Shown here one piece after another: positions 1 through 64,000 of a stretch of DNA of 64,000 nucleotides. Under the pieces are notes generated by a model. The model made no database searches and was not told the DNA's origin. It saw only the letters and a program-made list of their open reading frames with translations. How positions within the stretch are numbered: position 1 is the first letter of the stretch; every line of letters starts with the position of its first letter. Source of the stretch: a candidate division WOR-3 bacterium (GTDB lineage: Bacteria; Hydrothermota; Tepidihabitantia; Tepidihabitantales; Tepidihabitantaceae); assembly GCA_965648935.1 (NCBI GenBank), contig CBFGIY010000003.1:484-64483 (forward strand). Direction: 5' to 3'. Position numbers and translations under genes: made by a program.

Positions 1-461
1 CGGATGGCGTCGCGCAGGCCCTCGAACTCGCCGCGCCTGATGACCGCGAGGTCGGTGCGGTCGGGCCGGGTCGCGGCCAGCTCGTAGAGGTAGGTCGGGA
101 TCGACAGCTCGTCGGCGATCTTCTTGGCCAGCCTCTTCGCCAGCTCGACGCACTCGGTCTGGGTCGCGCCGGTTATCGGGATGAACGGCACGACATCGGT
201 CGCGCCGATGCGCGGGTGCTCGCCCTTGTGCTGCGTCAGGTCGATGAGCTCGGACGCGGCCCGCACCGCCTTGAACGCGGCGTCGAACACCGCCTCGGGC
301 TCGCCCACGAAGCTGACGACCGCACGGTTGTGATCTGCGTCCATCTCCTGGTCGAGCATCGAAACGCCGTTGACCGACTTGATTACGTTGACGATGTTCT
401 CGATGACTTCGGGCCGGCGCCCCTCGCTGAAGTTCGGGACGCACTCGACTATCTTACGCAT
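1..461 (-). CDS. ftcD: glutamate formimidoyltransferase (FtcD-type), partial; the C-terminus lies outside the window
   Basis: Reverse-strand translation from the ATG at 461 begins MRKIVECVPNFSEGRRPEVIENIVNVIKSV..., the diagnostic N-terminus of glutamate formiminotransferase. GAGAGGAG RBS 9 nt upstream. Not in the ORF track because it is open-ended. Same strand and pathway as hutI. Confidence 0.75.
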   Translation of the reverse strand, partial: MRKIVECVPNFSEGRRPEVIENIVNVIKSVNGVSMLDQEMDADHNRAVVSFVGEPEAVFDAAFKAVRAASELIDLTQHKGEHPRIGATDVVPFIPITGATQTECVELAKRLAKKIADELSIPTYLYELAATRPDRTDLAVIRRGEFEGLRDAI

Positions 462-546
462 CGCAGAAAACTCCTCTCAAATGGTGATGATACCCTGCCG
501 GAAGGGGAATCTTACCGGCCCGGCCCGCCAAGTCAAATTGGCAGCC

Positions 547-3500
547 CTAGCGGGTCAGCATCACCTTGACTACTTCCGTCGCGGATCGGGTTCGCGCCTC
601 GATGAAATAGGCCCCGGCCGCCCGGCCGCGCGCGTCCCACACGATGCGGCCCGGCCCGGGCCGGGCCGCGAAGCGGACAACCGCACGCCCGGCCGCGTCG
701 AAGATGCGCACCTCGGCCGGCTCTGGCCCTTCGAGACCGATGCCCAACCGCGCGCGGAACGGGCTCGGCCCGGCGCTCAGCTTGAGTCCTTCTGGCGCGG
801 GCCGCTGCCGGTCCCGCACCGCGACCAGCGGCGCGCCGCCCCCGGTCACGCGCACGTCGTCGATGTAAAAGCCCTCGTCAATCGTGTCGGTGTCGCTCTT
901 GAACGACAGCTTCACCCGTATCGTCTCGCCCGGCACAAGCCAGTCGAGCGCGTAGCGCTCCTCGCACCAGTCGCTCTCGATGACATCGAGCGGTTCACCC
1001 AGCGCTCCGCCCGTGCCGAGGAAGTCGAGCGTGTCCTCGCGCCCGGAGCGCACGACGGCCACGTAGATGCCGTCTACCCCGTAGTTGGGCACGCGGAACC
1101 AGCGCCAGAACGAGAGCGAGCAGTTCTCGGCCGCGATCAGCGGCACGGTCATCAGCCACGCGTTCATCGAGGAGCTGTAGCGCGAGGTGTTGGGGTCGCC
1201 GCAGTACCACGAATGCCCGCCCGAGTTCGCGCGATAAGTGGATATGTGCCAGAGGTCGCCCGCGCCGCCGTGCGACCAGAGCCGGTCCCCGGACTCGATG
1301 TCGTCAGAGAACCCGTAATCGCCGACCAGCAGCCGGAAGGTGTCGGCGAATTGCCAGGTCTCGCTCTCCAGCTCCAGCCGCAGCGGCGCGAGATAGGACC
1401 CGGGGCAGGCGCCCGACACGCTCACGCCGAAGCTGTCGGCCGGGTAGGCAAGCCGCAGCGGCGCAATCTCGCCGAGGTTGACCGGGCCCGGCGTTTCGAC
1501 CGTGACGTACGGATCCAGCGACACGAGCCGCGCGCTCACGGCGTGGCCCCAGCCGTGGCCGCGGTTCTGAATCGCCAGCCGGACCGCGCCTGACTGGCCC
1601 GGCGAAAGCGGCGGCCGCAGCAGCACGTGGCGCTCGAGTTTCAGGCGCGGCAGGCCCATCTGCAGCACCGGCCGGTAGGTGATCACGAGGTCCGTATCCT
1701 GCACCGCCAGCTCGAACTCGATTATCCGGCCGTCCTGGGCGCAGGCCCGCGCCTCGACCCGGAACGCATCCGCGACCAGGGCTGATTCGCCCGGCGCCAG
1801 CGCAGGGCACACCGCGGCGCTGTCCAGCACGCTCACGGTCGGGTCGCTCGAGCGCAGCACAAGCGGCCGCGGCCCGCTCGCCGTGCTGCCGGCGTTGCGC
1901 AACCCGACCGACAGCGTCACCTCCTCGAAAGGATTGAGCACGCCGTCGTTGTTGCCGGCCGCGTCGTCCATCAGCCACGCGCTCAGATTGAGGTGTCCCG
2001 CGGCCCGGGACGGAATCGAGCGCACCAGCGGGTAGCAGTTGCGCGCGGTGACTGTAAGGGTCATGGCGCCGGTGCCGGCCGGCACATCGAACCACGCCTC
2101 GCCTGCGGCATTGGTCCGTGCCCGGGCATAGCGGCCCGGCGCCGACAGGCAGACCAGCGCGCCCGGCTCGGCCGCGCCGCCGCGCCGCACCGTTACCAGC
2201 ACCCGGCCCGGATTCGGCCCGACAAACTCCGGCGCGCTCACCCGCAGCGACTCCGGCTCGCGCGTCCACACCCCGAGCTCCGGGTCGCCCATCAGGTTAA
2301 GCTGGTACTGGTGCCAGCGATAGACATTGCGGTCATGCGAGTAGGGCGCGTAGCGCGCCTTGGCCGCGGCCAGCGCGTCGCCCAGCCGGAAGTCTTCGGT
2401 GCGCGTTATCGAGTACCAGAACCGGTCGTCGAACTTGTCGGAATACCCGAAACCAGGGTTGCCCGGCGAGCCCCAGCCGTAGGATGAGTTGCCGACCGTA
2501 GCGACCGTGCCGCCGCCGGGGTTGGTCACGAAAGCCTCTCCGATGCTGGCAAAATCAAACGCCGTGGTCCAGCAGCCGATCGAGAAGATCACGCCGCGCC
2601 GGTCATTGGTGATTGTGTCGGCGTCGGCCGTGCGCAGCCGGTTGGCCGGACCGCTGCCCACGCTCATCACGTCAATCCAGCCGTGGCCGTCGTGGTTGAT
2701 GAAGTTCTGACCCGCCCGGATGGCAGCCAGCACCGACTCGCGGGTCTGGTTGCCCCGGCTCTGGTAGAGCTTGGTCAGGTTGTACCAGCCGCCGAACGCA
2801 AGGTCGTCGAGCCGGTCTTTGTGGACGCCCTGGTCGGTGTAGGGGTTCTGCCAGAGTATCTCGGCCGCGAACAGGCCGTTTGAGTGCGCGGCCATGCCCA
2901 TCTCGTAGTCCAGCGTCTTGCTGACGAACGCCTGCGCCTCGCTGAGCCGGTCGCAGGGCGCGCGGCCGACCGACAGCTCGGGCGCGAGGTCAACCGAGTC
3001 ATCGGTCTCGCCGAACACGCCGTTGCCGTTTCGGTCCCAGTCGCCGTCCAGCGCCGCGAAGTAAAGGTCGCACGGCAGCGAGTCCTCGCGCGGGTGCGCG
3101 CCCCACTCGCAGGCCATCGCGAACGCCTTGCGGAACGGCACCACATCGACGTCGCCGCCCAGAAGCACGTAGCGGCAGCCCGAATCGGGCACGGTCTTGA
3201 GGTAGTTGCGCAGCTTCTCGGCATCGTCCCGGCCCGGGTAGCGCGCGAGCACCCAGCCGATGTCGCGCACGACTGCGGGCACGCCCTTCTGCGTCTTCCA
3301 CGCGGCCAGCCGGGCAAACACGGTATCGAACCCGGCCCCCGTCACGATGAGATAGTCGAATGCGCCCGTGTTGAGTGCCGGCGGCTCGGACAACAGCTCG
3401 TACTCGACCCGCACGCTCACGCGGCTGCACAGCTCGAGTCTGGCGCCGGCCCCGGTCCAGCGCAGCGGCTCGACAACGCCGTGCACCACCGTGCCCTGTC

Positions 3501-3909
3501 GGGTCTCGGCCGTGCCGGTCCAGCGCGCGACCTGCGCGGGCCACGGCTCGGCGCTCTCGTAGACCCCTGGGTCCGGCCCGGTCACTCCGTCCGCGACCGC
3601 CTCGGCGACCAGCGGCAGTTGCCTCTGCGCCGGCACCGGCCGGTGCGCGCCGGCAATCGTCTGCCAGCCCGCGTAACGAAAACTCACCGCGCTCACCCGC
3701 GCCCGGCCGGGCAGCTGGATTGCCAGCGGCACCGACGGTAACTGCGGCGCGCCCGGCGTATCGGTCAGTTCCATTCCGGCGCCGTCAATCAACGTGAACC
3801 CGCCGCGCTCCTCGAACTGGAACTGCGCCGGGCTGAACTGGTAGTTCTCGGTCATCACCGCCGCGGCCAGAATCGAGCAAAGGGAAAACAGGACAAGCGT
3901 CGTTCTCAT
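547..3909 (-). CDS. secreted peptidase C25 (gingipain-like) family protein with C-terminal T9SS sorting domain
   Basis: 1120 aa. N-terminal signal peptide (MRTTLVLFSLCSILAAAV). C25-type motifs LGGDVDVVPF and YFAALDGDWDRNGNGVFGE. C-terminus ...RIFDAAGRAVV...GAYFIEART...VKVMLTR is typical of T9SS/FlgD-Ig-like CTDs. Confidence 0.7.
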   Translation of the reverse strand: MRTTLVLFSLCSILAAAVMTENYQFSPAQFQFEERGGFTLIDGAGMELTDTPGAPQLPSVPLAIQLPGRARVSAVSFRYAGWQTIAGAHRPVPAQRQLPLVAEAVADGVTGPDPGVYESAEPWPAQVARWTGTAETRQGTVVHGVVEPLRWTGAGARLELCSRVSVRVEYELLSEPPALNTGAFDYLIVTGAGFDTVFARLAAWKTQKGVPAVVRDIGWVLARYPGRDDAEKLRNYLKTVPDSGCRYVLLGGDVDVVPFRKAFAMACEWGAHPREDSLPCDLYFAALDGDWDRNGNGVFGETDDSVDLAPELSVGRAPCDRLSEAQAFVSKTLDYEMGMAAHSNGLFAAEILWQNPYTDQGVHKDRLDDLAFGGWYNLTKLYQSRGNQTRESVLAAIRAGQNFINHDGHGWIDVMSVGSGPANRLRTADADTITNDRRGVIFSIGCWTTAFDFASIGEAFVTNPGGGTVATVGNSSYGWGSPGNPGFGYSDKFDDRFWYSITRTEDFRLGDALAAAKARYAPYSHDRNVYRWHQYQLNLMGDPELGVWTREPESLRVSAPEFVGPNPGRVLVTVRRGGAAEPGALVCLSAPGRYARARTNAAGEAWFDVPAGTGAMTLTVTARNCYPLVRSIPSRAAGHLNLSAWLMDDAAGNNDGVLNPFEEVTLSVGLRNAGSTASGPRPLVLRSSDPTVSVLDSAAVCPALAPGESALVADAFRVEARACAQDGRIIEFELAVQDTDLVITYRPVLQMGLPRLKLERHVLLRPPLSPGQSGAVRLAIQNRGHGWGHAVSARLVSLDPYVTVETPGPVNLGEIAPLRLAYPADSFGVSVSGACPGSYLAPLRLELESETWQFADTFRLLVGDYGFSDDIESGDRLWSHGGAGDLWHISTYRANSGGHSWYCGDPNTSRYSSSMNAWLMTVPLIAAENCSLSFWRWFRVPNYGVDGIYVAVVRSGREDTLDFLGTGGALGEPLDVIESDWCEERYALDWLVPGETIRVKLSFKSDTDTIDEGFYIDDVRVTGGGAPLVAVRDRQRPAPEGLKLSAGPSPFRARLGIGLEGPEPAEVRIFDAAGRAVVRFAARPGPGRIVWDARGRAAGAYFIEARTRSATEVVKVMLTR

Positions 3910-3957
3910 CTGGTGCCTCTGGAAGATTATAGACCCGGCCCGCAGCCGGGCAAGAAA

Positions 3958-5178
3958 TCAGGCCGCGGCCCGCTCGAATGTCACCCGACCGTGCCTGATG
4001 GTCATTCGCACCGGATTGTGGCCGAGGCGGTAGACAAGATGCTGCCAGGTCGGCACGTCGGTGACCACTATATCGGCCCACTTGCCCGGTTCGAGCGTGC
4101 CCAGTTCCGCATCGAGTTTCAGGGCCCGGGCCGCGTTCACGGTCGCCCCGCGCAGTGCCTCGACCGGGGTCAGGCCGTAGTAGATGCACCCGAACTGCAC
4201 GGTCAGCGGCTGGGCCAGCATCGGGCAGGAACCGGGGTTGAAGTCGGTCGCGAGCGCCATCACGATGCCCAGCTCGCGCATCCGCCTCACCGGCGCGCGG
4301 TGCGCCTCGCGCAGAAAGAAGCAAGTGCCGGGCAGCAGCACCGCAACCACGCCGCGCTCGGCCATCTGCCGCAGACCGGCCTCGGATGGCTGCAGCAGGT
4401 GGCTGGCCGACACCGCGCCGACCCGCGCGGCGGTTTCGGCCCCGCCCGAGGACTCAATCTCGTCGGCGTGCACCGTCGCGAGCATCCCGTGCCGCTTGCC
4501 CGCCTCGAGAATGCGCGCGCTCTCTTCGGTATTGAAAACGAAGTTCTCACAGAACACGTCGCAGAACCGCGCGATGCCCTGCTCGGCCGCGGCCGGTATC
4601 ATCTCGGATTCCAGCAGCCTGATGTAGTCGGCCTTGGCCGTGCCGGCCGGCACGCTGTGCGCGCCGAGGAATGTCGGCACGATTGTCGCGATTCCCTCTT
4701 CGGCCAGCCGACCGGTCACGCGCAGCAGCTTCAGTTCCGTCTCGGTGTCCAGCCCGTAGCCCGACTTCGCCTCGACCGTGGTCGTGCCCCACGACGCCAT
4801 CTCGCGCAGGCGCGCAAGCCCGCGCTGATGCAGCTCCTCCTCGGACGCGGCTCGCGTCGCCCTGACCGTCGAGAGAATGCCGCCGCCGGCCTGGGCGATT
4901 TCCTTGTAGCTTCGGCCCAGCAGCCGTTGCTCGAACTCGTCGGCCCGCCAGCCGCCGAAGACAAGATGCGTGTGCGGGTCCACGAACCCGGGCATCACCA
5001 CGCAGCCGCGGCAGTCGACTTCGGTCTCGCCCGGTGCGGCAGCAAGCGGCCCGGCCCCGACCTCGGCAATCCGACCGTCGCGCACGCGCACCGCTCCGCG
5101 CTCGACGATGCCCAGGCCGTCCCCGGTCATCGAGAGGACCTGCGAGCAGTTGTTCAGCAGCAGACTGGTCTCAGCCAT
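3958..5178 (-). CDS. hutI: imidazolonepropionase
   Basis: 406 aa with [13 protein letters not shown] and [12 protein letters not shown] motifs of the HutI amidohydrolase family. Confidence 0.9.
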
Positions 5179-5197
5179 TGCCCCGACCGCGCTCTGC

Positions 5198-5821
5198 TCA
5201 GCGCACGCTCGACGATTCCAGTTCGAGGTTGAGCGTCATCACCTCGCCGTCCGGCTGAGTCATCCGCATCCGCATCAATACCAGCCCGACGCCGGGCGCG
5301 TACCACGACAGCGTCCGCAGGTCCGAGCCGGGCACGGTTTCTTCGGTGCGCCAGGCCAGGTACTTGCCGGCCGCCACCTTGACCGACTCCTGCGCGATGA
5401 AGCGGGCCTCTATCTTGTGTTCGCCGCCGAGCAACCGGCGCCAGGACTTGCCCGCGGCCGGGGGCAGCAGAAGAATCGTGTCGCGCAGCTCGCTGTCCAG
5501 CCGGCGCGCCGATATCACCCTTCCGGGCGCGCCGTGCACGTAGAGGGTGTCGAAGGCCTCATAGGGCTGGTCGACCCGCGTCACAACGACCGCGGCCTCG
5601 TCGCCGCCTGAAAACCTGGCCGTGTCGGCAACCGTGACGCGATTGGTCTGGCGCGTGCCCACGGTATCGGGCCGGCCTTCTTCGTCGCCGTAGTAAACGC
5701 GATACTGCCAGGCGCTGCCCACGCCGAGCGGGTACAGGTTCGTCGCGACCGGCTTGCCGGTCGTCGCGCATCCGAGAACAAGGCCGGCGATGCCGGCCGC
5801 CAATGCAACTGCCGTTTTCAA
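5198..5821 (-). CDS. hypothetical lipoprotein
   Basis: The ORF is open to 6097, but the protein-like part starts at [22 protein letters not shown] (lipobox LVLGC). GGAGG RBS precedes a TTG/GTG start near 5821-5827. The upstream part of the ORF is Arg/Ala-rich junk. Confidence 0.5.
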
Positions 5822-5936
5822 TTCCACCTCCGTTGGTCCGGCAGATGATACCCGGCTCCCGGCCCCGGCGCAACCGGTGCGCGCTTGACGCCCGCCCACC
5901 GCGGCCGAGAATCTGCCCAACACCCAAGGAGGTCCG

Positions 5937-6272
5937 ATGCCCCTGCTCGCCGCCTGCGGACTGGACTGCGAGACCTGTCCGACTTTCAGGGCGACGCGCG
6001 CTGACGACAACGCGCTGCGCGAAAAGACCGCGGCCGAGTGGTCGAAGATGTACTCGGCCGACATCAAGCCTGCGGACATCAACTGCCGCGGCTGCAACTC
6101 GGCCGAAGGCCCGCACTTCTCCTACTGCGCCGGAATGTGCGAGATTCGCAAGTGCGCCCGGGGCCGCGCGCTGGTGACCTGCGCCGAATGCGCCGACTAC
6201 GCCTGCGAGAAGCTCGAGAGCTTCTTCGGGATGGCGCCCGAGGCCAGAGCCAACCTTGAAGCCCGGCGCTGA
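5937..6272 (+). CDS. DUF3795-like cysteine-rich protein
   Basis: 111 aa. AGGAGG RBS at 5926-5931. Multiple CxxC pairs (CGLDCETCP, CRGCNS, CAECADYAC) typical of the DUF3795 family. Confidence 0.65.
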   Translation: MPLLAACGLDCETCPTFRATRADDNALREKTAAEWSKMYSADIKPADINCRGCNSAEGPHFSYCAGMCEIRKCARGRALVTCAECADYACEKLESFFGMAPEARANLEARR

Positions 6273-6281
6273 ACTTCTCCC

Positions 6282-6686
6282 GTGACCGGCCGGCGTCTTG
6301 TCCAGCTCTTCCCGCCCGCGGCCGAGCGGGCCTGTGCCGGCCCGGCCTGCGCGATGGACTGCTCAGGCTGCGGCAAGGGTCCGACCGCGGCCTCTGCCCG
6401 GCTCGACCTGCGGGCCACCCGCGCCGCGCTGGAAACCGACTACGCCGGCTCGGTCGAGCTCTGGGTCGCCGACTACTCGACCGAGGCGGGCCGCGCCGAC
6501 GCGATTGCCCGGCTCAACCGTCTGCTGCAGACCGATAACATCAAGCTCACAATCACGCCCGACAACCTCGATGAGTTCCTCGCTCAATCCGCGCCGGTAC
6601 TGGCCATCGGCGAACGCATCGCCTCGATAATCGTCCTGCCCACCAAAGCCGGCCTCGCCCGGCTCCTGGAACAGGCAGGATCCTGA
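6282..6686 (+). CDS. hypothetical protein with CSGC motif, possibly thioredoxin-like fold
   Basis: 134-aa ORF. Its stop overlaps the ADH start (TGATG), suggesting translational coupling. CSGCGKG and a ...APVLAIGERIAS segment resemble small redox-active disulfide proteins. Start codon uncertain (6282 GTG or internal ATG near 6352). Confidence 0.4.
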   Translation: MTGRRLVQLFPPAAERACAGPACAMDCSGCGKGPTAASARLDLRATRAALETDYAGSVELWVADYSTEAGRADAIARLNRLLQTDNIKLTITPDNLDEFLAQSAPVLAIGERIASIIVLPTKAGLARLLEQAGS

Positions 6687-7717
6687 TGCGCGCCTTCGTC
6701 ATCAACCGGCAGGGCCCGGCCGAATACCGGTTCAACTCGGTTGCCGATGTCCCCGTGCCCGAGCCCGGGCCCGGGCAGGTGCGCGTGCGCGTGCTTGCTT
6801 GCGGGGTCTGCCGCACCGACCTGCACGAGGTCGAGGGCGACATCGCGCCGTGCCTGCCCGTCATCCCGGGCCACGAGATTGTCGGCACGGTCGATTGTCT
6901 CGGTCCGGGCGTGACCGCGCCCGCGCCCGGCGCGCGCGTCGGTATCCCCTGGCTCCGCTCGACCTGCGGCCAATGCCGGTTCTGCCGCTCGCGCCGCGAG
7001 AACCTCTGCGAGGACATCCTTTTCAACGGCTTCGACGCGGACGGCGGCTACGCCGAGTACGCCGTCGCGCCGGCCGACTTCGTCTACCCCCTGCCCGACT
7101 CGCTCGAACCCGCTTCTGCCGCGCCGCTGCTCTGCGCCGGAGTCATCGGCTACCGCGCGCTCAGGCTGGCCCTCGGTCCGCGCCTCGACATTGAGCATTC
7201 GTCTTTCGGAACTGCGGCGCCGCCCCGGCTCGGTCTCTACGGCTTCGGCGCGTCGGCCCACATCTGCCTCCAGATAGCGCGGCACTCCGGGGTCGAGGTC
7301 GCGGTCTTCACCCGGTCCGAGCCGCACCGCAGCCATGCGCTCTCGCTCGGCGCGACCTGGGCCGGCCCGGCCGACGGATCTCCGCCCTGGCCCCTGGACT
7401 CAAGCGTCATATTCGCCCCGGCCGGCGAGCTTGTGCCACTCGCGCTCGAGCGCCTCGACAAAGGCGGCACCCTCGCGCTCGCCGGTATCCATATGAGCCC
7501 GATACCCGAGATGGACTACTCGCTGGTCTACGGCGAGCGCGTCATCCGCTCGGTCGCCAACTCGACCCGGCAGGACGTGCGCGACCTGCTGGAGCTCGCG
7601 GCCGCCATCCCGCTGGCGGCGACCGTGCAGGAGTTTTCGCTCGAAGCCGCAGCCGACGCGCTGCTTGCGGTCAAGCACAGCGAAGTCGAAGGCGCGGCCG
7701 TGCTCGTCCCGCGCTGA
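6686..7717 (+). CDS. zinc-dependent alcohol dehydrogenase (MDR superfamily, CAD/YahK-like)
   Basis: 343 aa. GVCRTDLHEVEG and GHEIVGTV zinc-binding motifs. GxGxxG Rossmann region (LYGFGASAHI). Confidence 0.85.
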   Translation: MRAFVINRQGPAEYRFNSVADVPVPEPGPGQVRVRVLACGVCRTDLHEVEGDIAPCLPVIPGHEIVGTVDCLGPGVTAPAPGARVGIPWLRSTCGQCRFCRSRRENLCEDILFNGFDADGGYAEYAVAPADFVYPLPDSLEPASAAPLLCAGVIGYRALRLALGPRLDIEHSSFGTAAPPRLGLYGFGASAHICLQIARHSGVEVAVFTRSEPHRSHALSLGATWAGPADGSPPWPLDSSVIFAPAGELVPLALERLDKGGTLALAGIHMSPIPEMDYSLVYGERVIRSVANSTRQDVRDLLELAAAIPLAATVQEFSLEAAADALLAVKHSEVEGAAVLVPR

Positions 7718-7810
7718 GTCGCTGGTTGCGGCTTGACTTCCGGCCAGCTCGCGCTTGAATGGCCGGGAGATGAAAGCACCGACTGAACCGACCGGACTCT
7801 GGGCCACCTG

Positions 7811-8941
7811 ATGGCAACACCCAAGTACCTCGCGCGGCTGCGCGCGTCCTTCCCGCGCCTTGCGAAAAGGCACGGCACGCCGCTGTTCATAGTCAGCCGC
7901 ACGCTGCTTCTGGAACAGGTCAAGCGCTTCCGCAAGTTCCTGCCGCGCGTCAGGCCGTTTTACGCGGTCAAGGCCAACCCGACGCCCGAGGTCATCAAGA
8001 CGCTCGCCGCCGCGGGCTGCGGGTTCGACGTCGCCTCGCTGCCCGAGGTCGAATGGGCGCTCGGCGCCGGCGCGACGCCCGACCGGCTGATTTTCGCCAA
8101 CACGATGAAACGGCCCCAGGCCATCGCCGCGGCCCGGAAGCTCGGCGTGAACCTGATGACCTTCGACTCGGCCAACGAACTCGACAAGATCGCCCGCCAC
8201 TCGCCCCGCGCCCAGGTGGTCGTGCGCATCAAGGTGCCCAATGTCGGTTCGGTCGTCGAGCTGTCGCTGAAATTCGGCTGCGACCCGTCCGAGGCGGTGC
8301 CCCTGCTGTTGCGCGCGCGCGACCTCGGGCTGAAACCCCGCGGGGTCAGCTTCCACGTCGGTTCCCAGTGCACCCACGGCGACAACTACCTCGAGGCCTT
8401 CGAGCTGGCCAAGATAATCCTCAACGACGCCCTGCTCAAAGGCATGGCGCTGTCGCTGGTGGACATCGGCGGCGGCTTCCCGATCCGCCAGTTCGACTCG
8501 GACGAGGACTGGTTCGCGGCGATGGCCCCGGCGCTGCGCCTGGAGCTCGACCGGCTGTTCCCGCCCCACATCGAGCTCATCGCCGAACCGGGCCGCGCCC
8601 TTGTCGGCCCGGCCGGGTTCCTGCTGATGAGCGTCATCGGCAACTCGACCCGCGCAGGCAAACCCTGGTGCTTTCTCGACGACGGCCTTTACGGCTGCCT
8701 GTCGGGAATGATGTTCGACCACGCCAAGTACCCCTTCTCGGTCACGCGCCGGGGCGAGCCCCGGCTCACCACGCTCGCCGGCCCGACCTGCGACTCGATC
8801 GACATCATCTCGTCCAGCGAAGAACTGCCCGAACTCGAACCGGGCGACCTGGTCTACGCGCACAACATCGGCGCGTACTCGATCGCCCACGCCACCCACT
8901 TCAACGGCATCCCGCCGGCCCGCGCGATAATGGTGCCGTAA
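7811..8941 (+). CDS. PLP-dependent ornithine/lysine decarboxylase (alanine-racemase-fold, eukaryotic-type ODC family)
   Basis: 376 aa. PFYAVKANP PLP-lysine motif, FHVGSQ, and AGPTCDSID (ODC CDGxD-type substrate-cysteine motif). Confidence 0.85.
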   Translation: MATPKYLARLRASFPRLAKRHGTPLFIVSRTLLLEQVKRFRKFLPRVRPFYAVKANPTPEVIKTLAAAGCGFDVASLPEVEWALGAGATPDRLIFANTMKRPQAIAAARKLGVNLMTFDSANELDKIARHSPRAQVVVRIKVPNVGSVVELSLKFGCDPSEAVPLLLRARDLGLKPRGVSFHVGSQCTHGDNYLEAFELAKIILNDALLKGMALSLVDIGGGFPIRQFDSDEDWFAAMAPALRLELDRLFPPHIELIAEPGRALVGPAGFLLMSVIGNSTRAGKPWCFLDDGLYGCLSGMMFDHAKYPFSVTRRGEPRLTTLAGPTCDSIDIISSSEELPELEPGDLVYAHNIGAYSIAHATHFNGIPPARAIMVP

Positions 8942-8950
8942 GGAGGGCAT

Positions 8951-10165
8951 GTGAAACGAAAGCAGAAGTCAGAACCGAAGAGAATGAAAGCCGGGGCCAC
9001 GGGCCATACCCCGCGCCAGCGCAAGGACCTCTCCGAACTGCCCGACTGGCTGCGCGCGCGCGAATGCCCGCACAAGGCGCGTTACATGAGCGGCCGGCGC
9101 ATCCAGCCCCGCGGCATCACGGGCCGCGAGAAACTCGCCGACCTCGTCGACGCCTCCTTCCTCGCCTACAACGCGGCGCGCCTGCGCGAAGGCTGCCGCC
9201 TGTTCGCCGAGAAGATGCTTGCGCCCGACGTGACGGTCGGGATGAGCCTCGCCGGCGCGCTCACGCCGGCCGGGCTGGGCTGCTCCTGCATCGTCCCGCT
9301 CATCAAGGCCGGATTCGTGGACTGGATTGTCGCCACCGGCGCCAACATGTACCACGACCTCCACTTCGCATTCAACCTGCCGCTCGTGGCCGGCTCGCAC
9401 CTGCTCGACGACACCGACCTGCGCAGAAACGACGTCGTGCGCATCTACGACGTCCTGCTCGGCTACACCGACTGCCTGATGGAAACCGACAAGATACTGC
9501 GCGGCATCCTTGTCCAGCCCGAGTTCCAGCGCGAGATGGGCACGGCCGAGTTCTACTGGCATCTCGGCCGCTACGCCGCCGAGTGGGAGAAAAAGAGCGG
9601 CAACCGGGACGTCTCGGTGCTGGCCGCGGCATACCGCTGCGGCGTGCCGGTCCACACCTCCTCGCCCGGCGACTCGACCATCGGGATGAACATCGCCGGG
9701 CTCGAACTCAAGGGCCTCAAGCTGCGCATCAACCCGTCCATCGACGTCAACGAGACCACCTCCTACGTGCTCGATGCCAAACGCTCGGGCGGCAGGTCCG
9801 CGGTCGTCCTGATGGGCGGCGGCTCCCCCAAGAACTTCATGCTCCAGACCGAGCCGCAGATACAGGAAGTCCTGATGCTCAAGGAGTACGGGCAGGACTA
9901 CTTCTTCCAGGTTACCGACGCGCGGCCCGACACCGGCGGACTCTCCGGTGCCACGCCCCACGAGGCGGTGAGCTGGGGCAAGGTCGACCCGGACCGCCTG
10001 CCCGACGCGGTCGTCTGCTACGCCGACACGACCATCGCCCTGCCGGTGCTGACGCACTACGCGCTGGCGCGTCACCCGCGGCGCAAGCTCCGCCGGCTCT
10101 ACGACCGCCGGCCCGAGCTGATGGAGAAGCTCACCCGCGAGTTCTTCGCCCACTCGCAGTTCTAG
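8951..10165 (+). CDS. deoxyhypusine synthase-like protein (candidate homospermidine synthase)
   Basis: 404 aa with DHS-family architecture (Rossmann-like ...[15 protein letters not shown]..., GGGSPKNF). GTG start 3-4 nt after an AGGAGGG RBS. Sits 10 nt downstream of the ODC-like gene. Confidence 0.8.
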
Positions 10166-10476
10166 ACCGCGCTCGCGGTTACCGACCGTTCCGCTAAGCG
10201 GCCCGGAAGCCCGGCCATCGAGCGCGCGCTCGGCGACCGGCTCGCCACATATCTGGACCGGGCGCTCTGGCCGCGACTGAACCATCGGCTTGACCCGCCG
10301 CTCGCGCGCGGGTTTGCCGCCCGCGTCACGACCCGCCTCAACAACGAGTCTGCCGTCCGGTTTGACTCGCGACTCAAAGCAGCCGTGGCCGCCCTGCTCG
10401 CGCCGGTCTTGTGGCACAGGTTCGACCGGCCGCTTGGCCGCGCCTTCACTCTCGACTTCAGACGCCGAGCCACCAC

Positions 10477-10540
10477 CGGGGTTACCCCCTCCACAACCTG
10501 TGGTATACCATTCTCGCTCGCACCGCTATATGTGGTGGTC
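10477..10540. repeat. copy 1 of a conserved about 65-nt motif (GGGGnnnnCnCCCTCCACAACnTnTGGTATnCC...GCACCnCTATATGTnGTGGT)
   Basis: Immediately precedes the terminator hairpin of the NHL/T9SS gene. A second copy is at 61927-61992. Confidence 0.45.
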
Positions 10541-10550
10541 GCGCCGCCCT

Positions 10551-10583
10551 GAAAAACCCGGCGGCGGGCAGCGGCCCGCCGCC
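10551..10583 (-). terminator. rho-independent terminator for the NHL/T9SS gene
   Basis: On the minus strand: perfect 10-bp GC stem GGCGGCGGGC-cgct-GCCCGCCGCC followed by GGGTTTTTC, 28 nt after the stop at 10611. Confidence 0.6.
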
Positions 10584-10610
10584 GATGCTGCTGCGTTCAG
10601 TTCCTGCCTG

Positions 10611-11897
10611 CTACTCCGTCCTCACCAGCTTCCTCTGCGCTCTGCCGAGGTCTGTGCTCAGTTGGATGAAGTACACGCCGGCCGGGAGGGCGCGGCCGTT
10701 GCCGGTGCCGTCCCAGGTCAGGTGATACCAGCCCGCCTTCTGCTGGCAGTCAGCCAGGTTGGCGCACTGCCTTCCCGCCGCGTCGTAGAGCCGGATGCTG
10801 ACCCTGGATGCTTTGGGCAGGCCGTAGCTGAGCTGGGCGGTCCGGTTGCTTGGGTTGGGCCGGGGTGAGTTGAGCGTCAGGGTTCTGGGCAGGTTCTTTG
10901 CTCCCGCGGCCTGGCCGCCGCCGGGCAGGGAGTCAGAGCTGCGGATGCGGTAGGAGAGCACCCGGTTGCCTGCGGGCTTGAGCGTGTAGAGCCTGGTGCC
11001 GTCCGGGCTTGCCAGCAGGCCCTTGTGGACCGTGGTGTTGCCCAGGGTGTAGTAGACCGTGCCGTCTGAGGTGATGCCCTTGATTGTGCCGGTCTGGGGC
11101 TCGGTGAGGTAGATGCCGCCTGTGCCTGGCAGGGCGATGGCCTGCGGCCCGGTGAAGCCGCCGGTGATGCTGGGCAGTTCCTGCCCGGTGGTGTCATAGA
11201 CCGCGATGCGGTTGTTGCGCGTGTCGGCAACGTAGACTTTCTCGTCCCTTGCCGCTACCGCCTCAGGCCCGGACAGGCTGTCGGTGATAAGCTCAAGCCC
11301 CTCGCCCCGCTTGTAGCGAGCGAGCCTTCCTGTGAGCTTGTCGGTCAGCCAGTAGGCGCCCGAGGCGTCTTTGGCAATCCCAGAGGGCAGGCCCAGGCCC
11401 CGGGCCAGCCGGACCGGCTCGCCGGTGTTGCCCAGCGCCAGGAGCGTGTGGGCGCGGGCGTTGAGCAGGATGAGCGTGTCCGGGCTGTGCCGCACCGCCG
11501 CGGTGATGTAGGCAGCAGCCCCTGAGTCGGTAACGGTGCGGGTGGAGAGGGTGTTTAGTTCCTCGTCGTAGACCCGCAGGACCCCGGTGGCTGAGCCGAC
11601 GAGGATGCTGCCGTCGCCCAGGCCTGACCCGCCGCCGTCAGGGCCGGCGGCGTCGTACTCAGAGTCGCCGCCGTCCTGGTTGGCAAGCTGATACCAGGTC
11701 TCATCCTGCGACTGGTTGCCGGCCGAGTCGGTGACGGTCAGCCGGACGTAGTACTCGCCGTCTTCAAGACCTCCGGTGTTCCAGTAGCCGAGTGTGCCGG
11801 GCTGGGTTGCTGCCGGGCCGCAGACCGGAGTGTAGGACACCGAGTCCGGGTCGACCGGGGTCCACTCCCCGCCGTCGAGGCTGTAGTCCAGCCGGTA
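10611..11897 (-). CDS. NHL-repeat beta-propeller segment with C-terminal T9SS sorting domain; appears to be the C-terminal part of a disrupted larger gene
   Basis: NHL-type repeats (...DTRNNRIAVYDTTG...) and CTD ...RVSIRLYDAAGRQ...GVYFIQLSTDLGRAQRKLVRTE. The reading frame stays open upstream to an in-frame TGA at 11898-11900 (...DTWFL*YRLDYSLDGGEWTPV...). Confidence 0.6.
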   Translation of the reverse strand, partial: YRLDYSLDGGEWTPVDPDSVSYTPVCGPAATQPGTLGYWNTGGLEDGEYYVRLTVTDSAGNQSQDETWYQLANQDGGDSEYDAAGPDGGGSGLGDGSILVGSATGVLRVYDEELNTLSTRTVTDSGAAAYITAAVRHSPDTLILLNARAHTLLALGNTGEPVRLARGLGLPSGIAKDASGAYWLTDKLTGRLARYKRGEGLELITDSLSGPEAVAARDEKVYVADTRNNRIAVYDTTGQELPSITGGFTGPQAIALPGTGGIYLTEPQTGTIKGITSDGTVYYTLGNTTVHKGLLASPDGTRLYTLKPAGNRVLSYRIRSSDSLPGGGQAAGAKNLPRTLTLNSPRPNPSNRTAQLSYGLPKASRVSIRLYDAAGRQCANLADCQQKAGWYHLTWDGTGNGRALPAGVYFIQLSTDLGRAQRKLVRTE

Positions 11898-14092
11898 TCA
11901 GAGGAACCAGGTGTCGCCGGCCACGAGCGGGTCATAGGCCGCGCCCAGCAGCTTGAACTCGCCGTTGACCTTGCTTCCCTCGGTCGGCTCGACTATCGCC
12001 GCAACCGGTGGCGTCTCGTCCAGGTTGATGGAGTCGCAGGTCTCGACCCGCGTCTCGTTGCCGGACACATCCTGCACCGCCAGCCAGACCGTCTTGCGGC
12101 CGTCGCCGGGTGAGAGGGTCCAGGTCTGCACCGAGTCGGGCGGGAGCCAGTCGGAGAAGGTCGAGTCGGTGCCGAAGCGTTCCAGCTTGAGGTTGTCGAG
12201 CCAGACCAAGCCGGTGCCCTGGACTTCCTCGCCGGTGCGGCAGCGGACAAGTGCGGCCACGCATTTGTAGTCGTTGATGCTCGGCGGGGCAGGGCAGGTG
12301 AAGCGGCTCTCCAGCTTGTCCTGCCCGACGAAGGCGGCCGGGCCGGGGTCAATCTCGATGTAGTTGCTGACGTTCAGCAGCGTGTCCGGGGACTGCAGGT
12401 CGTCGGATTGGAAGACGTAGCCGTACTCCACGCGGCCGACCGCGCCCGGCGCTCCGACTTCCTCGACCAGCACATCGGCCGAGAGCCGCACGTACCGGCC
12501 GACCAGCGACTCGTAGACCGCTTTGGGCAGAGGCTGCCAGACCGCGGCGGTGTCGGTGCCCTGCGCGAGGCTGACCATCCCCGACGGCCCGTCGGCCTGC
12601 GCCCCCGAGTACCGCCAGAGTGTATCCCCGGTTCCGAAGCCCGAGCCGGCGACCACGTTGTCCAGTGCAGCGTTGCCCAGCCGGACCGAGCAGGCCGGCG
12701 ACAAGCTGTCGGTCCCGGCCCAGCTTGCCAGCACCGACGCGTCGTTGGTGAACGCCTCGTCTGAGTTAACCGCGACGCTCACCGGCGGCGGAGTCGAATC
12801 GAACACAACGAAGTCCGACCAAGCGGTGTCGCTGATGTTGACCAAGTCGTCGCTCGCCAGAAGGCCAAGTCTGTAGCGCCCCTCGCCCGCAAGGAACTGC
12901 CATGTCGTGCAGGGCTTGGCCCCAAACCACCCGCTGGCGATGACGATGTCGGGCACGGTGTCGCCTGTGCCGTACATCGCTTGGAGCAGTTGCAGGCTTT
13001 CGCAAGCCACGCTGTCGTTCTCAAAGCTGATGCTCGATAGGTTAAGTATCACCCGCGGGACGCAGGACCTTCCTCCGGTAACTGGTGCGACGTTGCTTTG
13101 CGGCGGAACGCGGACGACGGTGCGTACGTGGCCGCTGTTGTCGTCGGTGCCCAATTCGACGAATGCCTGCGTCTGGTTCGCCTTGACGCTGAGAAGTCTC
13201 GGCCCCGCCACGGCAGGTAACCACGTAACTGGCCCGATGACCACACTGCTCTCGGGTCTGATGCCTTGGCAGTACTCCCTGAGGCCCACGTATCCGCTGT
13301 CGACGTAGAACCGTACCGTCATGGCTGGGTACCCACCCTCGGGGATGTGCGTCCGCGTCGAGTCGTTGCCGATGTTCTTGACCCGTGCCCATATCTGAGC
13401 TTGTCTGTCCTGCTGCACCATCGCTGGCACTGTCCAAACACTGTCGACGATGAGGTCGGGCCGCCTCGGCGTTCCCCGTTCGCGAATGATCACCGGTCGC
13501 CGGCCAATCTCCGCGGGAAGCCAACCGTCGGTCTGCGTCGACACAGTCACCTGCGGCGGAGAGTTGTCGTAGGCTGTCCGTAGGAAGTAGACGCTATCCG
13601 TTCGGGCCGGCACGCGAAGGGTGTCCGTGAACGCCGAGTTGTTCTCGGAAACCCACGCGACCCAGAACTTGCCGCCCGCGCTGTCGCTGTACTCCATCGC
13701 TCGTGGCAAGTAGTCGCCTGGGGCATCAGGTGGCAGCGTCCATTCGTTGAACTCGGCTCCGCACGTTGTGGTCGCCCACTGCTGGAAGGCGTAGGCTGAG
13801 GGTCTCATCCCAAATTGCGGCGTCGTGTCGGTTATGCCCCACCAAGCGTAGCCGGTCGGCACATTGTTGTTCAGCGGTGGCTCTCTCTGCGTGAAGTCCG
13901 GCATGTACCGTCCGGTGAAGGCGAACCAAGTGTGTTGCTCCAAGCGGTGGAACGGTAGCGAGTTGTACGCCTGAAGGGTGGCGTAGGTCTGCACAATTCG
14001 GTGAGCCCTGAGTGAGTCTGCCTCGGGCAGCCAACTCGGCTCCTGGGCAATCGTCGGCCAGCCTTCCTCGGAGACCCAAGTCGGTCGCGGCT
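11898..14092 (-). pseudogene. central segment of large secreted Ig/FN3-like repeat protein (same gene as the flanking segments, interrupted)
   Basis: The 880-aa ORF frame is protein-like only from about 14090 downward (...PTWVSEEGWPTIAQEPSW...). It ends at a TGA that is in frame with the downstream NHL/CTD segment. Its upstream junction with the 14093..15577 ORF needs a +1 shift at a C5/G5 run (14100-14104). Confidence 0.5.
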
Positions 14093-15577
14093 TCAGGAGC
14101 CCCCATCTCTGAAGTAGTACCGGAGCGAGTCCAGGTACATCTCCTGTTGTGACACGCTCGGGTAGTATGGGTGGTATGAAGCGATGTCGAAGCTGTCGCC
14201 CAGCCCGAACATCTCCAAGCCCTGCAGCCACTGCCCCAGGTAGAATCCCTCTCCGTCTGGCATCGTGGGACAGTAAAGCGCGAGACGCGGCATAGACTCC
14301 GCTGGCACGCCCAACGAATCTGCAGCCTGCCGCATCGCTGAGTAGACGACCTTGGCATGTCTCGCGTATACCTCGAGGAAACTCCATCTCCGGCGGTCGA
14401 GCCGTGCGTTCTCGTTCCCGGTTGGGTAGATCGCCCGCCACTTCTCGTAGACGGCGATGTATGTCGAATCGGCGATCTTGCGGTCTCCTTCTTCGTAGAT
14501 CCACGGACCACTCCACTGATTCCATGGCCTCAACTGCCAACTCGCCGCCTCGCTGTAAGTCTCATAGAGTGTAATCGGCCTGTATGGCAGCTGCGGATTG
14601 GCGCTCCAGAATCCGCCCCGAGGACCGTATCGCTTCACAAACTCAAAGACGTATCGCCCCGTGAAGTTCGAATCGTGCAGCGCAGGGTAGTAGAGGTTAC
14701 GCGCGAAGTGCATCTGTGTCCCATTCTGGCCGGAGCTGTAGCAGTCTGCCCAACAGGGCTTGTAGGGCTGCTCGTTCGTCACGCCGGGGAAGCCCTCGAA
14801 GTGCATCGCTGGTTGAAGGCCTGCGGTCGCATATCCTGCCATCAGGAGGTCTAGCTTATCCCACTTGTACGTGGTGCACGTGCTTGGCTGAACAATGCCC
14901 CAGAAACCGTACCCGAACTTGTCCGTCTGGACCCCGATGTCCTTCATTCGTGCAATGCAGGCTGGCCAATTCGGCACGTCGTATGGCAGACTCTCAAGAT
15001 GTGTGCCGCTGCCATCGTTCTTCCAGAAGATAACCGATTGCACCCCGAACTCGTCACCGACGCGAGCGCGGGCGGAGACCCGCATGCAGAGGTCCTTGTC
15101 GGTATGATGCTCGGAACCGACCAACATGTACCCAAACTGGTTGCTGTATTGGTCACCGGTCTGATAGTAGTAATGCAGGCTATCATCTGTGCGCGTGAAG
15201 CGGAACTCGAGCTTGTGCCCTCGCTGAATGGACTCGGGGCGGATGACATCGAGACGCATTTTCACCCAGTTGTGGTCGATGTTGCCATCCGCGTTGCCTG
15301 AAGCGATTGGCACATCTCCTGGATACGTCCGCACCGACACATGATAGGCTCCGCCACCGGCCATAGTGCCCGCGAAGAGCTCGACATACGCTCCCGAGGC
15401 GCTGTCGAGCTCATCCCACGAACATGTCACGATTTGGCTGACTTGGTTATTCTGCAGCGTAGTCCAGCCTGAGAGGCTGGCCATCGACGGCTCGATGCTG
15501 TATGCGCGCAGCAGCCCAAGTGCTGTGCTGCCGACGAGCAGAGATATGACGCAGAACCAGCAGCAAACCCTCTTCAC
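14093..15577 (-). CDS. N-terminal secreted domain (possible glycoside-hydrolase-like) of the disrupted large T9SS cargo gene
   Basis: 494 aa with signal peptide MKRVCCWFCVISLLVGSTALG and aromatic-rich globular sequence. Stops at 14093 (...YYFRDGGS*) exactly where the next frame becomes coding. Confidence 0.55.
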   Translation of the reverse strand: MKRVCCWFCVISLLVGSTALGLLRAYSIEPSMASLSGWTTLQNNQVSQIVTCSWDELDSASGAYVELFAGTMAGGGAYHVSVRTYPGDVPIASGNADGNIDHNWVKMRLDVIRPESIQRGHKLEFRFTRTDDSLHYYYQTGDQYSNQFGYMLVGSEHHTDKDLCMRVSARARVGDEFGVQSVIFWKNDGSGTHLESLPYDVPNWPACIARMKDIGVQTDKFGYGFWGIVQPSTCTTYKWDKLDLLMAGYATAGLQPAMHFEGFPGVTNEQPYKPCWADCYSSGQNGTQMHFARNLYYPALHDSNFTGRYVFEFVKRYGPRGGFWSANPQLPYRPITLYETYSEAASWQLRPWNQWSGPWIYEEGDRKIADSTYIAVYEKWRAIYPTGNENARLDRRRWSFLEVYARHAKVVYSAMRQAADSLGVPAESMPRLALYCPTMPDGEGFYLGQWLQGLEMFGLGDSFDIASYHPYYPSVSQQEMYLDSLRYYFRDGGS

Positions 15578-15595
15578 TTCGTCCTCCTCTGACAG

Positions 15596-17854
15596 CTACC
15601 GTTTGACAAACCGGGCCGTTGATGTTGTTCGCCCGGCTCTGACCACGAGAGTGTAGATTCCTGCAGACAAGGCGCTGACGTCCAGTTCCGCACTCCCGCT
15701 GCCTTCAGCCACCAGACGGCGCATCACCTCCCTTCCGCTGACGTCGACCACGCGCACAGTTAGTCGCTCCCTGCGCTGTCCGCTGAGGCGCAACACACAT
15801 CTGCCTGCTGTAAGGCTCGGCACGACAACTACGCGCCCGGCGCGTCGCTCACCTCCTACGGGCTCCGCTATACCCGTGGATTCGATGGCGTAGACCCCGA
15901 CCCCCGCTTCGTACATGGCAGTGAAGATCAACCCTGCGTCTGCGACCACGCGGCGTGTTGAGCGCGGTGTGGCGATGGTCGCGATGTTGGCCGGCGACTG
16001 CGGGTCGCTCACGTCGACCATCACAAGCCCGTTCCACGTCCCGACAACGGCGAGTGAACCGGTCAGGGCAACGTCCCATGAGTGCGAGCCGAGCGGAGCG
16101 TAGCCGAGCAGCCGCAGCGACCTCGGGTCTGCCGCGCTGTAGACCCGCAGGGTATCGTAGCCGTACGGTACATACACGAAGGTGTCTCGAACCGCCACGC
16201 CGAACCCGAAGACGGGCGTGCTGCTGAGAACCCAAGGCGAGGTCGGCTGTGCAATGTTCACCACCTGCAGCGAGCCGCTGATGAGATAGGCGAGTGAGTC
16301 CTGGACCGCCAAGCCGAAGTAGTTGCCATCCTGGGTGACGCAACTCCCGACCAGCCGCGGCTCACGCGGCCGGGCGACGTTGACAACCTGGAAGCGATTG
16401 GCCTCAGCGCAGTAGACGAAGCTGTCGCGGAGAACCATGTCTTCTGGCGGACCGAAGGTCTCACAGGAGCCAGCAAACACGGGGGTGGCAGGGTTGGTGA
16501 CATCAAGAACCCGAAACAACTGCCGGGTCCAGAAGTCGACAAAGGCGAACGAATCTCGAGCGACGACTGATGTCATGAAGGGTCGCTGCCCGGATGAATC
16601 ATGAGTGCCCAACAGCGTCGGTCGGGTCGGATCAGTGATGTCCAGTATCTTGAGCCCGGCCATCTCATTGGCGATGTAGGCCCGGCCGTTGTCGATGTGG
16701 ACATCGACTGCTTGGTCTGCGCCCAGAAGCCAGGTGTCTCTGACCGGGGCTGCCGGGTTGCGCACGTCGTAGACGTTCAGGCCTTCCCAGTGGCAGCCGA
16801 CAAAGGCCGAGCTTGCCCGCCCGTTGGCCCAGATGCCCATGCTCCAGCCCGGCGTGTTGGCCCGGCTGACCTGCCGCGGCTGCGACGGGTTGGCCACCGA
16901 CACCACCGTCATCTCGTTGACGTTGTTGCCGTCGCCCGAGCAGTAGGCGAAGGTGTCGCAGAGCTCGATGTCGTAGCCACCGGCCTGGTCCACCATCCCG
17001 ACCTGGTGGGGCGTGCCCGGGTCGGCGACGTCTAGCACCCGGAACTCGATGTCGCCCGACTGGTTGGGGTTGTAGGTGGTGATGTAGCAGTAGTCGCCGC
17101 GGGCGGTGACGCACTCGGTCGCGTAGCCGAGCGAGGTGAGCCGGTGCGGGGCGGCTGGGTCGGCGAGGTCGACCACGTACAGGCCCCAGCGGTCGCCGAG
17201 GAACGCCGCGTTGTTGGTCACGCCGATGGCCACGCCCGAGTCCCGGCAGGCACCGACGCGGTACGGCCGCGCCGGGTCGGCGATGCTGTAGCTCTTGAAG
17301 CTGTCGTCGCTGATGACAAAGGCAAACGTGTCCTGCAGGGCGAAGTCGTTGAGCGCGGTGCCCAGCACCGAGAGCCGGATCGGGTTGCGCTCGTCGGTGA
17401 TGTCCCACGTCTCCAGCCCCTTGCGCGAGCCGACAAAGAGCAGGGAGTCCCGGACCCGCACCCGGTTGACCAGGCCGCCGGCGTTCATGTCGGAGAGCAG
17501 TTCCAGCGCGACGCGCTCTGTCCGGGCGAAGCGCAGCAGGCTGACGCCCGAGCCGCGGGCCAGGGCCACGAGCGTCTCGGCAGGAGTGACGCGGCCGTCC
17601 ACGTCAAAGGACGGGCCATATGACCAGCGGCCGACCTCAACTAGACCTGTCGAGTCGTCCGACGCCTGTGGCAGAGACGCGTTCCAGCCGGGCAGCTCAA
17701 GACCGCGCTCACTCAGCCAGCGACCGCGCTGGCGCGGGTGGACCCGCGACAGGCTCTCCATCACCGTCGCGTGCTCGAACACGTCCATCGGCCTTGCCTC
17801 TGCCGCCACCCCGAGCAGCAGCAGTCCGACTGTGGTCAGGATCCTGCCCGCCAT
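15596..17854 (-). CDS. LVIVD-repeat beta-propeller protein with C-terminal T9SS sorting domain
   Basis: 752 aa. Signal peptide. Many repeats of (L/V)DV(S/A/T)(D/N)PxxP...(LVIVD repeat). CTD ...VRVVDVSGREV...GIYTLVVRAG...ARFVKR. Confidence 0.75.
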   Translation of the reverse strand: MAGRILTTVGLLLLGVAAEARPMDVFEHATVMESLSRVHPRQRGRWLSERGLELPGWNASLPQASDDSTGLVEVGRWSYGPSFDVDGRVTPAETLVALARGSGVSLLRFARTERVALELLSDMNAGGLVNRVRVRDSLLFVGSRKGLETWDITDERNPIRLSVLGTALNDFALQDTFAFVISDDSFKSYSIADPARPYRVGACRDSGVAIGVTNNAAFLGDRWGLYVVDLADPAAPHRLTSLGYATECVTARGDYCYITTYNPNQSGDIEFRVLDVADPGTPHQVGMVDQAGGYDIELCDTFAYCSGDGNNVNEMTVVSVANPSQPRQVSRANTPGWSMGIWANGRASSAFVGCHWEGLNVYDVRNPAAPVRDTWLLGADQAVDVHIDNGRAYIANEMAGLKILDITDPTRPTLLGTHDSSGQRPFMTSVVARDSFAFVDFWTRQLFRVLDVTNPATPVFAGSCETFGPPEDMVLRDSFVYCAEANRFQVVNVARPREPRLVGSCVTQDGNYFGLAVQDSLAYLISGSLQVVNIAQPTSPWVLSSTPVFGFGVAVRDTFVYVPYGYDTLRVYSAADPRSLRLLGYAPLGSHSWDVALTGSLAVVGTWNGLVMVDVSDPQSPANIATIATPRSTRRVVADAGLIFTAMYEAGVGVYAIESTGIAEPVGGERRAGRVVVVPSLTAGRCVLRLSGQRRERLTVRVVDVSGREVMRRLVAEGSGSAELDVSALSAGIYTLVVRAGRTTSTARFVKR

Positions 17855-17914
17855 ACGTCCATAATGAGACGCACCCTCACATTGTCAACCGGCAGGAACA
17901 GGGCGTGCCCCGCC

Positions 17915-19657
17915 CTACAGCTTCTCGAGTTGTTCTTTGACTAGCTGGCGCTGGTAGAGCTGCCAGTACAGGCCGTGTTTGGCGAGCAGTTCGGCGTGGG
18001 TGCCCTGCTCTTTGACTTCGCCTGCGTCGAGCACGTAGACGTAGTCGCACTCGGACAGCACCGACAGCCGGTGGGACACGATAATGACCGCGGTGTCTTT
18101 CAGGCCGGTGACGAGGTGGGCGATGAGGTCGCGCTCGGTTTCGGCGTCGAGCGCCGAGGTGGCGTCGTCGAACACCGCGACCGCGGGCCGGTGCACCAGC
18201 GCGCGGGCAATGGCAACCCGCTCGCGCTGGCCGCCCGACAGCCGCGTGCCCCGTTCGCCGAGCATCTCGTCCATCCCTTTCTCGAACCCGGCGACTTCCT
18301 CTGTCAGCTCGGCCGCTTCCGCCGCCTCGGTCACGCGCTTCTCGTCCAGCCCCTCGCGCCCGAAGGTGATGTTGTTGCGGACGGTGTCGGAGAACAGCAT
18401 CGGCTCCTGCGGCGCGTACCCGAACAGCGCTCGGTAGGCATCGAGGTCGAGTGTGCGGATGTCGGTGCCTGAGAGGGTGACGCGGCCTTCCTGCGGGTCG
18501 GCCATCCGGAACAGCAATCGGAACAGCGTGCTCTTGCCCGACCCGACCGTGCCGGCGATGCCGACGCGCTTGCCCGGCGGGAAGCTCATCGACACGTCCT
18601 TGAGCACCGGCCGTTCGTTGAAAGAGAAGGTCACGCTCTCCAGCCGCAGTTCGCCTTTCTCGGGCGGCCGCGCTTCGCGGGGCGGCTCGACCTCGAGCGG
18701 GTGATGCTTCAGGTTCTCGATTCTCTCGGCCGAGCCCTGGGCGCGCCGGCCGGCCACAAAGAGGTTGCCGATGTCGAACATCGGGCCGATGAGCATCAGC
18801 ATGTAGGCGTTGAACGCGACGAATTGCCCGAGCGTCAGCGCCTTGCCGATGACCTGCATCCCGCCAACCCAGAGAATGAGCAGCGCGATGACCTCGGCGC
18901 TGCTGCCGTAAAGCAGCCGGATGCGCATTTCCAGCGCGGCCTCTTTGACCGCGGTCTTGACTCGCGCGTCGAGCGACGAGCGGAACCGCGCCGCGGCCCG
19001 GTCTTCCATCACGTAGGCCTTGACCAGCCGGATGCCGGTGAACGACGACTGGAGCTGGTTGTTGATGTCGGCGATCTGCTCGCGCCACTTCATGAATACC
19101 CGGTACACGCGCGGCCCGAGCCGGGTCCAGGCAAACATCATCGCCAGGGCCGGCACGACCGTGACCACGGTCAGAAGAACGTTCATTCGCAGCATTATCA
19201 CCAGCGCGAACAGCGCCGACAGCGCCGCGGCCACAAACCGGAACAGGCCCGAGCAGGCGAACCACGAAAGCTCAACGAGGTCGTGGTCGAGCCGCTCCAT
19301 CACGTCGCCGGTCGGGAACTCGGCCGCGAACCGGTGCCCGGTGTCGAGCACGCGGCGAAAAACGGTGTTGCGCACCGACCACTGGTAGCGCTCGTTCATC
19401 CGGCCGCGCACGAACGGCATCAGCACGTTGCTGGCCGCACGCAGCAGTCCGAACCCGACCAGAAGGAGCACGTAGCGCACCAGCACCGCCGTCGAGAGCC
19501 GCGCGCTGATGCCGTCGATGATGAGCCGCAGGATGTAGGGGTAGGCGGCCGTGATGGCCGACGCGAAAACCGTGAGGACGATGAGCCAGAACACCCAGGT
19601 CGGGCGCTCGCGCCAGAAGTCGAACACGAGCTTCAGCCCGAACTGCGGCTTCTTCAC
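17915..19657 (-). CDS. ABC transporter ATP-binding/permease fusion (MsbA-like exporter half-transporter)
   Basis: 580 aa. Six-helix TMD followed by an NBD with GTVGSGKSTL Walker A, LSGGQRERVAIARAL signature and Walker B. GTG start. Confidence 0.9.
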   Translation of the reverse strand: MKKPQFGLKLVFDFWRERPTWVFWLIVLTVFASAITAAYPYILRLIIDGISARLSTAVLVRYVLLLVGFGLLRAASNVLMPFVRGRMNERYQWSVRNTVFRRVLDTGHRFAAEFPTGDVMERLDHDLVELSWFACSGLFRFVAAALSALFALVIMLRMNVLLTVVTVVPALAMMFAWTRLGPRVYRVFMKWREQIADINNQLQSSFTGIRLVKAYVMEDRAAARFRSSLDARVKTAVKEAALEMRIRLLYGSSAEVIALLILWVGGMQVIGKALTLGQFVAFNAYMLMLIGPMFDIGNLFVAGRRAQGSAERIENLKHHPLEVEPPREARPPEKGELRLESVTFSFNERPVLKDVSMSFPPGKRVGIAGTVGSGKSTLFRLLFRMADPQEGRVTLSGTDIRTLDLDAYRALFGYAPQEPMLFSDTVRNNITFGREGLDEKRVTEAAEAAELTEEVAGFEKGMDEMLGERGTRLSGGQRERVAIARALVHRPAVAVFDDATSALDAETERDLIAHLVTGLKDTAVIIVSHRLSVLSECDYVYVLDAGEVKEQGTHAELLAKHGLYWQLYQRQLVKEQLEKL

Positions 19658-19683
19658 GCGCGCTTCGTCCTGCCCGCCGTTCC

Positions 19684-19714
19684 GGCTTCTGGCCTTTGGC
19701 TTCTGGCTTCTTCC
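19684..19714. repeat. K/P-coding short repeat element, intergenic copy (between the two ABC exporter genes)
   Basis: + strand GGCTTCTGGCCTTTGGCTTCTGGCTTC. The reverse complement encodes SQKPKARS in the frame of the downstream gene. Confidence 0.6.
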
Positions 19715-19719
19715 GCCAC

Positions 19720-21543
19720 CTAGGCCTGCTCCCCGACATACTGCAGTTCGTACAGCTTCGCGTAGATTCCGGCGCGCGCGAGCAGGTCGTCGTGCGTGCC
19801 CTGCTCGGCAATGCGGCCCTTGTGCACGACCACGACCCGGTCGGCCATCCGTATGGTCGCAAGGCGGTGGGCGACGATGACCGCGGTCCGGCCCCTGAGC
19901 AGCTCTTCCAGGCCCTCCTGGATCAGCGCCTCGGTGCGCGGGTCGACCGACGAGGTGGCTTCGTCCAGTATGAGGATTTCGGGGTCGCGGACCAGGGCCC
20001 GGGCGAACGCGAGAAGCTGGCGCTCGCCCAGCGAGAAGTTGGCCCCGCCCTCGGTGAGCACCGTGTCGTAGCCCTTCTCGAAGCGCATTATCGCGTCGTG
20101 GACCCGACAGCGCCGCGCCGCCGCCATCACCGCCTCGGCCGGTATCGACTCGTCAAGCATGCGCAGGTTGTCCAGCACCGTTCCCGGGAACATCACGACC
20201 TCCTGCGGCACGAACCCGACCGCGCGGCGCAGTCGCTTGCGCCCGAGCGCGCCGATTTCGACCTCGTCGTAGAGGATGCGGCCCTGCTGGTGACGGTAGA
20301 ACTTCAACAGCAGGCTGACGATGGAGCTCTTGCCGCCGCCGGTCTCGCCGACCAGCGCGACCTTCTCGCCCTTGCGGATGACAAGGTCGATGTCCTTGAG
20401 GACGAAGTTCTCGCCGTCGTAAGCGAAGTCCACGTCCTCGATGCGGATGGCCTCTTTCAGCTCCAGCCCGCCCTCTTCGCTTTGGCTTCTGACTTCTGGC
20501 TTCTGGCGTTTGACTTCGCCGTCGAATTCCTCCGGCTCCTGGTCCAGTATCCCTATCGCCCGCTCGGCCGATGCGAACGCGCGCTGCATCATGTTGAGCT
20601 GGTCAGATATCATCCGCAGCGGGCCGAACAGCCGGGTGATGTAGGTGATGAAGAGCACGAGCGTGCCGAGCGTGATCTGGCCCTGCATCGCCCAGGCGCC
20701 GCCCAGCCCGAGCACCAGCCCGATGCCGACGATTTCGCCGAAGTCAACCAGGAACCAGACGATATTCCACAACCCGAACGCCCGCATCTCCTGGCCGTAC
20801 TTGACCCGGTTGAGCTCGTCCATCCGGCGGGCGATGCGCTCCTGCTGGCAGAAGACCTGGATGACCGGCAACCCGCGCAGGGCTTCACTGACGAGGTTGT
20901 TGATCTCGGCGGTCGTCCGCCGCACCGCGATGTAGAGCGGCCGCACGCGCGCGAGGATGAACCGGATGATGAGAACGAAGGGCGGCACGAGCGCCATCAC
21001 GATGAGGTACAGCCGCCAGTCGACCAGCGCCATTATCACGCTCATCCCGACCAGCATCAGCGCGCTCTGCAGCAGCGTCACCGTGGTCTGCGTGAACAGC
21101 ATCTTCAGCGACTCGGTGTCGCTCTCGACCCGCGACATCAGCTTGCCCGCCGGGGTGCCGTCGAAGAAGCGCATCGGCAGCCTGAGCACGTGGGCGAACA
21201 GCGCCTGCTTGAGGTTGGCCGCGCCCGCTTCGCCGACCCGCACGAGCCACACGCCTTGCAGGTACCCGGTGAAGATTATCACGGCCTGCGCCGCCAGGTA
21301 GACGAGCGAGGTCAGAGCCAGGCCCCGCAGATCGGCCTGTGGTATGTTGACGTCGATTGCGCGTTTGATGAGCACCGGGCCGAGCAGGCCCAGCCCGGTG
21401 CTGAGAATCAGCAGGCCGGACGCGGCGGCTATTCGGCCGAGGTAGGGCCGAAAAAAGGGCCACAGCCGCGCGACATAGGTCGAAGCCTTGCCGTGAAGCT
21501 TGCCCTCTTCTTCGCTTTCGAAATCGAAGCCGCCGTGAAACAT
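19720..21543 (-). CDS. ABC transporter ATP-binding/permease fusion (partner half-transporter)
   Basis: 607 aa. TMD plus NBD with GETGGGKSS and LSLGERQLLAFARAL motifs. Carries an in-frame K/P/Q-rich insertion (...KRQKPEVRSQSEEGG...) in the TMD-NBD linker. Confidence 0.9.
   Translation of the reverse strand: MFHGGFDFESEEEGKLHGKASTYVARLWPFFRPYLGRIAAASGLLILSTGLGLLGPVLIKRAIDVNIPQADLRGLALTSLVYLAAQAVIIFTGYLQGVWLVRVGEAGAANLKQALFAHVLRLPMRFFDGTPAGKLMSRVESDTESLKMLFTQTTVTLLQSALMLVGMSVIMALVDWRLYLIVMALVPPFVLIIRFILARVRPLYIAVRRTTAEINNLVSEALRGLPVIQVFCQQERIARRMDELNRVKYGQEMRAFGLWNIVWFLVDFGEIVGIGLVLGLGGAWAMQGQITLGTLVLFITYITRLFGPLRMISDQLNMMQRAFASAERAIGILDQEPEEFDGEVKRQKPEVRSQSEEGGLELKEAIRIEDVDFAYDGENFVLKDIDLVIRKGEKVALVGETGGGKSSIVSLLLKFYRHQQGRILYDEVEIGALGRKRLRRAVGFVPQEVVMFPGTVLDNLRMLDESIPAEAVMAAARRCRVHDAIMRFEKGYDTVLTEGGANFSLGERQLLAFARALVRDPEILILDEATSSVDPRTEALIQEGLEELLRGRTAVIVAHRLATIRMADRVVVVHKGRIAEQGTHDDLLARAGIYAKLYELQYVGEQA
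20478..20518. repeat. same repeat family, in frame within the ABC exporter (19720..21543)
   Basis: CGCTTTGGCTTCTGACTTCTGGCTTCTGGCGTTTGACTTCG. Encodes KRQKPEVRSQSEE on the minus strand. Confidence 0.6.
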
Positions 21544-21602
21544 AAGCCCCCATTATTGCCCGCGGCGGGCAATTGTAAAGACCCGGTGCTACTCGGACCC
21601 GG

Positions 21603-21878
21603 TCAGTTGTCCAGTCGCCAGCGCTTCAGTTCGGCGACCAGCGGCGCGGCCCGGCACTGCGCCTCGGCGCGGGGCAGACCCGCCGCGTCGGACCAGTAGC
21701 CGGCGATGATGTCGCACATCTCGTCGCGCGTCATCTCCGGCCGCGTGAACTCGCCGTCCTGGAAGCAGTAGATGCAGAAGTCGCGGCTCGGGCTGCCGTC
21801 GGCATTGGTGCCGGCGTTGCGGCCCTCGACCAGCGGCAGGCCGCAACTCTGGCAGAGCCGCCCGGTTTGCAGTTCCAC
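21603..21878 (-). CDS. putative zinc-ribbon domain protein
   Basis: AGGAGG RBS and GTG start at 21878 give a 92-aa protein with CQSCGLPL...CIYCFQDGEF, typical of the putative zinc ribbon (Zn_ribbon_2-like) family. The longer ORF-track start is Arg-rich junk. Confidence 0.55.
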   Translation of the reverse strand: MELQTGRLCQSCGLPLVEGRNAGTNADGSPSRDFCIYCFQDGEFTRPEMTRDEMCDIIAGYWSDAAGLPRAEAQCRAAPLVAELKRWRLDN

Positions 21879-21964
21879 GCAGCTACCTCCTGATTGTTGA
21901 GCGCCTGGCTGCAATATACGGCCCGGCCGGCCGGCTGTCAACCGGCAGGACCGCGAACCCGGGC

Positions 21965-22414
21965 TCAGTCCTCGGCCGGCTGGTCCCCGCCTGTGGCCAG
22001 CTCGTGCAGCCGGTCGCGGAACGCGACGTAGCGCACCAGCTCGCCCAGTTCGAAGACGATGTGCGGCCGGGTCAGGTAGTCCGCGCCCGCGGGCAGGGCC
22101 AGCCCGTCGGGCAGGCCGAGCCGGGGCGAGCCGTCGACCGTGAAATTGGCCAGAAAACCGTTATCTCCCAGCCGCTCGTAGGGATAGTACTGCACGCAGA
22201 ACCCCCGGGTCATGTCGTGGTAGAGCAGGTCAACATCGAGCAGCGACTCGTAGCGGCACTTGGGGCAGGAAAACACGTTGACCGTGCCGGCGAGCAGCTG
22301 CTTCTTCGCGTCCGGGTCGAGTGTCACGTTCATCGACCGCCACACCGTCGCCTGCGACTCGGCGCCGCACGCCGGGCACTTCGCCTCAACCTGTTCTCTC
22401 ACCGACACCATCAT
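21965..22414 (-). CDS. CpXC domain protein
   Basis: About 150 aa from an AGGAGGATGATG start. CPACG ... CPKCRY pairs characteristic of the CpXC family. The upstream 160 codons of the ORF-track ORF are junk. Confidence 0.6.
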   Translation of the reverse strand: MMVSVREQVEAKCPACGAESQATVWRSMNVTLDPDAKKQLLAGTVNVFSCPKCRYESLLDVDLLYHDMTRGFCVQYYPYERLGDNGFLANFTVDGSPRLGLPDGLALPAGADYLTRPHIVFELGELVRYVAFRDRLHELATGGDQPAED

Positions 22415-23706
22415 CCTCCTGTCTGGGCCCGCGGCCGCCGCCAGCGCAGCGCGAGCTTCGCGGTCAGTATCCGGTCGCTTGAGAAGATGCGCGCCGCGAG
22501 CGCGATGCACGCCGCGGCGAACAGCACCATGTAGCCGTACCCCGCAAAGACCATACCCCAGTTGCCAAAGAACACCGCCCTGGGCGTGAGGAACGGGTAC
22601 GAGAACGGTATCGCATAGAGCGCGACCCGCACCGGCAGCGACACGGTGTTGATGTCGAACAGCATCGAGAAGAAGTACGGCACCATCACCAGCATCATCA
22701 GCGGGGTCACCGTGACCTGCGCGCTCTTTGCGTCGTCGGCGAAGACCGCCAGCACCGTCGCGAGGGCCAGCGCGCACACGACCGCGAGGAACAGCGCCAC
22801 GCCGACCGCGACGTACGAGGTCAGGTTCAGCCCGATGCCCAGGCCCTGCATCATCGCGGCCGCGCCCCGGGCCTGCTGCGACAGGTCGCCGGTCCACGAG
22901 CCCATGTAGTATATCATCGCGACCATGAATATCCCGGCCACGACCAGCGCGACCAGCGAAGCCCCGAGCATCTTGCCGATGACGATGGCGACCCGGTTCA
23001 CCGGCACGGTCAGGAGCGTCTCCAGCGTCTTGTTTTCCTTCTCCTGACCGATCGAACCGGCGATCATCTGGCTCGAGTAGATGATTATCATCAACAGCAG
23101 AATGGGTATGAAGAAGGTCTGCGACACGACCACCGCCTCGATCGCGTCGGCGCTGCCCTCGGCGACCCGGCCCCGCATCATCACGTACTGGCGCGGCCGC
23201 AGCGGCTCTTTCAGGTCCACAGGGTCGCGCCCGGGAAAGGCCGCGCGCAGGTAGCCGTCGACCAGCCGCGCGTTCAGGCCGCTCACCAGCGCCCGCACCT
23301 TCAGGGCACGCATCTGCGAAAGCAGCGAGAAGCCGCGCAGCACGTTGTAGATGCCGATCTCGGCCGGCCGCATCAGCGCGACCGAATCGGCCAGTCCGGC
23401 CGGGATGACGATGACCCAGCTCGTGCCTCGCGTCTCGGCCGCGGAAAGCAGCTCATCAACCGTGCCCGAGGCGAACTCGGGCTCGAGCCCGGCACCGCGC
23501 AGGCCCGCGACTATGGTCGACGAGAGCTCGCTTGAGTCCGCGCCCGCGACGATGACCGCCTGGCCCCGGCTCGAGCGCTCGCGCTCGGAACGGATCGCCC
23601 GGCCGATCGCGAGAAAGAGCACCATCATCGCGACAAACGGCGCGAGCATCTGCGGGGTCAGAAGCTCCCGCGCCTCCTTCCAGACGATGTTGCCGACTGT
23701 CCTCAC
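22411..23706 (-). CDS. ABC-2 type transporter permease
   Basis: GTG start overlaps the stop of the upstream ATPase (GTGA). About 431 aa with a large N-terminal periplasmic loop and a C-terminal 5-6 helix ABC-2 membrane domain. Confidence 0.75.
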   Translation of the reverse strand: MRTVGNIVWKEARELLTPQMLAPFVAMMVLFLAIGRAIRSERERSSRGQAVIVAGADSSELSSTIVAGLRGAGLEPEFASGTVDELLSAAETRGTSWVIVIPAGLADSVALMRPAEIGIYNVLRGFSLLSQMRALKVRALVSGLNARLVDGYLRAAFPGRDPVDLKEPLRPRQYVMMRGRVAEGSADAIEAVVVSQTFFIPILLLMIIIYSSQMIAGSIGQEKENKTLETLLTVPVNRVAIVIGKMLGASLVALVVAGIFMVAMIYYMGSWTGDLSQQARGAAAMMQGLGIGLNLTSYVAVGVALFLAVVCALALATVLAVFADDAKSAQVTVTPLMMLVMVPYFFSMLFDINTVSLPVRVALYAIPFSYPFLTPRAVFFGNWGMVFAGYGYMVLFAAACIALAARIFSSDRILTAKLALRWRRPRAQTGG

Positions 23707-24434
23707 CGCGCCGCCGCCTTGAGAAAGACCTCCTCGAGGTTGCGCCCGCCGTGCCGCGCCTTGAGCTCCTCGGGCGTGCCGGTCTCGATTATCTCGCCGG
23801 AACGGATGAGCGCGACCCGGCCGGACAGGAACTCGACCTCGAGCATGTTGTGCGAGGAAAGCAGGACGGTCGTGCCCCCGGCCGCGAACTCCCGGATCCG
23901 GCCCCTGACCTCCATCGAGTTGCCCACGTCCAGGCCCGAGGTCGGCTCGTCGAGTATCGCCAGCTTCGGCCGCATCATCAGGGCCCGTGCCAGCAGGAGC
24001 TTGCGCGCCATCCCCTTGCTGTAGGTCTTCACCTTGTCCGCAAGCCGCGCCCCGAGCCCGGATATCTCCTGCCCGTGCGCGACCATCGCGTCGCGCTCGC
24101 GGCTGTCGCGGGTGTAGAACGTCGCCATGAACCTGAGATAGTCCAGCCCGGACAGGGTCTTGTACGCCCCGGCGTCCTCGGGCAGGTAGCTGATGAGCCG
24201 GCGCACCGCTTCCGGTTCGCGCGCGACATCGTGCCCGAGCACGGTCACGCTGCCCGCGGTCGGCTTGAGCAGGGTTGCGACGATGCGCAGTGTCGTGGTC
24301 TTGCCCGAGCCGTTCGGGCCGATGAGCCCGAATATCTCGCCCGGCCGGATGTCGAAGGAGATACCGCGCAGCGCGCGCAGCCCGCCGTAGTCGCGCACCA
24401 GTTCCCGGACAGCGCACGCGCTCATCGCCGCCAT
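23703..24434 (-). CDS. ABC transporter ATP-binding protein (ABC-2 family)
   Basis: GPNGSGKTT Walker A, LSGGMARKLLLARAL signature, ILDEPTSGLD Walker B. Start chosen at MAAMSA... to avoid overlap with the upstream gene. Confidence 0.8.
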   Translation of the reverse strand: MAAMSACAVRELVRDYGGLRALRGISFDIRPGEIFGLIGPNGSGKTTTLRIVATLLKPTAGSVTVLGHDVAREPEAVRRLISYLPEDAGAYKTLSGLDYLRFMATFYTRDSRERDAMVAHGQEISGLGARLADKVKTYSKGMARKLLLARALMMRPKLAILDEPTSGLDVGNSMEVRGRIREFAAGGTTVLLSSHNMLEVEFLSGRVALIRSGEIIETGTPEELKARHGGRNLEEVFLKAAAR

Positions 24435-24462
24435 TCTAGTCGCCCGTGCCCGGCGTGTAAAG

Positions 24463-25896
24463 TCAGCGCCGGACAAACCGCGCCGCGTCGGCGAAGTACA
24501 CGCCCGGCAGAAGCCCGCGCACGTCCAGCCGCACTACCCGGCCATCCGCGCTCTGCGGACAGGCCACGACCCGGCCCGCCGCATCGCGCACCGTGACCGG
24601 GCCGGCGCACTCTATTCTCACCCAGTCGCGCGCCGGGCTGGGACAGGCCACCAGCACGGGCTGTCCTCGGACAGGCTCGGCGCCGAGGCCCGCGCCGGCT
24701 GGCACGCCCAGCCGGTAGTACACATCGTGCTGGCCGCCGGGCGCACCCTGAAACGCTACGTGCAGCCTGCCCCAGCGGTCCGCGGCGATGCTCGGGTGGT
24801 CGACCGTACCCGAAGCGAAGGCGGTCAGCCTCTCGGCCGGGGACCACAGGCCGGCCGTGTCGCGCTCGGAGAACTGCACCTGGCTCGCGCTCGGACTGGC
24901 GTCGTCCGCAGCGCACCACGCCACGCTCACCTGGCCGGTCGCGCGCCACGCGACTGTCGGCCGCGCCTGGCTGTACTCCCCGCGCGGCTGGACTGTCGTG
25001 ACTATGCCCCACCCGCCCGGCGCGCGCCGGCAGTAGAAAACGCGCAGCCAAGCGCTGCCCTGCACCACGCCCTTCCAGACCGCATGCAACACGCCGGTTC
25101 CCGGCTCGACTGCCAGCGCCGGCTCCGACTGGGTCAGGTCATACCCGAGATTCGACACGCGCTCGACTGCGCCCCACACGCCGCTGACCCGCCGGATGCA
25201 GGCAATCTGGCTGCGTTCGGTAGCGAAGTCAGTGCCCGACCAGACCACGCTCACGGTGTTATCGCCGGCCACCGCGATTGCCGCCATCTCGCGGCTGGCG
25301 CGCGACTGAGTCAGCTGTGTCAGTCGGCCCCACCCGCTGTCCGGCCTGTGCTCGATGTGAAAGACTGCCTGCCCGATTCCGGTGTCAGGCGTGCCGTACC
25401 AGACGATGTGCACTTCCCGCCCGCCCGGCCGGCAGGCCACTGCCGGAAAAAGCCGGGTCCGTTCAAGCGACCCGGTCACCAGCAGCGTCTCCGGCTGCCA
25501 GCGGCCGGCCGCCGCATCGAATCGCTTGTACCAGATGCCGTAGTCGGGATGCGCGGCCGAATGCCACGCAAGGTGAACGTTTCCGGCCGCGTCGCAGGCT
25601 ACTGACGGCCGGGCGCAGTTCGCGGGACGGGCGGTCAGCGCTGTCTCGGGCAACCACCGACCCGCGGCCGCGTCGAACCGGCGGTGCCAGACCTGGGCCA
25701 GCGGAACACGGTCGTCCAGCCACGCGACGTGAACGTTGCGCTGAAGGTCGACCGCGATGCTGCGCTGGTGGCCCTGACCGAGAAGCTGGTTCGCGCCGTC
25801 GCCGGTCAGCCGCACCAGCGAGTCCCACTCGACCGGCAGGCCGCGCGCCGCGCAGGGCAGCAGCGCGGCCAGCAGCATCGCGCGCAGTGCGTTCAC
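24463..25896 (-). CDS. secreted repeat protein (BNR/sialidase-like repeats) with C-terminal T9SS-like domain
   Basis: 477 aa. Signal peptide MNALRAMLLAALLPCAA. Repeated ...HVAW... / ...SVVWSG... beta-propeller-like units. CTD ...VTVRDAAGRVV...GVYFADAARFVRR. Confidence 0.55.
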   Translation of the reverse strand: MNALRAMLLAALLPCAARGLPVEWDSLVRLTGDGANQLLGQGHQRSIAVDLQRNVHVAWLDDRVPLAQVWHRRFDAAAGRWLPETALTARPANCARPSVACDAAGNVHLAWHSAAHPDYGIWYKRFDAAAGRWQPETLLVTGSLERTRLFPAVACRPGGREVHIVWYGTPDTGIGQAVFHIEHRPDSGWGRLTQLTQSRASREMAAIAVAGDNTVSVVWSGTDFATERSQIACIRRVSGVWGAVERVSNLGYDLTQSEPALAVEPGTGVLHAVWKGVVQGSAWLRVFYCRRAPGGWGIVTTVQPRGEYSQARPTVAWRATGQVSVAWCAADDASPSASQVQFSERDTAGLWSPAERLTAFASGTVDHPSIAADRWGRLHVAFQGAPGGQHDVYYRLGVPAGAGLGAEPVRGQPVLVACPSPARDWVRIECAGPVTVRDAAGRVVACPQSADGRVVRLDVRGLLPGVYFADAARFVRR

Positions 25897-26003
25897 GGTT
25901 CAAGCTAGGCCGCTGTGCGGCCGCTGTCAACCCCGCCGTTGACTGCCCGGCCGCGGCGGCTAGTCTGTCTTCAAGTTACCCGGAAAGGAACCCGCCGCCA
26001 CCG

Positions 26004-26813
26004 ATGAGAACACGAGACCTGACCCTGCTCGCGCTGCTTGCCGCAGCTCTGATGCCCGGCCCGGCCTGCCGCCGGCAGGCTGCCGGCCCGGTCCGCGTGG
26101 TCGCCTCGACCGCCCTGATCGCGACCATCGTCAGCGCGGTCGGCGGCGAGGAGTTCAGCGTCAGGACCATCGCGCCGGCCGGGATGTGCCCGGGTCACTT
26201 CGACATCCGGCCCTCGGACGTGCTCGCGGCCAACGAAGCCCGGCTACTGCTCAACCACGGCTGGGAAGAATGGTTCCCGCGCCTCGAGCAGGCCATCGAC
26301 AACCTCAGGCTGCGCCGCGTGACCCTGCAGACCCGGGGCAACTGGATGATACCCGAGGTCCAGTCCCGGGCGGTCGACGAGATAACCGCCCAGCTCGTCG
26401 AACTCGTCCCGGCGCGCGCCGACAGCCTGCGCGCCGCGGCCGACCGCTACAAGGCGCGCATCGACTCCGCGGCCGCGGGCGTGCGCGCCGCCTTCGCCGA
26501 CAAGACCCTGCCGCCGGTTGTCGCGGCGCAGCAGCAGGCGCCCTTTCTTGAATGGATCGGGTTCCGCGTCGTCGCGGTCTACGGCCGGGCCGAGGACTTC
26601 ACGGCGGCCGAGCTCACCCGGCTGGCGCGCACCGCAATCGAGACCCGGGCCGCCATCGTTGTCGACAACCTGCAGTCCGGGCCCGACGCCGGGCGCACGC
26701 TGGCCGCCGAGCTCGGCATCGCCCACGTCACACTGACCAACTTCCCGCTCGAGGGCGACTACGTCAAGTCCCTGCTCGACAACGCCGCCGCCCTCGCCCG
26801 GGCACTGCCTTGA
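26004..26813 (+). CDS. metal (Zn/Mn) ABC transporter substrate-binding protein (ZnuA/TroA-like)
   Basis: 269 aa from the ATG at 26004 (GGAAAGGAA RBS). Signal peptide. Cluster-9 SBP-like sequence (GMCPGHFDIRPSD..). Confidence 0.75.
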   Translation: MRTRDLTLLALLAAALMPGPACRRQAAGPVRVVASTALIATIVSAVGGEEFSVRTIAPAGMCPGHFDIRPSDVLAANEARLLLNHGWEEWFPRLEQAIDNLRLRRVTLQTRGNWMIPEVQSRAVDEITAQLVELVPARADSLRAAADRYKARIDSAAAGVRAAFADKTLPPVVAAQQQAPFLEWIGFRVVAVYGRAEDFTAAELTRLARTAIETRAAIVVDNLQSGPDAGRTLAAELGIAHVTLTNFPLEGDYVKSLLDNAAALARALP

Positions 26814-27541
26814 GCTGCGCCGCCGAACTGCGCGACGTCACCGTTGCCTGGCGCGGCCACACCGCGCTCCGCGGCGTCTCGCTCGAGTTTCACCGCGGTG
26901 ACTTCGTCGGCATCATCGGCCCGAACGGCGCAGGCAAGACGACCCTGCTCTCGGTCATCAACGGGCTGGTGCCCGTGCGCTCCGGTGCGGTGCGCGTTCT
27001 CGGCGAAGCGCTCACCGGCGCCAACCTGCCCCGCCTGCGCCGGCGCATCGGCTACGTGCCCCAGCTCCAGCGCGTCGACCCGCGCGCCCCGCTGTCCTGC
27101 CGCGAGGCGGTCGCGATCGGCCGCTACGGCCGGGCCGGGCTGCTCTGCCGGCTGGGCGCGGCAGACCGCGCCGCGGTCGACCGCGCGCTCGAGCTGACCG
27201 GCATCGGCCGTCTCGCCGACAGGCCGGTCGGCCAGGTCTCGGGCGGCGAGGCCCAGAAGGTCGCCATCGCCCGTGCCCTGGCCCAGGAACCGGAAATCCT
27301 CCTGCTCGACGAGCCGACCGCCAGCCTCGACCGCAGCGCCGTGACCGAGATCACCGCGCTCGTCACCGCGGCCTGGCGCGACCTCAGGCTCACGGTCGCA
27401 CTCGTCACCCACCAGATCGAGCGGCTGCCCCAATCGTGCAACCGCGTCGTGATGGTCCGGGCCGGCCGGGTGCTCTTTGCCGGGCCGCGCGCCGCGGCGC
27501 TCGCGCCGCGGCTGGTCGAGGAGCTCTACGCCGATGCCTGA
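26811..27541 (+). CDS. metal ABC transporter ATP-binding protein (ZnuC-like)
   Basis: TTG start overlaps the SBP stop. GPNGAGKTTLL Walker A, VSGGEAQKVAIARAL, LLLDEPTASLD. Confidence 0.8.
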
Positions 27542-28364
27542 GCTGGCGTCCTTCGGCTTCATTTTGCGGCCGGTGCTCGCCGCGGTCCTGGGCGGCGCGC
27601 TCTGTGGCCTGGTCGGCGTCTGGGTGATAATGATGAACATCCCGTTCGTCGGCGTCGCCCTGTCCCACGCCGCGTTCGCGGGCGCGGTGTTCGGCCTGCT
27701 CGTTGGTGTCAACCCCCTGCTCGGCGCGGTCGGGTTCAGCCTGCTCGCCGCGCTGTTCATCGGCCCGGTCGCGGAGCGCGCCGACATCGAGCCCAGCGTG
27801 TCGCTCGGCATCATCTTTTCGCTCGTGCTCGGGCTGGCGTTTCTCGGCATCGGGTTCCTGCCCGGGCCGCGGACCGAGGCGCTGCGCTACATCTGGGGCT
27901 CAATCCTGCTGGTCAGCTGGCCCGACACCGCGCTGATGGCCGCGGTCGCGCTGCTCGTCGGCGCGTTCCTCGTGCTGTTCTTCAAGGAAGTGCAGGCCGT
28001 GCTCTTCAACCGCGAAATTGCCCGCGCGGTCGGCATCCCCGAGCGGCTGGTGTTCTTCGCGATGCTCGCGCTCTGCGGCCTCGCCGTGACCGCCAACCTC
28101 AACACCATCGGCGGCATCCTCGTCTTCAGCCTGATAATCAACCCGCCGTCCGCGGCCTACCAGCTCACCTGGCGGCTGCGCACGATGTTTGTTCTGTCGG
28201 CGCTGTTCGGGGTGGTGTCGTGCCTCGTCGGGCTGGCCGTGTCGTGGCTGACCGACGCGCCCTCGGGCGCGGTCATCATCATCACCTCCAGCGCGATCTT
28301 CGGCCTCGCGCTGGCCTTCTCGCCCAAGCGGCGCAGGCCGGGACGCGGCGCGGCCAGCGCCTGA
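27534..28364 (+). CDS. metal ABC transporter permease (ZnuB-like)
   Basis: About 276 aa, 8 predicted TM helices, ABC-3 family features. Start overlaps the ATPase stop. Confidence 0.8.
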   Translation: MPELASFGFILRPVLAAVLGGALCGLVGVWVIMMNIPFVGVALSHAAFAGAVFGLLVGVNPLLGAVGFSLLAALFIGPVAERADIEPSVSLGIIFSLVLGLAFLGIGFLPGPRTEALRYIWGSILLVSWPDTALMAAVALLVGAFLVLFFKEVQAVLFNREIARAVGIPERLVFFAMLALCGLAVTANLNTIGGILVFSLIINPPSAAYQLTWRLRTMFVLSALFGVVSCLVGLAVSWLTDAPSGAVIIITSSAIFGLALAFSPKRRRPGRGAASA

Positions 28365-28411
28365 CCTTCTGCGCCGCGCGCCTCAGGCGCTGCGCGCGGA
28401 AAGCCCGGCTT

Positions 28412-30067
28412 CTATCGCCCCGGGCACTGCCGCTCGACGTCCGCGGCGATGCCCTTGCCCGCGTAGGCCTTGTTGTACCTGGCGCAGAACTCCGCGGCGA
28501 GCGCCCGCGCCCGCGCGTCGAAAGCCGCCTTGTCGGACCAGGTGTTGCGCGGGTTGAGCACGGCCGGGTCGGCCACGCCCGGGCAGGACCGCGGCACAGG
28601 CAGGCGGAACACCGGGTCGGTCTCGCACTCGACCTCGTCGAGCCTGCCCTCGAGCACCGCCGTGACGATCCCGCGCGTGAGCGTGATATCCATCCTGCGG
28701 CCGACCCCGTAGGGCCCGCCGGTCCAGCCGGTGTTCACGAGAAAAACGCGCGTGCCGTGCCGGTCGAGCCTTTCCCCGAGCATGCGCGCGTAGACATCCG
28801 GGTTGCGCGGCATAAACGGCTGGCCGAAGAAGCGCGAGAACGTGCTCTTCGGCGTGACGATGCCGGTCTCGGTGCCGGCGAGCTTCGATGTGTAGCCCAT
28901 CAGGAACCACAGCATCGCCTGGTCGCGCGAGAGCCGCGCCACCGGCGGCAGCACGCCGTTGGCGTCGGCGGTCAGAAAGATGATGTAGCGCGGGTGCCCG
29001 GCGACCGACGAGGGCTTGATGTTGGGCAGAAACGACAGCGGGTACGACCCGCGCGAGTTGGGCGTGAACCGCTCGTCGTCAAGGTCGAACCGGCCGTCCG
29101 GGTAGACCATCGCGTTCTCGACGATGGCGCCGTGCTCGAGGAAGTCGGCCTCGTGGAAGCAGGCGTTGTAGATGTCCGGCTCCTTGGCCGGGTTGAGGTT
29201 GATGAGCTTGGCGTAACAGCCGTTCTCGAAGTTGGCCACGCCCGAGTCGCCCCACGAGTGCTCGTCGTCGCCCAGGAGCTTACGATGGGGGTCGGCCGAC
29301 AGCGTGGTCTTGCCCGTGCCGGACAGACCGAGCATCAGCGCGACATCGCCCTCTGGCCCCTCGTTGGCCGAGCAGTGCAGCGGCAGGATGCCCTCTGCCG
29401 GCAACAGGTAGTTCATAACCGTGAACATCAGCTTCTTGACGCTGCCGCAGTAGGCCGAGCCGTACACCACGCCCAGCCTGCGGTCGAAGTCCATCGCCAC
29501 GGCCATGTTCGATGCCCGGCCGGTCCTCGGGTCGGTGCGCAGCCGCCCCTCGTAGCGCGCCGGGTCAAGCTTGTCATAGGGCAGGACCAGCAGCGTGAAC
29601 GGCCGGTCGCGGAAGCGCGAACGGCTCATGTCTTCAGGCACCGGCCGGAACATGTTGTCGGTGAACAGCGCGGTGAGAGCCCGGTCGGTCACGGTGCGCA
29701 CCGGCAGGGCGTGCGTCGGGTCCGCGTCGAGCACGCGGTCGGTGACATACAGCCGCGGCTTGGCCGCAAGCGCCGCCAGCGCGTCCGCGAACAGCCGGTC
29801 AAAGGTGTCGGGCGCTATCGGCAGGTTGTTGGGCGAGTCCCAGTCGATGTCGCGCTCGGACTCGCTCCGCCGCACGATAACCGTATCCTGCGGGCTGCGC
29901 CCGGTCGACTCGGGCGGGGTCCAGGTCGCGAGGCAGCCGCAGGCCGCGACCACTGCCTCGCGCCGCTGCACCGATTCGAGAATGAGCTGCTGCCGGGACG
30001 GGTTCAGCCGGACTTCGCCGTGGCGCTGGAGCAGTTCGCCCAGCCGCGCAACCTCGTCGGCGCTCAT
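28412..30067 (-). CDS. pckA: phosphoenolpyruvate carboxykinase (ATP)
   Basis: 551 aa. LMLGLSGTGKTTLSADP kinase-1a motif and overall PEPCK-ATP architecture. Confidence 0.9.
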   Translation of the reverse strand: MSADEVARLGELLQRHGEVRLNPSRQQLILESVQRREAVVAACGCLATWTPPESTGRSPQDTVIVRRSESERDIDWDSPNNLPIAPDTFDRLFADALAALAAKPRLYVTDRVLDADPTHALPVRTVTDRALTALFTDNMFRPVPEDMSRSRFRDRPFTLLVLPYDKLDPARYEGRLRTDPRTGRASNMAVAMDFDRRLGVVYGSAYCGSVKKLMFTVMNYLLPAEGILPLHCSANEGPEGDVALMLGLSGTGKTTLSADPHRKLLGDDEHSWGDSGVANFENGCYAKLINLNPAKEPDIYNACFHEADFLEHGAIVENAMVYPDGRFDLDDERFTPNSRGSYPLSFLPNIKPSSVAGHPRYIIFLTADANGVLPPVARLSRDQAMLWFLMGYTSKLAGTETGIVTPKSTFSRFFGQPFMPRNPDVYARMLGERLDRHGTRVFLVNTGWTGGPYGVGRRMDITLTRGIVTAVLEGRLDEVECETDPVFRLPVPRSCPGVADPAVLNPRNTWSDKAAFDARARALAAEFCARYNKAYAGKGIAADVERQCPGR

Positions 30068-32895
30068 CGCGCACCCCCGCGCCGGCTGTCCACCGCCGTC
30101 TTCGTCTTGGCGGGCCTGGTTTTGGCCTTCCGCCCCCCGGCCTTCGGCTTCGGGCTTCTCGGCGATTCGATCGCCGCCTGCGCCGCGGCCAGCCGCGCGA
30201 TGGGCACGCGGAACGGGCTGCAGCTCACGTAGTCCATTCCGACTCGCCAGCAGAACTTCACCGACTCCGGGTCGCCGCCGTGCTCGCCGCAGATGCCGAC
30301 CTTCAGTCCGGGCCGGGCCGCGCGGCCGCGCTCGACCGCGGTCTGTATCAGCGCGCCCACCGCCTTCTGGTCAATCGTCTGGAACGGGTCGGCCGCCAGC
30401 AGCCGCTTTTCGAGGTACTCGGGCAGGAACCCGCCGATGTCGTCGCGGCTGAACCCGAAAGTCATCTGGGTCAGGTCATTGGTGCCGAAAGAGAAGAACT
30501 CGGCCGCGCGCGCCATCTCGTCGGCCAGCAGCGCGGCCCGCGGTATCTCGATCATCGTGCCGACAAGATGCGGGATGCGCCGGCGCCCGGCCCTGCGGCA
30601 GACCTCGTCGTGCACCCGCGCGATGATTGCGTTCTGGTGCTCCAGCTCTTTCGCATCGCAGGTCACCGGCACCATTATCTCCGGATCCGGGTGCTTGCCC
30701 TCGGCCAGCAGTTCCGCCGCCGCCTCGAAAATCGCCCGCGCCTGCATCTCGGTGACCTCGGGGTAGGTGATGCCCAGGCGCACCCCGCGGTGCCCCATCA
30801 TCGGGTTGGTCTCGCGCAGCTCGTCGCCGCGCCGGGCGACCTCCTCGGGCGTCACGCTCAGCGCCGCGGCCAGCGCCGCCTGCTTGTCCTCGGCCTGCGG
30901 CACGAACTCGTGCAGCGGCGGATCGAGCAGCCGGATGGTGACCGGCAAACCGTCCATCGCCTCGAGCGTGCCCTTGACCACGGCCTTCACGTGGCCGAAC
31001 AGCTCGTCGAGCGCGGCCCGCCGCTCCGCTTCGGTCTTGGAGAGAATCATCTTGCGCAGCAGGAACAGCGGCTGGTCACTGCCCTTGCCATAGAACATGT
31101 GCTCGGTGCGGAACAGCCCGATGCCGCCCGCCCCGAACCGCCGCGCGAGCGCCGCATCCGCGGGTGTCTCGGCATTGGTGCGCACAGTCATCCGGCGGTA
31201 CTTGTCGGCCAGCTTCATGAAGCCCTGGAACCGCGGCTGCTCGCTCGCGTCCATCGTCGCGAGCTGACCCGAGTACACCCGGCCGCGCGTGCCGTTCAGG
31301 CTCAGCCAGTCGCCCTCGGCGACCGTCCGGCCGCCGATAACCAGCGCCTTCGCGCCGGCGTCGACCTTGGCGTTCTTCGCCCCGACGATGCAGCACTTGC
31401 CCCAGCCGCGCGCCACGAGCGCCGCGTGCGAGGTCATCCCGCCGCGCGCGGTGAGAATCCCGGCCGCGGCCCGCATCCCGTCGATGTCCTCGGGACTGGT
31501 CTCCTCGCGCACGAGAATCACCTTCTCCCCGCGCCGCGCCCACTCGACCGCGTCGGCCGCCGTGAACACGGCCTGGCCCACCGCCCCGCCCGGCCCGGCC
31601 GGCAGGCCCTCGCCCAGCAGCGTCGCGCCCTTCTCCGCGGCCGGGTCGAGAATCGGGTGCAGCAGCTCGTCGAGCTGGGCCGGCTTGACCCGCAACACCG
31701 CGGTCCGCTCGTCGATGAGCTTCTCTTTGAGCATGTCCATCGCGACGTTCATCGCCGCGACCCCGGTGCGCTTGCCGGTGCGCGTCTGGAGCATGTACAG
31801 CCTGCCGTTCTCGATCGTGAACTCGAGGTCCTGCATGTCGCGGAAATGCTTCTCCAGCCGGCGCCGGTACCGGTCGAGCTCGGCGTAGAGCTCGGGCATC
31901 GCCTCCTCGAGACTCTCCATCGTCTCGTTGCTCGAGTTGCGGCTCGCGCGGTTCAGCGGGTTGGGCGTGCGGATACCCGCGACCACGTCCTCGCCCTGCG
32001 CATTGCGCAGCCACTCGCCGTAGAACTGCGCGGCGCCGGTCGCCGGGTTGCGCGTGAACGCCACCCCGGTCGCCGAGGTCTCGCCCAGGTTGCCGAACAC
32101 CATCGCCTGCACGTTCACCGCGGTGCCCCAGTCGTCGGGCAGCCCCTCGATGCGCCGGTAGCTCACCGCGCGCCTGCCGTTCCAGCTCGCGAACACCGCG
32201 CGGATGCTTCCCCAGAGCTGCTCTCTGGGGTCCTCGGGGAACGGCCGGCCGAAAACCTCGGCGATGCGCGACTTGAACGCGGCGCACAGCCCCTTCAGGT
32301 CCTCGGCGGTCAGCTCGGCGTCGGTCCGGCGGCCCGTGCGCTCCTTGACGCCGTTCATCAGCGCCTCGAGCTGGGCGCGGATGCCCCGGCCCTCTTCCGG
32401 CTCGATGCCCTCGGCCTTCTCCATCACCACGTCGGCGTACATCATCAGGAGCCGCCGGTACGCATCGTAGGCAAACCGCTCGTCCCCGGTCATCGCCGCC
32501 AGCCCGGGCAGGGTCCGCTCGCACAACCCGATGTTGAGCACGGTCTCCATCATCCCGGGCATCGAAGCGCGCGCCCCGGACCGGCAGGACAGAAGCAGCG
32601 GCGATTTCGGGTCGCCGAACCGCCGGCCCATCGCCGCCTCGATGAACTCGATTCCCCGCCTGACCTCCTCGGTCAGGCCCGGCGGGTACTTGCCGGTTCT
32701 CATGTAGTACACGCACGCGGCGGTCGTGATGGTGATGCCGGCCGGCACCGGCAGGCCGAGCCGGGCCATCTCGGCCAGGTTCGCGCCCTTGCCGCCCAGG
32801 AGGTCGCGCATCTCGGCCGAGCCGTCGGCCTTGCCGCGCCCGAAACGATACACGGACTTCACGGTCGGAGTCCTCTTCTTGATTGCGGGTTTCAT
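30064..32895 (-). CDS. ppdK: pyruvate, phosphate dikinase
   Basis: 943 aa. N-terminus MK...SVYRFG..GGKGANLAEMARLGLPVPAGITITT, PEP-utilizing central His domain and C-terminal TIM barrel. Extra C-terminal K/P-rich tail (...SPRSPKPKAGGRKAKTRPAKTKTAV...). Overlaps pckA by 4 nt. Confidence 0.9.
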   Translation of the reverse strand: MKPAIKKRTPTVKSVYRFGRGKADGSAEMRDLLGGKGANLAEMARLGLPVPAGITITTAACVYYMRTGKYPPGLTEEVRRGIEFIEAAMGRRFGDPKSPLLLSCRSGARASMPGMMETVLNIGLCERTLPGLAAMTGDERFAYDAYRRLLMMYADVVMEKAEGIEPEEGRGIRAQLEALMNGVKERTGRRTDAELTAEDLKGLCAAFKSRIAEVFGRPFPEDPREQLWGSIRAVFASWNGRRAVSYRRIEGLPDDWGTAVNVQAMVFGNLGETSATGVAFTRNPATGAAQFYGEWLRNAQGEDVVAGIRTPNPLNRASRNSSNETMESLEEAMPELYAELDRYRRRLEKHFRDMQDLEFTIENGRLYMLQTRTGKRTGVAAMNVAMDMLKEKLIDERTAVLRVKPAQLDELLHPILDPAAEKGATLLGEGLPAGPGGAVGQAVFTAADAVEWARRGEKVILVREETSPEDIDGMRAAAGILTARGGMTSHAALVARGWGKCCIVGAKNAKVDAGAKALVIGGRTVAEGDWLSLNGTRGRVYSGQLATMDASEQPRFQGFMKLADKYRRMTVRTNAETPADAALARRFGAGGIGLFRTEHMFYGKGSDQPLFLLRKMILSKTEAERRAALDELFGHVKAVVKGTLEAMDGLPVTIRLLDPPLHEFVPQAEDKQAALAAALSVTPEEVARRGDELRETNPMMGHRGVRLGITYPEVTEMQARAIFEAAAELLAEGKHPDPEIMVPVTCDAKELEHQNAIIARVHDEVCRRAGRRRIPHLVGTMIEIPRAALLADEMARAAEFFSFGTNDLTQMTFGFSRDDIGGFLPEYLEKRLLAADPFQTIDQKAVGALIQTAVERGRAARPGLKVGICGEHGGDPESVKFCWRVGMDYVSCSPFRVPIARLAAAQAAIESPRSPKPKAGGRKAKTRPAKTKTAVDSRRGGAR
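30111..30155. repeat. degenerate GC-shifted copy of the repeat forming the ppdK C-terminal tail
   Basis: GGTTTTGGCCTTCCGCCCCCCGGCCTTCGGCTTCGGGCTTC. Encodes PKPKAGGRKAKTRPAK. Confidence 0.4.
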
Positions 32896-33099
32896 ATATC
32901 TCCCGGACCTCCTGTCCGGCTGCCGGCGGCTTGCGGCCGGCAGTTGGGTAGTCGGCCCGTCGCTCGACGGTCAGGCCCTGCTGGGCCCGCTCTCACTCAG
33001 TCTGTTCGAAGCCAGCCCTCGTGTCGTGTCTGGCCGGCGCCTTCTGCCCGCGGCCGATGCCCGCCGGGCGGCGCGTCAATATCCTGCGCTTGTTGAGCG

Positions 33100-33366
33100 T
33101 TACTGCTGCGGCGGCTCTGTGCCGTCGTCGGGCGGCTGGGCCTCCTGCTCGGCCAGGAAACCGTCAAGCAGCTCCCTGGCCCGGTCCCAGTCCGCCTCCT
33201 CGACCAGCACCTCGCCCCACACCGGCCGCATCATACGGGCAAGCCCGTCATAGGCCGGTATCTGGAACGAATGCACCAATGCCGGGATGCCGTTCTGCTC
33301 GAACAGGTCACGGACCGTGTTCGCCATGAACTCATCGGACGGCCGGTACACAGCTTTTAGCGCCAC
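33100..33366 (-). CDS. small DUF2007-like (putative signal-transducing) protein
   Basis: 88 aa, MALKAVYRPSDEFMANTVRDLFEQNGIPALV... Compositionally normal. Divergent from the 33480 gene. Confidence 0.45.
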   Translation of the reverse strand: MALKAVYRPSDEFMANTVRDLFEQNGIPALVHSFQIPAYDGLARMMRPVWGEVLVEEADWDRARELLDGFLAEQEAQPPDDGTEPPQQ

Positions 33367-33479
33367 GGACTGCCATTATAGCCTAACTGCCCGCAAAGTC
33401 AAAGCCTACGGCCAATCGCCGGCTGAATCCCCCGGCCCGCCACCGAGTCCAATAGGGCTCGGAATTCTACGAACAGGAG

Positions 33480-33890
33480 ATGAACATGTTTCGCTTACGG
33501 AGTTACTCAGCCAGCTTCGCTCTATTGCTTGTGGCAGCGGCCCTTGCCGGTCTGGCAACGCCGGCCCTCGCGCGCCGCGGCGCCGACGACTACTACCCGC
33601 ACAACCGCAGCGGCAGCGGTGTCTTCTTCGCCCGTGACCTCGAGACCGGCCGGTGGCGCTGGTTCACCTGGACCGAGACTCAGGGGTTGCGCTACCGCGC
33701 TGCCGGCGGCAGCGTTCACTGGTATGCCGTGCCGCACGGCCCGCGCCGCTCAAGCTCGGAATGGCACGACCGCTACGACGACAGCCGGAGCCGCAGCCGT
33801 GACGATGACAACCGCCGCGGGCGCGACCGCGGCTACGACGACAACCCGGGCCAGAGCAATCGCCGGGGCCGGGGCCGCGGCCGACGCTGA
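33480..33890 (+). CDS. small secreted protein with Arg/Asp/Ser-rich C-terminal tail
   Basis: AGGAGA RBS 5 nt before the ATG. Signal peptide MNMFRLRSYSASFALLLVAAALAGLATPALA. C-terminus SRSRSRDDDNRRGRDRGYDDNPGQSNRRGRGRGRR. Confidence 0.55.
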   Translation: MNMFRLRSYSASFALLLVAAALAGLATPALARRGADDYYPHNRSGSGVFFARDLETGRWRWFTWTETQGLRYRAAGGSVHWYAVPHGPRRSSSEWHDRYDDSRSRSRDDDNRRGRDRGYDDNPGQSNRRGRGRGRR

Positions 33891-33966
33891 ACCCGGTCCA
33901 TCAGAAGCGCAGGGGCGGCCTCACGCCGCCCCTGCCCATATCACGCGGCCCGGCTCGGCCCGACCG

Positions 33967-35970
33967 CTACATCGTCTCACCCTTTTTCTTAAGCAGGTGC
34001 TCGAGATTGCCACGCACTATTCTCGTACTCGGATGGTCGACACCCAAGGCCTTCTCCACTATCTCCAGCGCGCGACGGTACAGCGGCTCCGCCTCAGCAT
34101 ACCTGCTCTGCGCATAGAGCAGCCCCGCAAGGTTGTTCAGGCCAGTGGCGATTGACGGATGGCCCTCAGGAAGTGCCTTCTCGTCTATCTCCAGCGCGCG
34201 ACGGTACAGCGGCTCCGCCTCAGTATACTTGCCCTGGAACGCAAGCAGCCCCGCAAGGTTGTTCAGGCTGGTGGCGATGTCGGGATGGCCCTCAGGCAAG
34301 GCCTTCTCGCGCATCTCCAGCGCGCGACGGTACAGCGGCTCCGCCTCAGTATACTTGCCCTGGGACTCAAGCAGCCCCGCAAGGTTGTTCAGGCACGACG
34401 CCACCTTGGGGTCACTTGGGCCAAGTTCCGATTCGAGTGACGCGGCAAGCTCACGATACTGCGGGAGAACCTCGCCCCACAGAGCCGCATCAGTGAACCG
34501 CCGCGCGGGCTTCCAGTACCAGTTGTACAACTCGTTCGCAGTAAGCACAGCCTTGCCGTGATGGAACGCCTCGACCAGCGCCGCGGCGTGGACAGGGGTG
34601 ATGTTCTTCACATCAAGGTCCTGCACCTGTGCCGAGTAGCGGTCAAAGAGCCATCGATGCACCCGCCGCACCAACTCGGACTCGGTGTACGCCAACAGCG
34701 ACTCGCGCATCAACTGGTGCATCGTGTAACTGCCGGGAAGCGCGCCCTCATTGATAAACGAGAACCGGCACAAGCGGTCAAACGCTGTTACCGGGTAGCC
34801 GGTCCGAAACTCCGTCAGCAGGAGTTTGAACAGGTCGCGGTCAAAGAACCGCGGCACTGCCAGCACTTTCAGGGTCTCGCTCTCGACATCACCCAAGTGG
34901 CGCAGGAATCGCACGAACAACTCGCGTGGCTGTTCGCCGAAGTCTTCCGGACCGGGCGTCCCGCCCGCGGCGGCAATCTCCTCATAGGTGTCCACGGCGA
35001 GGTCGAGGTAGAATGGCACGCCCTTACTGCCGGCAATGATGGCCCTGCGAACACTCGCGTCGGGCACGCCGCAGGACTGCAGGAACCGGTCGCAGTCGGC
35101 TTCTGCCAGGCCGCCGACGAGATGTTGGCTCAGGCACCCGCGCCAGTCGGAGTCTGCCTCGTCCCAGCGCAGCTTCTCGCGGCCACAGATTACCCACAGC
35201 GCCTCGGGCAGTTGCGCCACCAGCTCCCGCACCCACGCCTCAAGCTCGTGCACCCTCCCCTCGGCCCGTTCTGCCTGGACCAGTGCCTCGAATGTGTCGA
35301 TGCACACGACCGCGGTGCCGCCTGCCTTCTCCAGATGCTCCCGAACGTCTGCGGCCCAGAACGCCGGTAGCCACTCCCGCACCTCGGCCGGCTCCTTCAT
35401 CCTGCACAGCGCGGCCAGTTCGCTCTGCCCGCGCTTCGTCAGCCACTCCACCAGCTTCGCCTCGCCCTTGGCGTACGCCCTGGCCAGCGCCGGCAGCAGC
35501 CCCACGATTGGCACGCTGGTGAGAATCGAAGCCGCATTGGCAACCAGCGAGCTCTCGTCGTAGAAAGGAATCGTCGCCGCGCTCATCGGCGTGGTTGGCC
35601 GGGCCAGCTTCCAGTACACGGCGTACGCTATGTCGAACCGACGGAAGTCCACCCCGTGCTCCCGGCCGAGTGACTGCCTGAGTGATGCGAGCGCCGCGTC
35701 GGGTTCGCGCAGCGATGGCTCCGCGAAGTCAAGCACCGCCATCGGCAGCTCGGGCTGTGCCGCGGCCAGCCCCTGCATCAGCTCCTTGCGCAGTCGGGTC
35801 TTGCCGATGCCGCCGATGCCGTACAGCACGAAGACGCGCTGTTCTTTCGGATTGCTGACCTTCTCGGCCAGCGCGACCTTGAAAGCGGCAAGAAATGACT
35901 CGCGGTCGGTGAACTGGCGCGCGGCGACCGGACGGTCGCCGCAGAGTTGGTGCTTCGGCTTAGGCGGCAT
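33967..35970 (-). CDS. STAND-class P-loop NTPase (NB-ARC/AAA-like) fused to TPR (TPR_10/12-type) repeats
   Basis: 667 aa. Walker A VLYGIGGIGKTRL near the N-terminus, Walker B-like VVCIDTFEA, helical arm, then at least five 42-aa TPR units (NNLAGLL..QGKYTEAEPLYRRALEI.EKALG..HP). AAAGGAG RBS 8 nt before the ATG. Confidence 0.8.
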   Translation of the reverse strand: MPPKPKHQLCGDRPVAARQFTDRESFLAAFKVALAEKVSNPKEQRVFVLYGIGGIGKTRLRKELMQGLAAAQPELPMAVLDFAEPSLREPDAALASLRQSLGREHGVDFRRFDIAYAVYWKLARPTTPMSAATIPFYDESSLVANAASILTSVPIVGLLPALARAYAKGEAKLVEWLTKRGQSELAALCRMKEPAEVREWLPAFWAADVREHLEKAGGTAVVCIDTFEALVQAERAEGRVHELEAWVRELVAQLPEALWVICGREKLRWDEADSDWRGCLSQHLVGGLAEADCDRFLQSCGVPDASVRRAIIAGSKGVPFYLDLAVDTYEEIAAAGGTPGPEDFGEQPRELFVRFLRHLGDVESETLKVLAVPRFFDRDLFKLLLTEFRTGYPVTAFDRLCRFSFINEGALPGSYTMHQLMRESLLAYTESELVRRVHRWLFDRYSAQVQDLDVKNITPVHAAALVEAFHHGKAVLTANELYNWYWKPARRFTDAALWGEVLPQYRELAASLESELGPSDPKVASCLNNLAGLLESQGKYTEAEPLYRRALEMREKALPEGHPDIATSLNNLAGLLAFQGKYTEAEPLYRRALEIDEKALPEGHPSIATGLNNLAGLLYAQSRYAEAEPLYRRALEIVEKALGVDHPSTRIVRGNLEHLLKKKGETM
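34040..34430. repeat. three near-identical 126-bp tandem units (TPR-coding) inside the STAND NTPase gene
   Basis: ...CTCCAGCGCGCGACGGTACAGCGGCTCCGCCTCAG(C/T)ATAC(C/T)TGC... recurs at about 34060, 34186 and 34312 with more than 90% identity. Confidence 0.6.
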
Positions 35971-35988
35971 ACCCTATACTCCTTTCTG

Positions 35989-36018
35989 CGAACCCGGCAA
36001 TCTAACCCGCACCGCAGC
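35989..36018 (-). promoter_or_regulatory. candidate sigma70-type promoter of the STAND NTPase gene
   Basis: Minus strand TTGACA (36013-36018), 18-nt spacer, TAGATT (35989-35994), about 20 nt upstream of the AAAGGAG RBS. Confidence 0.4.
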
Positions 36019-36640
36019 CCGTGTCAAACCTGCCCGGCTTGGGCACGGCGACCCAAGACCGAGGTCGGCGTTTCCCCGACTGCGCGCTCTTCGGCCCTGG
36101 CGGCCACGGCAAGGGCGGATTCGGCGGCCGGGTATTCGACAGCTCAGTCTGGCGGCGGGCAAGGTCGGCAGGGTTGCAGTCTTCAGAGCTACAGACAGAC
36201 CGAGTAGTCGGGCAAGTGGCCGGGTTCGGGCCGCGGGTGCGGCATCGCGAAGGGCTTGCGGGACGGCAGGAAGAGCGGCTTCTGAGGCGGTTCCGAGGAC
36301 CGCTTTGAGAACCATCTTGGAAGCGGCTTGCCGAATGGGTCGGCAGAGGGCGGCGCAGGCGGATTGCGCTGCGGCTCGACCGAGGGACCTTGCGGCGGAC
36401 CGTCAAACGCAATGCAGACCGAAGGTCGAGACGGCGTGACACAGGAGCCGACAAAAGATGACTCTGGCGGCGACTGAAGCGGTCTGTGAGTGCGCCGCCG
36501 AAGCGACCCTGACAAGGCCCCGGCAGAGGGCTTGGGAGACCGCCCCGGGGGCGGGGGAGTCTTGGACCGCTCCGGCCAGTCCGCTGGACGCAACTCGATG
36601 CCCGTCCGGTGGTTGCGCCCCCGCCCCGACCGAAGGCCCA

Positions 36641-36658
36641 CTATAACCAAGGTTATAG
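36641..36658. promoter_or_regulatory. perfect 18-bp palindrome CTATAACCAAGGTTATAG in a long non-coding gap
   Basis: 8-bp arms with a 2-bp spacer. Locally AT-richer. 100 nt downstream of the HEPN stop. Confidence 0.3.
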
Positions 36659-36759
36659 CAGTCCACCAACACAAGTCGCATCAATAGCCACACCAGGACC
36701 GGCCCGGAGGCGTTGTCGATCTACGATTGTCGATTGAGGGACAGAAGGCGAGACGGCGG

Positions 36760-37167
36760 TCAGACGATTGGCTTGCGGTCCAGGTACTCCTGCACCTGCG
36801 CGACAAACCGCTCTGCTTTGGCCAACAACTCGCCGGCCTCGTCCCTGCCCGTCGGCCTGACCGGTTCGTAGTCGGCCTGCTGACGCTTGTCGAACAACTC
36901 GTGCAGGACACGCGACGCGTCGACCGGGAACCGGCCAGAATGCACGAAGTCTCGGTCGAACAAGCTGATGACCCCGGCGTGCTTGGACGCGCCTTGGCCG
37001 GTCGACTGCAGCAGGCCGAGCACGGCGTAGAACATCGCGTAGTACGCCCGGTTGACCACGCTCCTCGGCGTCCGGTTGGCATCGAGCAGGGCGCGAGCAT
37101 CGGCCAGCGTCTCCCTGGCCTGCTCCAATCTCAGCCTGACAAGCTCGGCGGTGAAATCCGGCTTCAT
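36760..37167 (-). CDS. HEPN-domain protein (toxin of HEPN/MNT pair)
   Basis: 135 aa from the internal ATG (MKPDFTAELVRLRLEQARETLADARALL...). Overlaps the upstream MNT gene by 4 nt. Upstream ORF-track residues are junk. Confidence 0.7.
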   Translation of the reverse strand: MKPDFTAELVRLRLEQARETLADARALLDANRTPRSVVNRAYYAMFYAVLGLLQSTGQGASKHAGVISLFDRDFVHSGRFPVDASRVLHELFDKRQQADYEPVRPTGRDEAGELLAKAERFVAQVQEYLDRKPIV

Positions 37168-37484
37168 ACCGCGATGCCGTCGCGCCGGACGGCCAGCGCG
37201 AGGGAGGAAGCGCTCAGCAGCCCGTCGTCCCACTCCTCGCGGGACACGATGAGCGCGAAGATGACGACCCCGCTCTCGAACCCGAGCTGCCACGCACACT
37301 CGCGCACGTAGTCTTCGGCCGCGCGCGACACCGGCCCCTCAAGCACGACCAGCACATCGAGGTCCGAGTCCGGCTCGCTGTCGCCCCGCGCGCGGGAACC
37401 GAAGAGCACGACCCGTTCAAGCGGCAGGCGCTCGGCCACCCTGACCTTGAGTTGTTCCAGCAGCACCCGGTCCTTTGGATTCAC
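37164..37484 (-). CDS. minimal nucleotidyltransferase (MNT antitoxin)
   Basis: GTG start (VNPKDRVLLEQLK...). LFGSRARGDSEPDSDLDVLVV is the GS-x9-13-DxD pol-beta nucleotidyltransferase motif. Preceded by a TTGACC-17-TATAGT promoter whose -10 lies 6 nt from the start (leaderless). Confidence 0.75.
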   Translation of the reverse strand: MNPKDRVLLEQLKVRVAERLPLERVVLFGSRARGDSEPDSDLDVLVVLEGPVSRAAEDYVRECAWQLGFESGVVIFALIVSREEWDDGLLSASSLALAVRRDGIAV

Positions 37485-37490
37485 GTATTG

Positions 37491-37519
37491 ACTATATGTG
37501 CTGTGACCGAGCAGGTCAA
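37491..37519 (-). promoter_or_regulatory. candidate promoter of the MNT-HEPN operon (leaderless transcript)
   Basis: Minus strand TTGACC (37514-37519), 17-nt spacer, TATAGT (37491-37496). The -10 ends 6 nt before the GTG start at 37484, with no SD sequence. Confidence 0.45.
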
Positions 37520-37599
37520 GACTGCAATCCCAAGTTGCGCTCTCGTACCCGACACTCGGTCTCTCGACCCCTCGGCCACTTCCTGGCTTCTGCTCTCCC

Positions 37600-37754
37600 C
37601 TTCGTGTCTCTGGTGGCTTTGTGGTAGGTCTGACCGCGCGGAAATCCTGGGACAGCCCCAGTGCGCCAGGAGGGCACCAGCCTGCGGGACAGTCCCGGAT
37701 TTCCGCAGCAAACCCGAGGCTTCGTGTCTTTGGTGCTTTGTGGTTGACCCGCGC
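37600..37754. repeat. pair of about 35-40 nt direct repeats flanking an imperfect 19-bp inverted repeat, between the MNT start and the SHOCT-like gene
   Basis: DR1 37600-37640 CTTCGTGTCTCTGGTGGCTTTGTGGTAGGTCTGACCGCGC. DR2 37720-37754 CTTCGTGTCTTTGGTGCTTTGTGGTTGACCCGCGC. IR arms GCGGAAATCCTGGGACAGC (37638-37656) and GGGACAGTCCCGGATTTCCGC (37685-37705). Confidence 0.5.
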
Positions 37755-37764
37755 CGGCAAAGCG

Positions 37765-37788
37765 GCAGGGGCGGTTGCCCGCCCCTGC
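37765..37788 (-). terminator. GC hairpin downstream of the SHOCT-like gene (possible terminator)
   Basis: GCAGGGGCGG-ttgc-CCGCCCCTGC perfect 10-bp inverted repeat about 20 nt after the stop at 37808. Only a weak U-tract follows on the minus strand (cgcTTTg). Confidence 0.35.
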
Positions 37789-37807
37789 GTGAATCGGCCG
37801 CTCCGGC

Positions 37808-38170
37808 CTACTCGAGCCAGACCTCGACATGCTCGCCCTTGTCCTCGTCGTCAACGTCCACTATCTTGCCGGTCAGACCTTTCTCCAGCGCGTCGGAGAC
37901 CAGCTTGAAGTCAATCTCGTGCTCTTCGATTTTGGCCTTGGCCTCGCGCGGCGCCATCTTCATCCCCCAGCGGACCAGTGCCATCGGCACGGTGATGTTG
38001 ACCCGGGTCTTGCCCGACTCCTTGTCCACGACTTTGAGCTTGATGAACCGGTTGCGCCCGGCCGGCGACTCGGAACTGGCCACGGCCGAGAGCAGCCGCT
38101 CGGCCTCTTCCGCGGTTATCTTCTTCTCTTCGAGCAGTCGGAGTATGCGCAGCTTGTCGTCTTCCATCAC
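37808..38170 (-). CDS. SHOCT-like domain protein (soluble; DUF4098/YvlB N-terminal-like)
   Basis: 120 aa. N-terminal KLRILRLLEEKKITAEEAERLL (SHOCT-type helix-turn motif). Same N-terminal motif as the DUF4097 protein upstream. Confidence 0.55.
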   Translation of the reverse strand: MMEDDKLRILRLLEEKKITAEEAERLLSAVASSESPAGRNRFIKLKVVDKESGKTRVNITVPMALVRWGMKMAPREAKAKIEEHEIDFKLVSDALEKGLTGKIVDVDDEDKGEHVEVWLE

Positions 38171-38424
38171 AGGCTCCCTTTGATGCGGATTATCGCGGTC
38201 TCGGCGTCGATGCGGCCGCTCTCAAGGTCGTCAAGCACCGCCTTGCGCCGGCGCGGCCGGCGCGCGTCCCGGACGATGCGCCGGGCAATGCGCCACACCC
38301 CGAACGCGACCAGCAACAGCGGCCAGTCGCGGCCGAACTCGCAGTACGGCACGCCGAGCGCCGAGAGCCACAGCCACGCGCCCAGCAGCACCAGCACGAC
38401 GCCCCAGCCGATGACGTGTCTCAT
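38167..38424 (-). CDS. small membrane protein with C-terminal SHOCT-like motif (LiaF/LiaI-like TM region)
   Basis: 85 aa from the internal ATG. Two TM helices (GWGVVLVLLGAWLWL; DWPLLLVAFGVW). C-terminal LDDLESGRIDAETAIIRIKG. ATGA overlap with the upstream gene. Confidence 0.5.
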   Translation of the reverse strand: MRHVIGWGVVLVLLGAWLWLSALGVPYCEFGRDWPLLLVAFGVWRIARRIVRDARRPRRRKAVLDDLESGRIDAETAIIRIKGSL

Positions 38425-38609
38425 CCCCGCCTCCCGCGCTTGATCGCCCACGATATGCCCTCGCCGACCGAGAGCAGCCCGACCACGATGATGATTACCG
38501 GCCAGTCGCGCTTGAACACGACCCCGCTGGTCAGAACGCCCAGGTTGGCCAGCCATATCCACAGGCCGACCCCGATGGTGACCAGTCCCCAGATGATTGT
38601 CCGTATCAT
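38421..38609 (-). CDS. small two-TM membrane protein (paralog of the downstream gene)
   Basis: 62 aa, MIRTIIWGLVTIGVGLWIWL...DWPVIIIVVGLL. Overlaps the DUF4097 stop. Confidence 0.5.
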   Translation of the reverse strand: MIRTIIWGLVTIGVGLWIWLANLGVLTSGVVFKRDWPVIIIVVGLLSVGEGISWAIKRGRRG

Positions 38610-39508
38610 TGCTCCTCCGATTCGTCGCGGACCGTGATGCTGCCGCTGATTGTCTTCACCCGGAATGAATCGCCGCCGGCGCCGAGCCGGATGCGCCTGA
38701 CCCGCTCGCCGCTCTCCAGAGTCTCGTGCGCGGACTCCAGGTCCACGTCGATGTCGCCGTCCTCGGTTTCGAGCTCGACCAGCAGGTCGGCACCGGGCCG
38801 CAGAAGCAGCGTCACGTCGCCCGACCTGGTGACCGCCGCGCCGCCGAACTGCCCGCCCGGCAGGATGTCGACGTCGCCCGAGCGCGTCTCGACCGAAATT
38901 TTGCCCGCGACCCGGGTCAGCTCGACATCGCCCGACACGGTGGCGACCCTGACCGCGCCGTCGACCTCGACCGCCTCGACGTCGCCCGAGACCGTGGTGA
39001 CGCCAAGCTCGCCCTGCAGCTGCGCCGCGATCACGTTGCCGCTCACCGTCCTGACGGCGACGTCGCAGGCGCGCGGCGTGCGCGCGCCGACATCGTCGGA
39101 CACGGCGTTGACCTCGACCGCGCCGCCCGACTCGCGCGCGCTCGGCGCGCCGTCCGAGGTGACGCTGATGCCCTTCTCGCTCGTGCCCGCGACCTCGACA
39201 TCGCCCGACACGGTCTTGACCTTCAGGCGGGCGCCGTCCCCGAACACGCTCACGCTGCCCAGGTCGGCGCGCGACCGCACCGCCGAGCTCACCGCCCTGG
39301 CCACGATGTCGGGAATCCGGTCAAGCCCTGGCGGCATGCGGTGGCGCGACAAGCCGCGGCGCAGCGGCGGCATCGGCGGCGCGGGCGGTTCGACCGGTTC
39401 GTCGGCGGTCCGGCGGCTGATTAGCGCCTCGATGAGGCGCGCCGCCTGGTCCGCATTGATCCTGCCCTCTTCGAGCAGCTTGAGTATTCTCGTTCTTTCC
39501 TCGCTCAT
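38606..39508 (-). CDS. DUF4097 family putative adhesin (YvlB/LiaG-like beta-helical repeat protein)
   Basis: 300 aa. N-terminal SHOCT-like TRILKLLEEGRINADQAARLIEAL. Body of repeated (T/V)VSGDVE(V/L) beta-strand units. Confidence 0.7.
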   Translation of the reverse strand: MSEERTRILKLLEEGRINADQAARLIEALISRRTADEPVEPPAPPMPPLRRGLSRHRMPPGLDRIPDIVARAVSSAVRSRADLGSVSVFGDGARLKVKTVSGDVEVAGTSEKGISVTSDGAPSARESGGAVEVNAVSDDVGARTPRACDVAVRTVSGNVIAAQLQGELGVTTVSGDVEAVEVDGAVRVATVSGDVELTRVAGKISVETRSGDVDILPGGQFGGAAVTRSGDVTLLLRPGADLLVELETEDGDIDVDLESAHETLESGERVRRIRLGAGGDSFRVKTISGSITVRDESEEQ

Positions 39509-39517
39509 CTCGGCCTC

Positions 39518-39895
39518 CTACTTCGCTTCGCTCTCGCCGCGCAGCATCTTCTCGGCTTCCTCGGGCGTTATCTCGCCGCGCTCGAGCATCTCCAGCACCT
39601 GGGCCTGGTCTGCGCCCGGCTCGGGCCTGCCCGCGCCCAGCGCTTCGAGCACCGCGTCCAGCCGGGAGCGCACGGTCGGGTAGGATATGCCCAGCTCCTT
39701 CTCCACCTCGCGGATGACCCCGCGGTTCTTCACGAACACGAGGAGAAACCCGTAGAGGTCCTCGGGCAGCCGGCACAGCTCGGGTATCTGGAACCGGCCC
39801 TTGACTGACGTGCCGCACGAATCGCACGAAAGCTCGGTGATGACGACCCGGGAGTTGCAGACCGGGCAGCGGTGCAGCATCCTTGAGTTTGCCAT
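39518..39895 (-). CDS. DUF2089 family protein (zinc ribbon + HTH, C-terminal SHOCT-like tail)
   Basis: 125 aa, CPVCNSRVVITELSCDSCGTSVKGRF...LVFVKNRGVIREVEKELGISYPTVRSRLD...LERGEITPEEAEKML. Confidence 0.7.
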   Translation of the reverse strand: MANSRMLHRCPVCNSRVVITELSCDSCGTSVKGRFQIPELCRLPEDLYGFLLVFVKNRGVIREVEKELGISYPTVRSRLDAVLEALGAGRPEPGADQAQVLEMLERGEITPEEAEKMLRGESEAK

Positions 39896-39907
39896 TGCCT
39901 GCCTCGC

Positions 39908-40183
39908 TCAGTTCATCTCGACCGGCACGACGCTCGGCGCGGCTACGACCACCCGCGGCCCCTGCGCCGTGACGACCACCTCGGGCATCATCGCGCCGGT
40001 CAGGTCAACCGGCCGCACCACGACCTCGTCCAGCATCATTGCCGGCGCGTGCGCCGCAACCACGACTTCGTCCATCCGACCGGCGCCGCCGCGCGACTCA
40101 CTGCCCGCTGCGGCGAACGCGACCATCGCGCCGACCAGTACCGCAACCAGCCCGACGGTCATAACGATTCCCTTTGCTGACAT
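39908..40183 (-). CDS. small secreted/membrane-anchored protein with EVVV-type repeats
   Basis: About 91 aa from MSAKGIVMTVGLVAVLVGAMVAFAAA with an AGGAGG RBS 6 nt upstream. The upstream part of the ORF-track ORF lies in the AT-rich non-coding region. Confidence 0.45.
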   Translation of the reverse strand: MSAKGIVMTVGLVAVLVGAMVAFAAAGSESRGGAGRMDEVVVAAHAPAMMLDEVVVRPVDLTGAMMPEVVVTAQGPRVVVAAPSVVPVEMN

Positions 40184-40200
40184 CGAAACCTCCTCGGCGT

Positions 40201-40395
40201 TACAACGCCATTGACTCTTTGCCGCTCTGAACATTGATATATCAAATCTGCGCCCATCGCTCAAATTGATATTGTTAATCTCAAGCTTCATCGTATTCAT
40301 TGTAGCCTGTTGTACAACGATGTCAAGCAGAAGTTTCGCCAAACATTGAAATTATCAACATTGACTTTAACTATATCCATTTCGGATGGCCTTCT
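40201..40395. promoter_or_regulatory. AT-rich (about 37% GC) intergenic control region with palindromic operator-like sites
   Basis: Sharp GC drop between convergent and divergent genes. Contains the perfect palindrome TTGATATATCAA (40234-40245) and related TTGAtatTGTTAA / TTGAAATTATCAA / TTGTACAA elements. Lies immediately upstream of the minus-strand DUF2089/DUF4097 cluster. Confidence 0.4.
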
Positions 40396-40540
40396 TGTGC
40401 AACTGGTTGAAAGATAGCGGCTTGTGCGGCCGGCTCTCTCGGCGCTAGCGGCCGGCCTTGGTCTAGCCGGCCGCGAAATCGTGACGGAATCGCTTGACGG
40501 TCAGGCGGGGGGTGTCTGAAAATGCAGGCGCAGATCGACA

Positions 40541-41665
40541 TTGCGCGGTGACGATCGGCCGGTTGACTTGGCGCGGCTTGAGGATATCTTAGAAGCCATC
40601 AAGCCGTTCGCCACTCTTGCCTCGCTCTGTTTCGCCGCCGCGCTGGCCTGCGGCGCGCCCTCTGTCATCGGCCGGGTTGAGGGCGGCGCGGTGCGTTCGG
40701 TCGTTTCCGGCCGGTTCGTGACCGCCGACCTCGACGACCTGCTCATCGCCACTGCCGAAGGCACGGTGCGCGTCGCGCCCCTGCCCGGCCGTGCGGCCCA
40801 GCCGGTCCACCTCTACCGGCTCGCGCTCTACCGCCAGTCCGGGCCCGGCCTGGTCCGGGTCTGGCAGAGCGACCCGCTGCTCGGCACGGCCGACTCGACC
40901 CTGCCCGGGCCGTGGGCCGCGGCCGACCTCGAATCCGACGGCCGCACCGAACTGCTCATCTTTCACCCCGAATCCTGCCTTGTCGTGCGCTTTGACGCGC
41001 TCGGCCAGTCGAGCCGGGCCGTGCCGATGCCCGGCGCCGCGGTCGAGGCCGCGGCCTGGTGCGACCTTGCCGGCGACGGCCGTTACCGGCTCGCCGCGCT
41101 CGAGCGCGGCGCGGTACCCGGGCCGCTGCGCCTCCTGCGCTTCTGGGACTGGGCCGATTCGGGATTCGCGCCGGCCGCGGTCGAGCCGCTCGGGTTTGAT
41201 TGGGGCGATTCGGTCGCCATTCACCTGCTCGGCGCGGCGCGGCTTGAAGACTACCACGGCCTGCTGCCGGTAATCGCCGGGATTCACCGCGCGGTCCGGC
41301 CCGGCCTCTACGGCATCGCCTGGTCTGATTCGCCCGGCTCGGTTCGTTTCACCGCGGTGCCGTTTCCCTGGCGCAACTGGTTCTCAAAGACCGAGGTCCT
41401 GCCGGCGGGCCGGCTTGAGCTGTTCAATGTCGGCGACACGCTCGTCGCCTGGGGCTACTTCGTGCCCGGGGCGCGGCCCTCCGGCCCGGGCCGCAGCTTC
41501 GCGGCGCTGCAGGACGGTGCATGGCGACTTCTGCAGCTCACCGAGGCGGCCGCGCGCATCGCCGGCCCGGCCTGCCCCTTCTCGTGGCAGGGACACGCCG
41601 GCTGGCTTGAAGCCCGCGACGGATTGCTGCACTATTATCCCGATGGCATCTTCCGCTGGCGCTGA
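40541..41665 (+). CDS. hypothetical lipoprotein (FG-GAP-like DLxxDG motifs)
   Basis: 374-aa ORF with lipobox-like ...LCFAAALACG. Start codon uncertain (no clean in-frame ATG near the signal peptide). Confidence 0.45.
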   Translation: MRGDDRPVDLARLEDILEAIKPFATLASLCFAAALACGAPSVIGRVEGGAVRSVVSGRFVTADLDDLLIATAEGTVRVAPLPGRAAQPVHLYRLALYRQSGPGLVRVWQSDPLLGTADSTLPGPWAAADLESDGRTELLIFHPESCLVVRFDALGQSSRAVPMPGAAVEAAAWCDLAGDGRYRLAALERGAVPGPLRLLRFWDWADSGFAPAAVEPLGFDWGDSVAIHLLGAARLEDYHGLLPVIAGIHRAVRPGLYGIAWSDSPGSVRFTAVPFPWRNWFSKTEVLPAGRLELFNVGDTLVAWGYFVPGARPSGPGRSFAALQDGAWRLLQLTEAAARIAGPACPFSWQGHAGWLEARDGLLHYYPDGIFRWR

Positions 41666-41680
41666 TTCGCCTGGCCGGCG

Positions 41681-42101
41681 CGTGCTCAGGGTTTCACGCC
41701 ACGACCTGCTGTTCGCGCTCGAGAACCGCTCGCCCGGCACCACCCATTACCTTGACACGCTCACCGGCGATATCATCCCGGTCTTCGGGTTCAACCGCCA
41801 GCAGATACTGGCCGCGGTCCGCGCCGAGCCGTCGCGCTACATCCGGCTCGCGCCCCAGTCCGGCGTCGAAGGCTACAGGGCGATGGAGTCATTCGCGCGC
41901 ACGGTCAGCCGCAGCGAAGCCCGCGCCCGGCTCCAGGCCGCACTGCAGAAGCCGCCCGTGTTCCGCAGTTTCCGCGAGGCGCTGGAGAGCCTGCCCGGCG
42001 AGATGGACCGCTGGCTCAACTTCCGCGCCGAGTACGGCATCAACATCATAAGAAACCAGTTGAGCGCGACCGGGGTCGCGCTCGAACTGGCTGAAGAGTA
42101 G
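41681..42101 (+). CDS. hypothetical protein
   Basis: About 140 aa from the GTG (VLRVSRHDLLFALENRSPGTTHYLDTLTGDIIPVFGF...). Protein-like composition. The 5' part of the ORF-track ORF overlaps the previous gene and is junk. Confidence 0.45.
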
Positions 42102-42130
42102 CCGCCGGACTGCCCGGCCGCGGGTCCGGC

Positions 42131-43405
42131 CTAGTCGACCACGACCAGCCGGCCCGAACCCGCGCCGCGCGCCGACTCGACCCGGCACAGGTACACCCCG
42201 GCCGGGACCGGCATGCCGCGGCTGTCGCGGCCGTCCCACACTGCCCGGCCGCCAGTGCCGCAGTCCTGCTGCCGCACGAGCGCGCCGCGCGCGTCGTACA
42301 CGCGCAGCCGCGCCGCATACGCCAGATCGGCCGGAAGCGTCAGGGCCGCGCCCGCGCCGCGCCGCACCGGGTTGCGGGTGAACTGCACCCGCAGCGCCGG
42401 GCCGCTGCCCGGCCCGGCCAGAGCCGAAAGAAGCTCGCCCCGGTAATTGCCGTTCTGAGCGCTGCCGCCGCTGGAACCGCCGATGCTGTACAGCGCGCCG
42501 CCGACCGCGACCGCGCCCAGCGAGGCGCGCGCCGACGGCATCGGGGTCGCTGTCGACCAGGTGCCGGTGCGGGTGTCGAACACCTCGACGATGTCCACCT
42601 GCGGCCCGTTGAAACTGATCTGACCGCCCACGCAGAACAGGTACCCGTCAACCGCCGCGGCCGAGAGGTACATCCGGCCGGTCGGCATCGGCGGCAGCAC
42701 GGTCCAGGTATTGCTCGCCGGGTCGTACGCCTCGACCGTGTTGAGCGGCGGCTCCGTGCCGGTCCAGCCGCCGCAGACATAAAGCTTGCCGTCGATCACG
42801 GCCGCGCCCGGGCCGGCCCGGCCGGTCGGCATCGGCGCGACCGTGTCCCAGGTCGCGGTCCCCGGGTCATAGCGCTCGACCGTGCGCGGGTAGACCGCGC
42901 CGCCGGCGAACCCGGCGCAGACGTAGAGCATATCTTCGAGTCCGGCCGCGGCCGGCACGGTGCGCTCGTAGAGCATCGGCGCAAGGCCGCGCCAGGTGTT
43001 GACCGCCGGGTCGTACTCCTCGACGAAGTTCATCCGCCGTACCCCGTTGTAACCGCCCGCGATGTAGACGCGGCCGGCCGCCGCGGCCCCGGCGCAGCCG
43101 TTGCGCATCGAGTCCATCGGCGCCTTGACAGCCCACGAATCGCCGGCCGGGTCATAGACCTCGTTCAGGGTCAGGCGCGAGCTCGAGTAGCCGCCGACGC
43201 AGTACACCAGCCCGTTCGCGACCGCGGCGCCGTGGCCGAAGCGCGCGGTGGGCATCGGCTGCCTGGCTTCCCATTGCAGATCGATGAGCCGGGCCGCCGG
43301 CTCGGGCGGGCCGGCCGGGGCGGCCTCCGGCCCCACGCAGCCGAACTGGTCAACCGCTGCCAGGCCGGTGACGGACACAAGACAGAGGACGATGGCGATA
43401 CGCAC
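42131..43405 (-). CDS. Kelch-repeat beta-propeller protein with C-terminal T9SS sorting domain
   Basis: 424 aa. Signal peptide. Six Kelch units (..GLVYCVGGY.. / ..GRVYIAGGYNG.. / ..GKLYVCGGWTG..). CTD ...LRVYDARGALV...GVYLCRVESARGAGSGRLVVVD. Confidence 0.75.
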   Translation of the reverse strand: MRIAIVLCLVSVTGLAAVDQFGCVGPEAAPAGPPEPAARLIDLQWEARQPMPTARFGHGAAVANGLVYCVGGYSSSRLTLNEVYDPAGDSWAVKAPMDSMRNGCAGAAAAGRVYIAGGYNGVRRMNFVEEYDPAVNTWRGLAPMLYERTVPAAAGLEDMLYVCAGFAGGAVYPRTVERYDPGTATWDTVAPMPTGRAGPGAAVIDGKLYVCGGWTGTEPPLNTVEAYDPASNTWTVLPPMPTGRMYLSAAAVDGYLFCVGGQISFNGPQVDIVEVFDTRTGTWSTATPMPSARASLGAVAVGGALYSIGGSSGGSAQNGNYRGELLSALAGPGSGPALRVQFTRNPVRRGAGAALTLPADLAYAARLRVYDARGALVRQQDCGTGGRAVWDGRDSRGMPVPAGVYLCRVESARGAGSGRLVVVD

Positions 43406-43495
43406 TCTTGACTCCTTTCGCGCGGCACTGCCGCGCCGCGATGACTGCCGGCAATACTATTTCGCTTCCGCGCGCCGCGGCGCTCGCGCGGCGGC

Positions 43496-45550
43496 CTAGT
43501 CGAGCTTGACGAGTTTCGCGCTTCCGACAGCGTCACCCGCGGCAAGCCGCAGGTGATAGACCCCGGGCCCGGCGGCCGCGCCGCGTGCGTCGCGGCCGTC
43601 CCAGGCAAGGCTGTGCCGCCCGGCGCCGAGCTCGCCCGCGCTGATGGTCCGCACCAGCCGCCCTGCAGCGTCGAGTATCTCGACCCGGACCGCGCTGCGC
43701 GTCGGCAGGGCGAGGTTCAGCCGCACCGGTCCGCGCACGACACTGCCCGACGCCGGCTCCAGCGCCAGACGGGTGATGCCGCGCGCCGCCTCGGCCTCCT
43801 CAGCCAGCCCGACCGTGGTCGTGTGCTTGTCCAGCAGCCACTCGTTGGGGTCGAACTCAAGACTGAGCGGCTGGGCCGGCACGCTGAACACGTTGCGCTG
43901 CGGGCTCGCCGTGATGTCATAACGGAATGTCTGCGACCCGCCGCTGTAGTTCACCCGCACCTCGACCGGCGTGCGGAAGAACGCCGGCGCGCCCGAACCG
44001 TTGCTCTGCGACAGGTCGACCACCGCCTCCCAGCCCTTGCCGGTCTCGCGGCCGTACCAGCGCACCGAGTAGTTCGGGTACCCGGCAAGGTACACCCACT
44101 CCTCGAAGAACCAGCCCAGGTCAAGCCCGGTCTGACGCTCGAACACCCGCTGCATATCGGCGAAGTTGGCGTTGCCCATCCGGAACGAATCGCCGTACGC
44201 CCGCAGCGCCGCGAAGAACGCGCCGCGCGTCGAGCCGGTGTCGCCGATGACGTAGCGCAGCATGTGCATCAGCCACGCGCCCTTGCAGTAGCTGTGGCCC
44301 CAGTCAAACTCGTGTCCGGGCGGCGGGTCGTACAGCGGGTGACGGTCGGTCAAATCTTCGCTGAAGTAGCTGTCGGCCCGGCTGCGAATCATCGAAAGAA
44401 ACGCGGCCCGGCCCCGGTAATACTCCTCGTACAGCTCGTCCGAGTAAGTCGCGAAACCCTCGTTGAGCACGATATTGCGCCAGTCCAGACAGGTAACCAT
44501 GTCGCCCCACCACATGTGGGCCAGCTCGTGGGCGATGCCGTTCACCGAGCCCGAACGCGCCCACTGCCGGTGAATCGTCGTCATCGTCTGGTGCTCCATC
44601 CCGCCCCACGGGTAAGGATACACCGCGACCATCCCGTACTTCTCGTCGGCGAACGGGTAGGGACCGTAGAGGTCCGGCTGTGAGAAGAAGCTCAACATAT
44701 CGGTCATTCGCGAGAAGTTGCCCGCGGCCAGGGTCGAATCCTCGGGCCAGACATAGTAGCGCACCGGGGTCGAGTCCCCGCCGTTGCGCCACCACACCTG
44801 CCAGTCGGTGAACTTCGACGCGGCAAAGCACATCAGGTAAGTCGAAATCGGGTAGCGGTGAGTCCACCAGTAAGTCTTCATGCCGGCACCGGCCGTCACC
44901 GAATCGAGCACGCCGTTGGCGCACGCGCTCATCGAATCGGGTACGGTGATGTTTATCTGGCAGCCGCGCTCCGCCTTGTCCCACGGCTGGTCAAAACACG
45001 GGAACCAGTAGCGCGAGTCGTCGGTCTCGGTCACGGTGTAGGCCACCGCGTGCGGGATGCTCTGTGTGCCGCGCGCGTACCAGTAGTAACCGCGATTCTG
45101 GGTGCCCGAGCTGCGCCGGTACCAGATGTCAAGCTCCAGCGACTCGCCCGCCGCGAACGGCCGGTCCAGGTCCACCAGCAGCCGGCCGCTCGGGGTCGAG
45201 AACGTGCAAGCGTTGCCCGCGCGCCGGATCGAGTCACAGACCAAGCCCACGAAATGCAGGCTGAACGTGTCGAAACTGTCCACGCGCGGGGTCAGCGCGA
45301 TGCGGCAGCGCGCGCTCATCGCGCCCGAGGTCAGGGTCGTGGCGAGGTCCACGCGGTAATGCCGCACGTCATAGCTGTGCGACGACTCGGCAGCCACTGT
45401 TGAACGCGGGCGCGCAAACAGCGCGGTCTTGCCCTCGTGCAGCGGCTGGGCCGCAACGGCCGCGGCAAGCAGAACGAGCACGGTCAAAGTTTTCACCTTA
45501 TTCTCCTTTGGGTAACTGCTGATTCTAGTCCGGTGCCCGGCCCGAGTCAA
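43496..45550 (-). CDS. M1-family zinc aminopeptidase with C-terminal T9SS sorting domain
   Basis: 684 aa. Signal peptide. HELAHMWWG (HExxH) plus VLNEGFATY (GxMEN/NEGFA region). CTD ...VRVEILDAAGRLV...GVYHLRLAAGDAVGSAKLVKLD. Confidence 0.85.
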   Translation of the reverse strand: MTRAGHRTRISSYPKENKVKTLTVLVLLAAAVAAQPLHEGKTALFARPRSTVAAESSHSYDVRHYRVDLATTLTSGAMSARCRIALTPRVDSFDTFSLHFVGLVCDSIRRAGNACTFSTPSGRLLVDLDRPFAAGESLELDIWYRRSSGTQNRGYYWYARGTQSIPHAVAYTVTETDDSRYWFPCFDQPWDKAERGCQINITVPDSMSACANGVLDSVTAGAGMKTYWWTHRYPISTYLMCFAASKFTDWQVWWRNGGDSTPVRYYVWPEDSTLAAGNFSRMTDMLSFFSQPDLYGPYPFADEKYGMVAVYPYPWGGMEHQTMTTIHRQWARSGSVNGIAHELAHMWWGDMVTCLDWRNIVLNEGFATYSDELYEEYYRGRAAFLSMIRSRADSYFSEDLTDRHPLYDPPPGHEFDWGHSYCKGAWLMHMLRYVIGDTGSTRGAFFAALRAYGDSFRMGNANFADMQRVFERQTGLDLGWFFEEWVYLAGYPNYSVRWYGRETGKGWEAVVDLSQSNGSGAPAFFRTPVEVRVNYSGGSQTFRYDITASPQRNVFSVPAQPLSLEFDPNEWLLDKHTTTVGLAEEAEAARGITRLALEPASGSVVRGPVRLNLALPTRSAVRVEILDAAGRLVRTISAGELGAGRHSLAWDGRDARGAAAGPGVYHLRLAAGDAVGSAKLVKLD

Positions 45551-45790
45551 ACCGCCTGACCCCCGCCCGGCTCACGCGTGGCAGGGACCGCGCCCGAATC
45601 ACGACCGGTCCGGCTCAGTCGAGCAGGGTCCGGTTCTTGGCTAGATGGCACTAGAAGTCTCGCTAGCGGGCAACGAAAGCTCCCCCCAGCCGGCAACCCA
45701 CCTTGATTGCTGAACCCTGCGGCCTCGGTTGCCCTGTAACATCCCGAGTAACTGTGGCTTGCGCAACTTCGCGCCAGCGTTAGGCGACTC

Positions 45791-45820
45791 TTGACAAGAG
45801 AAAGAGAGAGAGACTATCAT
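45791..45820 (+). promoter_or_regulatory. near-consensus sigma70 promoter
   Basis: TTGACA (45791-45796), 18-nt AG-rich spacer, TATCAT (45815-45820), about 78 nt upstream of the 45899 start. Confidence 0.5.
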
Positions 45821-45898
45821 GGGTCGCAGCCGGGCGTTCGCCCTGGTCGCGAAAGAGGATAGCAGGCGTACCAATACAAAGGTGCCACGACGACTGCG

Positions 45899-46204
45899 GT
45901 GCTGATGCTGCTAGCAGTGGTCGTGCTCATACTCGCGGTCCCGACTCACGCACAGGGGAAAACCGTGGTGGTCATCTACGGCAAGGGCGGAGTACGGCTC
46001 TGGCCACCGGCAATCTGCCCGGAGCAGGACCCGGCCAAGTGCGCCGACGTGACGTTCGAATCCGAGACCCCAACCGAAGTCACCGTAGCAGATGCCCTCG
46101 ATGGCGCCAACTACGCGGCCGTGCTGGCGGAACCGATTCCGGCAAACCTCAGCTCGATGCCGGGGTCCGAACTCCCAGTCGAGAGCATCGAACCTCTCGA
46201 ATGA
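45899..46204 (+). CDS. small secreted hypothetical protein
   Basis: 101 aa. Signal peptide MLMLLAVVVLILAVPTHAQG. Near-consensus sigma70 promoter about 80 nt upstream. Confidence 0.5.
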   Translation: MLMLLAVVVLILAVPTHAQGKTVVVIYGKGGVRLWPPAICPEQDPAKCADVTFESETPTEVTVADALDGANYAAVLAEPIPANLSSMPGSELPVESIEPLE

Positions 46205-47967
46205 CCACAGAGCGGGCTATCAGGAGAGGAAGGGTACTGGCCCTTCCTCTCCTCATTCTCGCCTCCGTGACGGCGAGGGCTCTCACGCTTGTGCCTCCCG
46301 AAGACCAGCTTCACCAGATGCGGCAGTTCTCAGGTACCGAGGATGCGGTCACGCGACTACTCGGCAGCCTTGGAATCGAGTACGTCAGTGACACCGCGTA
46401 CTTCTTCGTCGTGCCCCCGATGAACGCGGCACGCATCGAGGGAGGCATCAATCCATTCATAAGCCTGCTCAGGAAGGCCGGCGTCAAAGCAGACATTGTC
46501 ACGATGGCTGTCCATAACAGGCCGCGAGCCGCCTGGACCTACCTCCAGCGGCGGGCTTTTGCCAGCGACCACAGCGTGGTCGTCAATGACAGCTTCATGA
46601 AACCGTTTGCTCTGTCCTCCGGCGACCTGCGAGTGCCCTTTGCGGCCAAGTTCTGTGTACGGACGGGAGAGATGCTGTCAGCCTACTCGCTGATGGGCAG
46701 TATCGACTCGGCCACGATTGCCTGGTTCATCGCAGACACCTCCAGACCACGCGCAGAACCTCCTCCGGCAGCATCTCACGCTCCTGCGCGCAGCAGGCGC
46801 GCAGCTCGGCCAGGAATCATAAGACAGGTGCTGCTGCGTGACAACGACAGCTTCCCGCTTTCTACGTGCTTCTACGCGGCGCTGAACAAGGCCGGGACGA
46901 ACCTGGCGCTCAACGACGACCTGTCAGGGCAGGTATATGTCTTCGACCTGCCTTCGGGCGCGCTGGCGAACGTCATAGGCACCGGGGCCGATGAGGAGAC
47001 GCTGTTCACACACATTCCGGCTCAGGTGTTTGCGTGGCTGAAGCGTAACAACGTCATCAACTCGATGTACTTCGGACTGGATTATTGCGATGACACGACT
47101 CTGCTCATCAGCGCCTCGTTGCCCAGCGTCGAATGCACCGTTACCGGAACCGACACCAACTACGAGTATCGCAACGCACCATGCGTCGTCAGCAAGCAGG
47201 CCTTGACCGGCAGGCTCATCTCGTGCTCCCGACTACAGCATCTCCCCGACTCAATACGAGGAGGTGCCAGTATCACAGCGGTATCCTTCATCCCAGAGGC
47301 GTCAAAGGCATTCCTGCCATTCTACAAGGGCTGGCCGTCCGGCGGTCAGATGCTCAGCGACAGCACACCGACCGAGGACAACCCCTTCTCCGATGAGTTC
47401 TACAGGGTTAACACCTACCAGTTTGCAGTGTACAACCTCACTGGCGAGTTTGCAGGACTATGGGGCAGGCTGAACGCGCGCTTTCGTGAACTCAGGCTCG
47501 GCTACTTCGCTGGCGGAGGATTGGTCAGGCACCATGACGGTCTGTTCTACCTCAGTGACCAGTTCAGCGGCATGATCCGGGTCCACGACTCCGGCGGAGA
47601 ACCCATCGACTCTCTCCGGTTCACAGACGACCCCGCACCGGTCACGCCCCCTGTCGACCGCGAGCGCGACCCGCTTCACCACCTGATGGAAGCGGCACGA
47701 CTGAACCTCAACATCAGGGTCATCGATTTCGCGGTATCGAACAGCACCTGTGCTGTGCTGTATCTTCAGGATAAACGCCCCACGTTCTGCCGTCTGAACA
47801 TCCGCAGCCGCCAAGCGCGGCGATGGGCGCTGCCGGACACCTACGATGGGAAGACCGTCAAGTACTATCTGGTCCGCGACACCCCGAGCGGCATCGTCGC
47901 CGCCTCGCTTCTCGAGTCTGGCGACCAGACGTACTACTGCGAGTTCGAAATGCCCGGCCGGCGCTAG
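46201..47967 (+). CDS. secreted hypothetical protein
   Basis: About 588 aa from an ATG overlapping the upstream stop (ATGA). Signal peptide MTTERAIRRGRVLALPLLILASVTARA. Lower GC (about 58%) than the window average. Confidence 0.55.
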   Translation: MTTERAIRRGRVLALPLLILASVTARALTLVPPEDQLHQMRQFSGTEDAVTRLLGSLGIEYVSDTAYFFVVPPMNAARIEGGINPFISLLRKAGVKADIVTMAVHNRPRAAWTYLQRRAFASDHSVVVNDSFMKPFALSSGDLRVPFAAKFCVRTGEMLSAYSLMGSIDSATIAWFIADTSRPRAEPPPAASHAPARSRRAARPGIIRQVLLRDNDSFPLSTCFYAALNKAGTNLALNDDLSGQVYVFDLPSGALANVIGTGADEETLFTHIPAQVFAWLKRNNVINSMYFGLDYCDDTTLLISASLPSVECTVTGTDTNYEYRNAPCVVSKQALTGRLISCSRLQHLPDSIRGGASITAVSFIPEASKAFLPFYKGWPSGGQMLSDSTPTEDNPFSDEFYRVNTYQFAVYNLTGEFAGLWGRLNARFRELRLGYFAGGGLVRHHDGLFYLSDQFSGMIRVHDSGGEPIDSLRFTDDPAPVTPPVDRERDPLHHLMEAARLNLNIRVIDFAVSNSTCAVLYLQDKRPTFCRLNIRSRQARRWALPDTYDGKTVKYYLVRDTPSGIVAASLLESGDQTYYCEFEMPGRR

Positions 47968-48062
47968 GGCCTCCCGGGCTCGCTCTACACTGCCGACTCA
48001 TCACGGCCGCAGGCCGCAGCCTTGCCTTCCAGTTGTTGTGTGGTCCTCGGACGAAGCGCGGG

Positions 48063-51000
48063 CTAGTCGAGCAGGGCCTTGATTTCCCGGTAGATGTTCT
48101 CGGACAAGAACCCGCGCACGTCGATGGCCAGCGACCGGCAGTTGGCCGCGCACGCGCCACAGCCCTTGCACAGCGCCTCGTTGACCACGGCCGCGCGCTT
48201 GCCGAACCGCTCGTTCACGACCTTGACCTCGATGGCGCGATAGGGGCACAGCGCCTCGCACATCCCGCAGGCCGAACAGCGCGACTGGTCCACCTGCGCC
48301 ACCGTCGCCTCGGCTTCGAGCTCGTCGCGCGACAGCACGGTCGCGGCCCGGCCCGCTGCGGCCCGCGCCTGTGCCACCGCCTCGTCGATGAACTTGGGGA
48401 AGTGGCACAGCCCGGCCATGAACACGCCCTCGGTCGCGAAATCGACCGGCCTGAGTTTGGCGTGCGCCTCGAGGAAGAACCCGTCGGCGTTGAGCGGCAC
48501 CTTCAGCATCTTGGCCAGCTCTTCGGAATCCTCCAGCGGCACCACGCCCGACGACAGCGCCAGCAGGTCGGGGCGCAATTCGACCGTCTCGCCGAGCACG
48601 GGGTCAAACACGGTTACCGACAATGTCGATTTGCGATTGTCGATTGTCGACTCCCCGCCTTCGCTTTGGCATTTGACTTTTGGCTTCTGGCTTCTGGCTT
48701 CGTCCTCGATGACGTTGACGTCCGGCTTCCGTTCCGGTGTGTACCGGATGAAGACCACGCCCTGCTCGCGCGCCTTGCGGTAATGTTCCTCGCGCAGGCC
48801 GTAGGTGCGGATGTCGCGGTAGAGCACGTAGACCTCGGCCTCAGGGTTCAGCGCCTTGACTGCAAGCGCGTTCTTCACCGCCTCGGCGCAGCAGACCCGC
48901 GAGCAGTAGGGCCGGTCCGGTTCGCGCGAACCCACGCACTGAATCATCACGACCCGCTGGGTGGCCTTCACCTTCGCCGGCTCGCGCTCGACCAGCTCTT
49001 CCAATTCCTGCTGGGTGACTATCGCCGGACTCCTGCCGTACTCGTACTCGGTCGGCGTGCGATACTTGGCCCCGGTCGCAACCACGACCACGCCGTGCTT
49101 CACGATCTCGCTTCCCGCCGCGCTCTCGACCGTGGTCTGGAAGTTGCCAACGAACCCATCGATCGCCTTGATGCGCGCGCCGGTGATTACCTTGATGCGC
49201 GGCTCGGCCGCGACCTTCGCCTCGAGTTCCTTCAACCGCGCCTGCACGTCGGTGCCGTCAATCGAATGCCATATCCGGCGCGCGGTGCCGCCGAGTTCGC
49301 TCTCGCGCTCGACCAGCGTGACGTCGAACCCTTCGGCCGCTATCGCCAGCGCCGCGGCCATCCCGGCCACGCCGCCGCCGACTACCAGTGCCGACTTGGT
49401 CACCGGCAGTTTCACCTTGGACAGCGGCGCCTGGCGCACCGCGCGGGCGATTGCCATCCGCACGAGGTCCTTGGCCTTTTCGGTCGCGGCTTCGGGCTCT
49501 TTCATATGCACCCAGGAACACTGGTCCCGGATGTTGGCCATCGCGAAGAGCTGCGGATTCAGGCCCGCCTCGGCGCAGGTCGCCTGAAACAGCGGCTCGT
49601 GCGTGCGCGGCGAGCAGGACGCGACCACGACCCGGTTCAGCCGGTGCTCACGGATTCTGTCCTTGATTCGCTCCTGCGTATCCCCGGAGCAGGAGTACAG
49701 GTTCTCCTCGACGTGGACCACGAAGGGCAGCGACTTCGCGTACTCGACCACCGCCGGCACGTTGACGATGCCGCCGATGTTCACACCGCAGTGGCAGATG
49801 AACGCCCCGATGCGCGGCGCGTCACCGCGCACGTCGGTTTCGGCCGGCACCTGTTTCTCGCGCGCGAGCTGGCCGCGCTCCTCGGCCAGTATCCCCTCTG
49901 CGACGGCGGCCGCGCCCGACGCCTCGGTCACGGTCTCAGGGATCGCCATCGGCGACTGGAAACTGCCCGCCACGGCCACGCCCGGCCGGGAAGAGCCCAC
50001 CGGGTCCCAGTCGTCGCCGAGCACGAACCCGAACCGGTCCAGTTCGACATCCAGCCGCCGGCCCAGCTCGACCAGCTCGGGCGGCGGCACCAGCCCGCAG
50101 GAGAGCACGACCATGTCGAACCGCTCGGACCGCGCGCCGTCGTCCCCGGCATAGCGCAGTATCAGGTCGCGCGTTTCCGGGTCCTCGCGCACCTCGGGCA
50201 CGCGCGCGCGCACCAGCCGCACGCCGTACTGGGCCTGGGCCCGGTCCACGTAGCGGTCAAAATCCTTGCCGTACGAGCGCATGTCCATATAGAACACCGA
50301 CGGCTCGACATCGCGGCAGTGCTCGCGCGTGATGACCGCCTCTTTCACCGCGTACATGCAGCACATCGCCGAGCAGTAGCCGCGCTCGACCGAGTCGTCG
50401 CGCGAACCGACGCACTGCAGCCAGGCGATGCGCTTCGGCTCGCGGCCGTCCGACGGCCGCCTGACGTGGCCGCCGTACGGACCGGACGCCGACAGAATCC
50501 GCTCGTACTCGAGCGAAGTCACGACGTTGGGATAACGGCCGTGACCGTACTCCGCTCGCAGGCTCGTCGGCGCGATTCGCGACCCGGCCGCGACCACGAC
50601 CGAGCCGACCTCAATCTCAAACTCCTCGTCCTGCTGGGTGTAGTCAATCGCCCCGGCCTTGCAGTTCTTCTGGCAGGCGCCGCAGCGGTCCTTGGTGAAC
50701 TTCAGGCACGCGGCCCGGTCAATGGTCGGCGCGTTGGGCACGGCCTGCGCGTAGAGCTGGTAAATCGCGCGGCGCTTGCTCAGGCCGCCCTCGAATTCGT
50801 TGGGCAAATCGCGCACCGGGCACTTGGCGATGCAGTCGCCGCAGCCGGTGCACTTGCCCAGGTCCACCGACCGCGCCCGCTTGAGCAGTTTCACCCTGAA
50901 CCGGCCCGGCTCGCCCTCGACCGACAAGACCTCGGTCAGGGTATGCAACTCGATATTGTTGTGCCGGCCTGCGGCCACCAGCTTGGGCGACAGGATGCAC

Positions 51001-51224
51001 ATCGAGCAGTCATTGGTCGGGAAGGTCTTGTCGAGCATCGCCATCACGCCGCCGATGCCCGGCGACTTTTCGACCAGGTAGACCTTGTACCCGGAGTCGG
51101 CGAGGTCGAGCGCGCTCTGCACGCCGCCGATGCCGCCGCCAATGACAAGGACAGCGCCGACCTTGCCGGCCGACGGCTGCCGGTTCACCTCTGCCGGCTC
51201 GATGACCACGGACTCGTCAGCCAT
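48063..51224 (-). CDS. HdrA-like FAD/FeS oxidoreductase, tandem (duplicated) HdrA architecture
   Basis: 1053 aa. N-terminal HdrA FAD domain (VLVIGGGIGGVQSALDLA..DKTFPTNDCSMCILSPKLV), inserted 2x[4Fe-4S] ferredoxin, CCMY cysteine cluster, a second CHCGVNIGG thioredoxin-like segment and second FAD domain (ALVVGGGVAGMAAALAIA), C-terminal ferredoxins. Contains an in-frame repeat insertion (...EDEARSQKPKVKCQSEGGESTIDNRKS...) absent from the paralog at the equivalent site. Confidence 0.85.
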   Translation of the reverse strand: MADESVVIEPAEVNRQPSAGKVGAVLVIGGGIGGVQSALDLADSGYKVYLVEKSPGIGGVMAMLDKTFPTNDCSMCILSPKLVAAGRHNNIELHTLTEVLSVEGEPGRFRVKLLKRARSVDLGKCTGCGDCIAKCPVRDLPNEFEGGLSKRRAIYQLYAQAVPNAPTIDRAACLKFTKDRCGACQKNCKAGAIDYTQQDEEFEIEVGSVVVAAGSRIAPTSLRAEYGHGRYPNVVTSLEYERILSASGPYGGHVRRPSDGREPKRIAWLQCVGSRDDSVERGYCSAMCCMYAVKEAVITREHCRDVEPSVFYMDMRSYGKDFDRYVDRAQAQYGVRLVRARVPEVREDPETRDLILRYAGDDGARSERFDMVVLSCGLVPPPELVELGRRLDVELDRFGFVLGDDWDPVGSSRPGVAVAGSFQSPMAIPETVTEASGAAAVAEGILAEERGQLAREKQVPAETDVRGDAPRIGAFICHCGVNIGGIVNVPAVVEYAKSLPFVVHVEENLYSCSGDTQERIKDRIREHRLNRVVVASCSPRTHEPLFQATCAEAGLNPQLFAMANIRDQCSWVHMKEPEAATEKAKDLVRMAIARAVRQAPLSKVKLPVTKSALVVGGGVAGMAAALAIAAEGFDVTLVERESELGGTARRIWHSIDGTDVQARLKELEAKVAAEPRIKVITGARIKAIDGFVGNFQTTVESAAGSEIVKHGVVVVATGAKYRTPTEYEYGRSPAIVTQQELEELVEREPAKVKATQRVVMIQCVGSREPDRPYCSRVCCAEAVKNALAVKALNPEAEVYVLYRDIRTYGLREEHYRKAREQGVVFIRYTPERKPDVNVIEDEARSQKPKVKCQSEGGESTIDNRKSTLSVTVFDPVLGETVELRPDLLALSSGVVPLEDSEELAKMLKVPLNADGFFLEAHAKLRPVDFATEGVFMAGLCHFPKFIDEAVAQARAAAGRAATVLSRDELEAEATVAQVDQSRCSACGMCEALCPYRAIEVKVVNERFGKRAAVVNEALCKGCGACAANCRSLAIDVRGFLSENIYREIKALLD
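48620..48702. repeat. composite insertion in the tandem hdrA-like gene: CGACAAT-type tandem plus K/P-coding repeat
   Basis: GACAATGTCGATTTGCGATTGTCGATTGTCGAC followed by CGCTTTGGCATTTGACTTTTGGCTTCTGGCTTCTGGCTTCG. Encodes SQKPKVKCQSEGGESTIDNRKSTLS. Confidence 0.6.
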
Positions 51225-51984
51225 TCTGCTTCTCCGCCCGTTCCAGCGCCGCCAGGCCCGGCGGGTAGCAGTACCCGTCTTCCTGGGCCAGCTCGCGGAT
51301 AGCGTTCATAATCTGGTTGATGTTCACGCCCTGCGGACAGCGCGACATGCAGCGGAAATGGGTCGCGCAGGCGTCCTTGAACTCATCGGCCAGCGCCTGC
51401 TCGCGCAAGCCCAGGTTGACCAGCCGGACAAACCGGCGCGGGTCCTTCTTCTCATCCATCAGCGTTTCCGGGCAGACCGCGGTGCACGAGCCGCAGGTGA
51501 AGCACCGTCCGGCCTCGGGCGACCGGGCCAGCACCTCGGCTTTGAACGCGCGGTCCAGTTCGTCCTGAGTGACACTCTCGGGCCGGCCGTCAGCCCGCGC
51601 CTGCCGCACTTCGTCGGCAATCTGCGCCACCGCGTCGGCGACCTGGCCGATGTTCACCCCCTGCGGACAGCGGTGCAGGCAGGTGTAGTGATAGGAGCAG
51701 ATCCAGACAAACTCGGACCGGTAGACTTCCTCCTTCAGTCCCATCAGGGCCATCCGGATGATGCGGCGCGGGTTGTACTTCTCTTCCAGCCGGCGCACCG
51801 GACAGGACGCCGAGCACTGGCCGCAGGACAGGCAGTGCATGAACCCCGAGTCGCCCAGCTTCTCTGCCAGCCGGTACTTGAAATCGAGGTCCAGCTCGTT
51901 GACGAGCAGTTCCTCGCCGGTGTCCTCGTTTTGGCTTTTGGCCTTTGGCTTTTGGCCTTTGGCTTCGTTCGTCAAATCTATCAC
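51217..51984 (-). CDS. HdrC-like iron-sulfur protein (two CxxCxxCxxxCP...CP modules)
   Basis: About 255 aa from a GTG overlapping the upstream stop (GTGA). CLSCGQCSASCP...CLHRCPQG and CFTCGSCTAVCP...CMSRCPQG. N-terminus carries the in-frame repeat insertion (NEAKGQKPKAKSQNED). The upstream 350 codons of the 606-aa ORF-track ORF are antisense-overlap junk. Confidence 0.65.
   Translation of the reverse strand: MIDLTNEAKGQKPKAKSQNEDTGEELLVNELDLDFKYRLAEKLGDSGFMHCLSCGQCSASCPVRRLEEKYNPRRIIRMALMGLKEEVYRSEFVWICSYHYTCLHRCPQGVNIGQVADAVAQIADEVRQARADGRPESVTQDELDRAFKAEVLARSPEAGRCFTCGSCTAVCPETLMDEKKDPRRFVRLVNLGLREQALADEFKDACATHFRCMSRCPQGVNINQIMNAIRELAQEDGYCYPPGLAALERAEKQNG
51927..51967. repeat. K/P-coding repeat, in frame at the N-terminus of the HdrC-like gene
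   Basis: CGTTTTGGCTTTTGGCCTTTGGCTTTTGGCCTTTGGCTTCG. Encodes EAKGQKPKAKSQN. Confidence 0.65.
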
Positions 51985-53102
51985 TCCGCCTCGCCCACGC
52001 TCTTGAACTCCTCCTCGCGGAAAGTGGTCAGGGGCAGTGGCTCGTCCAGGCTGCGGCCCGACACGTAATCGAACTCGGCCTGCGCGTTGCGAGACGCCTT
52101 CTTGAACAGCACGGTCAGGCCGATGCCGACCGGGCAGGACTCCTCGCAGATGCCGCAGGCCACGCACGAGGTCATCATATGGTTCATCCGCGTCAGGTGG
52201 AACAGCAGTGTTTCCGACGGCATCCGGGTCAGGCCCTTGCGCTTGGCGATGCGCACGTGCTCTCCGATGTCGCGTTTGAAAGTATCCGAGTCGAAGAAGC
52301 ACTCGCGGCAGTAGCACACCGGGCAGACCCGCATGCAGTTGTGGCAGTTCAGGCAGTCGGCGAAGTACTCGACGAGCTTCTGCGCGCCCATGAACTTCGC
52401 CTCGGTCTCCCCGATACGCTTCTGCGCCTCGGCCAGCCGCTTCTCGGAGAGACTCTTCAGCGCCGCGGCGCGCGCGGCCGGCTCTTCGCCCTGCTCGAGC
52501 CCGATGCCCTCGGCCAGCGCCTTGCCCTTGTCGGTGGCGGCCTCGACCCACAGCGCTTCGTCGACATTCATCCCGAGCCAGCCGATGGCGATGTCCGACA
52601 CCGGGGGGATGGGAAACTCGCACATCCTGCAGGCCGTGCGCAGGTTCGGGTTGGCGGCCAGCTCGTCCTGACCGCGCGCGTGCCGGTTGTCGAACTCGGC
52701 GTCGGCCCCGCGCACCTCGCGGAACCCGGCCGCCTTGTAGGTGCCGCCGCAGTCCATCCCGATGATGACAAGATTGTCGGCAACGACCTGCCGCAGCTTG
52801 ATGAGCTCGACCAGGGCCCGCGCCTCGCACGGCCGCAGCACCAGCCCCACCTTGCGCTCGAGCACGCCGTCGCAGGCGATGTCGTGCACCACCGAGGCGG
52901 CATTCACCGCCATCGCCGGCAGCAGCGGCATCGCGTCCTCGAGCTTGTCCGGCTCGGTCACCAGCGCCATAGTCGCCGCGCCTGACTTCGAGTACGCCGG
53001 CACCAGCACCGCGCCCAGTCTGCCCTCGCTCAGCCACTGGCCGAGCAGCGCGCGCACTGTCGCCTCGGGATTGCTGTCCCTGACCCTGAGAATGCCCTTC
53101 AT
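51981..53102 (-). CDS. iron-sulfur protein with two 4Fe-4S motifs; N-terminal domain possibly FrhB/FdhB-like
   Basis: 373 aa. CLNCHNCMRVCPVC and CVACGICEESCPVG ferredoxin motifs. The N-terminal about 200 aa are globular and Cys-poor. Family assignment of the N-terminal domain is tentative. Confidence 0.6.
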   Translation of the reverse strand: MKGILRVRDSNPEATVRALLGQWLSEGRLGAVLVPAYSKSGAATMALVTEPDKLEDAMPLLPAMAVNAASVVHDIACDGVLERKVGLVLRPCEARALVELIKLRQVVADNLVIIGMDCGGTYKAAGFREVRGADAEFDNRHARGQDELAANPNLRTACRMCEFPIPPVSDIAIGWLGMNVDEALWVEAATDKGKALAEGIGLEQGEEPAARAAALKSLSEKRLAEAQKRIGETEAKFMGAQKLVEYFADCLNCHNCMRVCPVCYCRECFFDSDTFKRDIGEHVRIAKRKGLTRMPSETLLFHLTRMNHMMTSCVACGICEESCPVGIGLTVLFKKASRNAQAEFDYVSGRSLDEPLPLTTFREEEFKSVGEAE

Positions 53103-53109
53103 CGCCGCC

Positions 53110-53532
53110 TCACACGTCCCACTGCTCGCGGAACGGGGTCGGCCCCTTCGCGCGCAGGTGCTCGGTCATCTCGGTCACCGTGTCGGCGAACTTTCTTCCC
53201 TCGGCCGCGGAAATCCAGCGTAGCCACACCCGGTCCTCATCCAGGCCGAGCGAGCGCATCACCGAGTTGAACAGCACCATCCTGCGCCGCGCCTTGTAGT
53301 TGCCCGACACGTAGTGGCAGTCTCCGGGATGGCAGCCGCCCATGAACACGCCGTCCGCGCCTTCGAGCAATGCCCGGATGATGTACACCGAGTCGACCGC
53401 CCCCGAGCACATCACCCGGATCGGCCGCATGTTCGGCGGGTACTGCATCCGCGAGGTGCCGGCAAGGTCTGCCCCGGCATAGGTGCACCAGTTGCACAGG
53501 AAACCGACAATCTTGGGTTCGAATTCAGGCAT
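53110..53532 (-). CDS. mvhD: methyl-viologen-reducing hydrogenase delta subunit-like protein (MvhD/FlxD)
   Basis: 140 aa. IVGFLCNWCTYAGAD and GGCHPGDCHY motifs diagnostic of MvhD. GGAGG RBS 7 nt upstream. Confidence 0.85.
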   Translation of the reverse strand: MPEFEPKIVGFLCNWCTYAGADLAGTSRMQYPPNMRPIRVMCSGAVDSVYIIRALLEGADGVFMGGCHPGDCHYVSGNYKARRRMVLFNSVMRSLGLDEDRVWLRWISAAEGRKFADTVTEMTEHLRAKGPTPFREQWDV

Positions 53533-53553
53533 CTACAGGCCTCCGATATCCAG

Positions 53554-53577
53554 GTCAAAAGCCAAAAGCCAAAACTC
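53554..53577. repeat. K/P-coding repeat, intergenic copy upstream of mvhD (opposite orientation)
   Basis: + strand GTCAAAAGCCAAAAGCCAAAACTC. In a + frame it would read VKSQKPKLK. Confidence 0.55.
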
Positions 53578-53639
53578 AAATGTCAGAACCGACCGCCCGG
53601 TAAGTTGCACTGTGCCTGTTACACTCTGCACTTTGCTTC

Positions 53640-56600
53640 TCACAGCGCCGCGTCAATCATCGACAGGACGTTGCGCGCCTCGAAGCCCTTGAGCTTTATC
53701 GCCTCGGCCGGGCACGCCGCCGCGCACGCGCCGCAACCCTGGCACAGCACGGCGGTCACCTCGGACTTGCCGGTCGCGGGGTTCACGCGCGCCGCCTCGT
53801 ACTGGCAGACTTCCTCGCACACGCCGCAGCCCACGCACCAGCGCGGGTTGACCTCGGCCACGACCGCGTCGGTCGACAGCTCCTTGTGCGAGAGAATCGA
53901 GCAGGCGCGCGCTGCCGCGGCCTGCGCCTGCGTTACTGTTTCCGGTATGCGCCGCGGGCTGTGCGCCATCCCGGCCATGAACACGCCCCTCGTTGTGAAG
54001 TCCACCGGCCGCAGTTTCATGTGCGCCTCGAGGAAGAAACCATCCTCGTTCAGCGGCACCTTCAGCAACTGCCCCAGCGCGTGGTTGGTCTCACCCGGCA
54101 CCACGCCCGCGGACAGCGCGAGGATGTCGGCGTCGATGCCCAGCCGGCGCTGCAGCACCGGGTCGTACACGGTCACGTGCAGCCTGCCGTCGCGCTGGCT
54201 GACAACCGGCTTGGTTTCGGGGTCGAACCGCACGAACATCACGCCGGCGGCGCGCGCGTCGCGGTACAGCGCTTCCTTGAATCCGTAGGTGCGCATGTCG
54301 CGGTACAGGATGACGACGTTGGCGCGCGGGTTCAGCGCCTTGATGCGCAGCGCGTTCTTGACCGACTCGGTGCAGCACACCCGCGAGCACCACGGGTGCT
54401 CCGGCTCGCGCGAGCCGACACACTGGACCATCACGACATGCTTCGCCTGCTTCACCGCGTCGGGCCGGTCGACAATCATCGTCTCGAGCTCGGTCTGGGT
54501 CATCACCCGCTCGTCCGCGCCGTAGAGATACTCGGTCGGCCGGTACTCGCTCGCCCCGGTCGCCACGACGAACACGCCGTGCTCGAGCTCGGTCTCGCCG
54601 TCGGCGCTGCGCAGACGCGACCGGTAGTTGCCGACATAGCCCGATACTGCCACCAGCTCGGCGCCGGTGAACACCCTGACCTGCGGGTGGGCGCGCACGC
54701 GCTGCTCCAGGCGCACCAGCAGACCGCCAACGTCCTCGCCGCCGTCGGTGTACCTGAGTTGCCTGAGCCGGCCGCCGAGCTCTCTCGACCGTTCGACAAG
54801 GTACACCGCGAAACCCTGGTCCGCGATTGCCAGAGCCGCGGTCATTCCCGCCAGTCCGCCGCCGATGACCAGCGCCTTCTGGGTGACCGTCTGGGGCGAT
54901 GAATCCAGCGCCCGCAACAGCCGCGCGTTCGCCACCGCCATCCGCACCAGCTCGCGGGACTTGGCGGTCGCCTCCTCGGGGTTCTGCATATGCACCCACG
55001 AACACTGGTCGCGGATGTTGGCCATCGTGAACAGGTGCGGGTTCAGCCCGGCCTCGGCCAGCGTCTCCTGGAACAGCGGCTCGTGCGTGCGCGGCGTGCA
55101 CGACGCCACGACCACGCGGTTGAGCCTGTGCTCCTCGATGGCCTGGCGGATCTTCTGCTGGGTGTCCTGCGAACATGTGAACAGGTTGTCGTCGGCCAGC
55201 ACCACGCCGGGCAGGGTGCGCGCGTACTCGACCACCGACGGCACCTTGACCACGCCGCCGATGTTGATGCCGCAGTTGCAGACAAACACGCCGATGCGCG
55301 GTTCCTCGCCCGACACGTCGCGCTGGGGCGGGTACCTCTTGGGCTGGACGAGCGTGTTGCGCGACGCGGCCAGCAGCGAACCGACCGCCGCGGCCACGCC
55401 GGTCGCCTCGGTCACGGTCTCGGGAATGTCCTTGGGCTCGACCAGCGCGCCGCAGGCGTACACCCCGGGACGGCTGGTCAGCACCGGCTCGAACGGGTCG
55501 GTTCGCACGAAGCCCTGCTCGTCGGTCTTGACGCCAATGCGGTTGGCCAGCTCGGCCACGCGCGGGTCGGCCGACAGCGCGGTCGAGACCACGACCATGT
55601 CGTAGGTTTCCTCTTTCAGCTCGCCCGCCTCGTTCTCGTAGGCGATGACGAGGTCCTCGCCGCCCTCGACACGCTTCAGGGAACTGACCTTGCAACGCCG
55701 GTACACCACGCCGTACTCGTCCTGCGCCCGCTGGTAGTACTTCTCGAAGTCCTTGCCGAAGCAGCGCATGTCCATGTAGTACACGTGGCAGTCAAGGTTG
55801 CCGCCGCAGTGCTCGCGCGCGATGACCGCTTCCTTGGTCGCGTACATGCAGCACACCGACGAGCAGTAGTAGTGCTCCTGGTTGCGCGACCCGACGCACT
55901 GTATCCACGCGACTTTTTTCGGCTGCTTGCCGTCCGACGGCCGGCGCACGTGGCCCTCGTAGGGCCCGGTCGCCGAGAGAATCCGCTCGAACTCAAGCGA
56001 CGTCACCACGTTGGCGTAGCGGCCGTACCCGAAGCCGAGGTCTGCGGTCGGCTTGTACTCCTTGAACCCTGCGGAGAGCACGACCGCGCCGACCTCAACC
56101 TCGCTCTCACGCGCGGTCTGCGAATGGTCAATCGCCTTGGCCTCGCACGCCGTGACGCACTGGAAGCATTCCGAGCAGACCCCGCAGTTCAGGCAGCGCT
56201 GGGCCTCGCGCACCGCGGTCTCCTCGTCGAACCCCAGCCCGATTTCCCGGTAACTCTGCCCGCGCTCGGCAACCGGCAGGACCGCCTCGCGCGCTCGCTC
56301 GACGCGGCGAATCTTGGCCCGCGCCGCAGCCGACTCGTCGGCTTTGGCCGCCCTGGGCTTGGGCTCGTCCCGGCCCGCCTTCAGGTCCTCGCCGCGGATG
56401 AACCGGTCGATGGAAATCGCGGCCTCGTGGCCGGCCGCCACCGCCTCGATGACCGATGCCGGGCCGGAGACCATGTCCCCGCCCGCGAAAACGCCCGGGA
56501 CGCTCGTCTGCAGAGTCAGCTTGTCGACCTTGAACGTGCCGCCCGGGCCCCGCTCAAAGCCCTCGAACCCGTCGGCGTCAACGGCCTGGCCGATTGCCAG

Positions 56601-58139
56601 AATCACCGTGTCGGCCGGCACGAAACCCTCGTTGCAGGTGTTGAACTCGGGGTTGAACCGCTTCTGGTCGTCGAACACGCGGGTGCACTCGACCGTGCGC
56701 AGGCCGGTCACCTTGCCGTCCTTGCCCGTGATGCCCTGCGGGCCCCAAGACGGTTGGATGGCGATACCCTCGGCCAGCGCCTCCTCAATCTCGTACTCAA
56801 ACGCCGGCATCTCTTCGCGGCACTCGAGGCAGACCATCGTCACCTTCTCGGCCCCGGCCCGCTTCGCGGTCATCGCCACGTCAACCGCGACGTTGCCGCC
56901 GCCGATGACCACGACTTCCTTGCCCGTCTCAAGCGGCTTGCCCTCGCTTGCGGCGCGCAGGTACTCGATGCCGAGGTGCACGCCCTCAAGCTCCGCGCCC
57001 TCGATCTTCAGGCCGCGGCTCTTCTGCGCCCCGAACCCGAGGAACACCGCCTTGTACCCGTCGGCCTTGAGCCTCTCGACCTCGGCCGCGGACTTCACCG
57101 GCGAGCCCAGCTTCAGCTCGACCCCGGTGTCGGTGATGTCCTTAATCTCGCGGTCGAGAACCTCGCGCGGCAGCCGGTACGCCGGGATGCCCCAGCGCAT
57201 CATCCCGCCTGCCTTGTGCCCGGCCTCAAGCACGGTCACATCGTAACCGAGCAGGCGCAGGTCCAGCGCGCAGGTCAGGCCGGCCGGCCCGGCCCCGACC
57301 ACCGCGACCCTGCCCGACCGCTGCACGGCCTGGGCGTCGAGCCGGATCTTCTCCGCGTCCGGTGTCTTGCGCTCGGCATAGGATGCCGGCCCCTGCGCGA
57401 AAGCGAAGTCGGACGCGAACCGCTTGAGCGTCCGTATCGCCACCGGGCCTTCGTACTCCTTGCGGTTGCACTCGGCTTCGCACGGGTGGTGGCAGACCCG
57501 GCCGCAGATGCCCGGGAACGGCAGCCGGTCGCGCACGAGTTCATAGGCTTCCTTGAACTTGCGCTGGCCGATGAGCGCGACATAGCCCTGCGCGTTCACG
57601 CCCGACGGGCAGGCGAGCCGGCAGGGCGCTTTGGCCTCGTTCTTGTCCACGGCCACCGCATTCGGGATGGCCTGCGGGTAGAGCTTGAAGACCGCGCGGC
57701 GGTCGGCCAGCTTCTGGTTGTAGGTGTCGGGCACGCTCACCGGGCAGACCTTGGTGCAGTCCAGGCACCCGGTGCACTTGTCCAGCAGCACGAACCGGGG
57801 CTTGTGCCTGATGCGCGCGCGGAAGTGTCCCGGCTCGCCCTCAAGCGACAGCAGTTCGGAGTAGTTCAGAAGCTCGATGTTCTGGTGCCGGCCCGTGCCC
57901 ACCAGCTTGGGCGCGAGGATGCACATCGAGCAGTCGTTGGTCGGGAATGTCTTGTCGAGCATCGCCATCACGCCGCCGATGGCGGGCGATTCGTCGAGCA
58001 GGTAGACCTTGTACCCGGCGTCGCCCAGCTCCAGCGCGGCCTGGATTCCGCCGATGCCAGAACCAACCACCAGCACCGCGCCGACCTTACCATCCGCGTT
58101 TCGGGTTTCGGAACTCGGGTTTCGGATTTGGTCGCTCAT
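53640..58139 (-). CDS. HdrL-like giant fusion: HdrA N-terminal module + NfnB/GltD-like NAD(P)H oxidoreductase + complete HdrA
   Basis: 1499 aa. Residues 1-270 are HdrA-like (DKTFPTNDCSMCILAPKLV). Residues 280-720 match glutamate synthase small subunit/NfnB (CRLACPSGVNAQGY...FPGICGRVCHHPCEAEC; VAVVGAGPAGLTCALDL...GGMMRWGIPAYRLP). Then an HdrA cysteine cluster CSSVCCMYATKEA, CNCGINIGG, a second FAD domain, CCTESVKNA and C-terminal ferredoxins. Separated from hdrA by 3 nt. Confidence 0.85.
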   Translation of the reverse strand: MSDQIRNPSSETRNADGKVGAVLVVGSGIGGIQAALELGDAGYKVYLLDESPAIGGVMAMLDKTFPTNDCSMCILAPKLVGTGRHQNIELLNYSELLSLEGEPGHFRARIRHKPRFVLLDKCTGCLDCTKVCPVSVPDTYNQKLADRRAVFKLYPQAIPNAVAVDKNEAKAPCRLACPSGVNAQGYVALIGQRKFKEAYELVRDRLPFPGICGRVCHHPCEAECNRKEYEGPVAIRTLKRFASDFAFAQGPASYAERKTPDAEKIRLDAQAVQRSGRVAVVGAGPAGLTCALDLRLLGYDVTVLEAGHKAGGMMRWGIPAYRLPREVLDREIKDITDTGVELKLGSPVKSAAEVERLKADGYKAVFLGFGAQKSRGLKIEGAELEGVHLGIEYLRAASEGKPLETGKEVVVIGGGNVAVDVAMTAKRAGAEKVTMVCLECREEMPAFEYEIEEALAEGIAIQPSWGPQGITGKDGKVTGLRTVECTRVFDDQKRFNPEFNTCNEGFVPADTVILAIGQAVDADGFEGFERGPGGTFKVDKLTLQTSVPGVFAGGDMVSGPASVIEAVAAGHEAAISIDRFIRGEDLKAGRDEPKPRAAKADESAAARAKIRRVERAREAVLPVAERGQSYREIGLGFDEETAVREAQRCLNCGVCSECFQCVTACEAKAIDHSQTARESEVEVGAVVLSAGFKEYKPTADLGFGYGRYANVVTSLEFERILSATGPYEGHVRRPSDGKQPKKVAWIQCVGSRNQEHYYCSSVCCMYATKEAVIAREHCGGNLDCHVYYMDMRCFGKDFEKYYQRAQDEYGVVYRRCKVSSLKRVEGGEDLVIAYENEAGELKEETYDMVVVSTALSADPRVAELANRIGVKTDEQGFVRTDPFEPVLTSRPGVYACGALVEPKDIPETVTEATGVAAAVGSLLAASRNTLVQPKRYPPQRDVSGEEPRIGVFVCNCGINIGGVVKVPSVVEYARTLPGVVLADDNLFTCSQDTQQKIRQAIEEHRLNRVVVASCTPRTHEPLFQETLAEAGLNPHLFTMANIRDQCSWVHMQNPEEATAKSRELVRMAVANARLLRALDSSPQTVTQKALVIGGGLAGMTAALAIADQGFAVYLVERSRELGGRLRQLRYTDGGEDVGGLLVRLEQRVRAHPQVRVFTGAELVAVSGYVGNYRSRLRSADGETELEHGVFVVATGASEYRPTEYLYGADERVMTQTELETMIVDRPDAVKQAKHVVMVQCVGSREPEHPWCSRVCCTESVKNALRIKALNPRANVVILYRDMRTYGFKEALYRDARAAGVMFVRFDPETKPVVSQRDGRLHVTVYDPVLQRRLGIDADILALSAGVVPGETNHALGQLLKVPLNEDGFFLEAHMKLRPVDFTTRGVFMAGMAHSPRRIPETVTQAQAAAARACSILSHKELSTDAVVAEVNPRWCVGCGVCEEVCQYEAARVNPATGKSEVTAVLCQGCGACAAACPAEAIKLKGFEARNVLSMIDAAL
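58096..58131. repeat. degenerate copy at the hdrL-like N-terminus
   Basis: GCGTTTCGGGTTTCGGAACTCGGGTTTCGGATTTGG. Encodes NPSSETRNADGK. Confidence 0.35.
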
Positions 58140-58142
58140 CGG

Positions 58143-60161
58143 CTAATCTTGCTCGACCATATCGTATATGCTCTTCTTCGTGAAGTTGCGGTGGGTCATC
58201 GCGCCTGATGGGCAGGCCACCGCGCACGCGCCGCAGCCCTCGCACAGCACGGCGTTGACCACCGCCTTGCGCTTCTTCGCATCGACCTTCACCGCCTCGT
58301 ACGCGCAGGTGCGCTCGCAGTAGCCGCACCCGACGCACAGCACTTCGTCAACCTGCGCCGTTGTCGGCTCGTGGAAAAGCTCGGTCGAGCCGAACATCGC
58401 CAGCACCTTGGCCGCGGCCGCCGACGCCTGCGCCACGGTCTCGGGAATGTCTTTCGGTCCCTGGCCCACGCCGGCGAGAAAGAACCCGGCGGTCAGCGTT
58501 TCGACCGGCCGCAGCTTCGGGTGCGCCTCGGACTGGAAACCGTTGGTGTCGAGCTGGATCTTGAGCTTGCGCGCGAGCTCGATACCGGCGGGGTTGGGCA
58601 CGACCGCGCTCGCCAGCACGACCATATCGGCCTCTATCTCGACCTTGCGCCCGGCGAGCGTGTCCGCGGCCCAGACCACAACCTTGTCGCCCTGCCGGAA
58701 AATCTTTGACACCTTGCCGCGCAGGTACTTCACGCCCTCGTCGGTCGCGCGGCGGTAAAACTCCTCGAAGCCCTTGCCCGGGGTGCGCACGTCGATGTAG
58801 CAGACCACCGCCTCGCCGCCGTGCACCCGGTGGGTGTACAACAGCGCGTGCTTGGCCGTGTACATGCAGCAGATCTTCGAGCAGTAGGGCACGCCCACGG
58901 TCGAGTCGCGCGAGCCCGCGCACTGCACGAACACCACCCGCTGCGGCACCTTGCCGTCCGACGGCCGGCGCACCTCGCCCGCGGTCGGACCCGAGGCCGA
59001 GCACAGCCGCTCGAAAGCCATCCCGTCGATGACATCGGGGACGCCCGTGCCGTACGCGCCGAACCGGCTCATATCGATAAGCTCGTAGCCCGTGGCCAGC
59101 ACGATCGCGCCGACCTCTTCCTCGACAAAGCTCTCCTTGTCGTCGTAGCGGATGGCCTTCGACGGGCAAATCTTCGCGCAGACCCCGCACTTGCCGTTCT
59201 GCAGGTAGCGGCAATTCTCGGCGTCGATGACGACCTTGTTCGGCACCGCCTGCGGGAACAGCCGGTAAATCGCCTTGCGCTTGGCCATCCCGCGCTCGAA
59301 CCACGACTCGACCTTGCTCGGGCACTTCTCCATGCACAGGCCGCAGCCGGTGCAGGCGACCGGGTCGACATAGCGCGGCTTCTGGCGGATTTTCACCTTG
59401 AAGTTGCCGACATAGCCCGATACCTCGGCGACTTCCGAATAGGTCAGCAGCTTGATGCGCGGGTGCCGGCCCGACTCCACGGTCTTCGGGGTCAGGATGC
59501 ACTGCGAGCAGTCCAGCGTCGGGAAGGTTTCGGAGAGCTGGGCCATGTGCCCGCCGATGGATGGTTCTTTCTCGACGAGCACGACCTCGTAACCGGCGTT
59601 GGCGATGTCCAGCGCGGCCTGTATCCCGGCGATACCTGCGCCGACCACCATCGCCCGCTTGTTGATGCTGACCTTCACCGGCTCCAGCGGCAGGTCGTTC
59701 TGGGCCTTGGCGATGATGGTGCGGATGATGCCCAGCGCCTTGTCGGTTGCCTTGTCCTTGTCCGGGGTCACCCACGCGCACTGCTCGCGGATGTTGGCAA
59801 TCTCGCACAGGTACGGGTTCAGGCCTGCGCTCGCGCTGGCCTTGCGGAAAGTGTTCTCGTGCAGGTTGGGCGAACAGCAGGCAACGACCACGCGGTCGAG
59901 CTTCTCTTCGACAATCGTGTCCCTGATGAGCGTCTGGCCCGGGTCTGAACAGCAGTAGATGTAGTCTTTGGCCGTGGCGACGCCCGGCTCGCTCCTGAGC
60001 TGCTCGATGACCTCGGGAATCTTCACGGTGCCGGCGATGTTGATGCCGCAGTGGCACACGAACACGCCCACGCGCGGCGACTTCGCCTTGCCGCCGGCCG
60101 GCGTCACCCTGCCCACCTCGTTCGGATTGGACGGCTGGGCTTTGGGCGTTTCCTCAGCCAT
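58143..60161 (-). CDS. hdrA: heterodisulfide reductase subunit A
   Basis: 672 aa. Canonical HdrA order: CHCGINIAG N-terminal domain, FAD-binding MVVGAGIAGIQAALDIA, TFPTLDCSQCIL, inserted ferredoxin, CSKICCMYTAKHA, C-terminal 2x[4Fe-4S]. Confidence 0.9.
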   Translation of the reverse strand: MAEETPKAQPSNPNEVGRVTPAGGKAKSPRVGVFVCHCGINIAGTVKIPEVIEQLRSEPGVATAKDYIYCCSDPGQTLIRDTIVEEKLDRVVVACCSPNLHENTFRKASASAGLNPYLCEIANIREQCAWVTPDKDKATDKALGIIRTIIAKAQNDLPLEPVKVSINKRAMVVGAGIAGIQAALDIANAGYEVVLVEKEPSIGGHMAQLSETFPTLDCSQCILTPKTVESGRHPRIKLLTYSEVAEVSGYVGNFKVKIRQKPRYVDPVACTGCGLCMEKCPSKVESWFERGMAKRKAIYRLFPQAVPNKVVIDAENCRYLQNGKCGVCAKICPSKAIRYDDKESFVEEEVGAIVLATGYELIDMSRFGAYGTGVPDVIDGMAFERLCSASGPTAGEVRRPSDGKVPQRVVFVQCAGSRDSTVGVPYCSKICCMYTAKHALLYTHRVHGGEAVVCYIDVRTPGKGFEEFYRRATDEGVKYLRGKVSKIFRQGDKVVVWAADTLAGRKVEIEADMVVLASAVVPNPAGIELARKLKIQLDTNGFQSEAHPKLRPVETLTAGFFLAGVGQGPKDIPETVAQASAAAAKVLAMFGSTELFHEPTTAQVDEVLCVGCGYCERTCAYEAVKVDAKKRKAVVNAVLCEGCGACAVACPSGAMTHRNFTKKSIYDMVEQD

Positions 60162-60179
60162 CGTCTACCAGCCCGCTCC

Positions 60180-60224
60180 GCAGTTTTGGCATCTGACCTT
60201 TGGCTTTTGGCCTTTGACTTTGCC
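60180..60224. repeat. K/P-coding repeat, intergenic copy between hdrB and hdrA
   Basis: GCAGTTTTGGCATCTGACCTTTGGCTTTTGGCCTTTGACTTTGCC. The minus strand would read MAGKVKGQKPKVRCQNCGAGW as a 21-codon mini-ORF. Confidence 0.55.
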
Positions 60225-60233
60225 CGCCATGCC

Positions 60234-61172
60234 CTAAATAAGCCCTTTCTCCTTCAGGAACTTCTCTGCCCCGGGCCCGTTGTAGTCGAGACCGAGTTGA
60301 GAGACGTCCAGCCCGACTGCCAGCCCGATCAGTTGCGTGAAGTAGAACACGGGCAGACCCGACCCGGCCTCACGCGCCGGCTTGTCCAGGTTGTACTGGC
60401 ACAGCGGGCAGGTCGTGACAATCGCCTCGGCGCCGTAGGCCCGGGCGTTGTCGACAATCTTCTTCGACGCCGCGGCCGCCACCTCGCGCCGGTTCACCAC
60501 GAGGTAACCGCCGCAGCACTCGGCCTTGAAGTCGAACCGCACCGGCTCGGCCCCGAGCGCGCTCATCAGGTCGTCCATCACGACCGGGTTTTCCGGGTCG
60601 TCGAAGCTAAGCACTTCCTTGGGCCGCACCATCAGGCAACCGTAGTACGAAGCGACCTTCAGGCCCGAGAGCGGCTTGGTCACCTTCGCCTTCAGCGCCT
60701 CGAACCCGATGTCGCGCTTGAGCACGTCGAGGTAATGGACCACCTCGACGCGATGCTCGAACGGTTCGTCCACAAACGCGAGCACCCGCTCGCGCAGCGT
60801 CTCGTTGCCCTGAGTGTCGAGCCAGTCCTGCGTGCGCTTGAGCACGTTGTAGCACGCCGCGCACAAGGTCACCAGCTTGCCCGATGTGCGACTTTCCTCG
60901 GCCTGGTCCGTGCCTTCGCTTTGACCTTTGGCTTTTGGCTTTTGGCTTTTGACTTGTTCCGCGATCTGTTGGCTCGCCTTCGCCAGGTTGCGCACCGGCC
61001 CGACCAGCGCCGCGAGGTCGTCGCTCGCGGTGTTGTAGATGGCGCCGCAGCAGTTCCACGACGGCATCTCCTCAAGCGTGAACCCGACCCGCTCGGCCGC
61101 GGCGCGCGCGCAGTCGTCCAGGTTCTTCGCCTTGGTGTAGAGCGTGCAGCCCGGGTAGTAGACGTATTCCAT
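60234..61172 (-). CDS. hdrB: heterodisulfide reductase subunit B (two CCG domains)
   Basis: 312 aa. YYPGC...NCCG and YYGC...CCGG CCG-domain cysteine patterns. In-frame repeat insertion (...VKSQKPKAKGQSEGTDQAEE...) between the two CCG domains. Confidence 0.85.
   Translation of the reverse strand: MEYVYYPGCTLYTKAKNLDDCARAAAERVGFTLEEMPSWNCCGAIYNTASDDLAALVGPVRNLAKASQQIAEQVKSQKPKAKGQSEGTDQAEESRTSGKLVTLCAACYNVLKRTQDWLDTQGNETLRERVLAFVDEPFEHRVEVVHYLDVLKRDIGFEALKAKVTKPLSGLKVASYYGCLMVRPKEVLSFDDPENPVVMDDLMSALGAEPVRFDFKAECCGGYLVVNRREVAAAASKKIVDNARAYGAEAIVTTCPLCQYNLDKPAREAGSGLPVFYFTQLIGLAVGLDVSQLGLDYNGPGAEKFLKEKGLI
60917..60956. repeat. K/P-coding repeat, in frame within hdrB
   Basis: CGCTTTGACCTTTGGCTTTTGGCTTTTGGCTTTTGACTTG. 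Encodes VKSQKPKAKGQSE. Confidence 0.65.
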
Positions 61173-61562
61173 TTAGACGGAGAACTTGCGGAACGCCGCG
61201 ATGAAAGCCTGTTGGGGAATGTCGTCCAAAGACGGGTCGTCGACCGTGTCCGGGTCAACGCGGCTGTCGCGCGTGCGCAGTATCATCGCCCGGCACGCCT
61301 CGGCGATGCGCGCGTAATCGACCGCGCGCGGGCAGCGCGTGCCGCAGACAAGGCACGACGCGCACAGCCAGATGCCCGCGGACGCAAGCAGCTCATCGGC
61401 CCGGCCGAGCTGCAGCAGCCGGATGGCCTTTGACGGCGGCGGGTCCATCGCCTCGCCGATCGGGCAACCCGCGGTACAGCAACCGCACTGGTAGCAGTCA
61501 GATATCGTCTGACCGCTCAGCTCTTCGATTTGCCTGATGACGGCATCTGACTGGGTCGACAT
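61173..61562 (-). CDS. hdrC: heterodisulfide reductase subunit C
   Basis: 129 aa. CYQCGCCTAGCP and CASCLVCGTRCP 4Fe-4S motifs. Stop abuts the hdrB start. Confidence 0.85.
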   Translation of the reverse strand: MSTQSDAVIRQIEELSGQTISDCYQCGCCTAGCPIGEAMDPPPSKAIRLLQLGRADELLASAGIWLCASCLVCGTRCPRAVDYARIAEACRAMILRTRDSRVDPDTVDDPSLDDIPQQAFIAAFRKFSV

Positions 61563-61926
61563 GGGAAGAGAAGATGATAATTCGGCCGCGCCCGGCAGTC
61601 AAGTTGACTCCGGTCGAGGCGACAACACGAGCGGCGTTGTGCAGTGCGCCCGCACAGCCAGCCCCGCTTCGAACCAAGCTCCCTGCCCGACGCTGACGCT
61701 TGGCCTGAAACCGAACCTGAAACGCAGGCTCGCGGCGCGATTTGACGCCGGCTTGGACCCGGTCTTGGGCAGTCGCTTGAGAACCGCGCTCGAAGGCGGC
61801 CTTGGTCCGCTCCTGAACAACCTAAACGCTGTCTGTGTAAACGCTTAGCTGAAACGCGCGGACGCGTCTGGCCTCAAACGGCTTCTCGGACCCGTTTTCG
61901 GCCACAGATTGAGCCTCTGAGCCAAT

Positions 61927-61992
61927 GGGGGAGTCACTCCCTCCACAACATATGGTATGCCGACGCGCGCCGCACCACTATATGTAGTGGTA
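61927..61992. repeat. copy 2 of the conserved about 65-nt motif
   Basis: GGGGGAGTCACTCCCTCCACAACATATGGTATGCC...GCACCACTATATGTAGTGGTAGTCC, followed by the GC hairpin GCGGCGGGC-n11-GCCCGCCGC (62034-62062) and a T9SS-CTD-like remnant. Confidence 0.45.
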
Positions 61993-62225
61993 GTCCAAGC
62001 CCGACCCCTCTCCCTTGATGGGAGAGGTTGCGTGAGGGTGCGAGCATCCAGAAGCGGCGGGCGGCGAGCCCAAGCCCGCCGCCCGCAAAACTGCCAAACC
62101 ACTAGTCCAACAGCAACAGCTTCTTCACCGCCTTGTACTCCCCGGCACGCATCTCGACGAAGTACACGCCGCCGGGCAGGGTCCTGTAGACGCGCAGGCC
62201 TCCACCGGTTTCTCAGGCTGCGTGC

Positions 62226-62654
62226 TCAAGGTCGGAGCGTGAGTGTAGCCTCGTCTGAGTCGATACCGCCATCAGAGCAGACGGTGACTACCATACGAAT
62301 ACGGGTTATCTGACTGACTTCTCCTGCCTCACCTACTTCATCGTAGACTGTAACCGTCGACTTCTTGGGAACGAAATCGTTCTCTATCTCCAAGTCGCCA
62401 CTCCCCACCTCGCCGGCGCCGTCTCCACTCAGAATCTCATGGCGGGACGCGATTCGGTAGACATGCACATCGAGCCCATCATTCTGGACTCTGACATCGA
62501 GGGTAAGCCTGTCACCCGGGTACGCGGTCTCTGGGTTTGGAGAGAAGTGGACGGCTATTGGCCCCGGCTCGCGCGGCCCGAAAATCGAGTCGCAACCGGT
62601 GAGAAAAGCAGCTACCGAAAGCAGGGTGACCGCCATCAACGCAGTCCTTCGCAC
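62226..62654 (-). CDS. hypothetical lipoprotein
   Basis: 142 aa. Signal plus lipobox MRRTALMAVTLLSVAAFLTGC. GC about 55%. Confidence 0.45.
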   Translation of the reverse strand: MRRTALMAVTLLSVAAFLTGCDSIFGPREPGPIAVHFSPNPETAYPGDRLTLDVRVQNDGLDVHVYRIASRHEILSGDGAGEVGSGDLEIENDFVPKKSTVTVYDEVGEAGEVSQITRIRMVVTVCSDGGIDSDEATLTLRP

Positions 62655-62794
62655 TTGGCCTCCTTATCGTTTGCGACCCCTCGCACCCCGGAGTCTCTGC
62701 AGTCGTACGGCTCGGTGCCGCCGTGCCGACGCACAGGTCGCTGTCCCAGCACGCGACCCAGTCGGCGAACCTCAGTTGTTAGTCGGTGATTCGG

Positions 62795-62818
62795 TCTGTC
62801 GGTCTGTCGGTCTGCACG
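62795..62818. repeat. short tandem repeat (CGGTCTGT)x3
   Basis: TCGGTCTGTCGGTCTGTCGGTCTG in an intergenic region. Confidence 0.4.
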
Positions 62819-63077
62819 AAGCATACCCGGGCGGGCGCCGGGCGGCGGCGCGGGTCGGGACTTCGCTTCCTCAACATCGCGGGTTTGTCAGCCGTGCCCG
62901 CGCGGTGTCAAGTGCGGGCGGTTGCGCGGTGCGGCGCAGCAGTTTCTCGAGTTGCCACTTGCCCGACTGAGCGCGACCGACCGGCGGCAAGGGATTTCTC
63001 CACTTCGGTCGAAATGACGGGGTGGCGGGGACCGGCGGCGGGCTCATGGCCCGCCCCCGCACGATCATTCGCCTGTC

Positions 63078-64000
63078 TTACTCCACAATCAGTTTGCGCG
63101 TCGGGTCCGCGCCGCCGGACAGGCGTACAAGGTAGACCCCGACCGCCAGGCCGCGTAGTTCGACGCTTCCGCTGGCGCCGTTCAGTCGCGCTGCTTGCAC
63201 GCAGCGTCCTGCCGTGTCATACACCTCCAGACTGGTTGCGACAGCAGGCAGCCTGTACCAACGGATGACTGTCCTGCCGCGGGACGGGTTCTGGACAACA
63301 AGCTTCGCGCCCGATGCCCCGCGCTCGAAGTCCTGCACGGTGCTTCTCTCCGGCCGCGGGCCGCCGCCCGCGGGCCGGAAGCCTCCCGGCACGTAGCGCC
63401 AGAGTTCAAGCGTCTTGTTGCCTTTGAGCGCGTAGAGCGCACTGCCGTCCGAGGTGATGCTGCCGCCGGCCTTGACCAGCTTCTTCTTCAGCGTGGAACC
63501 GAAGGCGGGCATCGTCTCCCGCTCGGCCCAGGCCATCGCGCCGAGGTCAAGCGAATAGAAGTCCTGCGTGCCGCCGCCCTTGAGGGCATAGAGCGCGCCG
63601 GCGAGGACCGCCGCGTCGGAGCCGTCCTTGGCCTTCTTGCTCCGGCCGGTCTGGCGGTTGTAGAGCGGGATGCCCGCCATCAGGCCGGACCAGGCGCCGG
63701 TGGAAAGCTCGTAGGCATACAGCTCAGAGTACCTGGCCTTGTGCGCCAGCAGGCGGTTCCCCGCTTCGTCAAGCACGAGCCACGAGCCCCGGTCCATCCG
63801 TGCCCTGGCCCCATCCGGCACGCTGTTCAACGGCCGCCAAGTCCGGGAAGCTATATTGTACCGGTAGAACTCGGTCTTGTAGCCTTTGAGCAGGTAGACG
63901 TACTGGCTGTCGCCTTCATCCATATAGACAAGGTCGGTGCCGCCTTTGACTTTCTTGTTTGAAGCACCGAGCGGGATGTCGGCAAGCTGGGTCCACTCAC
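63078..64000 (-). CDS. beta-propeller (Kelch/YVTN-like) protein with C-terminal T9SS sorting domain, partial (N-terminus outside the window)
   Basis: Open to the window edge. Repeats ...SALYALKG... CTD ...SLEVYDTAGRCV...GVYLVRLSGGADPTRKLIVE. Confidence 0.6.
   Translation of the reverse strand, partial: EWTQLADIPLGASNKKVKGGTDLVYMDEGDSQYVYLLKGYKTEFYRYNIASRTWRPLNSVPDGARARMDRGSWLVLDEAGNRLLAHKARYSELYAYELSTGAWSGLMAGIPLYNRQTGRSKKAKDGSDAAVLAGALYALKGGGTQDFYSLDLGAMAWAERETMPAFGSTLKKKLVKAGGSITSDGSALYALKGNKTLELWRYVPGGFRPAGGGPRPERSTVQDFERGASGAKLVVQNPSRGRTVIRWYRLPAVATSLEVYDTAGRCVQAARLNGASGSVELRGLAVGVYLVRLSGGADPTRKLIVE

Follow-up and report, generated by a model that had tools for sequence, protein, structure and literature searches.

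The window analysed here, a stretch of 64 kb, carries seven copies of a low-GC repeat that is dispersed through a high-GC genome and built from a 7-nt unit, nearly all copies having exactly five units (35 nt). On balance, we regard these arrays as dispersed short modules of the heptanucleotide (STRR-like) class that were copied to their sites, with a cassette as the likely source. The analysis covered the 64 kb of this genome and short pieces of relatives.

Anatomy and phase of the heptamer arrays

We searched the window for the 17-mer that an earlier note on this DNA had taken as the repeat unit, allowing up to three mismatches. The results showed 16 matches against 0.10 expected, which bears out the dispersed low-GC repeat at the places the note had named. 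The 17-nt microsatellite unit itself did not hold, since the unit is the heptanucleotide G[CT]CA[AG]A[AGT] (consensus GYCARAR) in discrete 35-nt arrays. TRF detected period-7 arrays at 19680, 20486, 48677, 51929, 53556, 60184 and 60920. The core pattern is GTCARAR GCCAAAR GCCAAAR GYCARAT GYCAAAR, and its units are imperfect. The fourth unit ends in T in four window copies and in many copies of relatives, and in G or A in the HdrB, HdrC-like and ABC-exporter copies. The five-unit length is exact in 25 of the 29 non-redundant arrays of the clade, non-coding arrays included.

A sequence model built from the copies gave seven significant window copies (E 2e-11 to 3e-19), all of which belonged to its training set, and nothing else significant over the window; nine copies had been counted before. 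The copies in unrelated genes and non-coding spacers have the same 35-nt DNA, at 63-84% identity in register, in a transcript of 67% GC. Four copies lie in coding sequences, two in 21-codon mini-ORFs, and one is antisense. They are listed here, followed by two further candidates:

60919-60953, minus strand: five-unit array in hdrB (gene 60234-61172); 57.3 bits, E 5e-17
60165-60230, minus strand: mini-ORF MAGKVKGQKPKVRCQNCGAGW (then stop) at the hdrB/hdrA junction, array at 60184-60218; 64.7 bits, E 3e-19
53554-53588, plus strand: five-unit array upstream of mvhD; 54.4 bits, E 4e-16
51929-51963, minus strand: five-unit array at the N-terminus of an HdrC-like 4Fe-4S protein; 58.2 bits, E 3e-17
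48624-48698, minus strand: composite insert in the 1053-aa HdrA-like gene; 58.3 bits, E 3e-17
20480-20514, minus strand: five-unit array in an ABC exporter gene (19720-21543); 53.8 bits, E 7e-16
19654-19719, minus strand: mini-ORF VAEEARSQRPEAGTAGRTKRA (then stop) at the ABC gene junction, array at 19680-19714; 39.2 bits, E 2e-11
58098-58129, minus strand: different heptamer array, CCGAAAC-like, about four units, at the N-terminus of the 1499-aa HdrA fusion; found by TRF
30108-30160, minus strand: K/P/A-rich C-terminal tail of ppdK, possible decayed copy; 3.6 bits, E 2.9

Neither of the last two was accepted into the family. The CCGAAAC-like array is unmatched by the main-family model. The ppdK tail, which the note had called a degenerate copy, has one 17-mer match with three mismatches, E = 2.9 and no clear lag-7 autocorrelation or 7-nt periodicity; it is at best a decayed copy, without statistical support. 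Pfam agreed with the gene identities given earlier, and four of the five coding copies claimed stood (HdrB, 1053-aa HdrA-like, HdrC-like and ABC exporter), the fifth being the different heptamer of the 1499-aa HdrA.

The A-rich strand of the element is free of stop codons in all frames. By predicted RNA structure, six of the seven arrays rank among the 14% of 35-mers with the least structure on this transcript strand, while the HdrC-like copy (51929) ranked only at the 67th percentile. Because the period is 7, all three sense frames give one cyclic heptapeptide and frame agreement is largely automatic; the frame bias reported before is therefore trivial as stated, yet a genuine common phase exists. 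All sense copies are in one phase, with GYC of the first unit as a codon (alignment A5), and they are preceded by a 12-nt leader, a start codon followed by GCG GAC GAA, that is homologous between copies. The leader reads ATG/GTG/TTG GCG GAC GAA in the N-terminal and mini-ORF copies (alignment A5), ATC GCG GAA CAA in the HdrB copy, ATC GAG GAC GAA in the 1053-aa HdrA-like copy, and TTC GAC GGC GAA in the ABC exporter copy. GC-rich or hairpin modules often lie 3' of the array, and a module of about 55 nt that follows the array in the hdrB of L002 (GCGACCGCGAAGGCGGTCGTCCTGAGCGAAGCGAAGGACCTCACGCGGA) is also present in the hdrA N-terminus of L123 and L125. The common phase and the homologous 5' flank argue that the module was copied. 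Phase agreement is not universal, since the forward array 5' of the IVP gene (described below) has a different phase in L128 and L139.

Inserts in genes and copies at cistron junctions

The hdrB array makes up the core of a lineage-specific insert of 81 nt (27 codons) at about 60888-60968, which encodes QIAEQVKSQKPKAKGQSEGTDQAEESRTS. The insert is carried by the window protein, P0001 and P0002, and HdrB orthologs without it have 285 aa and are 93-94% identical outside the insert. It is located inside the first CCG motif, between CC41-42 and C104xxC107, and not between CCG domains as had been proposed. The insertion sites look permissive, as had been suggested. In the AF2 model of HdrB, the insert is a low-confidence loop, residues 82-95 having pLDDT below 50 (pTM of the whole model, 0.86). 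Solved HdrB structures can be aligned with residues 2-67 and 100-307 of the window protein, and the insert stands in place of about five residues of the solved structures. At the hdrB filled/empty pair, the one well-resolved case, there was no clear target-site duplication, at most a common CAG. Between the window, L001 and L002, the hdrB array and the hdrB-hdrA spacer array show only substitutions at the DNA level, with the same number of units, and this constancy in orthologous copies indicates that they are not phase-variable.

The insert in the 1053-aa HdrA-like gene consists of a GYCARAR array (48664-48698), a short spacer and an ATCGACA-type heptamer array (48624-48650), and the same pair of array types occurs at the hdrA N-terminus of L123. 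As the earlier comparison of the two paralogs had it, the insert is missing at the equivalent site of the 1499-aa protein, where the sequence is GTCAGCCAGCGCGA, a weak proto-repeat. At its N-terminus, the 1499-aa HdrA exceeds the proteins of L002, L128, L131 and L139 by about 10 aa, and its array at 58098-58129 occupies the site where relatives carry the IVP cassette. The HdrC-like gene starts at GTG or TTG (51984/51975), overlapping the upstream stop, and its sole other in-frame start 3' of the array is an ATG just before the first CxxCxxC. Among HdrC-like orthologs the N-terminal extension is variable or missing, and the basal ones begin at ELLxNxLD. In the ABC exporter, the array separates the transmembrane domain (Pfam 44-309) from the ATPase domain (382-531). 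The protein has 607 aa in the window and in all five orthologs aligned at 82-91% identity; orthologs at 82-100% identity have this length and the insert, whereas most of those at 71% or less have 592-596 aa and lack it. The insert peptide drifts freely in amino-acid sequence among orthologs. Some HdrC-like and ABC-exporter orthologs of other sub-lineages have different low-complexity segments at the same sites. These ortholog checks (HdrB, ABC exporter, HdrC-like) and the paralog check (HdrA-like) confirm the in-frame, lineage-specific insertions that had been suggested.

Three copies are intergenic, as had been reported, but two of them lie in mini-ORFs of exactly 21 codons. The mini-ORF at 60165-60230 follows the hdrB stop (60234) and ends 3 nt before the hdrA start (60161); it is kept in L001 and tandemly duplicated in L123. 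The mini-ORF at 19654-19719 starts immediately past the TAG of the upstream ABC gene and ends in a GTGA overlap with the start of the downstream ABC gene (19657). About 9 nt separate the end of the third array from the GGAGG of mvhD (start at 53532) downstream of it, and L136 has the same antisense arrangement. Since this array is opposite in orientation to the genes, it is U-rich in the mRNA and the gene strand does not encode the K-rich peptide, contrary to the claim that it would.

The IVP cassette and the proposed spread of the module

In L002, L131, L132, L128 and L139, the arrays are associated with an IVP gene located between hdrA and the large HdrA. IVP is an Avd-like four-helix-bundle gene (PF05635), of about 120-135 aa in relatives; one array in forward orientation coincides with or closely precedes its start, and a second, inverted one directly follows its stop. 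The arm-to-arm duplexes reach -37 to -51 kcal/mol, compared with about -20 for shuffles. This clade cassette is a single orthologous insertion and thus one data point for the lineage. The window has solo arrays only and no IVP gene, and its scanned large ORFs include no transposase, reverse transcriptase or integrase. We also sampled ten plasmid IVP genes (nine cyanobacterial, one from Gemmatimonadota). Nine of them have short tandem arrays on both sides at a distance of up to about 130 nt, with period 7 in eight and period 8 in Gemmatirosa, against a background of about 4 arrays in a 50-kb control stretch. At loci of other phyla, most GYCAAAR arrays have no nearby IVP gene, and about 1 Mb of such loci held three IVP genes, none adjoining a strict array. 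IVP ORFs have been found in rRNA insertions (bioRxiv 10.1101/2024.02.27.582315).

We propose that the module spread by being copied to new sites rather than by growing locally through slippage. Its A-rich strand would always encode a hydrophilic, disordered K/Q/S/P/A peptide, and coding copies may have been tolerated and inherited because this strand is stop-free and the peptide has these properties; internal coding copies would then be neutral. The survivors would be sense copies that landed in a linker, a terminus or a surface loop and whose total length is a multiple of three. At cistron junctions, the module may persist as a 21-codon leader mini-ORF or an N-terminal extension, and in the opposite orientation as a U-rich tract just upstream of the ribosome-binding site. 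In either orientation, junction copies were perhaps co-opted as unstructured translation-initiation or coupling regions, which would give them a translational role. The source is probably an IVS-like cassette, in which the Avd-like gene (PF05635) begins with the module and is followed by an inverted copy.

It is possible, though rather unlikely, that the arrays are mainly functional cis-elements under selection and the internal coding copies by-products. They could be unstructured A- or U-rich initiation, standby or coupling regions at cistron boundaries, or sites for a heptamer-register protein, such as a cold-shock-type protein or a pentameric IVP whose protomers would each take one unit. 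Spacers immediately 5' of a start or ribosome-binding site hold three of the seven copies (19680, 53554, 60184), a fourth (51929) codes the HdrC-like N-terminus, and each mini-ORF has exactly 21 codons and ends at the next start or overlaps it. The low predicted RNA structure of the arrays and the constancy of five units even in non-coding copies point the same way. Non-coding arrays downstream of IVP and upstream of mvhD (L136, where the reverse copy is kept) retain length and pattern in relatives whose HdrB is 66% identical, an observation more in line with selection or concerted evolution than with neutrality alone. Avd forms a pentamer (PMC6182149), and the entry of the IVP homolog 2RLD has five chains; TAACTGA heptamers located 5' of start codons have been suggested to act in translation, and heptamer repeats are bound by CspB at one protein per unit (PMC4679880). 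Against this, three copies lie deep within genes (HdrB, HdrA-like, ABC exporter) with no apparent initiation role, the ABC-exporter peptide drifts, and the same motif has from 3 to 33 units in other phyla. Such very variable lengths would suit independent replication slippage at each site, with a polymerase preference behind the common motif and nothing copied. According to PMC4679880 and PMC4692102, no class of long SSR is more abundant than the heptanucleotides in many genomes that are large and GC-rich, and slippage is the proposed cause; the proto-repeat GTCAGCCAGCGCGA at the HdrA-like paralog site agrees with it. We nevertheless consider slippage improbable, because exactly five units in 25 of 29 arrays, the shared fourth unit ending in T, the homologous leader and trailing modules outside the repeat, and the same unit number of the hdrB and spacer arrays in the window, L001 and L002 all oppose it, and imperfect units would suppress it.

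A reading of the K/P/Q-rich segments as ancestral low-complexity linkers with a protein-level function, and no DNA element, matches their location in linkers, loops and termini and the different low-complexity segments found there in some HdrC-like and ABC-exporter orthologs. It is very improbable, being already contradicted by the identity of the 35-nt DNA between unrelated genes and spacers (63-84%, E down to 3e-19) and by the empty sites of close orthologs, and one copy is antisense and non-coding. Least credible of all is that a short repeat confused the assembler and the copies are chimeric artefacts of assembly. The 1248-nt metagenome contig L125 does resemble a repeat-induced join, running from the hdrB 3' end and the mini-ORF start through an array into mid-hdrB. 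However, long ORFs stay in frame at all coding copies, independent assemblies (the window, GCA_965649225.1 and JGI 3300040734) agree on where the hdrB insert and the spacer copy lie, and the five ABC-exporter orthologs with the insert come from several sources.

Relation to known repeats

The element is a variant within the known dispersed-heptamer (STRR-like) class; the note was not aware of a described equivalent, but this class is one. The heptanucleotide repeats of cyanobacteria go by the name STRR and were reportedly described in 1990. Three tandemly repeated heptanucleotides are reported for Calothrix PCC 7601 (cited in PMC4692102), and dispersed heptameric SSRs include TAACTGA in Beggiatoaceae and cyanobacteria, GGGAATC in Xanthomonas and GGGGAYT in Nostoc (PMC4679880, PMC4692102). 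Those families are reported to be under-represented in coding regions and variable in unit number. Common to both are short tandem arrays with a 7-nt unit, the occurrence of one motif at numerous sites within a genome and across distant phyla, frequent location within about 50 nt of gene starts or ends, and a 7-aa periodic peptide in any frame; GYCAAAR occurs in many phyla, with about one fifth of those arrays inside long sense ORFs. The present element differs in being essentially fixed at five units, in having more than half of its window copies translated, and in its homologous start-codon leader and single reading phase. A search for the doubled motif in a bacterial context found no paper, the sole match being an unrelated fission-yeast genome-editing paper.

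The resemblance to Rickettsia palindromic elements (RPEs), reportedly described by Ogata et al. in 2000, holds as an analogy. Both are short dispersed repeats, lineage-specific, in frame in unrelated conserved genes at permissive sites, and part of the protein. RPEs are palindromic, about 100-150 nt long and not tandem repeats, whereas this element is a non-palindromic 35-nt heptamer array whose stop-free sense frames are an automatic property of its sequence. Leader mini-ORF coupling is known from natural coupled cistrons and synthetic 'bicistronic designs'. Both junction copies likewise are short ORFs right after an upstream stop that end 3 nt before the downstream start or overlap it (GTGA), but the present leader belongs to a dispersed repeat with further copies within genes, and coupling is suggested by geometry only. 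Phase-variable contingency loci also have tandem repeats in coding sequences with a unit length that is not a multiple of three; here, the units are imperfect, their number is constant in the orthologs compared, and the hosts are core redox and transport genes rather than surface antigens. REPINs are very short, non-autonomous, high-copy sequences that spread within a genome (PMC3116915). REPINs/RAYT and MITEs are, like the arrays, very short, non-autonomous and dispersed, but they are extragenic, built on inverted repeats and have an identified transposase, while for the solo arrays neither an enzyme of this kind nor terminal inverted repeats nor a clear target-site duplication was seen.

The cassette of the relatives resembles the 23S rRNA IVS with PF05635 (IVP, 'S23p') in that its gene is bracketed by inverted repeats capable of a long stem and lies within a transcribed unit whose flanking genes are intact. 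It differs in standing between protein-coding cistrons rather than in rRNA and in having heptamer arrays as arms, and the window has only solo arrays without the gene. A cassette with the arrays as its inverted ends hints at the origin of the element.

Unit, copy number and placement of the array

We searched the window, whose GC content was 64-72% along its whole length, with a 17-mer query allowing up to three mismatches. The results showed 16 matches in nine clusters, compared with 0.10 in shuffled sequences. The earlier note had described nine copies of a 25-45-nt repeat; Tandem Repeats Finder gave a period of 7, not 17, at all loci, and the minus-strand reading of each copy was a run of G[CT]CA[AG]A[AGT] units. 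We aligned 23 copies, taken from the window and from relatives (alignment A5), built a sequence-only model from them and scanned the whole window with it, unfiltered. Seven copies, rather than nine, were significant (39-65 bits, E 2e-11 to 3e-19, all seven belonging to the training set), and the best match after them had E = 0.84. The ppdK tail did not reach significance (3.6 bits, E = 2.9, no clear lag-7 signal); it may be a decayed one. The array at 58098-58129 consisted of a different heptamer (CCGAAAC-like), and a third type (ATCGACA-like) at 48624-48650 adjoined the copy at 48664.

Of the 29 non-redundant arrays in the window and in relatives, 25 had exactly five units (35 nt), non-coding arrays included. 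Unit 4 ended in T (GYCARAT) in four window copies and in many from relatives, and in G or A in the HdrB, HdrC-like and ABC-exporter copies. All sizeable loci of close relatives held further GYCARAR copies. The named homologs, with 61-77% identity, came from "candidate division WOR-3 bacterium", and a WOR-3-related MAG is the most likely origin of the window. The self-structure of the arrays was low (MFE between 0 and -7.5 kcal/mol; the background mean was -9.65), and in the GC-rich transcript six of the seven window arrays were predicted to be weakly structured, the exception being the HdrC-like copy. A known RNA family was rejected, as Rfam 15 gave no match at gathering score anywhere in the window.

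The gene calls of the earlier note were borne out by Pfam, and the genes and arrays were placed as follows.

Genes (by Pfam) and array copies in the window
17915-19657, minus strand: ABC exporter
19720-21543, minus strand: ABC exporter carrying an array between its membrane and ATPase domains
Minus strand: ppdK; 1053-aa HdrA-like protein; HdrC-like 4Fe-4S protein; FrhB/Fer4 protein; MvhD
Minus strand: 1499-aa HdrA fusion; HdrA; HdrB
HdrB: array at residues 74-85, part of a 27-residue insert
HdrA-like protein: array internal
HdrC-like protein: array at the N-terminus
19654-19719: mini-ORF of exactly 21 codons, beginning right after the upstream TAG and overlapping the next start by GTGA
60165-60230: mini-ORF of exactly 21 codons, beginning 3 nt past the hdrB stop and ending 3 nt before the hdrA ATG
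53554-53588, antisense: seventh copy, ending about 9 nt upstream of the mvhD GGAGG

Six of the seven copies lay in the sense of the gene. Four were within annotated genes and two more in mini-ORFs; three were intercistronic, beside a downstream start, and a fourth encoded an N-terminus. The antisense array upstream of mvhD was also present in L136, a related locus whose HdrB was only 66% identical.

Several separate observations were made in the window. At 60162-60167, an in-frame TAG of the mini-ORF stood exactly two codons ahead of the hdrA ATG, as it did in the related loci L001, L123 and L125 (four assemblies with the window); read-through of this TAG would fuse the mini-ORF peptide to HdrA. 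A perfect 8-nt tandem repeat, (TCGGTCTG)3, occupied 62791-62814. The 126-nt tandem repeat at 34045-34394 (2.8 copies, within the ORF 33967-35970, minus strand) encoded ordinary 42-residue TPR_10/TPR_12 repeats, and T9SS-type sorting domains were present.

Insertion into conserved genes and the reading frame

That unrelated conserved genes received in-frame, lineage-specific insertions, as the earlier note had proposed, was confirmed for HdrB, the ABC exporter, the HdrA-like protein and the HdrC-like protein. HdrB orthologs are typically 285-286 aa. The insert was missing from four of these (P0003-P0006), whose identity outside it was 93-94%, and was present in the window, in P0001 (96% identical) and, as a 35-residue version, in P0002 (89%). 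The empty hdrB site of L123 read AGC CAG CTC GGG GAT AAG, and only CAG was common to both junctions of the filled/empty pair. In the related locus L002, the hdrB insert was 105 nt long and comprised a 15-nt leader, a 35-nt array and a 55-nt module with two small hairpins. The same 55-nt module followed an array in a different gene, at the hdrA N-terminus of L123 and L125, indicating that a longer segment was copied between sites. Compared at the DNA level, the window, L001 and L002 had identical unit numbers in hdrB and in the hdrB-hdrA spacer, and their arrays there differed by substitutions only.

In the AlphaFold model of HdrB (pTM 0.86, mean pLDDT 84.6), the insert begins by lengthening a helix, and residues 82-95 have pLDDT <50. 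The solved HdrB structures 7BKB_B and 5ODC_B aligned to two stretches, residues 2-67 and 100-307, which means that the insert stands in place of about five residues. It lies inside the first CCG motif (CC41-42 to C104xxC107), not between CCG domains as had been claimed.

The window ABC exporter and five orthologs aligned at 82-91% identity were all 607 aa long with the segment, which had many substitutions in these orthologs at constant length. Four orthologs of 69-72% identity (P0131-P0134) carried different, mostly longer variants at the segment site, and most other orthologs (592-596 aa) had no segment. The HdrA-like insert was absent from the 1499-aa paralog. At its 5' edge in the mRNA sense, ACGTCAACGTCA (48700-48716) contained a perfect 6-nt tandem duplication (ACGTCA) that the paralog lacked; it may be a footprint left at the junction. 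Basal HdrC-like orthologs began at ELLxNxLD, and many WOR-3-type orthologs had unrelated-looking low-complexity N- and C-terminal extensions of the same flavour. In P0257, P0263, P0265, P0267, P0283 and P0288, from other WOR-3-type lineages, these extensions were different ones (for example, KGQRDKVAE...LDPSIPRSLDPS and a C-terminal DRSKSDGRS), which suggests that additional families of repeats occupy these hot spots.

The three sense frames of the array gave one cyclic heptapeptide, A-K-S-Q-K-P-K, with no stop in any frame, because 7 and 3 have no common factor. The statement that every coding copy yields the same peptide was thus correct, but this is automatic for period 7 and is not evidence of frame bias. 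The opposite strand would encode F-W-L-L-A-F-G, and GTC units bring TGA there, so the coding strand bias is expected from selection alone.

The phase of the array was a separate matter. In alignment A5, GYC of unit 1 was a codon in all sense copies of the clade, and the 12 nt upstream of the array were homologous in all of them. This leader read ATG/GTG/TTG GCG GAC GAA in the N-terminal and mini-ORF copies, ATC GCG GAA CAA in HdrB, ATC GAG GAC GAA in the HdrA-like gene and TTC GAC GGC GAA in the ABC exporter. The chance of one common phase is about (1/3)^8 if nine sites are independent, and 1/9 if only the three internal sites are counted. Peptide-level selection was rejected as the cause, since the three phases encode the same residues. 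The common phase points to the copying of a phased module that would natively bear a start codon. The rule was not universal, as the array upstream of the PF05635 (IVP) gene in the more distant loci L128 and L139 was in another phase.

The IVP cassette and motif-bearing loci in other phyla

We found a 115-135-aa PF05635 gene, encoding an Avd-like four-helix-bundle protein (IVP), between hdrA and the large HdrA of L002 and of the more distant loci L128, L131, L132 and L139. No IVP gene was found in the window, where these two genes meet with a 1-nt overlap only, and the window copies are therefore solo arrays. The IVP gene of L002, L131 and L132 opened with the module (ATG ACG GAC GAA GCC AAA ...); in L128 and L139, a forward array lay in a short ORF just upstream of it. 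In all five loci, an inverted five-unit array followed the IVP stop at a distance of a few bases, so that inverted repeats flanked the ORF as in an IVS-like PF05635 cassette, the type named after the 23S rRNA intervening sequence. Arm-to-arm duplexes were predicted at -37 to -51 kcal/mol, compared with about -20 for shuffled arms, and RNase III could cleave such a stem, as in IVS-like termini. A column-wise test for covariation between the arms was set aside, as several pairing registers make it not meaningful. The IVP cassette of the clade was one orthologous insertion. We also considered whether a decayed 3' remnant of IVP precedes mvhD and rejected this, the alignment being unconvincing.

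A tblastn search of PLSDB with an IVP protein found 20 plasmids, 18 of them cyanobacterial, and ten loci (nine cyanobacterial, one from Gemmatirosa) were taken. The plasmid IVP loci are L153-L163, and further entries are L103:4300-4900 and L021:100-700. The results showed that nine of the ten plasmid IVP genes were bracketed by short-unit tandem arrays within about 130 nt, with period 7 in eight and period 8 in Gemmatirosa (Gemmatimonadota). Seven of the ten had inverted pairs, each with a different heptamer: AGTAGGG/CCCTACT, GGGAACA/TGTTCCC, AAAGGGA/TCCCTTT, GGCAGAA/TTCTGCC, TCAGGAG/CTCCTGA, GGGTGTA/TACACCC and an AGCTAAA type. One plasmid had two different heptamers around its IVP genes. The bracketed genes stood between operon genes (cas6/cas4, RNR beta/alpha, T1SS genes); the Pseudanabaena IVP gene, between cas6 and cas4, was preceded by 14 AAAAGCT units and followed by 10 AAAAGCC units. 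As a control, 50 kb of one IVP plasmid contained four period-7 arrays in total, one of which was beside its IVP gene. In Nostoc edaphicum pNe_5 (L163:31639-31850), inverted GGCAGAG/CTCTGCC arrays were separated by about 130 nt that held no gene; this pair may be an empty or cargo-less cassette.

A scan for three GYCAAAR units, with one genome per species, gave at least 120 loci. Among the matches listed were cyanobacteria, Bacteroidota, Acidobacteriota, Patescibacteria, Chloroflexota and Gammaproteobacteria, with 3 to 33 units per array (mode 4-5), and the arrays often abutted other heptamer arrays or small tetraloop hairpins. ORFs of at least 200 codons held 31 of the 142 arrays in sense and one in antisense, again among the matches listed, and the translated arrays there used all three phases (15:8:8). 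Translation of GYCAAAR arrays is therefore not confined to the lineage of the window. In very distant phyla, (GTCAAAA)n arrays in long sense ORFs encoded VKSQKSKVKSQK-type segments (L035, L040, L045, L046, L061, L080 and L081 in Patescibacteria; L038 in Dapis; L011, L051 and L086).

The association with IVP genes held in one direction only: arrays stood beside the plasmid IVP genes, but IVP genes did not stand beside the GYCAAAR arrays of other phyla, where the at least 120 loci (about 1 Mb) contained three IVP genes, none adjoining a strict array. The 61 motif-bearing viral contigs contained no IVP gene and were uninformative on this point. Our literature search found no paper that connects four-helix-bundle genes to heptamer repeats.

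Class, origin and significance of the repeat

To our knowledge, STRR-type repeats have been unexplained since 1990. The repeat of the window shares their 7-nt tandem unit and the occurrence of one motif at many loci far above chance (seven copies in 64 kb). STRR and long-SSR repeats are mostly intergenic, with coding copies under-represented, and vary in unit number by locus or strain, whereas the window copies are not mostly intergenic, agree in part with a position near gene ends, and belong to a clade in which unit number is nearly constant and identical in the orthologous copies compared as DNA. Fixed five units, a start-codon leader, one phase and many translated copies also distinguish them from the heptamer families described. 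With these differences, the feature is a member of a known, unexplained class, the dispersed heptanucleotide repeats (PMC4679880, PMC4692102). A literature search with the doubled motif returned nothing on bacterial repeats and one unrelated fission-yeast genome-editing paper, and the single heptamer string returned noise only.

The repeat was also compared with other kinds of element. The Rickettsia RPEs, to which the element had been likened, resemble it in lineage-specific, in-frame entry into proteins, but they are palindromic, hairpin-forming and about 100-150 nt long, whereas the array is a direct repeat without a palindrome or hairpin and with little self-structure. Phase-variable contingency loci switch frame by unit changes between close strains; this was rejected here, given the constant unit number of the hdrB and spacer arrays and the constant 607 aa of the ABC exporter. 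MITEs and REPINs have a target-site duplication and a cognate transposase. We found no convincing target-site duplication at the hdrB and HdrA-like sites, which offered only CAG and the ACGTCA duplication, respectively, and saw no transposase or reverse transcriptase among the scanned window ORFs. An ancestral linker and an assembly artefact were both considered and rejected. On a short metagenome contig (L125:1-110, Ga0105093_10129118), the hdrB 3' end and mini-ORF start ran through an array into mid-hdrB, which is probably a repeat-induced assembly join.

The fixed length, the pattern common to many copies, the homologous leader and trailing modules, and the stable unit number all argue that the arrays reached their sites by copying and did not grow there. 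Sense-strand copies would be harmless in permissive protein regions owing to their sequence, and this would explain their survival in the Hdr and ABC genes as well as the strand bias. Copies at cistron junctions may have been co-opted for translation initiation or coupling; such a role is plausible from the mini-ORF geometry, the position of the antisense copy shortly before a ribosome-binding site and the low predicted structure of six of the seven arrays. That non-coding arrays are kept between distant relatives fits either a translation role or concerted evolution. The start-codon-bearing leader suggests portable translation-start modules being copied around a high-GC genome.

The best candidate source of the arrays is the IVP cassette. 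Avd is a pentamer (PMC6182149), and there are five chains in the entry of 2RLD, the closest IVP homolog with a solved structure. A wider proposal, which we regard as unlikely, is that heptamer arrays are the cis-acting ends or recognition sites of a widespread, hitherto unrecognised class of IVS-like cassettes encoding pentameric Avd-like four-helix-bundle proteins, with one heptamer per protomer. Inverted arrays would then bracket the cassette, solo arrays, including those translated in the Hdr and ABC genes, would be footprints or non-autonomous derivatives, and the protein would make or mobilise the arrays, perhaps together with a reverse transcriptase partner like that of diversity-generating retroelements.

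For annotation, the repeat swells conserved enzymes with low-complexity loops and makes mini-ORFs at operon junctions, and assemblers working from short reads can be misled by it. It also illustrates cleanly, in nature, how a stop-free period-7 DNA repeat can enter proteins without penalty. The interest lies mainly in the cassette association, which, if true genome-wide, would for the first time make the origin of heptanucleotide repeats, and the function of an uncharacterised but very common protein family, open to testing.

Follow-up and report, generated by a model that had tools for sequence, protein, structure and literature searches.

The HdrABC/HdrL cluster of Syntrophobacter fumaroxidans (Sfum_0819-0824), whose six components have been detected as protein (PMC5947623), combines HdrA, HdrB, HdrC, an Fdh/hydrogenase-beta-like FeS protein, MvhD and a large HdrL. 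In ANME archaea, an NfnB-like module is inserted into the ferredoxin domain of some HdrA proteins, and fused HdrAs are also found (PMC9012536). Fused forms are classified as type II and NfnB-bearing forms as type III (PMC12054007), and the position of the ANME insertion has been proposed as the entry point of NADH (PMC9012536, PMC12054007). In the Elp-Hdr complex, the donor arm consists of an FdhB-type flavoprotein and an MvhD homolog, with no working catalytic subunit (PMC12350162).

The locus reported here occupies positions 48063-61562, on the minus strand, of a 64-kb stretch of DNA (the window) and, judged from its sequence, is a soluble multi-flavin iron-sulfur enzyme cluster of the heterodisulfide-reductase type in an uncultured WOR-3 bacterium. 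It comprises eight intact ORFs, all complete from start to stop codon and with GC3 values of 0.80-0.91, in the order HdrC, HdrB, HdrA, HdrL, MvhD, FdhB/FrhB-like FeS (flavo)protein, double HdrC (HdrC2) and tandem HdrA. The ORFs and domain searches bear out the gene number, strand, order and coordinates given in an earlier note on this DNA, and the HMM annotation that it proposed as a check, once run, confirmed every domain call, each being backed by Pfam, NCBIfam and PDB sequence searches. The note had put all gaps or overlaps at 0-8 nt; the seven junctions, from hdrC to the tandem HdrA, measure 0, 72, 3, 107, 7, -4 and -8 nt, so that five agree and two do not, both of the latter containing a heptamer repeat array. 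Its case for a single transcript thus rested partly on wrong gap sizes, but tight coupling in relatives supports a putative operon of all eight genes: in one independent WOR-3 genome every cluster junction falls between -10 and +4 nt, with overlapping start and stop codons. A promoter-like site (TTGACT-17-TATCAT; 61574..61602, minus strand) 12 nt upstream of the hdrC start codon, with 10 of 12 consensus matches, is suggestive only, being the sole such site in 15.6 kb against a chance expectation of 0.9. Collinear sets of these eight genes occur in at least 17 other WOR-3 genomes and in Thermoplasmatota archaea; their order is strictly conserved between two domains of life, even at protein identities of only 25-70%, and this recurrence shows that the arrangement is not due to chance. 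Our favoured reading, held with modest confidence, is that the operon would encode a soluble cytoplasmic HdrABC/HdrL-type system for NAD(P)H-linked bifurcation or confurcation between ferredoxin and a disulfide. The earlier note had suggested NAD(P)H-linked bifurcation, which is the most reasonable interpretation of these sequences.

The first three genes specify a canonical HdrABC core. hdrC (61173-61562, minus strand; 129 aa; Pfam Fer4_8/Fer4_17) carries two CxxCxxCxxxCP motifs for two [4Fe-4S] clusters and matches, below cutoff in both cases, the NCBIfam HdrC model TIGR03290 (E=6.5e-15) and QmoC, the latter at its N-terminus only. hdrB (60234-61172, minus strand) encodes the 312-aa catalytic CCG-domain subunit (Pfam CCG). 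Its ten CCG-motif cysteines are invariant (10/10) across 31 homologs, and its AF2 model (pLDDT 84.5) finds its best Foldseek matches in HdrB of 5odc, 7bkb and 8rwn (TM 0.83-0.86). Among NCBIfam models, HdrB scores best against SdhE, the CCG subunit of fumarate reductase (E=6e-52), and less well against CoB-CoM HdrB (TIGR03288; E=3e-42); both matches are below cutoff. With HdrB and HdrC both scoring under the NCBIfam thresholds set for the subunits of CoB-CoM Hdr, we agree with the earlier note that the second substrate cannot be read from the window, among whose scanned ORFs there is no DsrC, TusA or other candidate. The ranking of SdhE, along with fumarase and FrdAB-like genes 7-10 kb upstream of the cluster in a close relative (L075), could mean that the acceptor at HdrB is not a thiol disulfide, and that HdrB, like the CCG proteins SdhE/TfrB, LutA, GlcF and GlpC, links an FeS chain to fumarate or a quinone-like compound, for example, in an NAD(P)H/ferredoxin-linked reductase. 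This appears quite improbable, as the protein agrees in its fold and in all ten cysteines with HdrB from true heterodisulfide reductases, no membrane anchor or Frd genes were found in the window, and the upstream flank of L075 is not shared with it. The third gene, hdrA (58143-60161, minus strand; 672 aa), is of type I, with an N-terminal FeS domain, an FAD domain with DCSQC, an inserted ferredoxin domain and a C-terminal ferredoxin domain; it matches HdrA of 5odc (5odc_A) over its full length (E=1.9e-202; residues 28-669 against 3-646) and covers positions 1-638 of the NCBIfam HdrA2 model.

The fourth gene, hdrL (53640-58139, minus strand), encodes a 1499-aa two-flavin HdrA fusion with an NfnB/GltD-like module, in a frame without in-frame TGA. 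HdrL aligns with the tandem HdrA at 55% identity over 1016 residues with one large insertion, and amounts to a tandem-HdrA scaffold with ~470 residues inserted in its ferredoxin domain. Pfam, NCBIfam and PDB matches uphold its description as HdrA-GltD/NfnB-HdrA, and both motifs quoted in support, ICGRVCHHPCEAEC and VAVVGAGPAGLTCA...GIPAYRLP, are present, but the module covers residues about 167-651 (56187..57641, minus strand) instead of the about 280-720 first given. It interrupts the inserted ferredoxin domain of the first HdrA half, separating that domain's two cluster motifs; it contains Pfam Fer4_20 and Pyr_redox_2 and scores above cutoff against NCBIfam PRK12771 (E=1.3e-162). Its PDB matches include 9bov_A (2e-96), 9n5u_A (8e-95), 8oh5_C (9e-83) and NfnB (4ylf_B, 3e-65), the top ones being NAD(P)H modules of bifurcating enzymes. 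The insertion is homologous to full-length NfnB of NfnAB (4ylf, 5jca), including two FeS, FAD and NAD(P)H sites, and both Rossmann (dinucleotide-binding) motifs and the FeS motifs are intact. The system differs from NfnAB in that it lacks an NfnA partner and carries the module within an HdrA fusion. CLE stands where NfnB and GltD have the NADPH-type YRR motif, an exchange that, by analogy, hints at NADH rather than NADPH. The CLE motif also occurs in a Desulfobacterium-like locus (L049) with 48% identity to the window HdrL. Desulfobacterium autotrophicum HRM2 likewise encodes a large HdrA/glutamate-synthase-small-subunit fusion followed by mvhD, although its HdrLs are partly selenoproteins and mostly form HdrL-MvhD pairs (PMC2702500), whereas the HdrL of the window sits inside an eight-gene set.

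The last two genes extend this set. hdrC2 (51217-51984, minus strand; 255 aa) comprises two HdrC-like units, with two stretches matching TIGR03290 (E=1e-33); its GTG start codon overlaps the upstream stop codon (GTGA), and no second HdrB gene lies beside it. The tandem (type II) HdrA (48063-51224, minus strand; 1053 aa) consists of a first half with an FAD domain bearing DCSMC and an inserted ferredoxin domain, and a second half with an N-terminal FeS domain, an FAD domain without that cysteine pair and a C-terminal ferredoxin domain. The duplicated HdrA proposed previously therefore holds as to its two HdrA-type flavin domains, but these belong to two complementary partial copies rather than complete ones. 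Direct DNA repeats spaced 5484 nt apart link the tandem HdrA gene with hdrL. The two large proteins encoded by these genes both show the complementary N-terminal domain/Cys197 pattern published for fused HdrAs and, from their sequences, look like complementary pseudo-heterodimers; the presence of three HdrA types in the cluster is supported. Compared with ANME proteins, HdrL shares with HdrA9-11 (type III) an NfnB/GltD-type insertion (~500 aa in ANME) in the inserted ferredoxin domain, and the fused HdrA3/4 (type II) show the same complementarity of N-terminal FeS domain and Cys197 as the window fusions. However, HdrL unites type II and type III features, the half without the N-terminal domain comes first in the window fusions, which is the reverse of the ANME order, and all three HdrA types are combined in one operon of a bacterial host that has no methane metabolism.

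Several parts of the cluster occur on their own in other lineages: HdrCB-HdrL-MvhD without HdrA in Planctomycetota, Myxococcota and Binatia (L034, L036, L038, L039, L044, L045), HdrC2-HdrB-tandem HdrA-MvhD without HdrL in other WOR-3 and Bacillota (L055, L058-L065), and HdrCBA-HdrL-MvhD-FdhB-like, lacking the final gene pair, in Chloroflexia (L021, L025, L026). One operon therefore need not equal one complex. The operon could instead specify two or three separate, merely co-transcribed enzymes, namely an (HdrABC)2 core docking on donor modules encoded elsewhere, an NAD(P)H-dependent HdrL-MvhD-FdhB-like unit, and a double-HdrC and tandem-HdrA unit with partners of its own. This is a serious though less probable arrangement; the independent occurrence of the modules and the resemblance of the fused HdrAs to self-contained pseudo-dimers speak for it, while the strict gene order across both domains, the start/stop codon overlaps in relatives, and the single HdrB, MvhD and FdhB-like protein that three flavoprotein units would have to share argue for one system.

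Between HdrL and HdrC2 lie the genes for two connector-type proteins. mvhD (53110-53532, minus strand) encodes a 140-aa [2Fe-2S] connector protein (Pfam FlpD, E=8.7e-53; NCBIfam VhuD, E=5.8e-40), and the 373-aa FdhB/FrhB-like FeS (flavo)protein (51981-53102, minus strand; Pfam FrhB_FdhB_C and Fer4) matches FdhB subunits of Hdr complexes in the PDB (9t1s_M, 1.9e-28; 8rvu_E of Elp-Hdr, 5.4e-26; 7bkb_E, 2.1e-22) and has >1000 homologs, often named formate dehydrogenase subunit beta. Homologs of the HdrABC core and of MvhD form part of the methanogen Mvh-Hdr, Fdh-Hdr-Fmd and Elp-Hdr complexes, and the FdhB-like protein matches FdhB/ElpB (5odc, 7bkb, 8rvu; PMC12350162); the window differs in that MvhAG, FdhA/ElpA and Fmd genes are absent, as is a CoM/CoB context, and its HdrL, HdrC2 and tandem HdrA are not part of the methanogen complexes. 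As the earlier note observed, MvhD stands without MvhAG or Fdh nearby: among the scanned, GC3-supported ORFs of the window there is no hydrogenase, FdhA, Flx, MetF/V, DsrC/TusA or Qmo. Desulfovibrio vulgaris FlxABCD-HdrABC, on which Ramos et al. reported in 2015, is said to be an NADH-linked Hdr system with an MvhD-like subunit; by comparison, the window has no FlxA, FlxB or FlxC genes and the nucleotide module is embedded in HdrL. A known Flx arrangement, which the note had named as a competing identity for the operon, is nonetheless approached in nine related WOR-3 loci, where an MvhD paralog and Flx-like (FlxA/B/C) FeS/flavoprotein genes adjoin the cluster. ANME clusters with FdhB only also exist, as in the window (PMC9012536, PMC12054007).

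These connectors leave some room for H2, formate or a deazaflavin as electron donor in place of NAD(P)H, with MvhD and the FdhB-like protein serving to connect an MvhAG hydrogenase, FdhA or an F420-like cofactor whose genes lie elsewhere, as in the generic mvhADG-hdrABC proposal for WOR-3, where both gene sets occur in 34 MAGs (PMC12542636). Mvh-type small-subunit genes near the cluster in five related loci (L006, L012, L035, L054, L057; large-subunit genes were checked in L054 and L057 only) point in this direction, and the closest solved relatives of the FdhB-like protein oxidise F420H2 or carry electrons of FdhA. We regard such a donor as rather unlikely, given that most related loci, like the 64-kb window, have no hydrogenase or FdhA gene (within 10 kb in the former) and that HdrL invariably keeps its intact NfnB-like module.

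Heptamer repeat arrays are found in frame within HdrB, HdrC2 and the tandem HdrA, forming lineage-specific insertions in these three subunits, and also in two intergenic spacers. In HdrB, a 27-aa insertion, QIAEQVKSQKPKAKGQSEGTDQAEESR (60888..60968, minus strand), carries a (GCCAAAA)n array; it falls within the first CCG domain, and this domain now escapes detection by Pfam. This insertion is missing in 21 relatives and in the 93-94% identical proteins P0123-P0126, but is present in P0121 and as a 35-aa variant in P0122; it or its variant persists in 96% and 89% identical relatives. No target-site duplication was seen at the HdrB insertion. Nowhere in the model does pLDDT drop below 50 except at residues 88-95, in the region of the insertion, and the insert is predicted to form a helix extension and a disordered loop on an otherwise confident fold. 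In HdrC2, an array (51929-51965) encodes the N-terminal ~22 residues; in-frame start codons occur only upstream of it, and relatives begin a few residues before ELLVNELD. Two adjacent arrays (48665-48701 and 48624-48650) underlie a ~25-aa in-frame insertion in the tandem HdrA, RSQKPKVKCQSEGGESTIDNRKST (48621..48695, minus strand), which is missing in 22 relatives. The intergenic arrays, for which no strand is assigned, lie in the 72-nt hdrB/hdrA gap (60184..60222) and, in the opposite orientation, in the 107-nt hdrL/mvhD gap (53556..53580), the latter position being likewise occupied in a close relative (L001). Taken with the loss of Pfam detection in HdrB and the widening of two junctions that are tight in relatives, the repeats might be read as decay that has inactivated or uncoupled the cluster in this organism. 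We think this very improbable: all eight ORFs are intact with high GC3, the coding insertions are all in frame, the cofactor cysteines are kept, the predicted HdrB insert leaves the fold confident, and the insertion or its variant is retained in relatives.

What is observed directly for the NAD(P)H-linked HdrABC/HdrL-type system that we favour is the set of genes, their domain and cofactor motifs, their homology to solved subunits and the conserved gene order; from these we infer that a complex forms, which path the electrons take, which nucleotide is preferred, in which direction the reaction runs and what its substrates are. Each subunit has a homolog in solved electron-bifurcating Hdr complexes; a point against this reading is the odd stoichiometry, with five HdrA-type flavin domains per one HdrB, one MvhD and one FdhB-like protein. 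To one canonical HdrABC core the system would add HdrL and the tandem HdrA as pseudo-heterodimeric fusions. Hydride from NAD(P)H, by analogy probably NADH here, would enter at the FAD of the NfnB/GltD-like module in HdrL, and electrons would pass via its two [4Fe-4S] clusters to the HdrA-type iron-sulfur and FAD network, with MvhD ([2Fe-2S]) and the FdhB-like protein acting as a connector or donor arm comparable to that of the Mvh-, Fdh- and Elp-Hdr complexes. An HdrA-type FAD would split or merge electron pairs, one branch running via HdrC to HdrB, at whose two non-cubane clusters the disulfide would be reduced, and the other to low-potential ferredoxin; the reverse direction (confurcation) may also operate. 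The double HdrC and tandem HdrA would form a second flavin/FeS module wired to the same system.

Six components are thus common to the window and the S. fumaroxidans cluster, likened here by description; neither has MvhA, and an NAD(P)H-linked bifurcating or confurcating role is proposed for each. The window differs in gene order and in its extra double HdrC and tandem HdrA, and the DsrC link of S. fumaroxidans is unsupported here because the host is a WOR-3 bacterium and no sulfate-reduction genes occur in the window. The earlier claim to novelty can accordingly be narrowed: the HdrABC/HdrL set (PMC5947623), the NfnB insertion and the fused HdrAs (PMC9012536, PMC12054007) were already described, while we did not find described the added double-HdrC and tandem-HdrA pair or the combination of three HdrA types in one operon. 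The cluster adds to the known HdrABC/HdrL type, and its value lies in its use more than in surprise.

The eight genes of the operon (48063-61562, minus strand) are all intact open reading frames with a GC3 of 0.80-0.91, in a window of about 68% G+C, and were assigned by Pfam and NCBIfam profile searches. From the 5′ end they are hdrC (61173-61562, 129 aa, Fer4_8 and Fer4_17), hdrB (60234-61172, 312 aa, CCG), hdrA (58143-60161, 672 aa, HdrA models), hdrL (53640-58139, 1499 aa, HdrA models plus PRK12771), mvhD (53110-53532, 140 aa, FlpD, E=9e-53), an FdhB/FrhB-like gene (51981-53102, 373 aa, FrhB_FdhB_C plus Fer4), a double hdrC with two HdrC-like stretches (51217-51984, 255 aa), and a tandem hdrA (48063-51224, 1053 aa, HdrA models). 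The junctions, in the same order, measure 0, 72, 3, 107, 7, -4, and -8 nt, and the double hdrC starts with a GTG that overlaps the stop codon of the preceding gene (GTGA). The genes and domains of the Hdr operon proposed in an earlier note are therefore borne out and the motifs it quoted occur in the window protein sequence, but gaps of 0-8 nt throughout, as it had claimed, are contradicted by the 72- and 107-nt junctions. In an independently annotated WOR-3 genome (L076), the same eight genes have junctions of -10 to +4 nt, from which we take tight gene coupling to be the ancestral state.

A promoter-like TTGACT-17-TATCAT is located just 5′ of hdrC; chance alone would account for one such site in the region. 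The 1.5 kb on this side (61563-63077) contain no convincing gene and have low GC3. Unlike in the window, the stretch before hdrC in a 96%-identical relative (L075, 6353-9610) contains a divergent gene for a 1026-aa protein, which ends at a distance of 178 nt. Because the upstream regions differ, synteny between the two breaks exactly at the 5′ end of the operon; the L075 upstream region, with this gene followed by FrdAB-like and fumarase genes, is not syntenic and was rejected as a guide to the window flank.

Along its whole length, the 672-aa HdrA can be aligned with the HdrA chain of the Mvh-Hdr structure (5odc_A, E=1.9e-202). The match covers the DCSxC pair, and the second of these cysteines corresponds to Cys197 in 5odc. 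[quoted passage not shown] HdrL and the tandem HdrA share 55% identity over 1016 aligned residues, and both have the two FAD domains and complementary halves of a fused (type II) HdrA. Half 1 of each carries TFPTNDCSMC and the inserted ferredoxin domain without an N-terminal FeS domain, and half 2 carries the N-terminal domain (CxCG...) and the C-terminal ferredoxin domain without the cysteine pair or the inserted ferredoxin domain. HdrL has one extra insertion of ~470 residues (about 178-651), placed between the two cluster motifs of the half-1 inserted ferredoxin domain. Complementary halves in fused HdrAs of ANME archaea have been read as an intramolecular heterodimer (PMC9012536), and from its sequence each of the two window proteins is predicted to form a pseudo-heterodimer of this pattern, although the order of the halves is reversed. 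The same ANME study describes clusters with FdhB only and, besides the fused HdrAs, HdrAs whose ferredoxin domain carries an NfnB-like insertion of ~500 aa (PMC9012536). A 2025 survey distinguishes HdrA types I, Ia, II (two thioredoxin-reductase domains), and III, in which an inserted GltD is proposed to provide NADH entry and to block the ferredoxin site (PMC12054007).

Residues 167-686 of HdrL match PRK12771, a GltD-like NAD(P)-binding model, above its NCBIfam cutoff (E=1e-162), and the insertion matches NfnB-type modules over the full length of those modules (9bov_A, 2e-96; 9n5u_A, 8e-95; 8oh5_C, 9e-83; NfnB 4ylf_B, 3e-65), with both Rossmann motifs intact. HdrA domains and a GltD/NfnB-like NAD(P)H-binding module, the two components of an HdrL of the Desulfobacterium autotrophicum type, are thus both found in the protein. 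In an alignment of 49 homologs, the YRR that follows the second Rossmann strand in NfnB and GltD reads CLE in WOR-3, Chloroflexia, and Desulfobacterium-like HdrL proteins (HdrL residues about 415-430, window 56850-56900), and is kept in most HdrL proteins of Thermoplasmatota, Latescibacterota, and Planctomycetota. The arginine pair at this position binds the 2′-phosphate of NADPH in related flavoproteins. By this comparison the window HdrL may prefer NADH, and the YRR/CLE difference may mark an NADH-NADPH switch. The window contains no PyrK-like gene (NAD_binding_1 or DHODB_Fe-S_bind) that could provide the separate [2Fe-2S]- and FAD-containing NfnA partner of an NfnAB enzyme.

HdrB contains two CCG motifs, which would bind two non-cubane [4Fe-4S] clusters and whose ten cysteines (C9, C41, C42, C104, C107, C179, C219, C220, C255, C258) are invariant in 31 homologs. 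An AlphaFold2 model built from the 31-homolog alignment (mean pLDDT 84.5, pTM 0.86) has its best structural matches in the HdrB chains of 5odc, 7bkb (Fdh-Hdr-Fmd), and 8rwn, with TM scores of 0.83-0.86. HdrC has two [4Fe-4S] motifs and its gene adjoins hdrB with a 0-nt gap, as in HdrABC-type systems. Decay of the cluster is unlikely, since the frames are intact and the cysteines conserved. The NCBIfam equivalog cutoffs for CoB-CoM heterodisulfide reductase are missed by HdrA (769 vs 1100), HdrB (145 vs 345), and HdrC (55 vs 160), and the best NCBIfam match of HdrB is SdhE, a CCG subunit. CoM-S-S-CoB is therefore not necessarily the substrate, and HdrB may even serve an acceptor that is not a disulfide.

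The double HdrC (51217-51984) departs from the usual pattern in the second cluster motif of each unit, which reads C-x2-H-x2-C-x3-C-P-Q-G, with one cysteine fewer than CxxCxxCxxxC. Among the alignment rows listed, bacterial and archaeal homologs alike share the histidine, and the motif may indicate a His-ligated or [3Fe-4S] cluster.

The 373-aa protein matches the FdhB of Hdr super-complexes (9t1s_M, 2e-28; 8rvu_E of Elp-Hdr, 5e-26; 7bkb_E, 2e-22); it has over 1000 homologs, for which formate dehydrogenase beta is a common name. The donor arm that feeds HdrABC in Elp-Hdr oxidises F420H2 and consists of an MvhD homolog and an FdhB homolog carrying FAD and four clusters; ElpA, the associated FdhA homolog, is without Fdh activity and no longer has a molybdopterin site (PMC12350162). 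Elp-Hdr is therefore a solved precedent for the occurrence of MvhD and FdhB in the window without MvhAG or FdhA.

Pfam scans of ~45 window ORFs revealed no hydrogenase, FdhA, Flx, MetF/V, DsrC/TusA, or Qmo protein, and neither Pfam nor tblastn found a Flx, Met, Qmo, Nfn, or hydrogenase partner in the window. Queries with Flx-like (from L011), MvhA/G, and Acs proteins of relatives returned by tblastn only mvhD and a weak FdhB-like match (25% identity). No FlxA (FAD/NAD-binding, PyrK-like) or FlxB/FlxC FeS gene adjoins hdrABC in the window, as a FlxABCD-HdrABC system would have, and the scanned ORFs include no MTHFR-family match indicative of HdrABC-MvhD-MetFV. A Qmo system, with a membrane cytochrome-b-like domain in QmoC and an MvhD domain fused in QmoB, is likewise not indicated: of the 360 positions in the QmoC model HdrC covers only 6-94, and MvhD is encoded by a separate gene. 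The remaining GC3-supported ORFs encode, by Pfam, secreted peptidases, Kelch and T9SS proteins, ABC transporters, PEPCK, pyruvate phosphate dikinase, polyamine enzymes, and a HEPN protein. Elsewhere in the window, G+C is 0.60-0.65 over two long minus-strand ORFs (11898-15595, ~888 and 501 codons) with lower GC3 and no Pfam match, which may be foreign or fast-evolving DNA, and a 126-nt unit repeated ~2.8 times in the gene of a 668-aa TPR protein (33992-34394) represents ordinary TPR-repeat units.

The real electron donor may be H2, formate, or F420 and not NAD(P)H, with the partners encoded elsewhere. Nine WOR-3 loci contain an MvhD paralog beside a FlxC-like FeS protein directly up- or downstream of the cluster, and 8-9 of these, extending far enough, also encode FlxB-like Fer4_22 and FlxA-like FAD/NAD proteins. 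A small-subunit gene of an Mvh-type hydrogenase is located nearby in five loci, and the large-subunit gene is seen in L054 and L057. When flanking ORFs of 29 related loci were clustered, the Flx-like genes (8-9 loci) and the Mvh small subunit (5 loci) were the only recurrent neighbours, with no thiol/disulfide carrier among them; the other flanking genes are lineage-specific housekeeping genes.

HdrL was used to scan one genome per species, 74 loci were fetched, and every ORF in them was classified against the eight window proteins. The closest HdrL loci (up to 92% identity) belong to candidate division WOR-3 MAGs. The same eight genes occur in the same order in 17 bacterial loci, either WOR-3 or unclassified (L002-L006, L008-L011, L014, L018, L028, L030, L035, L042, L053, L072), with further collinear contig fragments in L001, L007, L012, L013, L019, L068, and L073. 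Smaller sets are found in other lineages: HdrCBA-HdrL-MvhD-FdhB-like in Chloroflexia (L021, L025, L026), this set without a separate HdrA in L047, HdrCB-HdrL-MvhD in Planctomycetota, Myxococcota, Binatia, and one Desulfarculaceae MAG, and HdrC2-like-HdrB-tandem HdrA-MvhD in another WOR-3 group and in Bacillota. The operon itself may encode two or three separate enzymes. Where a locus continues beyond the 3′ end of hdrL, mvhD is in most cases the adjacent gene; in the window it follows 107 nt downstream.

The HdrL name comes from D. autotrophicum, where an HdrA/glutamate-synthase fusion is followed by mvhD (PMC2702500). In Syntrophobacter fumaroxidans, Sfum_0819-0824 (HdrABC, an FeS protein like the Fdh/hydrogenase beta subunit, MvhD, and HdrL) were termed "HdrABC/HdrL", were found in the proteome when sulfate was present, and were proposed to carry out electron confurcation (PMC5947623). 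All six of these components, HdrA, HdrB, HdrC, FdhB-like FeS protein, MvhD, and HdrL, are present here without MvhA or FdhA, together with two extra genes, and the operon is a conserved variant of this known HdrABC/HdrL kind. A WOR-3 survey mentions only mvhADG-hdrABC (PMC12542636), and we found no literature description of the exact eight-gene set, in which HdrAs of types I, II, and II+III are combined in a single operon that also encodes a double HdrC. Gap sizes aside, the earlier note was right about the architecture and its interpretation is reasonable, but it overstated the novelty, as the components are already catalogued.

The eight-gene order also extends to Thermoplasmatota archaea (L027, L048, L054, L057; fragments L022, L043, L052), whose proteins share with those of the window 25-29% identity for HdrB, 63-72% for MvhD, and 47-58% for HdrA, HdrL, and tandem HdrA. 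In the Thermoplasmata loci L054 (21583-26494) and L057 (21701-26257), the eight genes are followed on the 3′ side by a second mvhD, an acetyl-CoA synthetase-like gene, and then a divergent [NiFe] hydrogenase large and small subunit pair, accompanied in L057 by a maturation protease-like ORF. The archaeal flanking genes and the conserved order point to a putative transfer between domains with different donor modules attached.

Seven arrays of a GCCAAAA-like heptamer, with 4-5 copies each, are distributed over the window (19680-19711, 20481-20517, 48665-48701, 51929-51965, 53556-53580, 60184-60222, 60920-60955), giving 18 pattern matches vs 0.01 expected. All six frames of the unit are free of stop codons. 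Four arrays are in frame within genes (HdrB, tandem HdrA, the double HdrC N-terminus, and apparently an ABC transporter) and encode K/S/Q/P/A-rich peptides; those in the operon account for a 27-aa insert in HdrB, a ~25-aa insert in tandem HdrA, and ~22 N-terminal residues of the double HdrC. The 72- and 107-nt gaps are filled by one array each. Both the HdrB and the tandem HdrA insert are missing in 21-22 relatives; among relatives with 86-96% identity they are polymorphic. For example, the HdrB insert is present at 96% identity, absent at 93-94%, and replaced by a 35-aa variant at 89%; in the AlphaFold2 model it extends a helix and adds a disordered loop. Two other heptamers are found nearby: (CCGAAAC)n at 58098-58129, translated within the HdrL N-terminus (IRNPSSETRNA) and absent from L001, and (ATCGACA)n at 48624-48650, adjoining the GCCAAAA-type array within the tandem HdrA insert.

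In several relatives, a gene of the 23S_rRNA_IVP family (~134 aa, four-helix bundle) lies between hdrA and hdrL or between hdrC2 and tandem hdrA. In L001 (1597-2041), L035 (18951-19387), and L068 (2441-2878) the same heptamer forms the 5′ end of this small gene and an inverted array follows its stop, so that by sequence it looks like a small cassette with heptamer-array ends. A family member is found at the same place between hdr genes in L079 (12989-13393), and none is present at window 58140-58142; other copies, in L004 and L005, carry different heptamers. Structured RNA or REP-like hairpins were rejected as an explanation of the arrays (seven folds, z-scores -0.7 to +0.7), as was a classical MITE: compared with an insert-free relative, 87 nt replace 6 nt in HdrB, with no target-site duplication or terminal inverted repeat. 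A general tie to 23S_rRNA_IVP genes was also rejected, as (GCCAAAA)3 occurs in at least 120 unrelated metagenome contigs (GC 25-67%), none with such a gene near the array. The bare heptamer is a widespread simple repeat.

From the homology, cofactor motifs, and synteny that were observed, we infer how the proteins would assemble, and the path, direction, and substrates of electron transfer. On balance we lean slightly towards an NAD(P)H-linked bifurcating or confurcating Hdr system. NAD(P)H, probably NADH, would reduce the FAD of the HdrL insertion, and electrons would pass into the network of HdrA-type FeS clusters and FAD, with MvhD and the FdhB-like protein linking the modules as in Mvh-, Fdh-, and Elp-Hdr. 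An HdrA-type FAD would then bifurcate electrons between HdrC/HdrB, acting on a disulfide, and ferredoxin, or the system would run in reverse. A bolder proposal, which we regard as improbable, is that all eight proteins assemble into a single asymmetric super-complex carrying six or seven flavins. Two pseudo-heterodimeric HdrA fusions would then replace the symmetric HdrA dimer, an NfnB-type bifurcating flavin would be wired through its low-potential clusters to HdrA-type bifurcating flavins, and the whole module would have been transferred as a block between Bacteria (WOR-3) and Archaea (Thermoplasmatota). If true, such a super-complex would allow two coupled bifurcation steps among NADH, ferredoxin, and disulfide.

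Since the parts are already catalogued, the gain is incremental. Hdr-type clusters are among the commonest unexplained redox modules in uncultured anaerobes that are neither methanogenic nor sulfate-reducing, and this locus is a clean, compact, and conserved example, with all three HdrA forms (canonical, tandem, and tandem with NfnB insertion) encoded alongside an Elp-like MvhD and FdhB arm. Found in both WOR-3 bacteria and Thermoplasmatota archaea, it lends itself well to expression, cryo-EM, and assays that compare dependence on NADH and NADPH.
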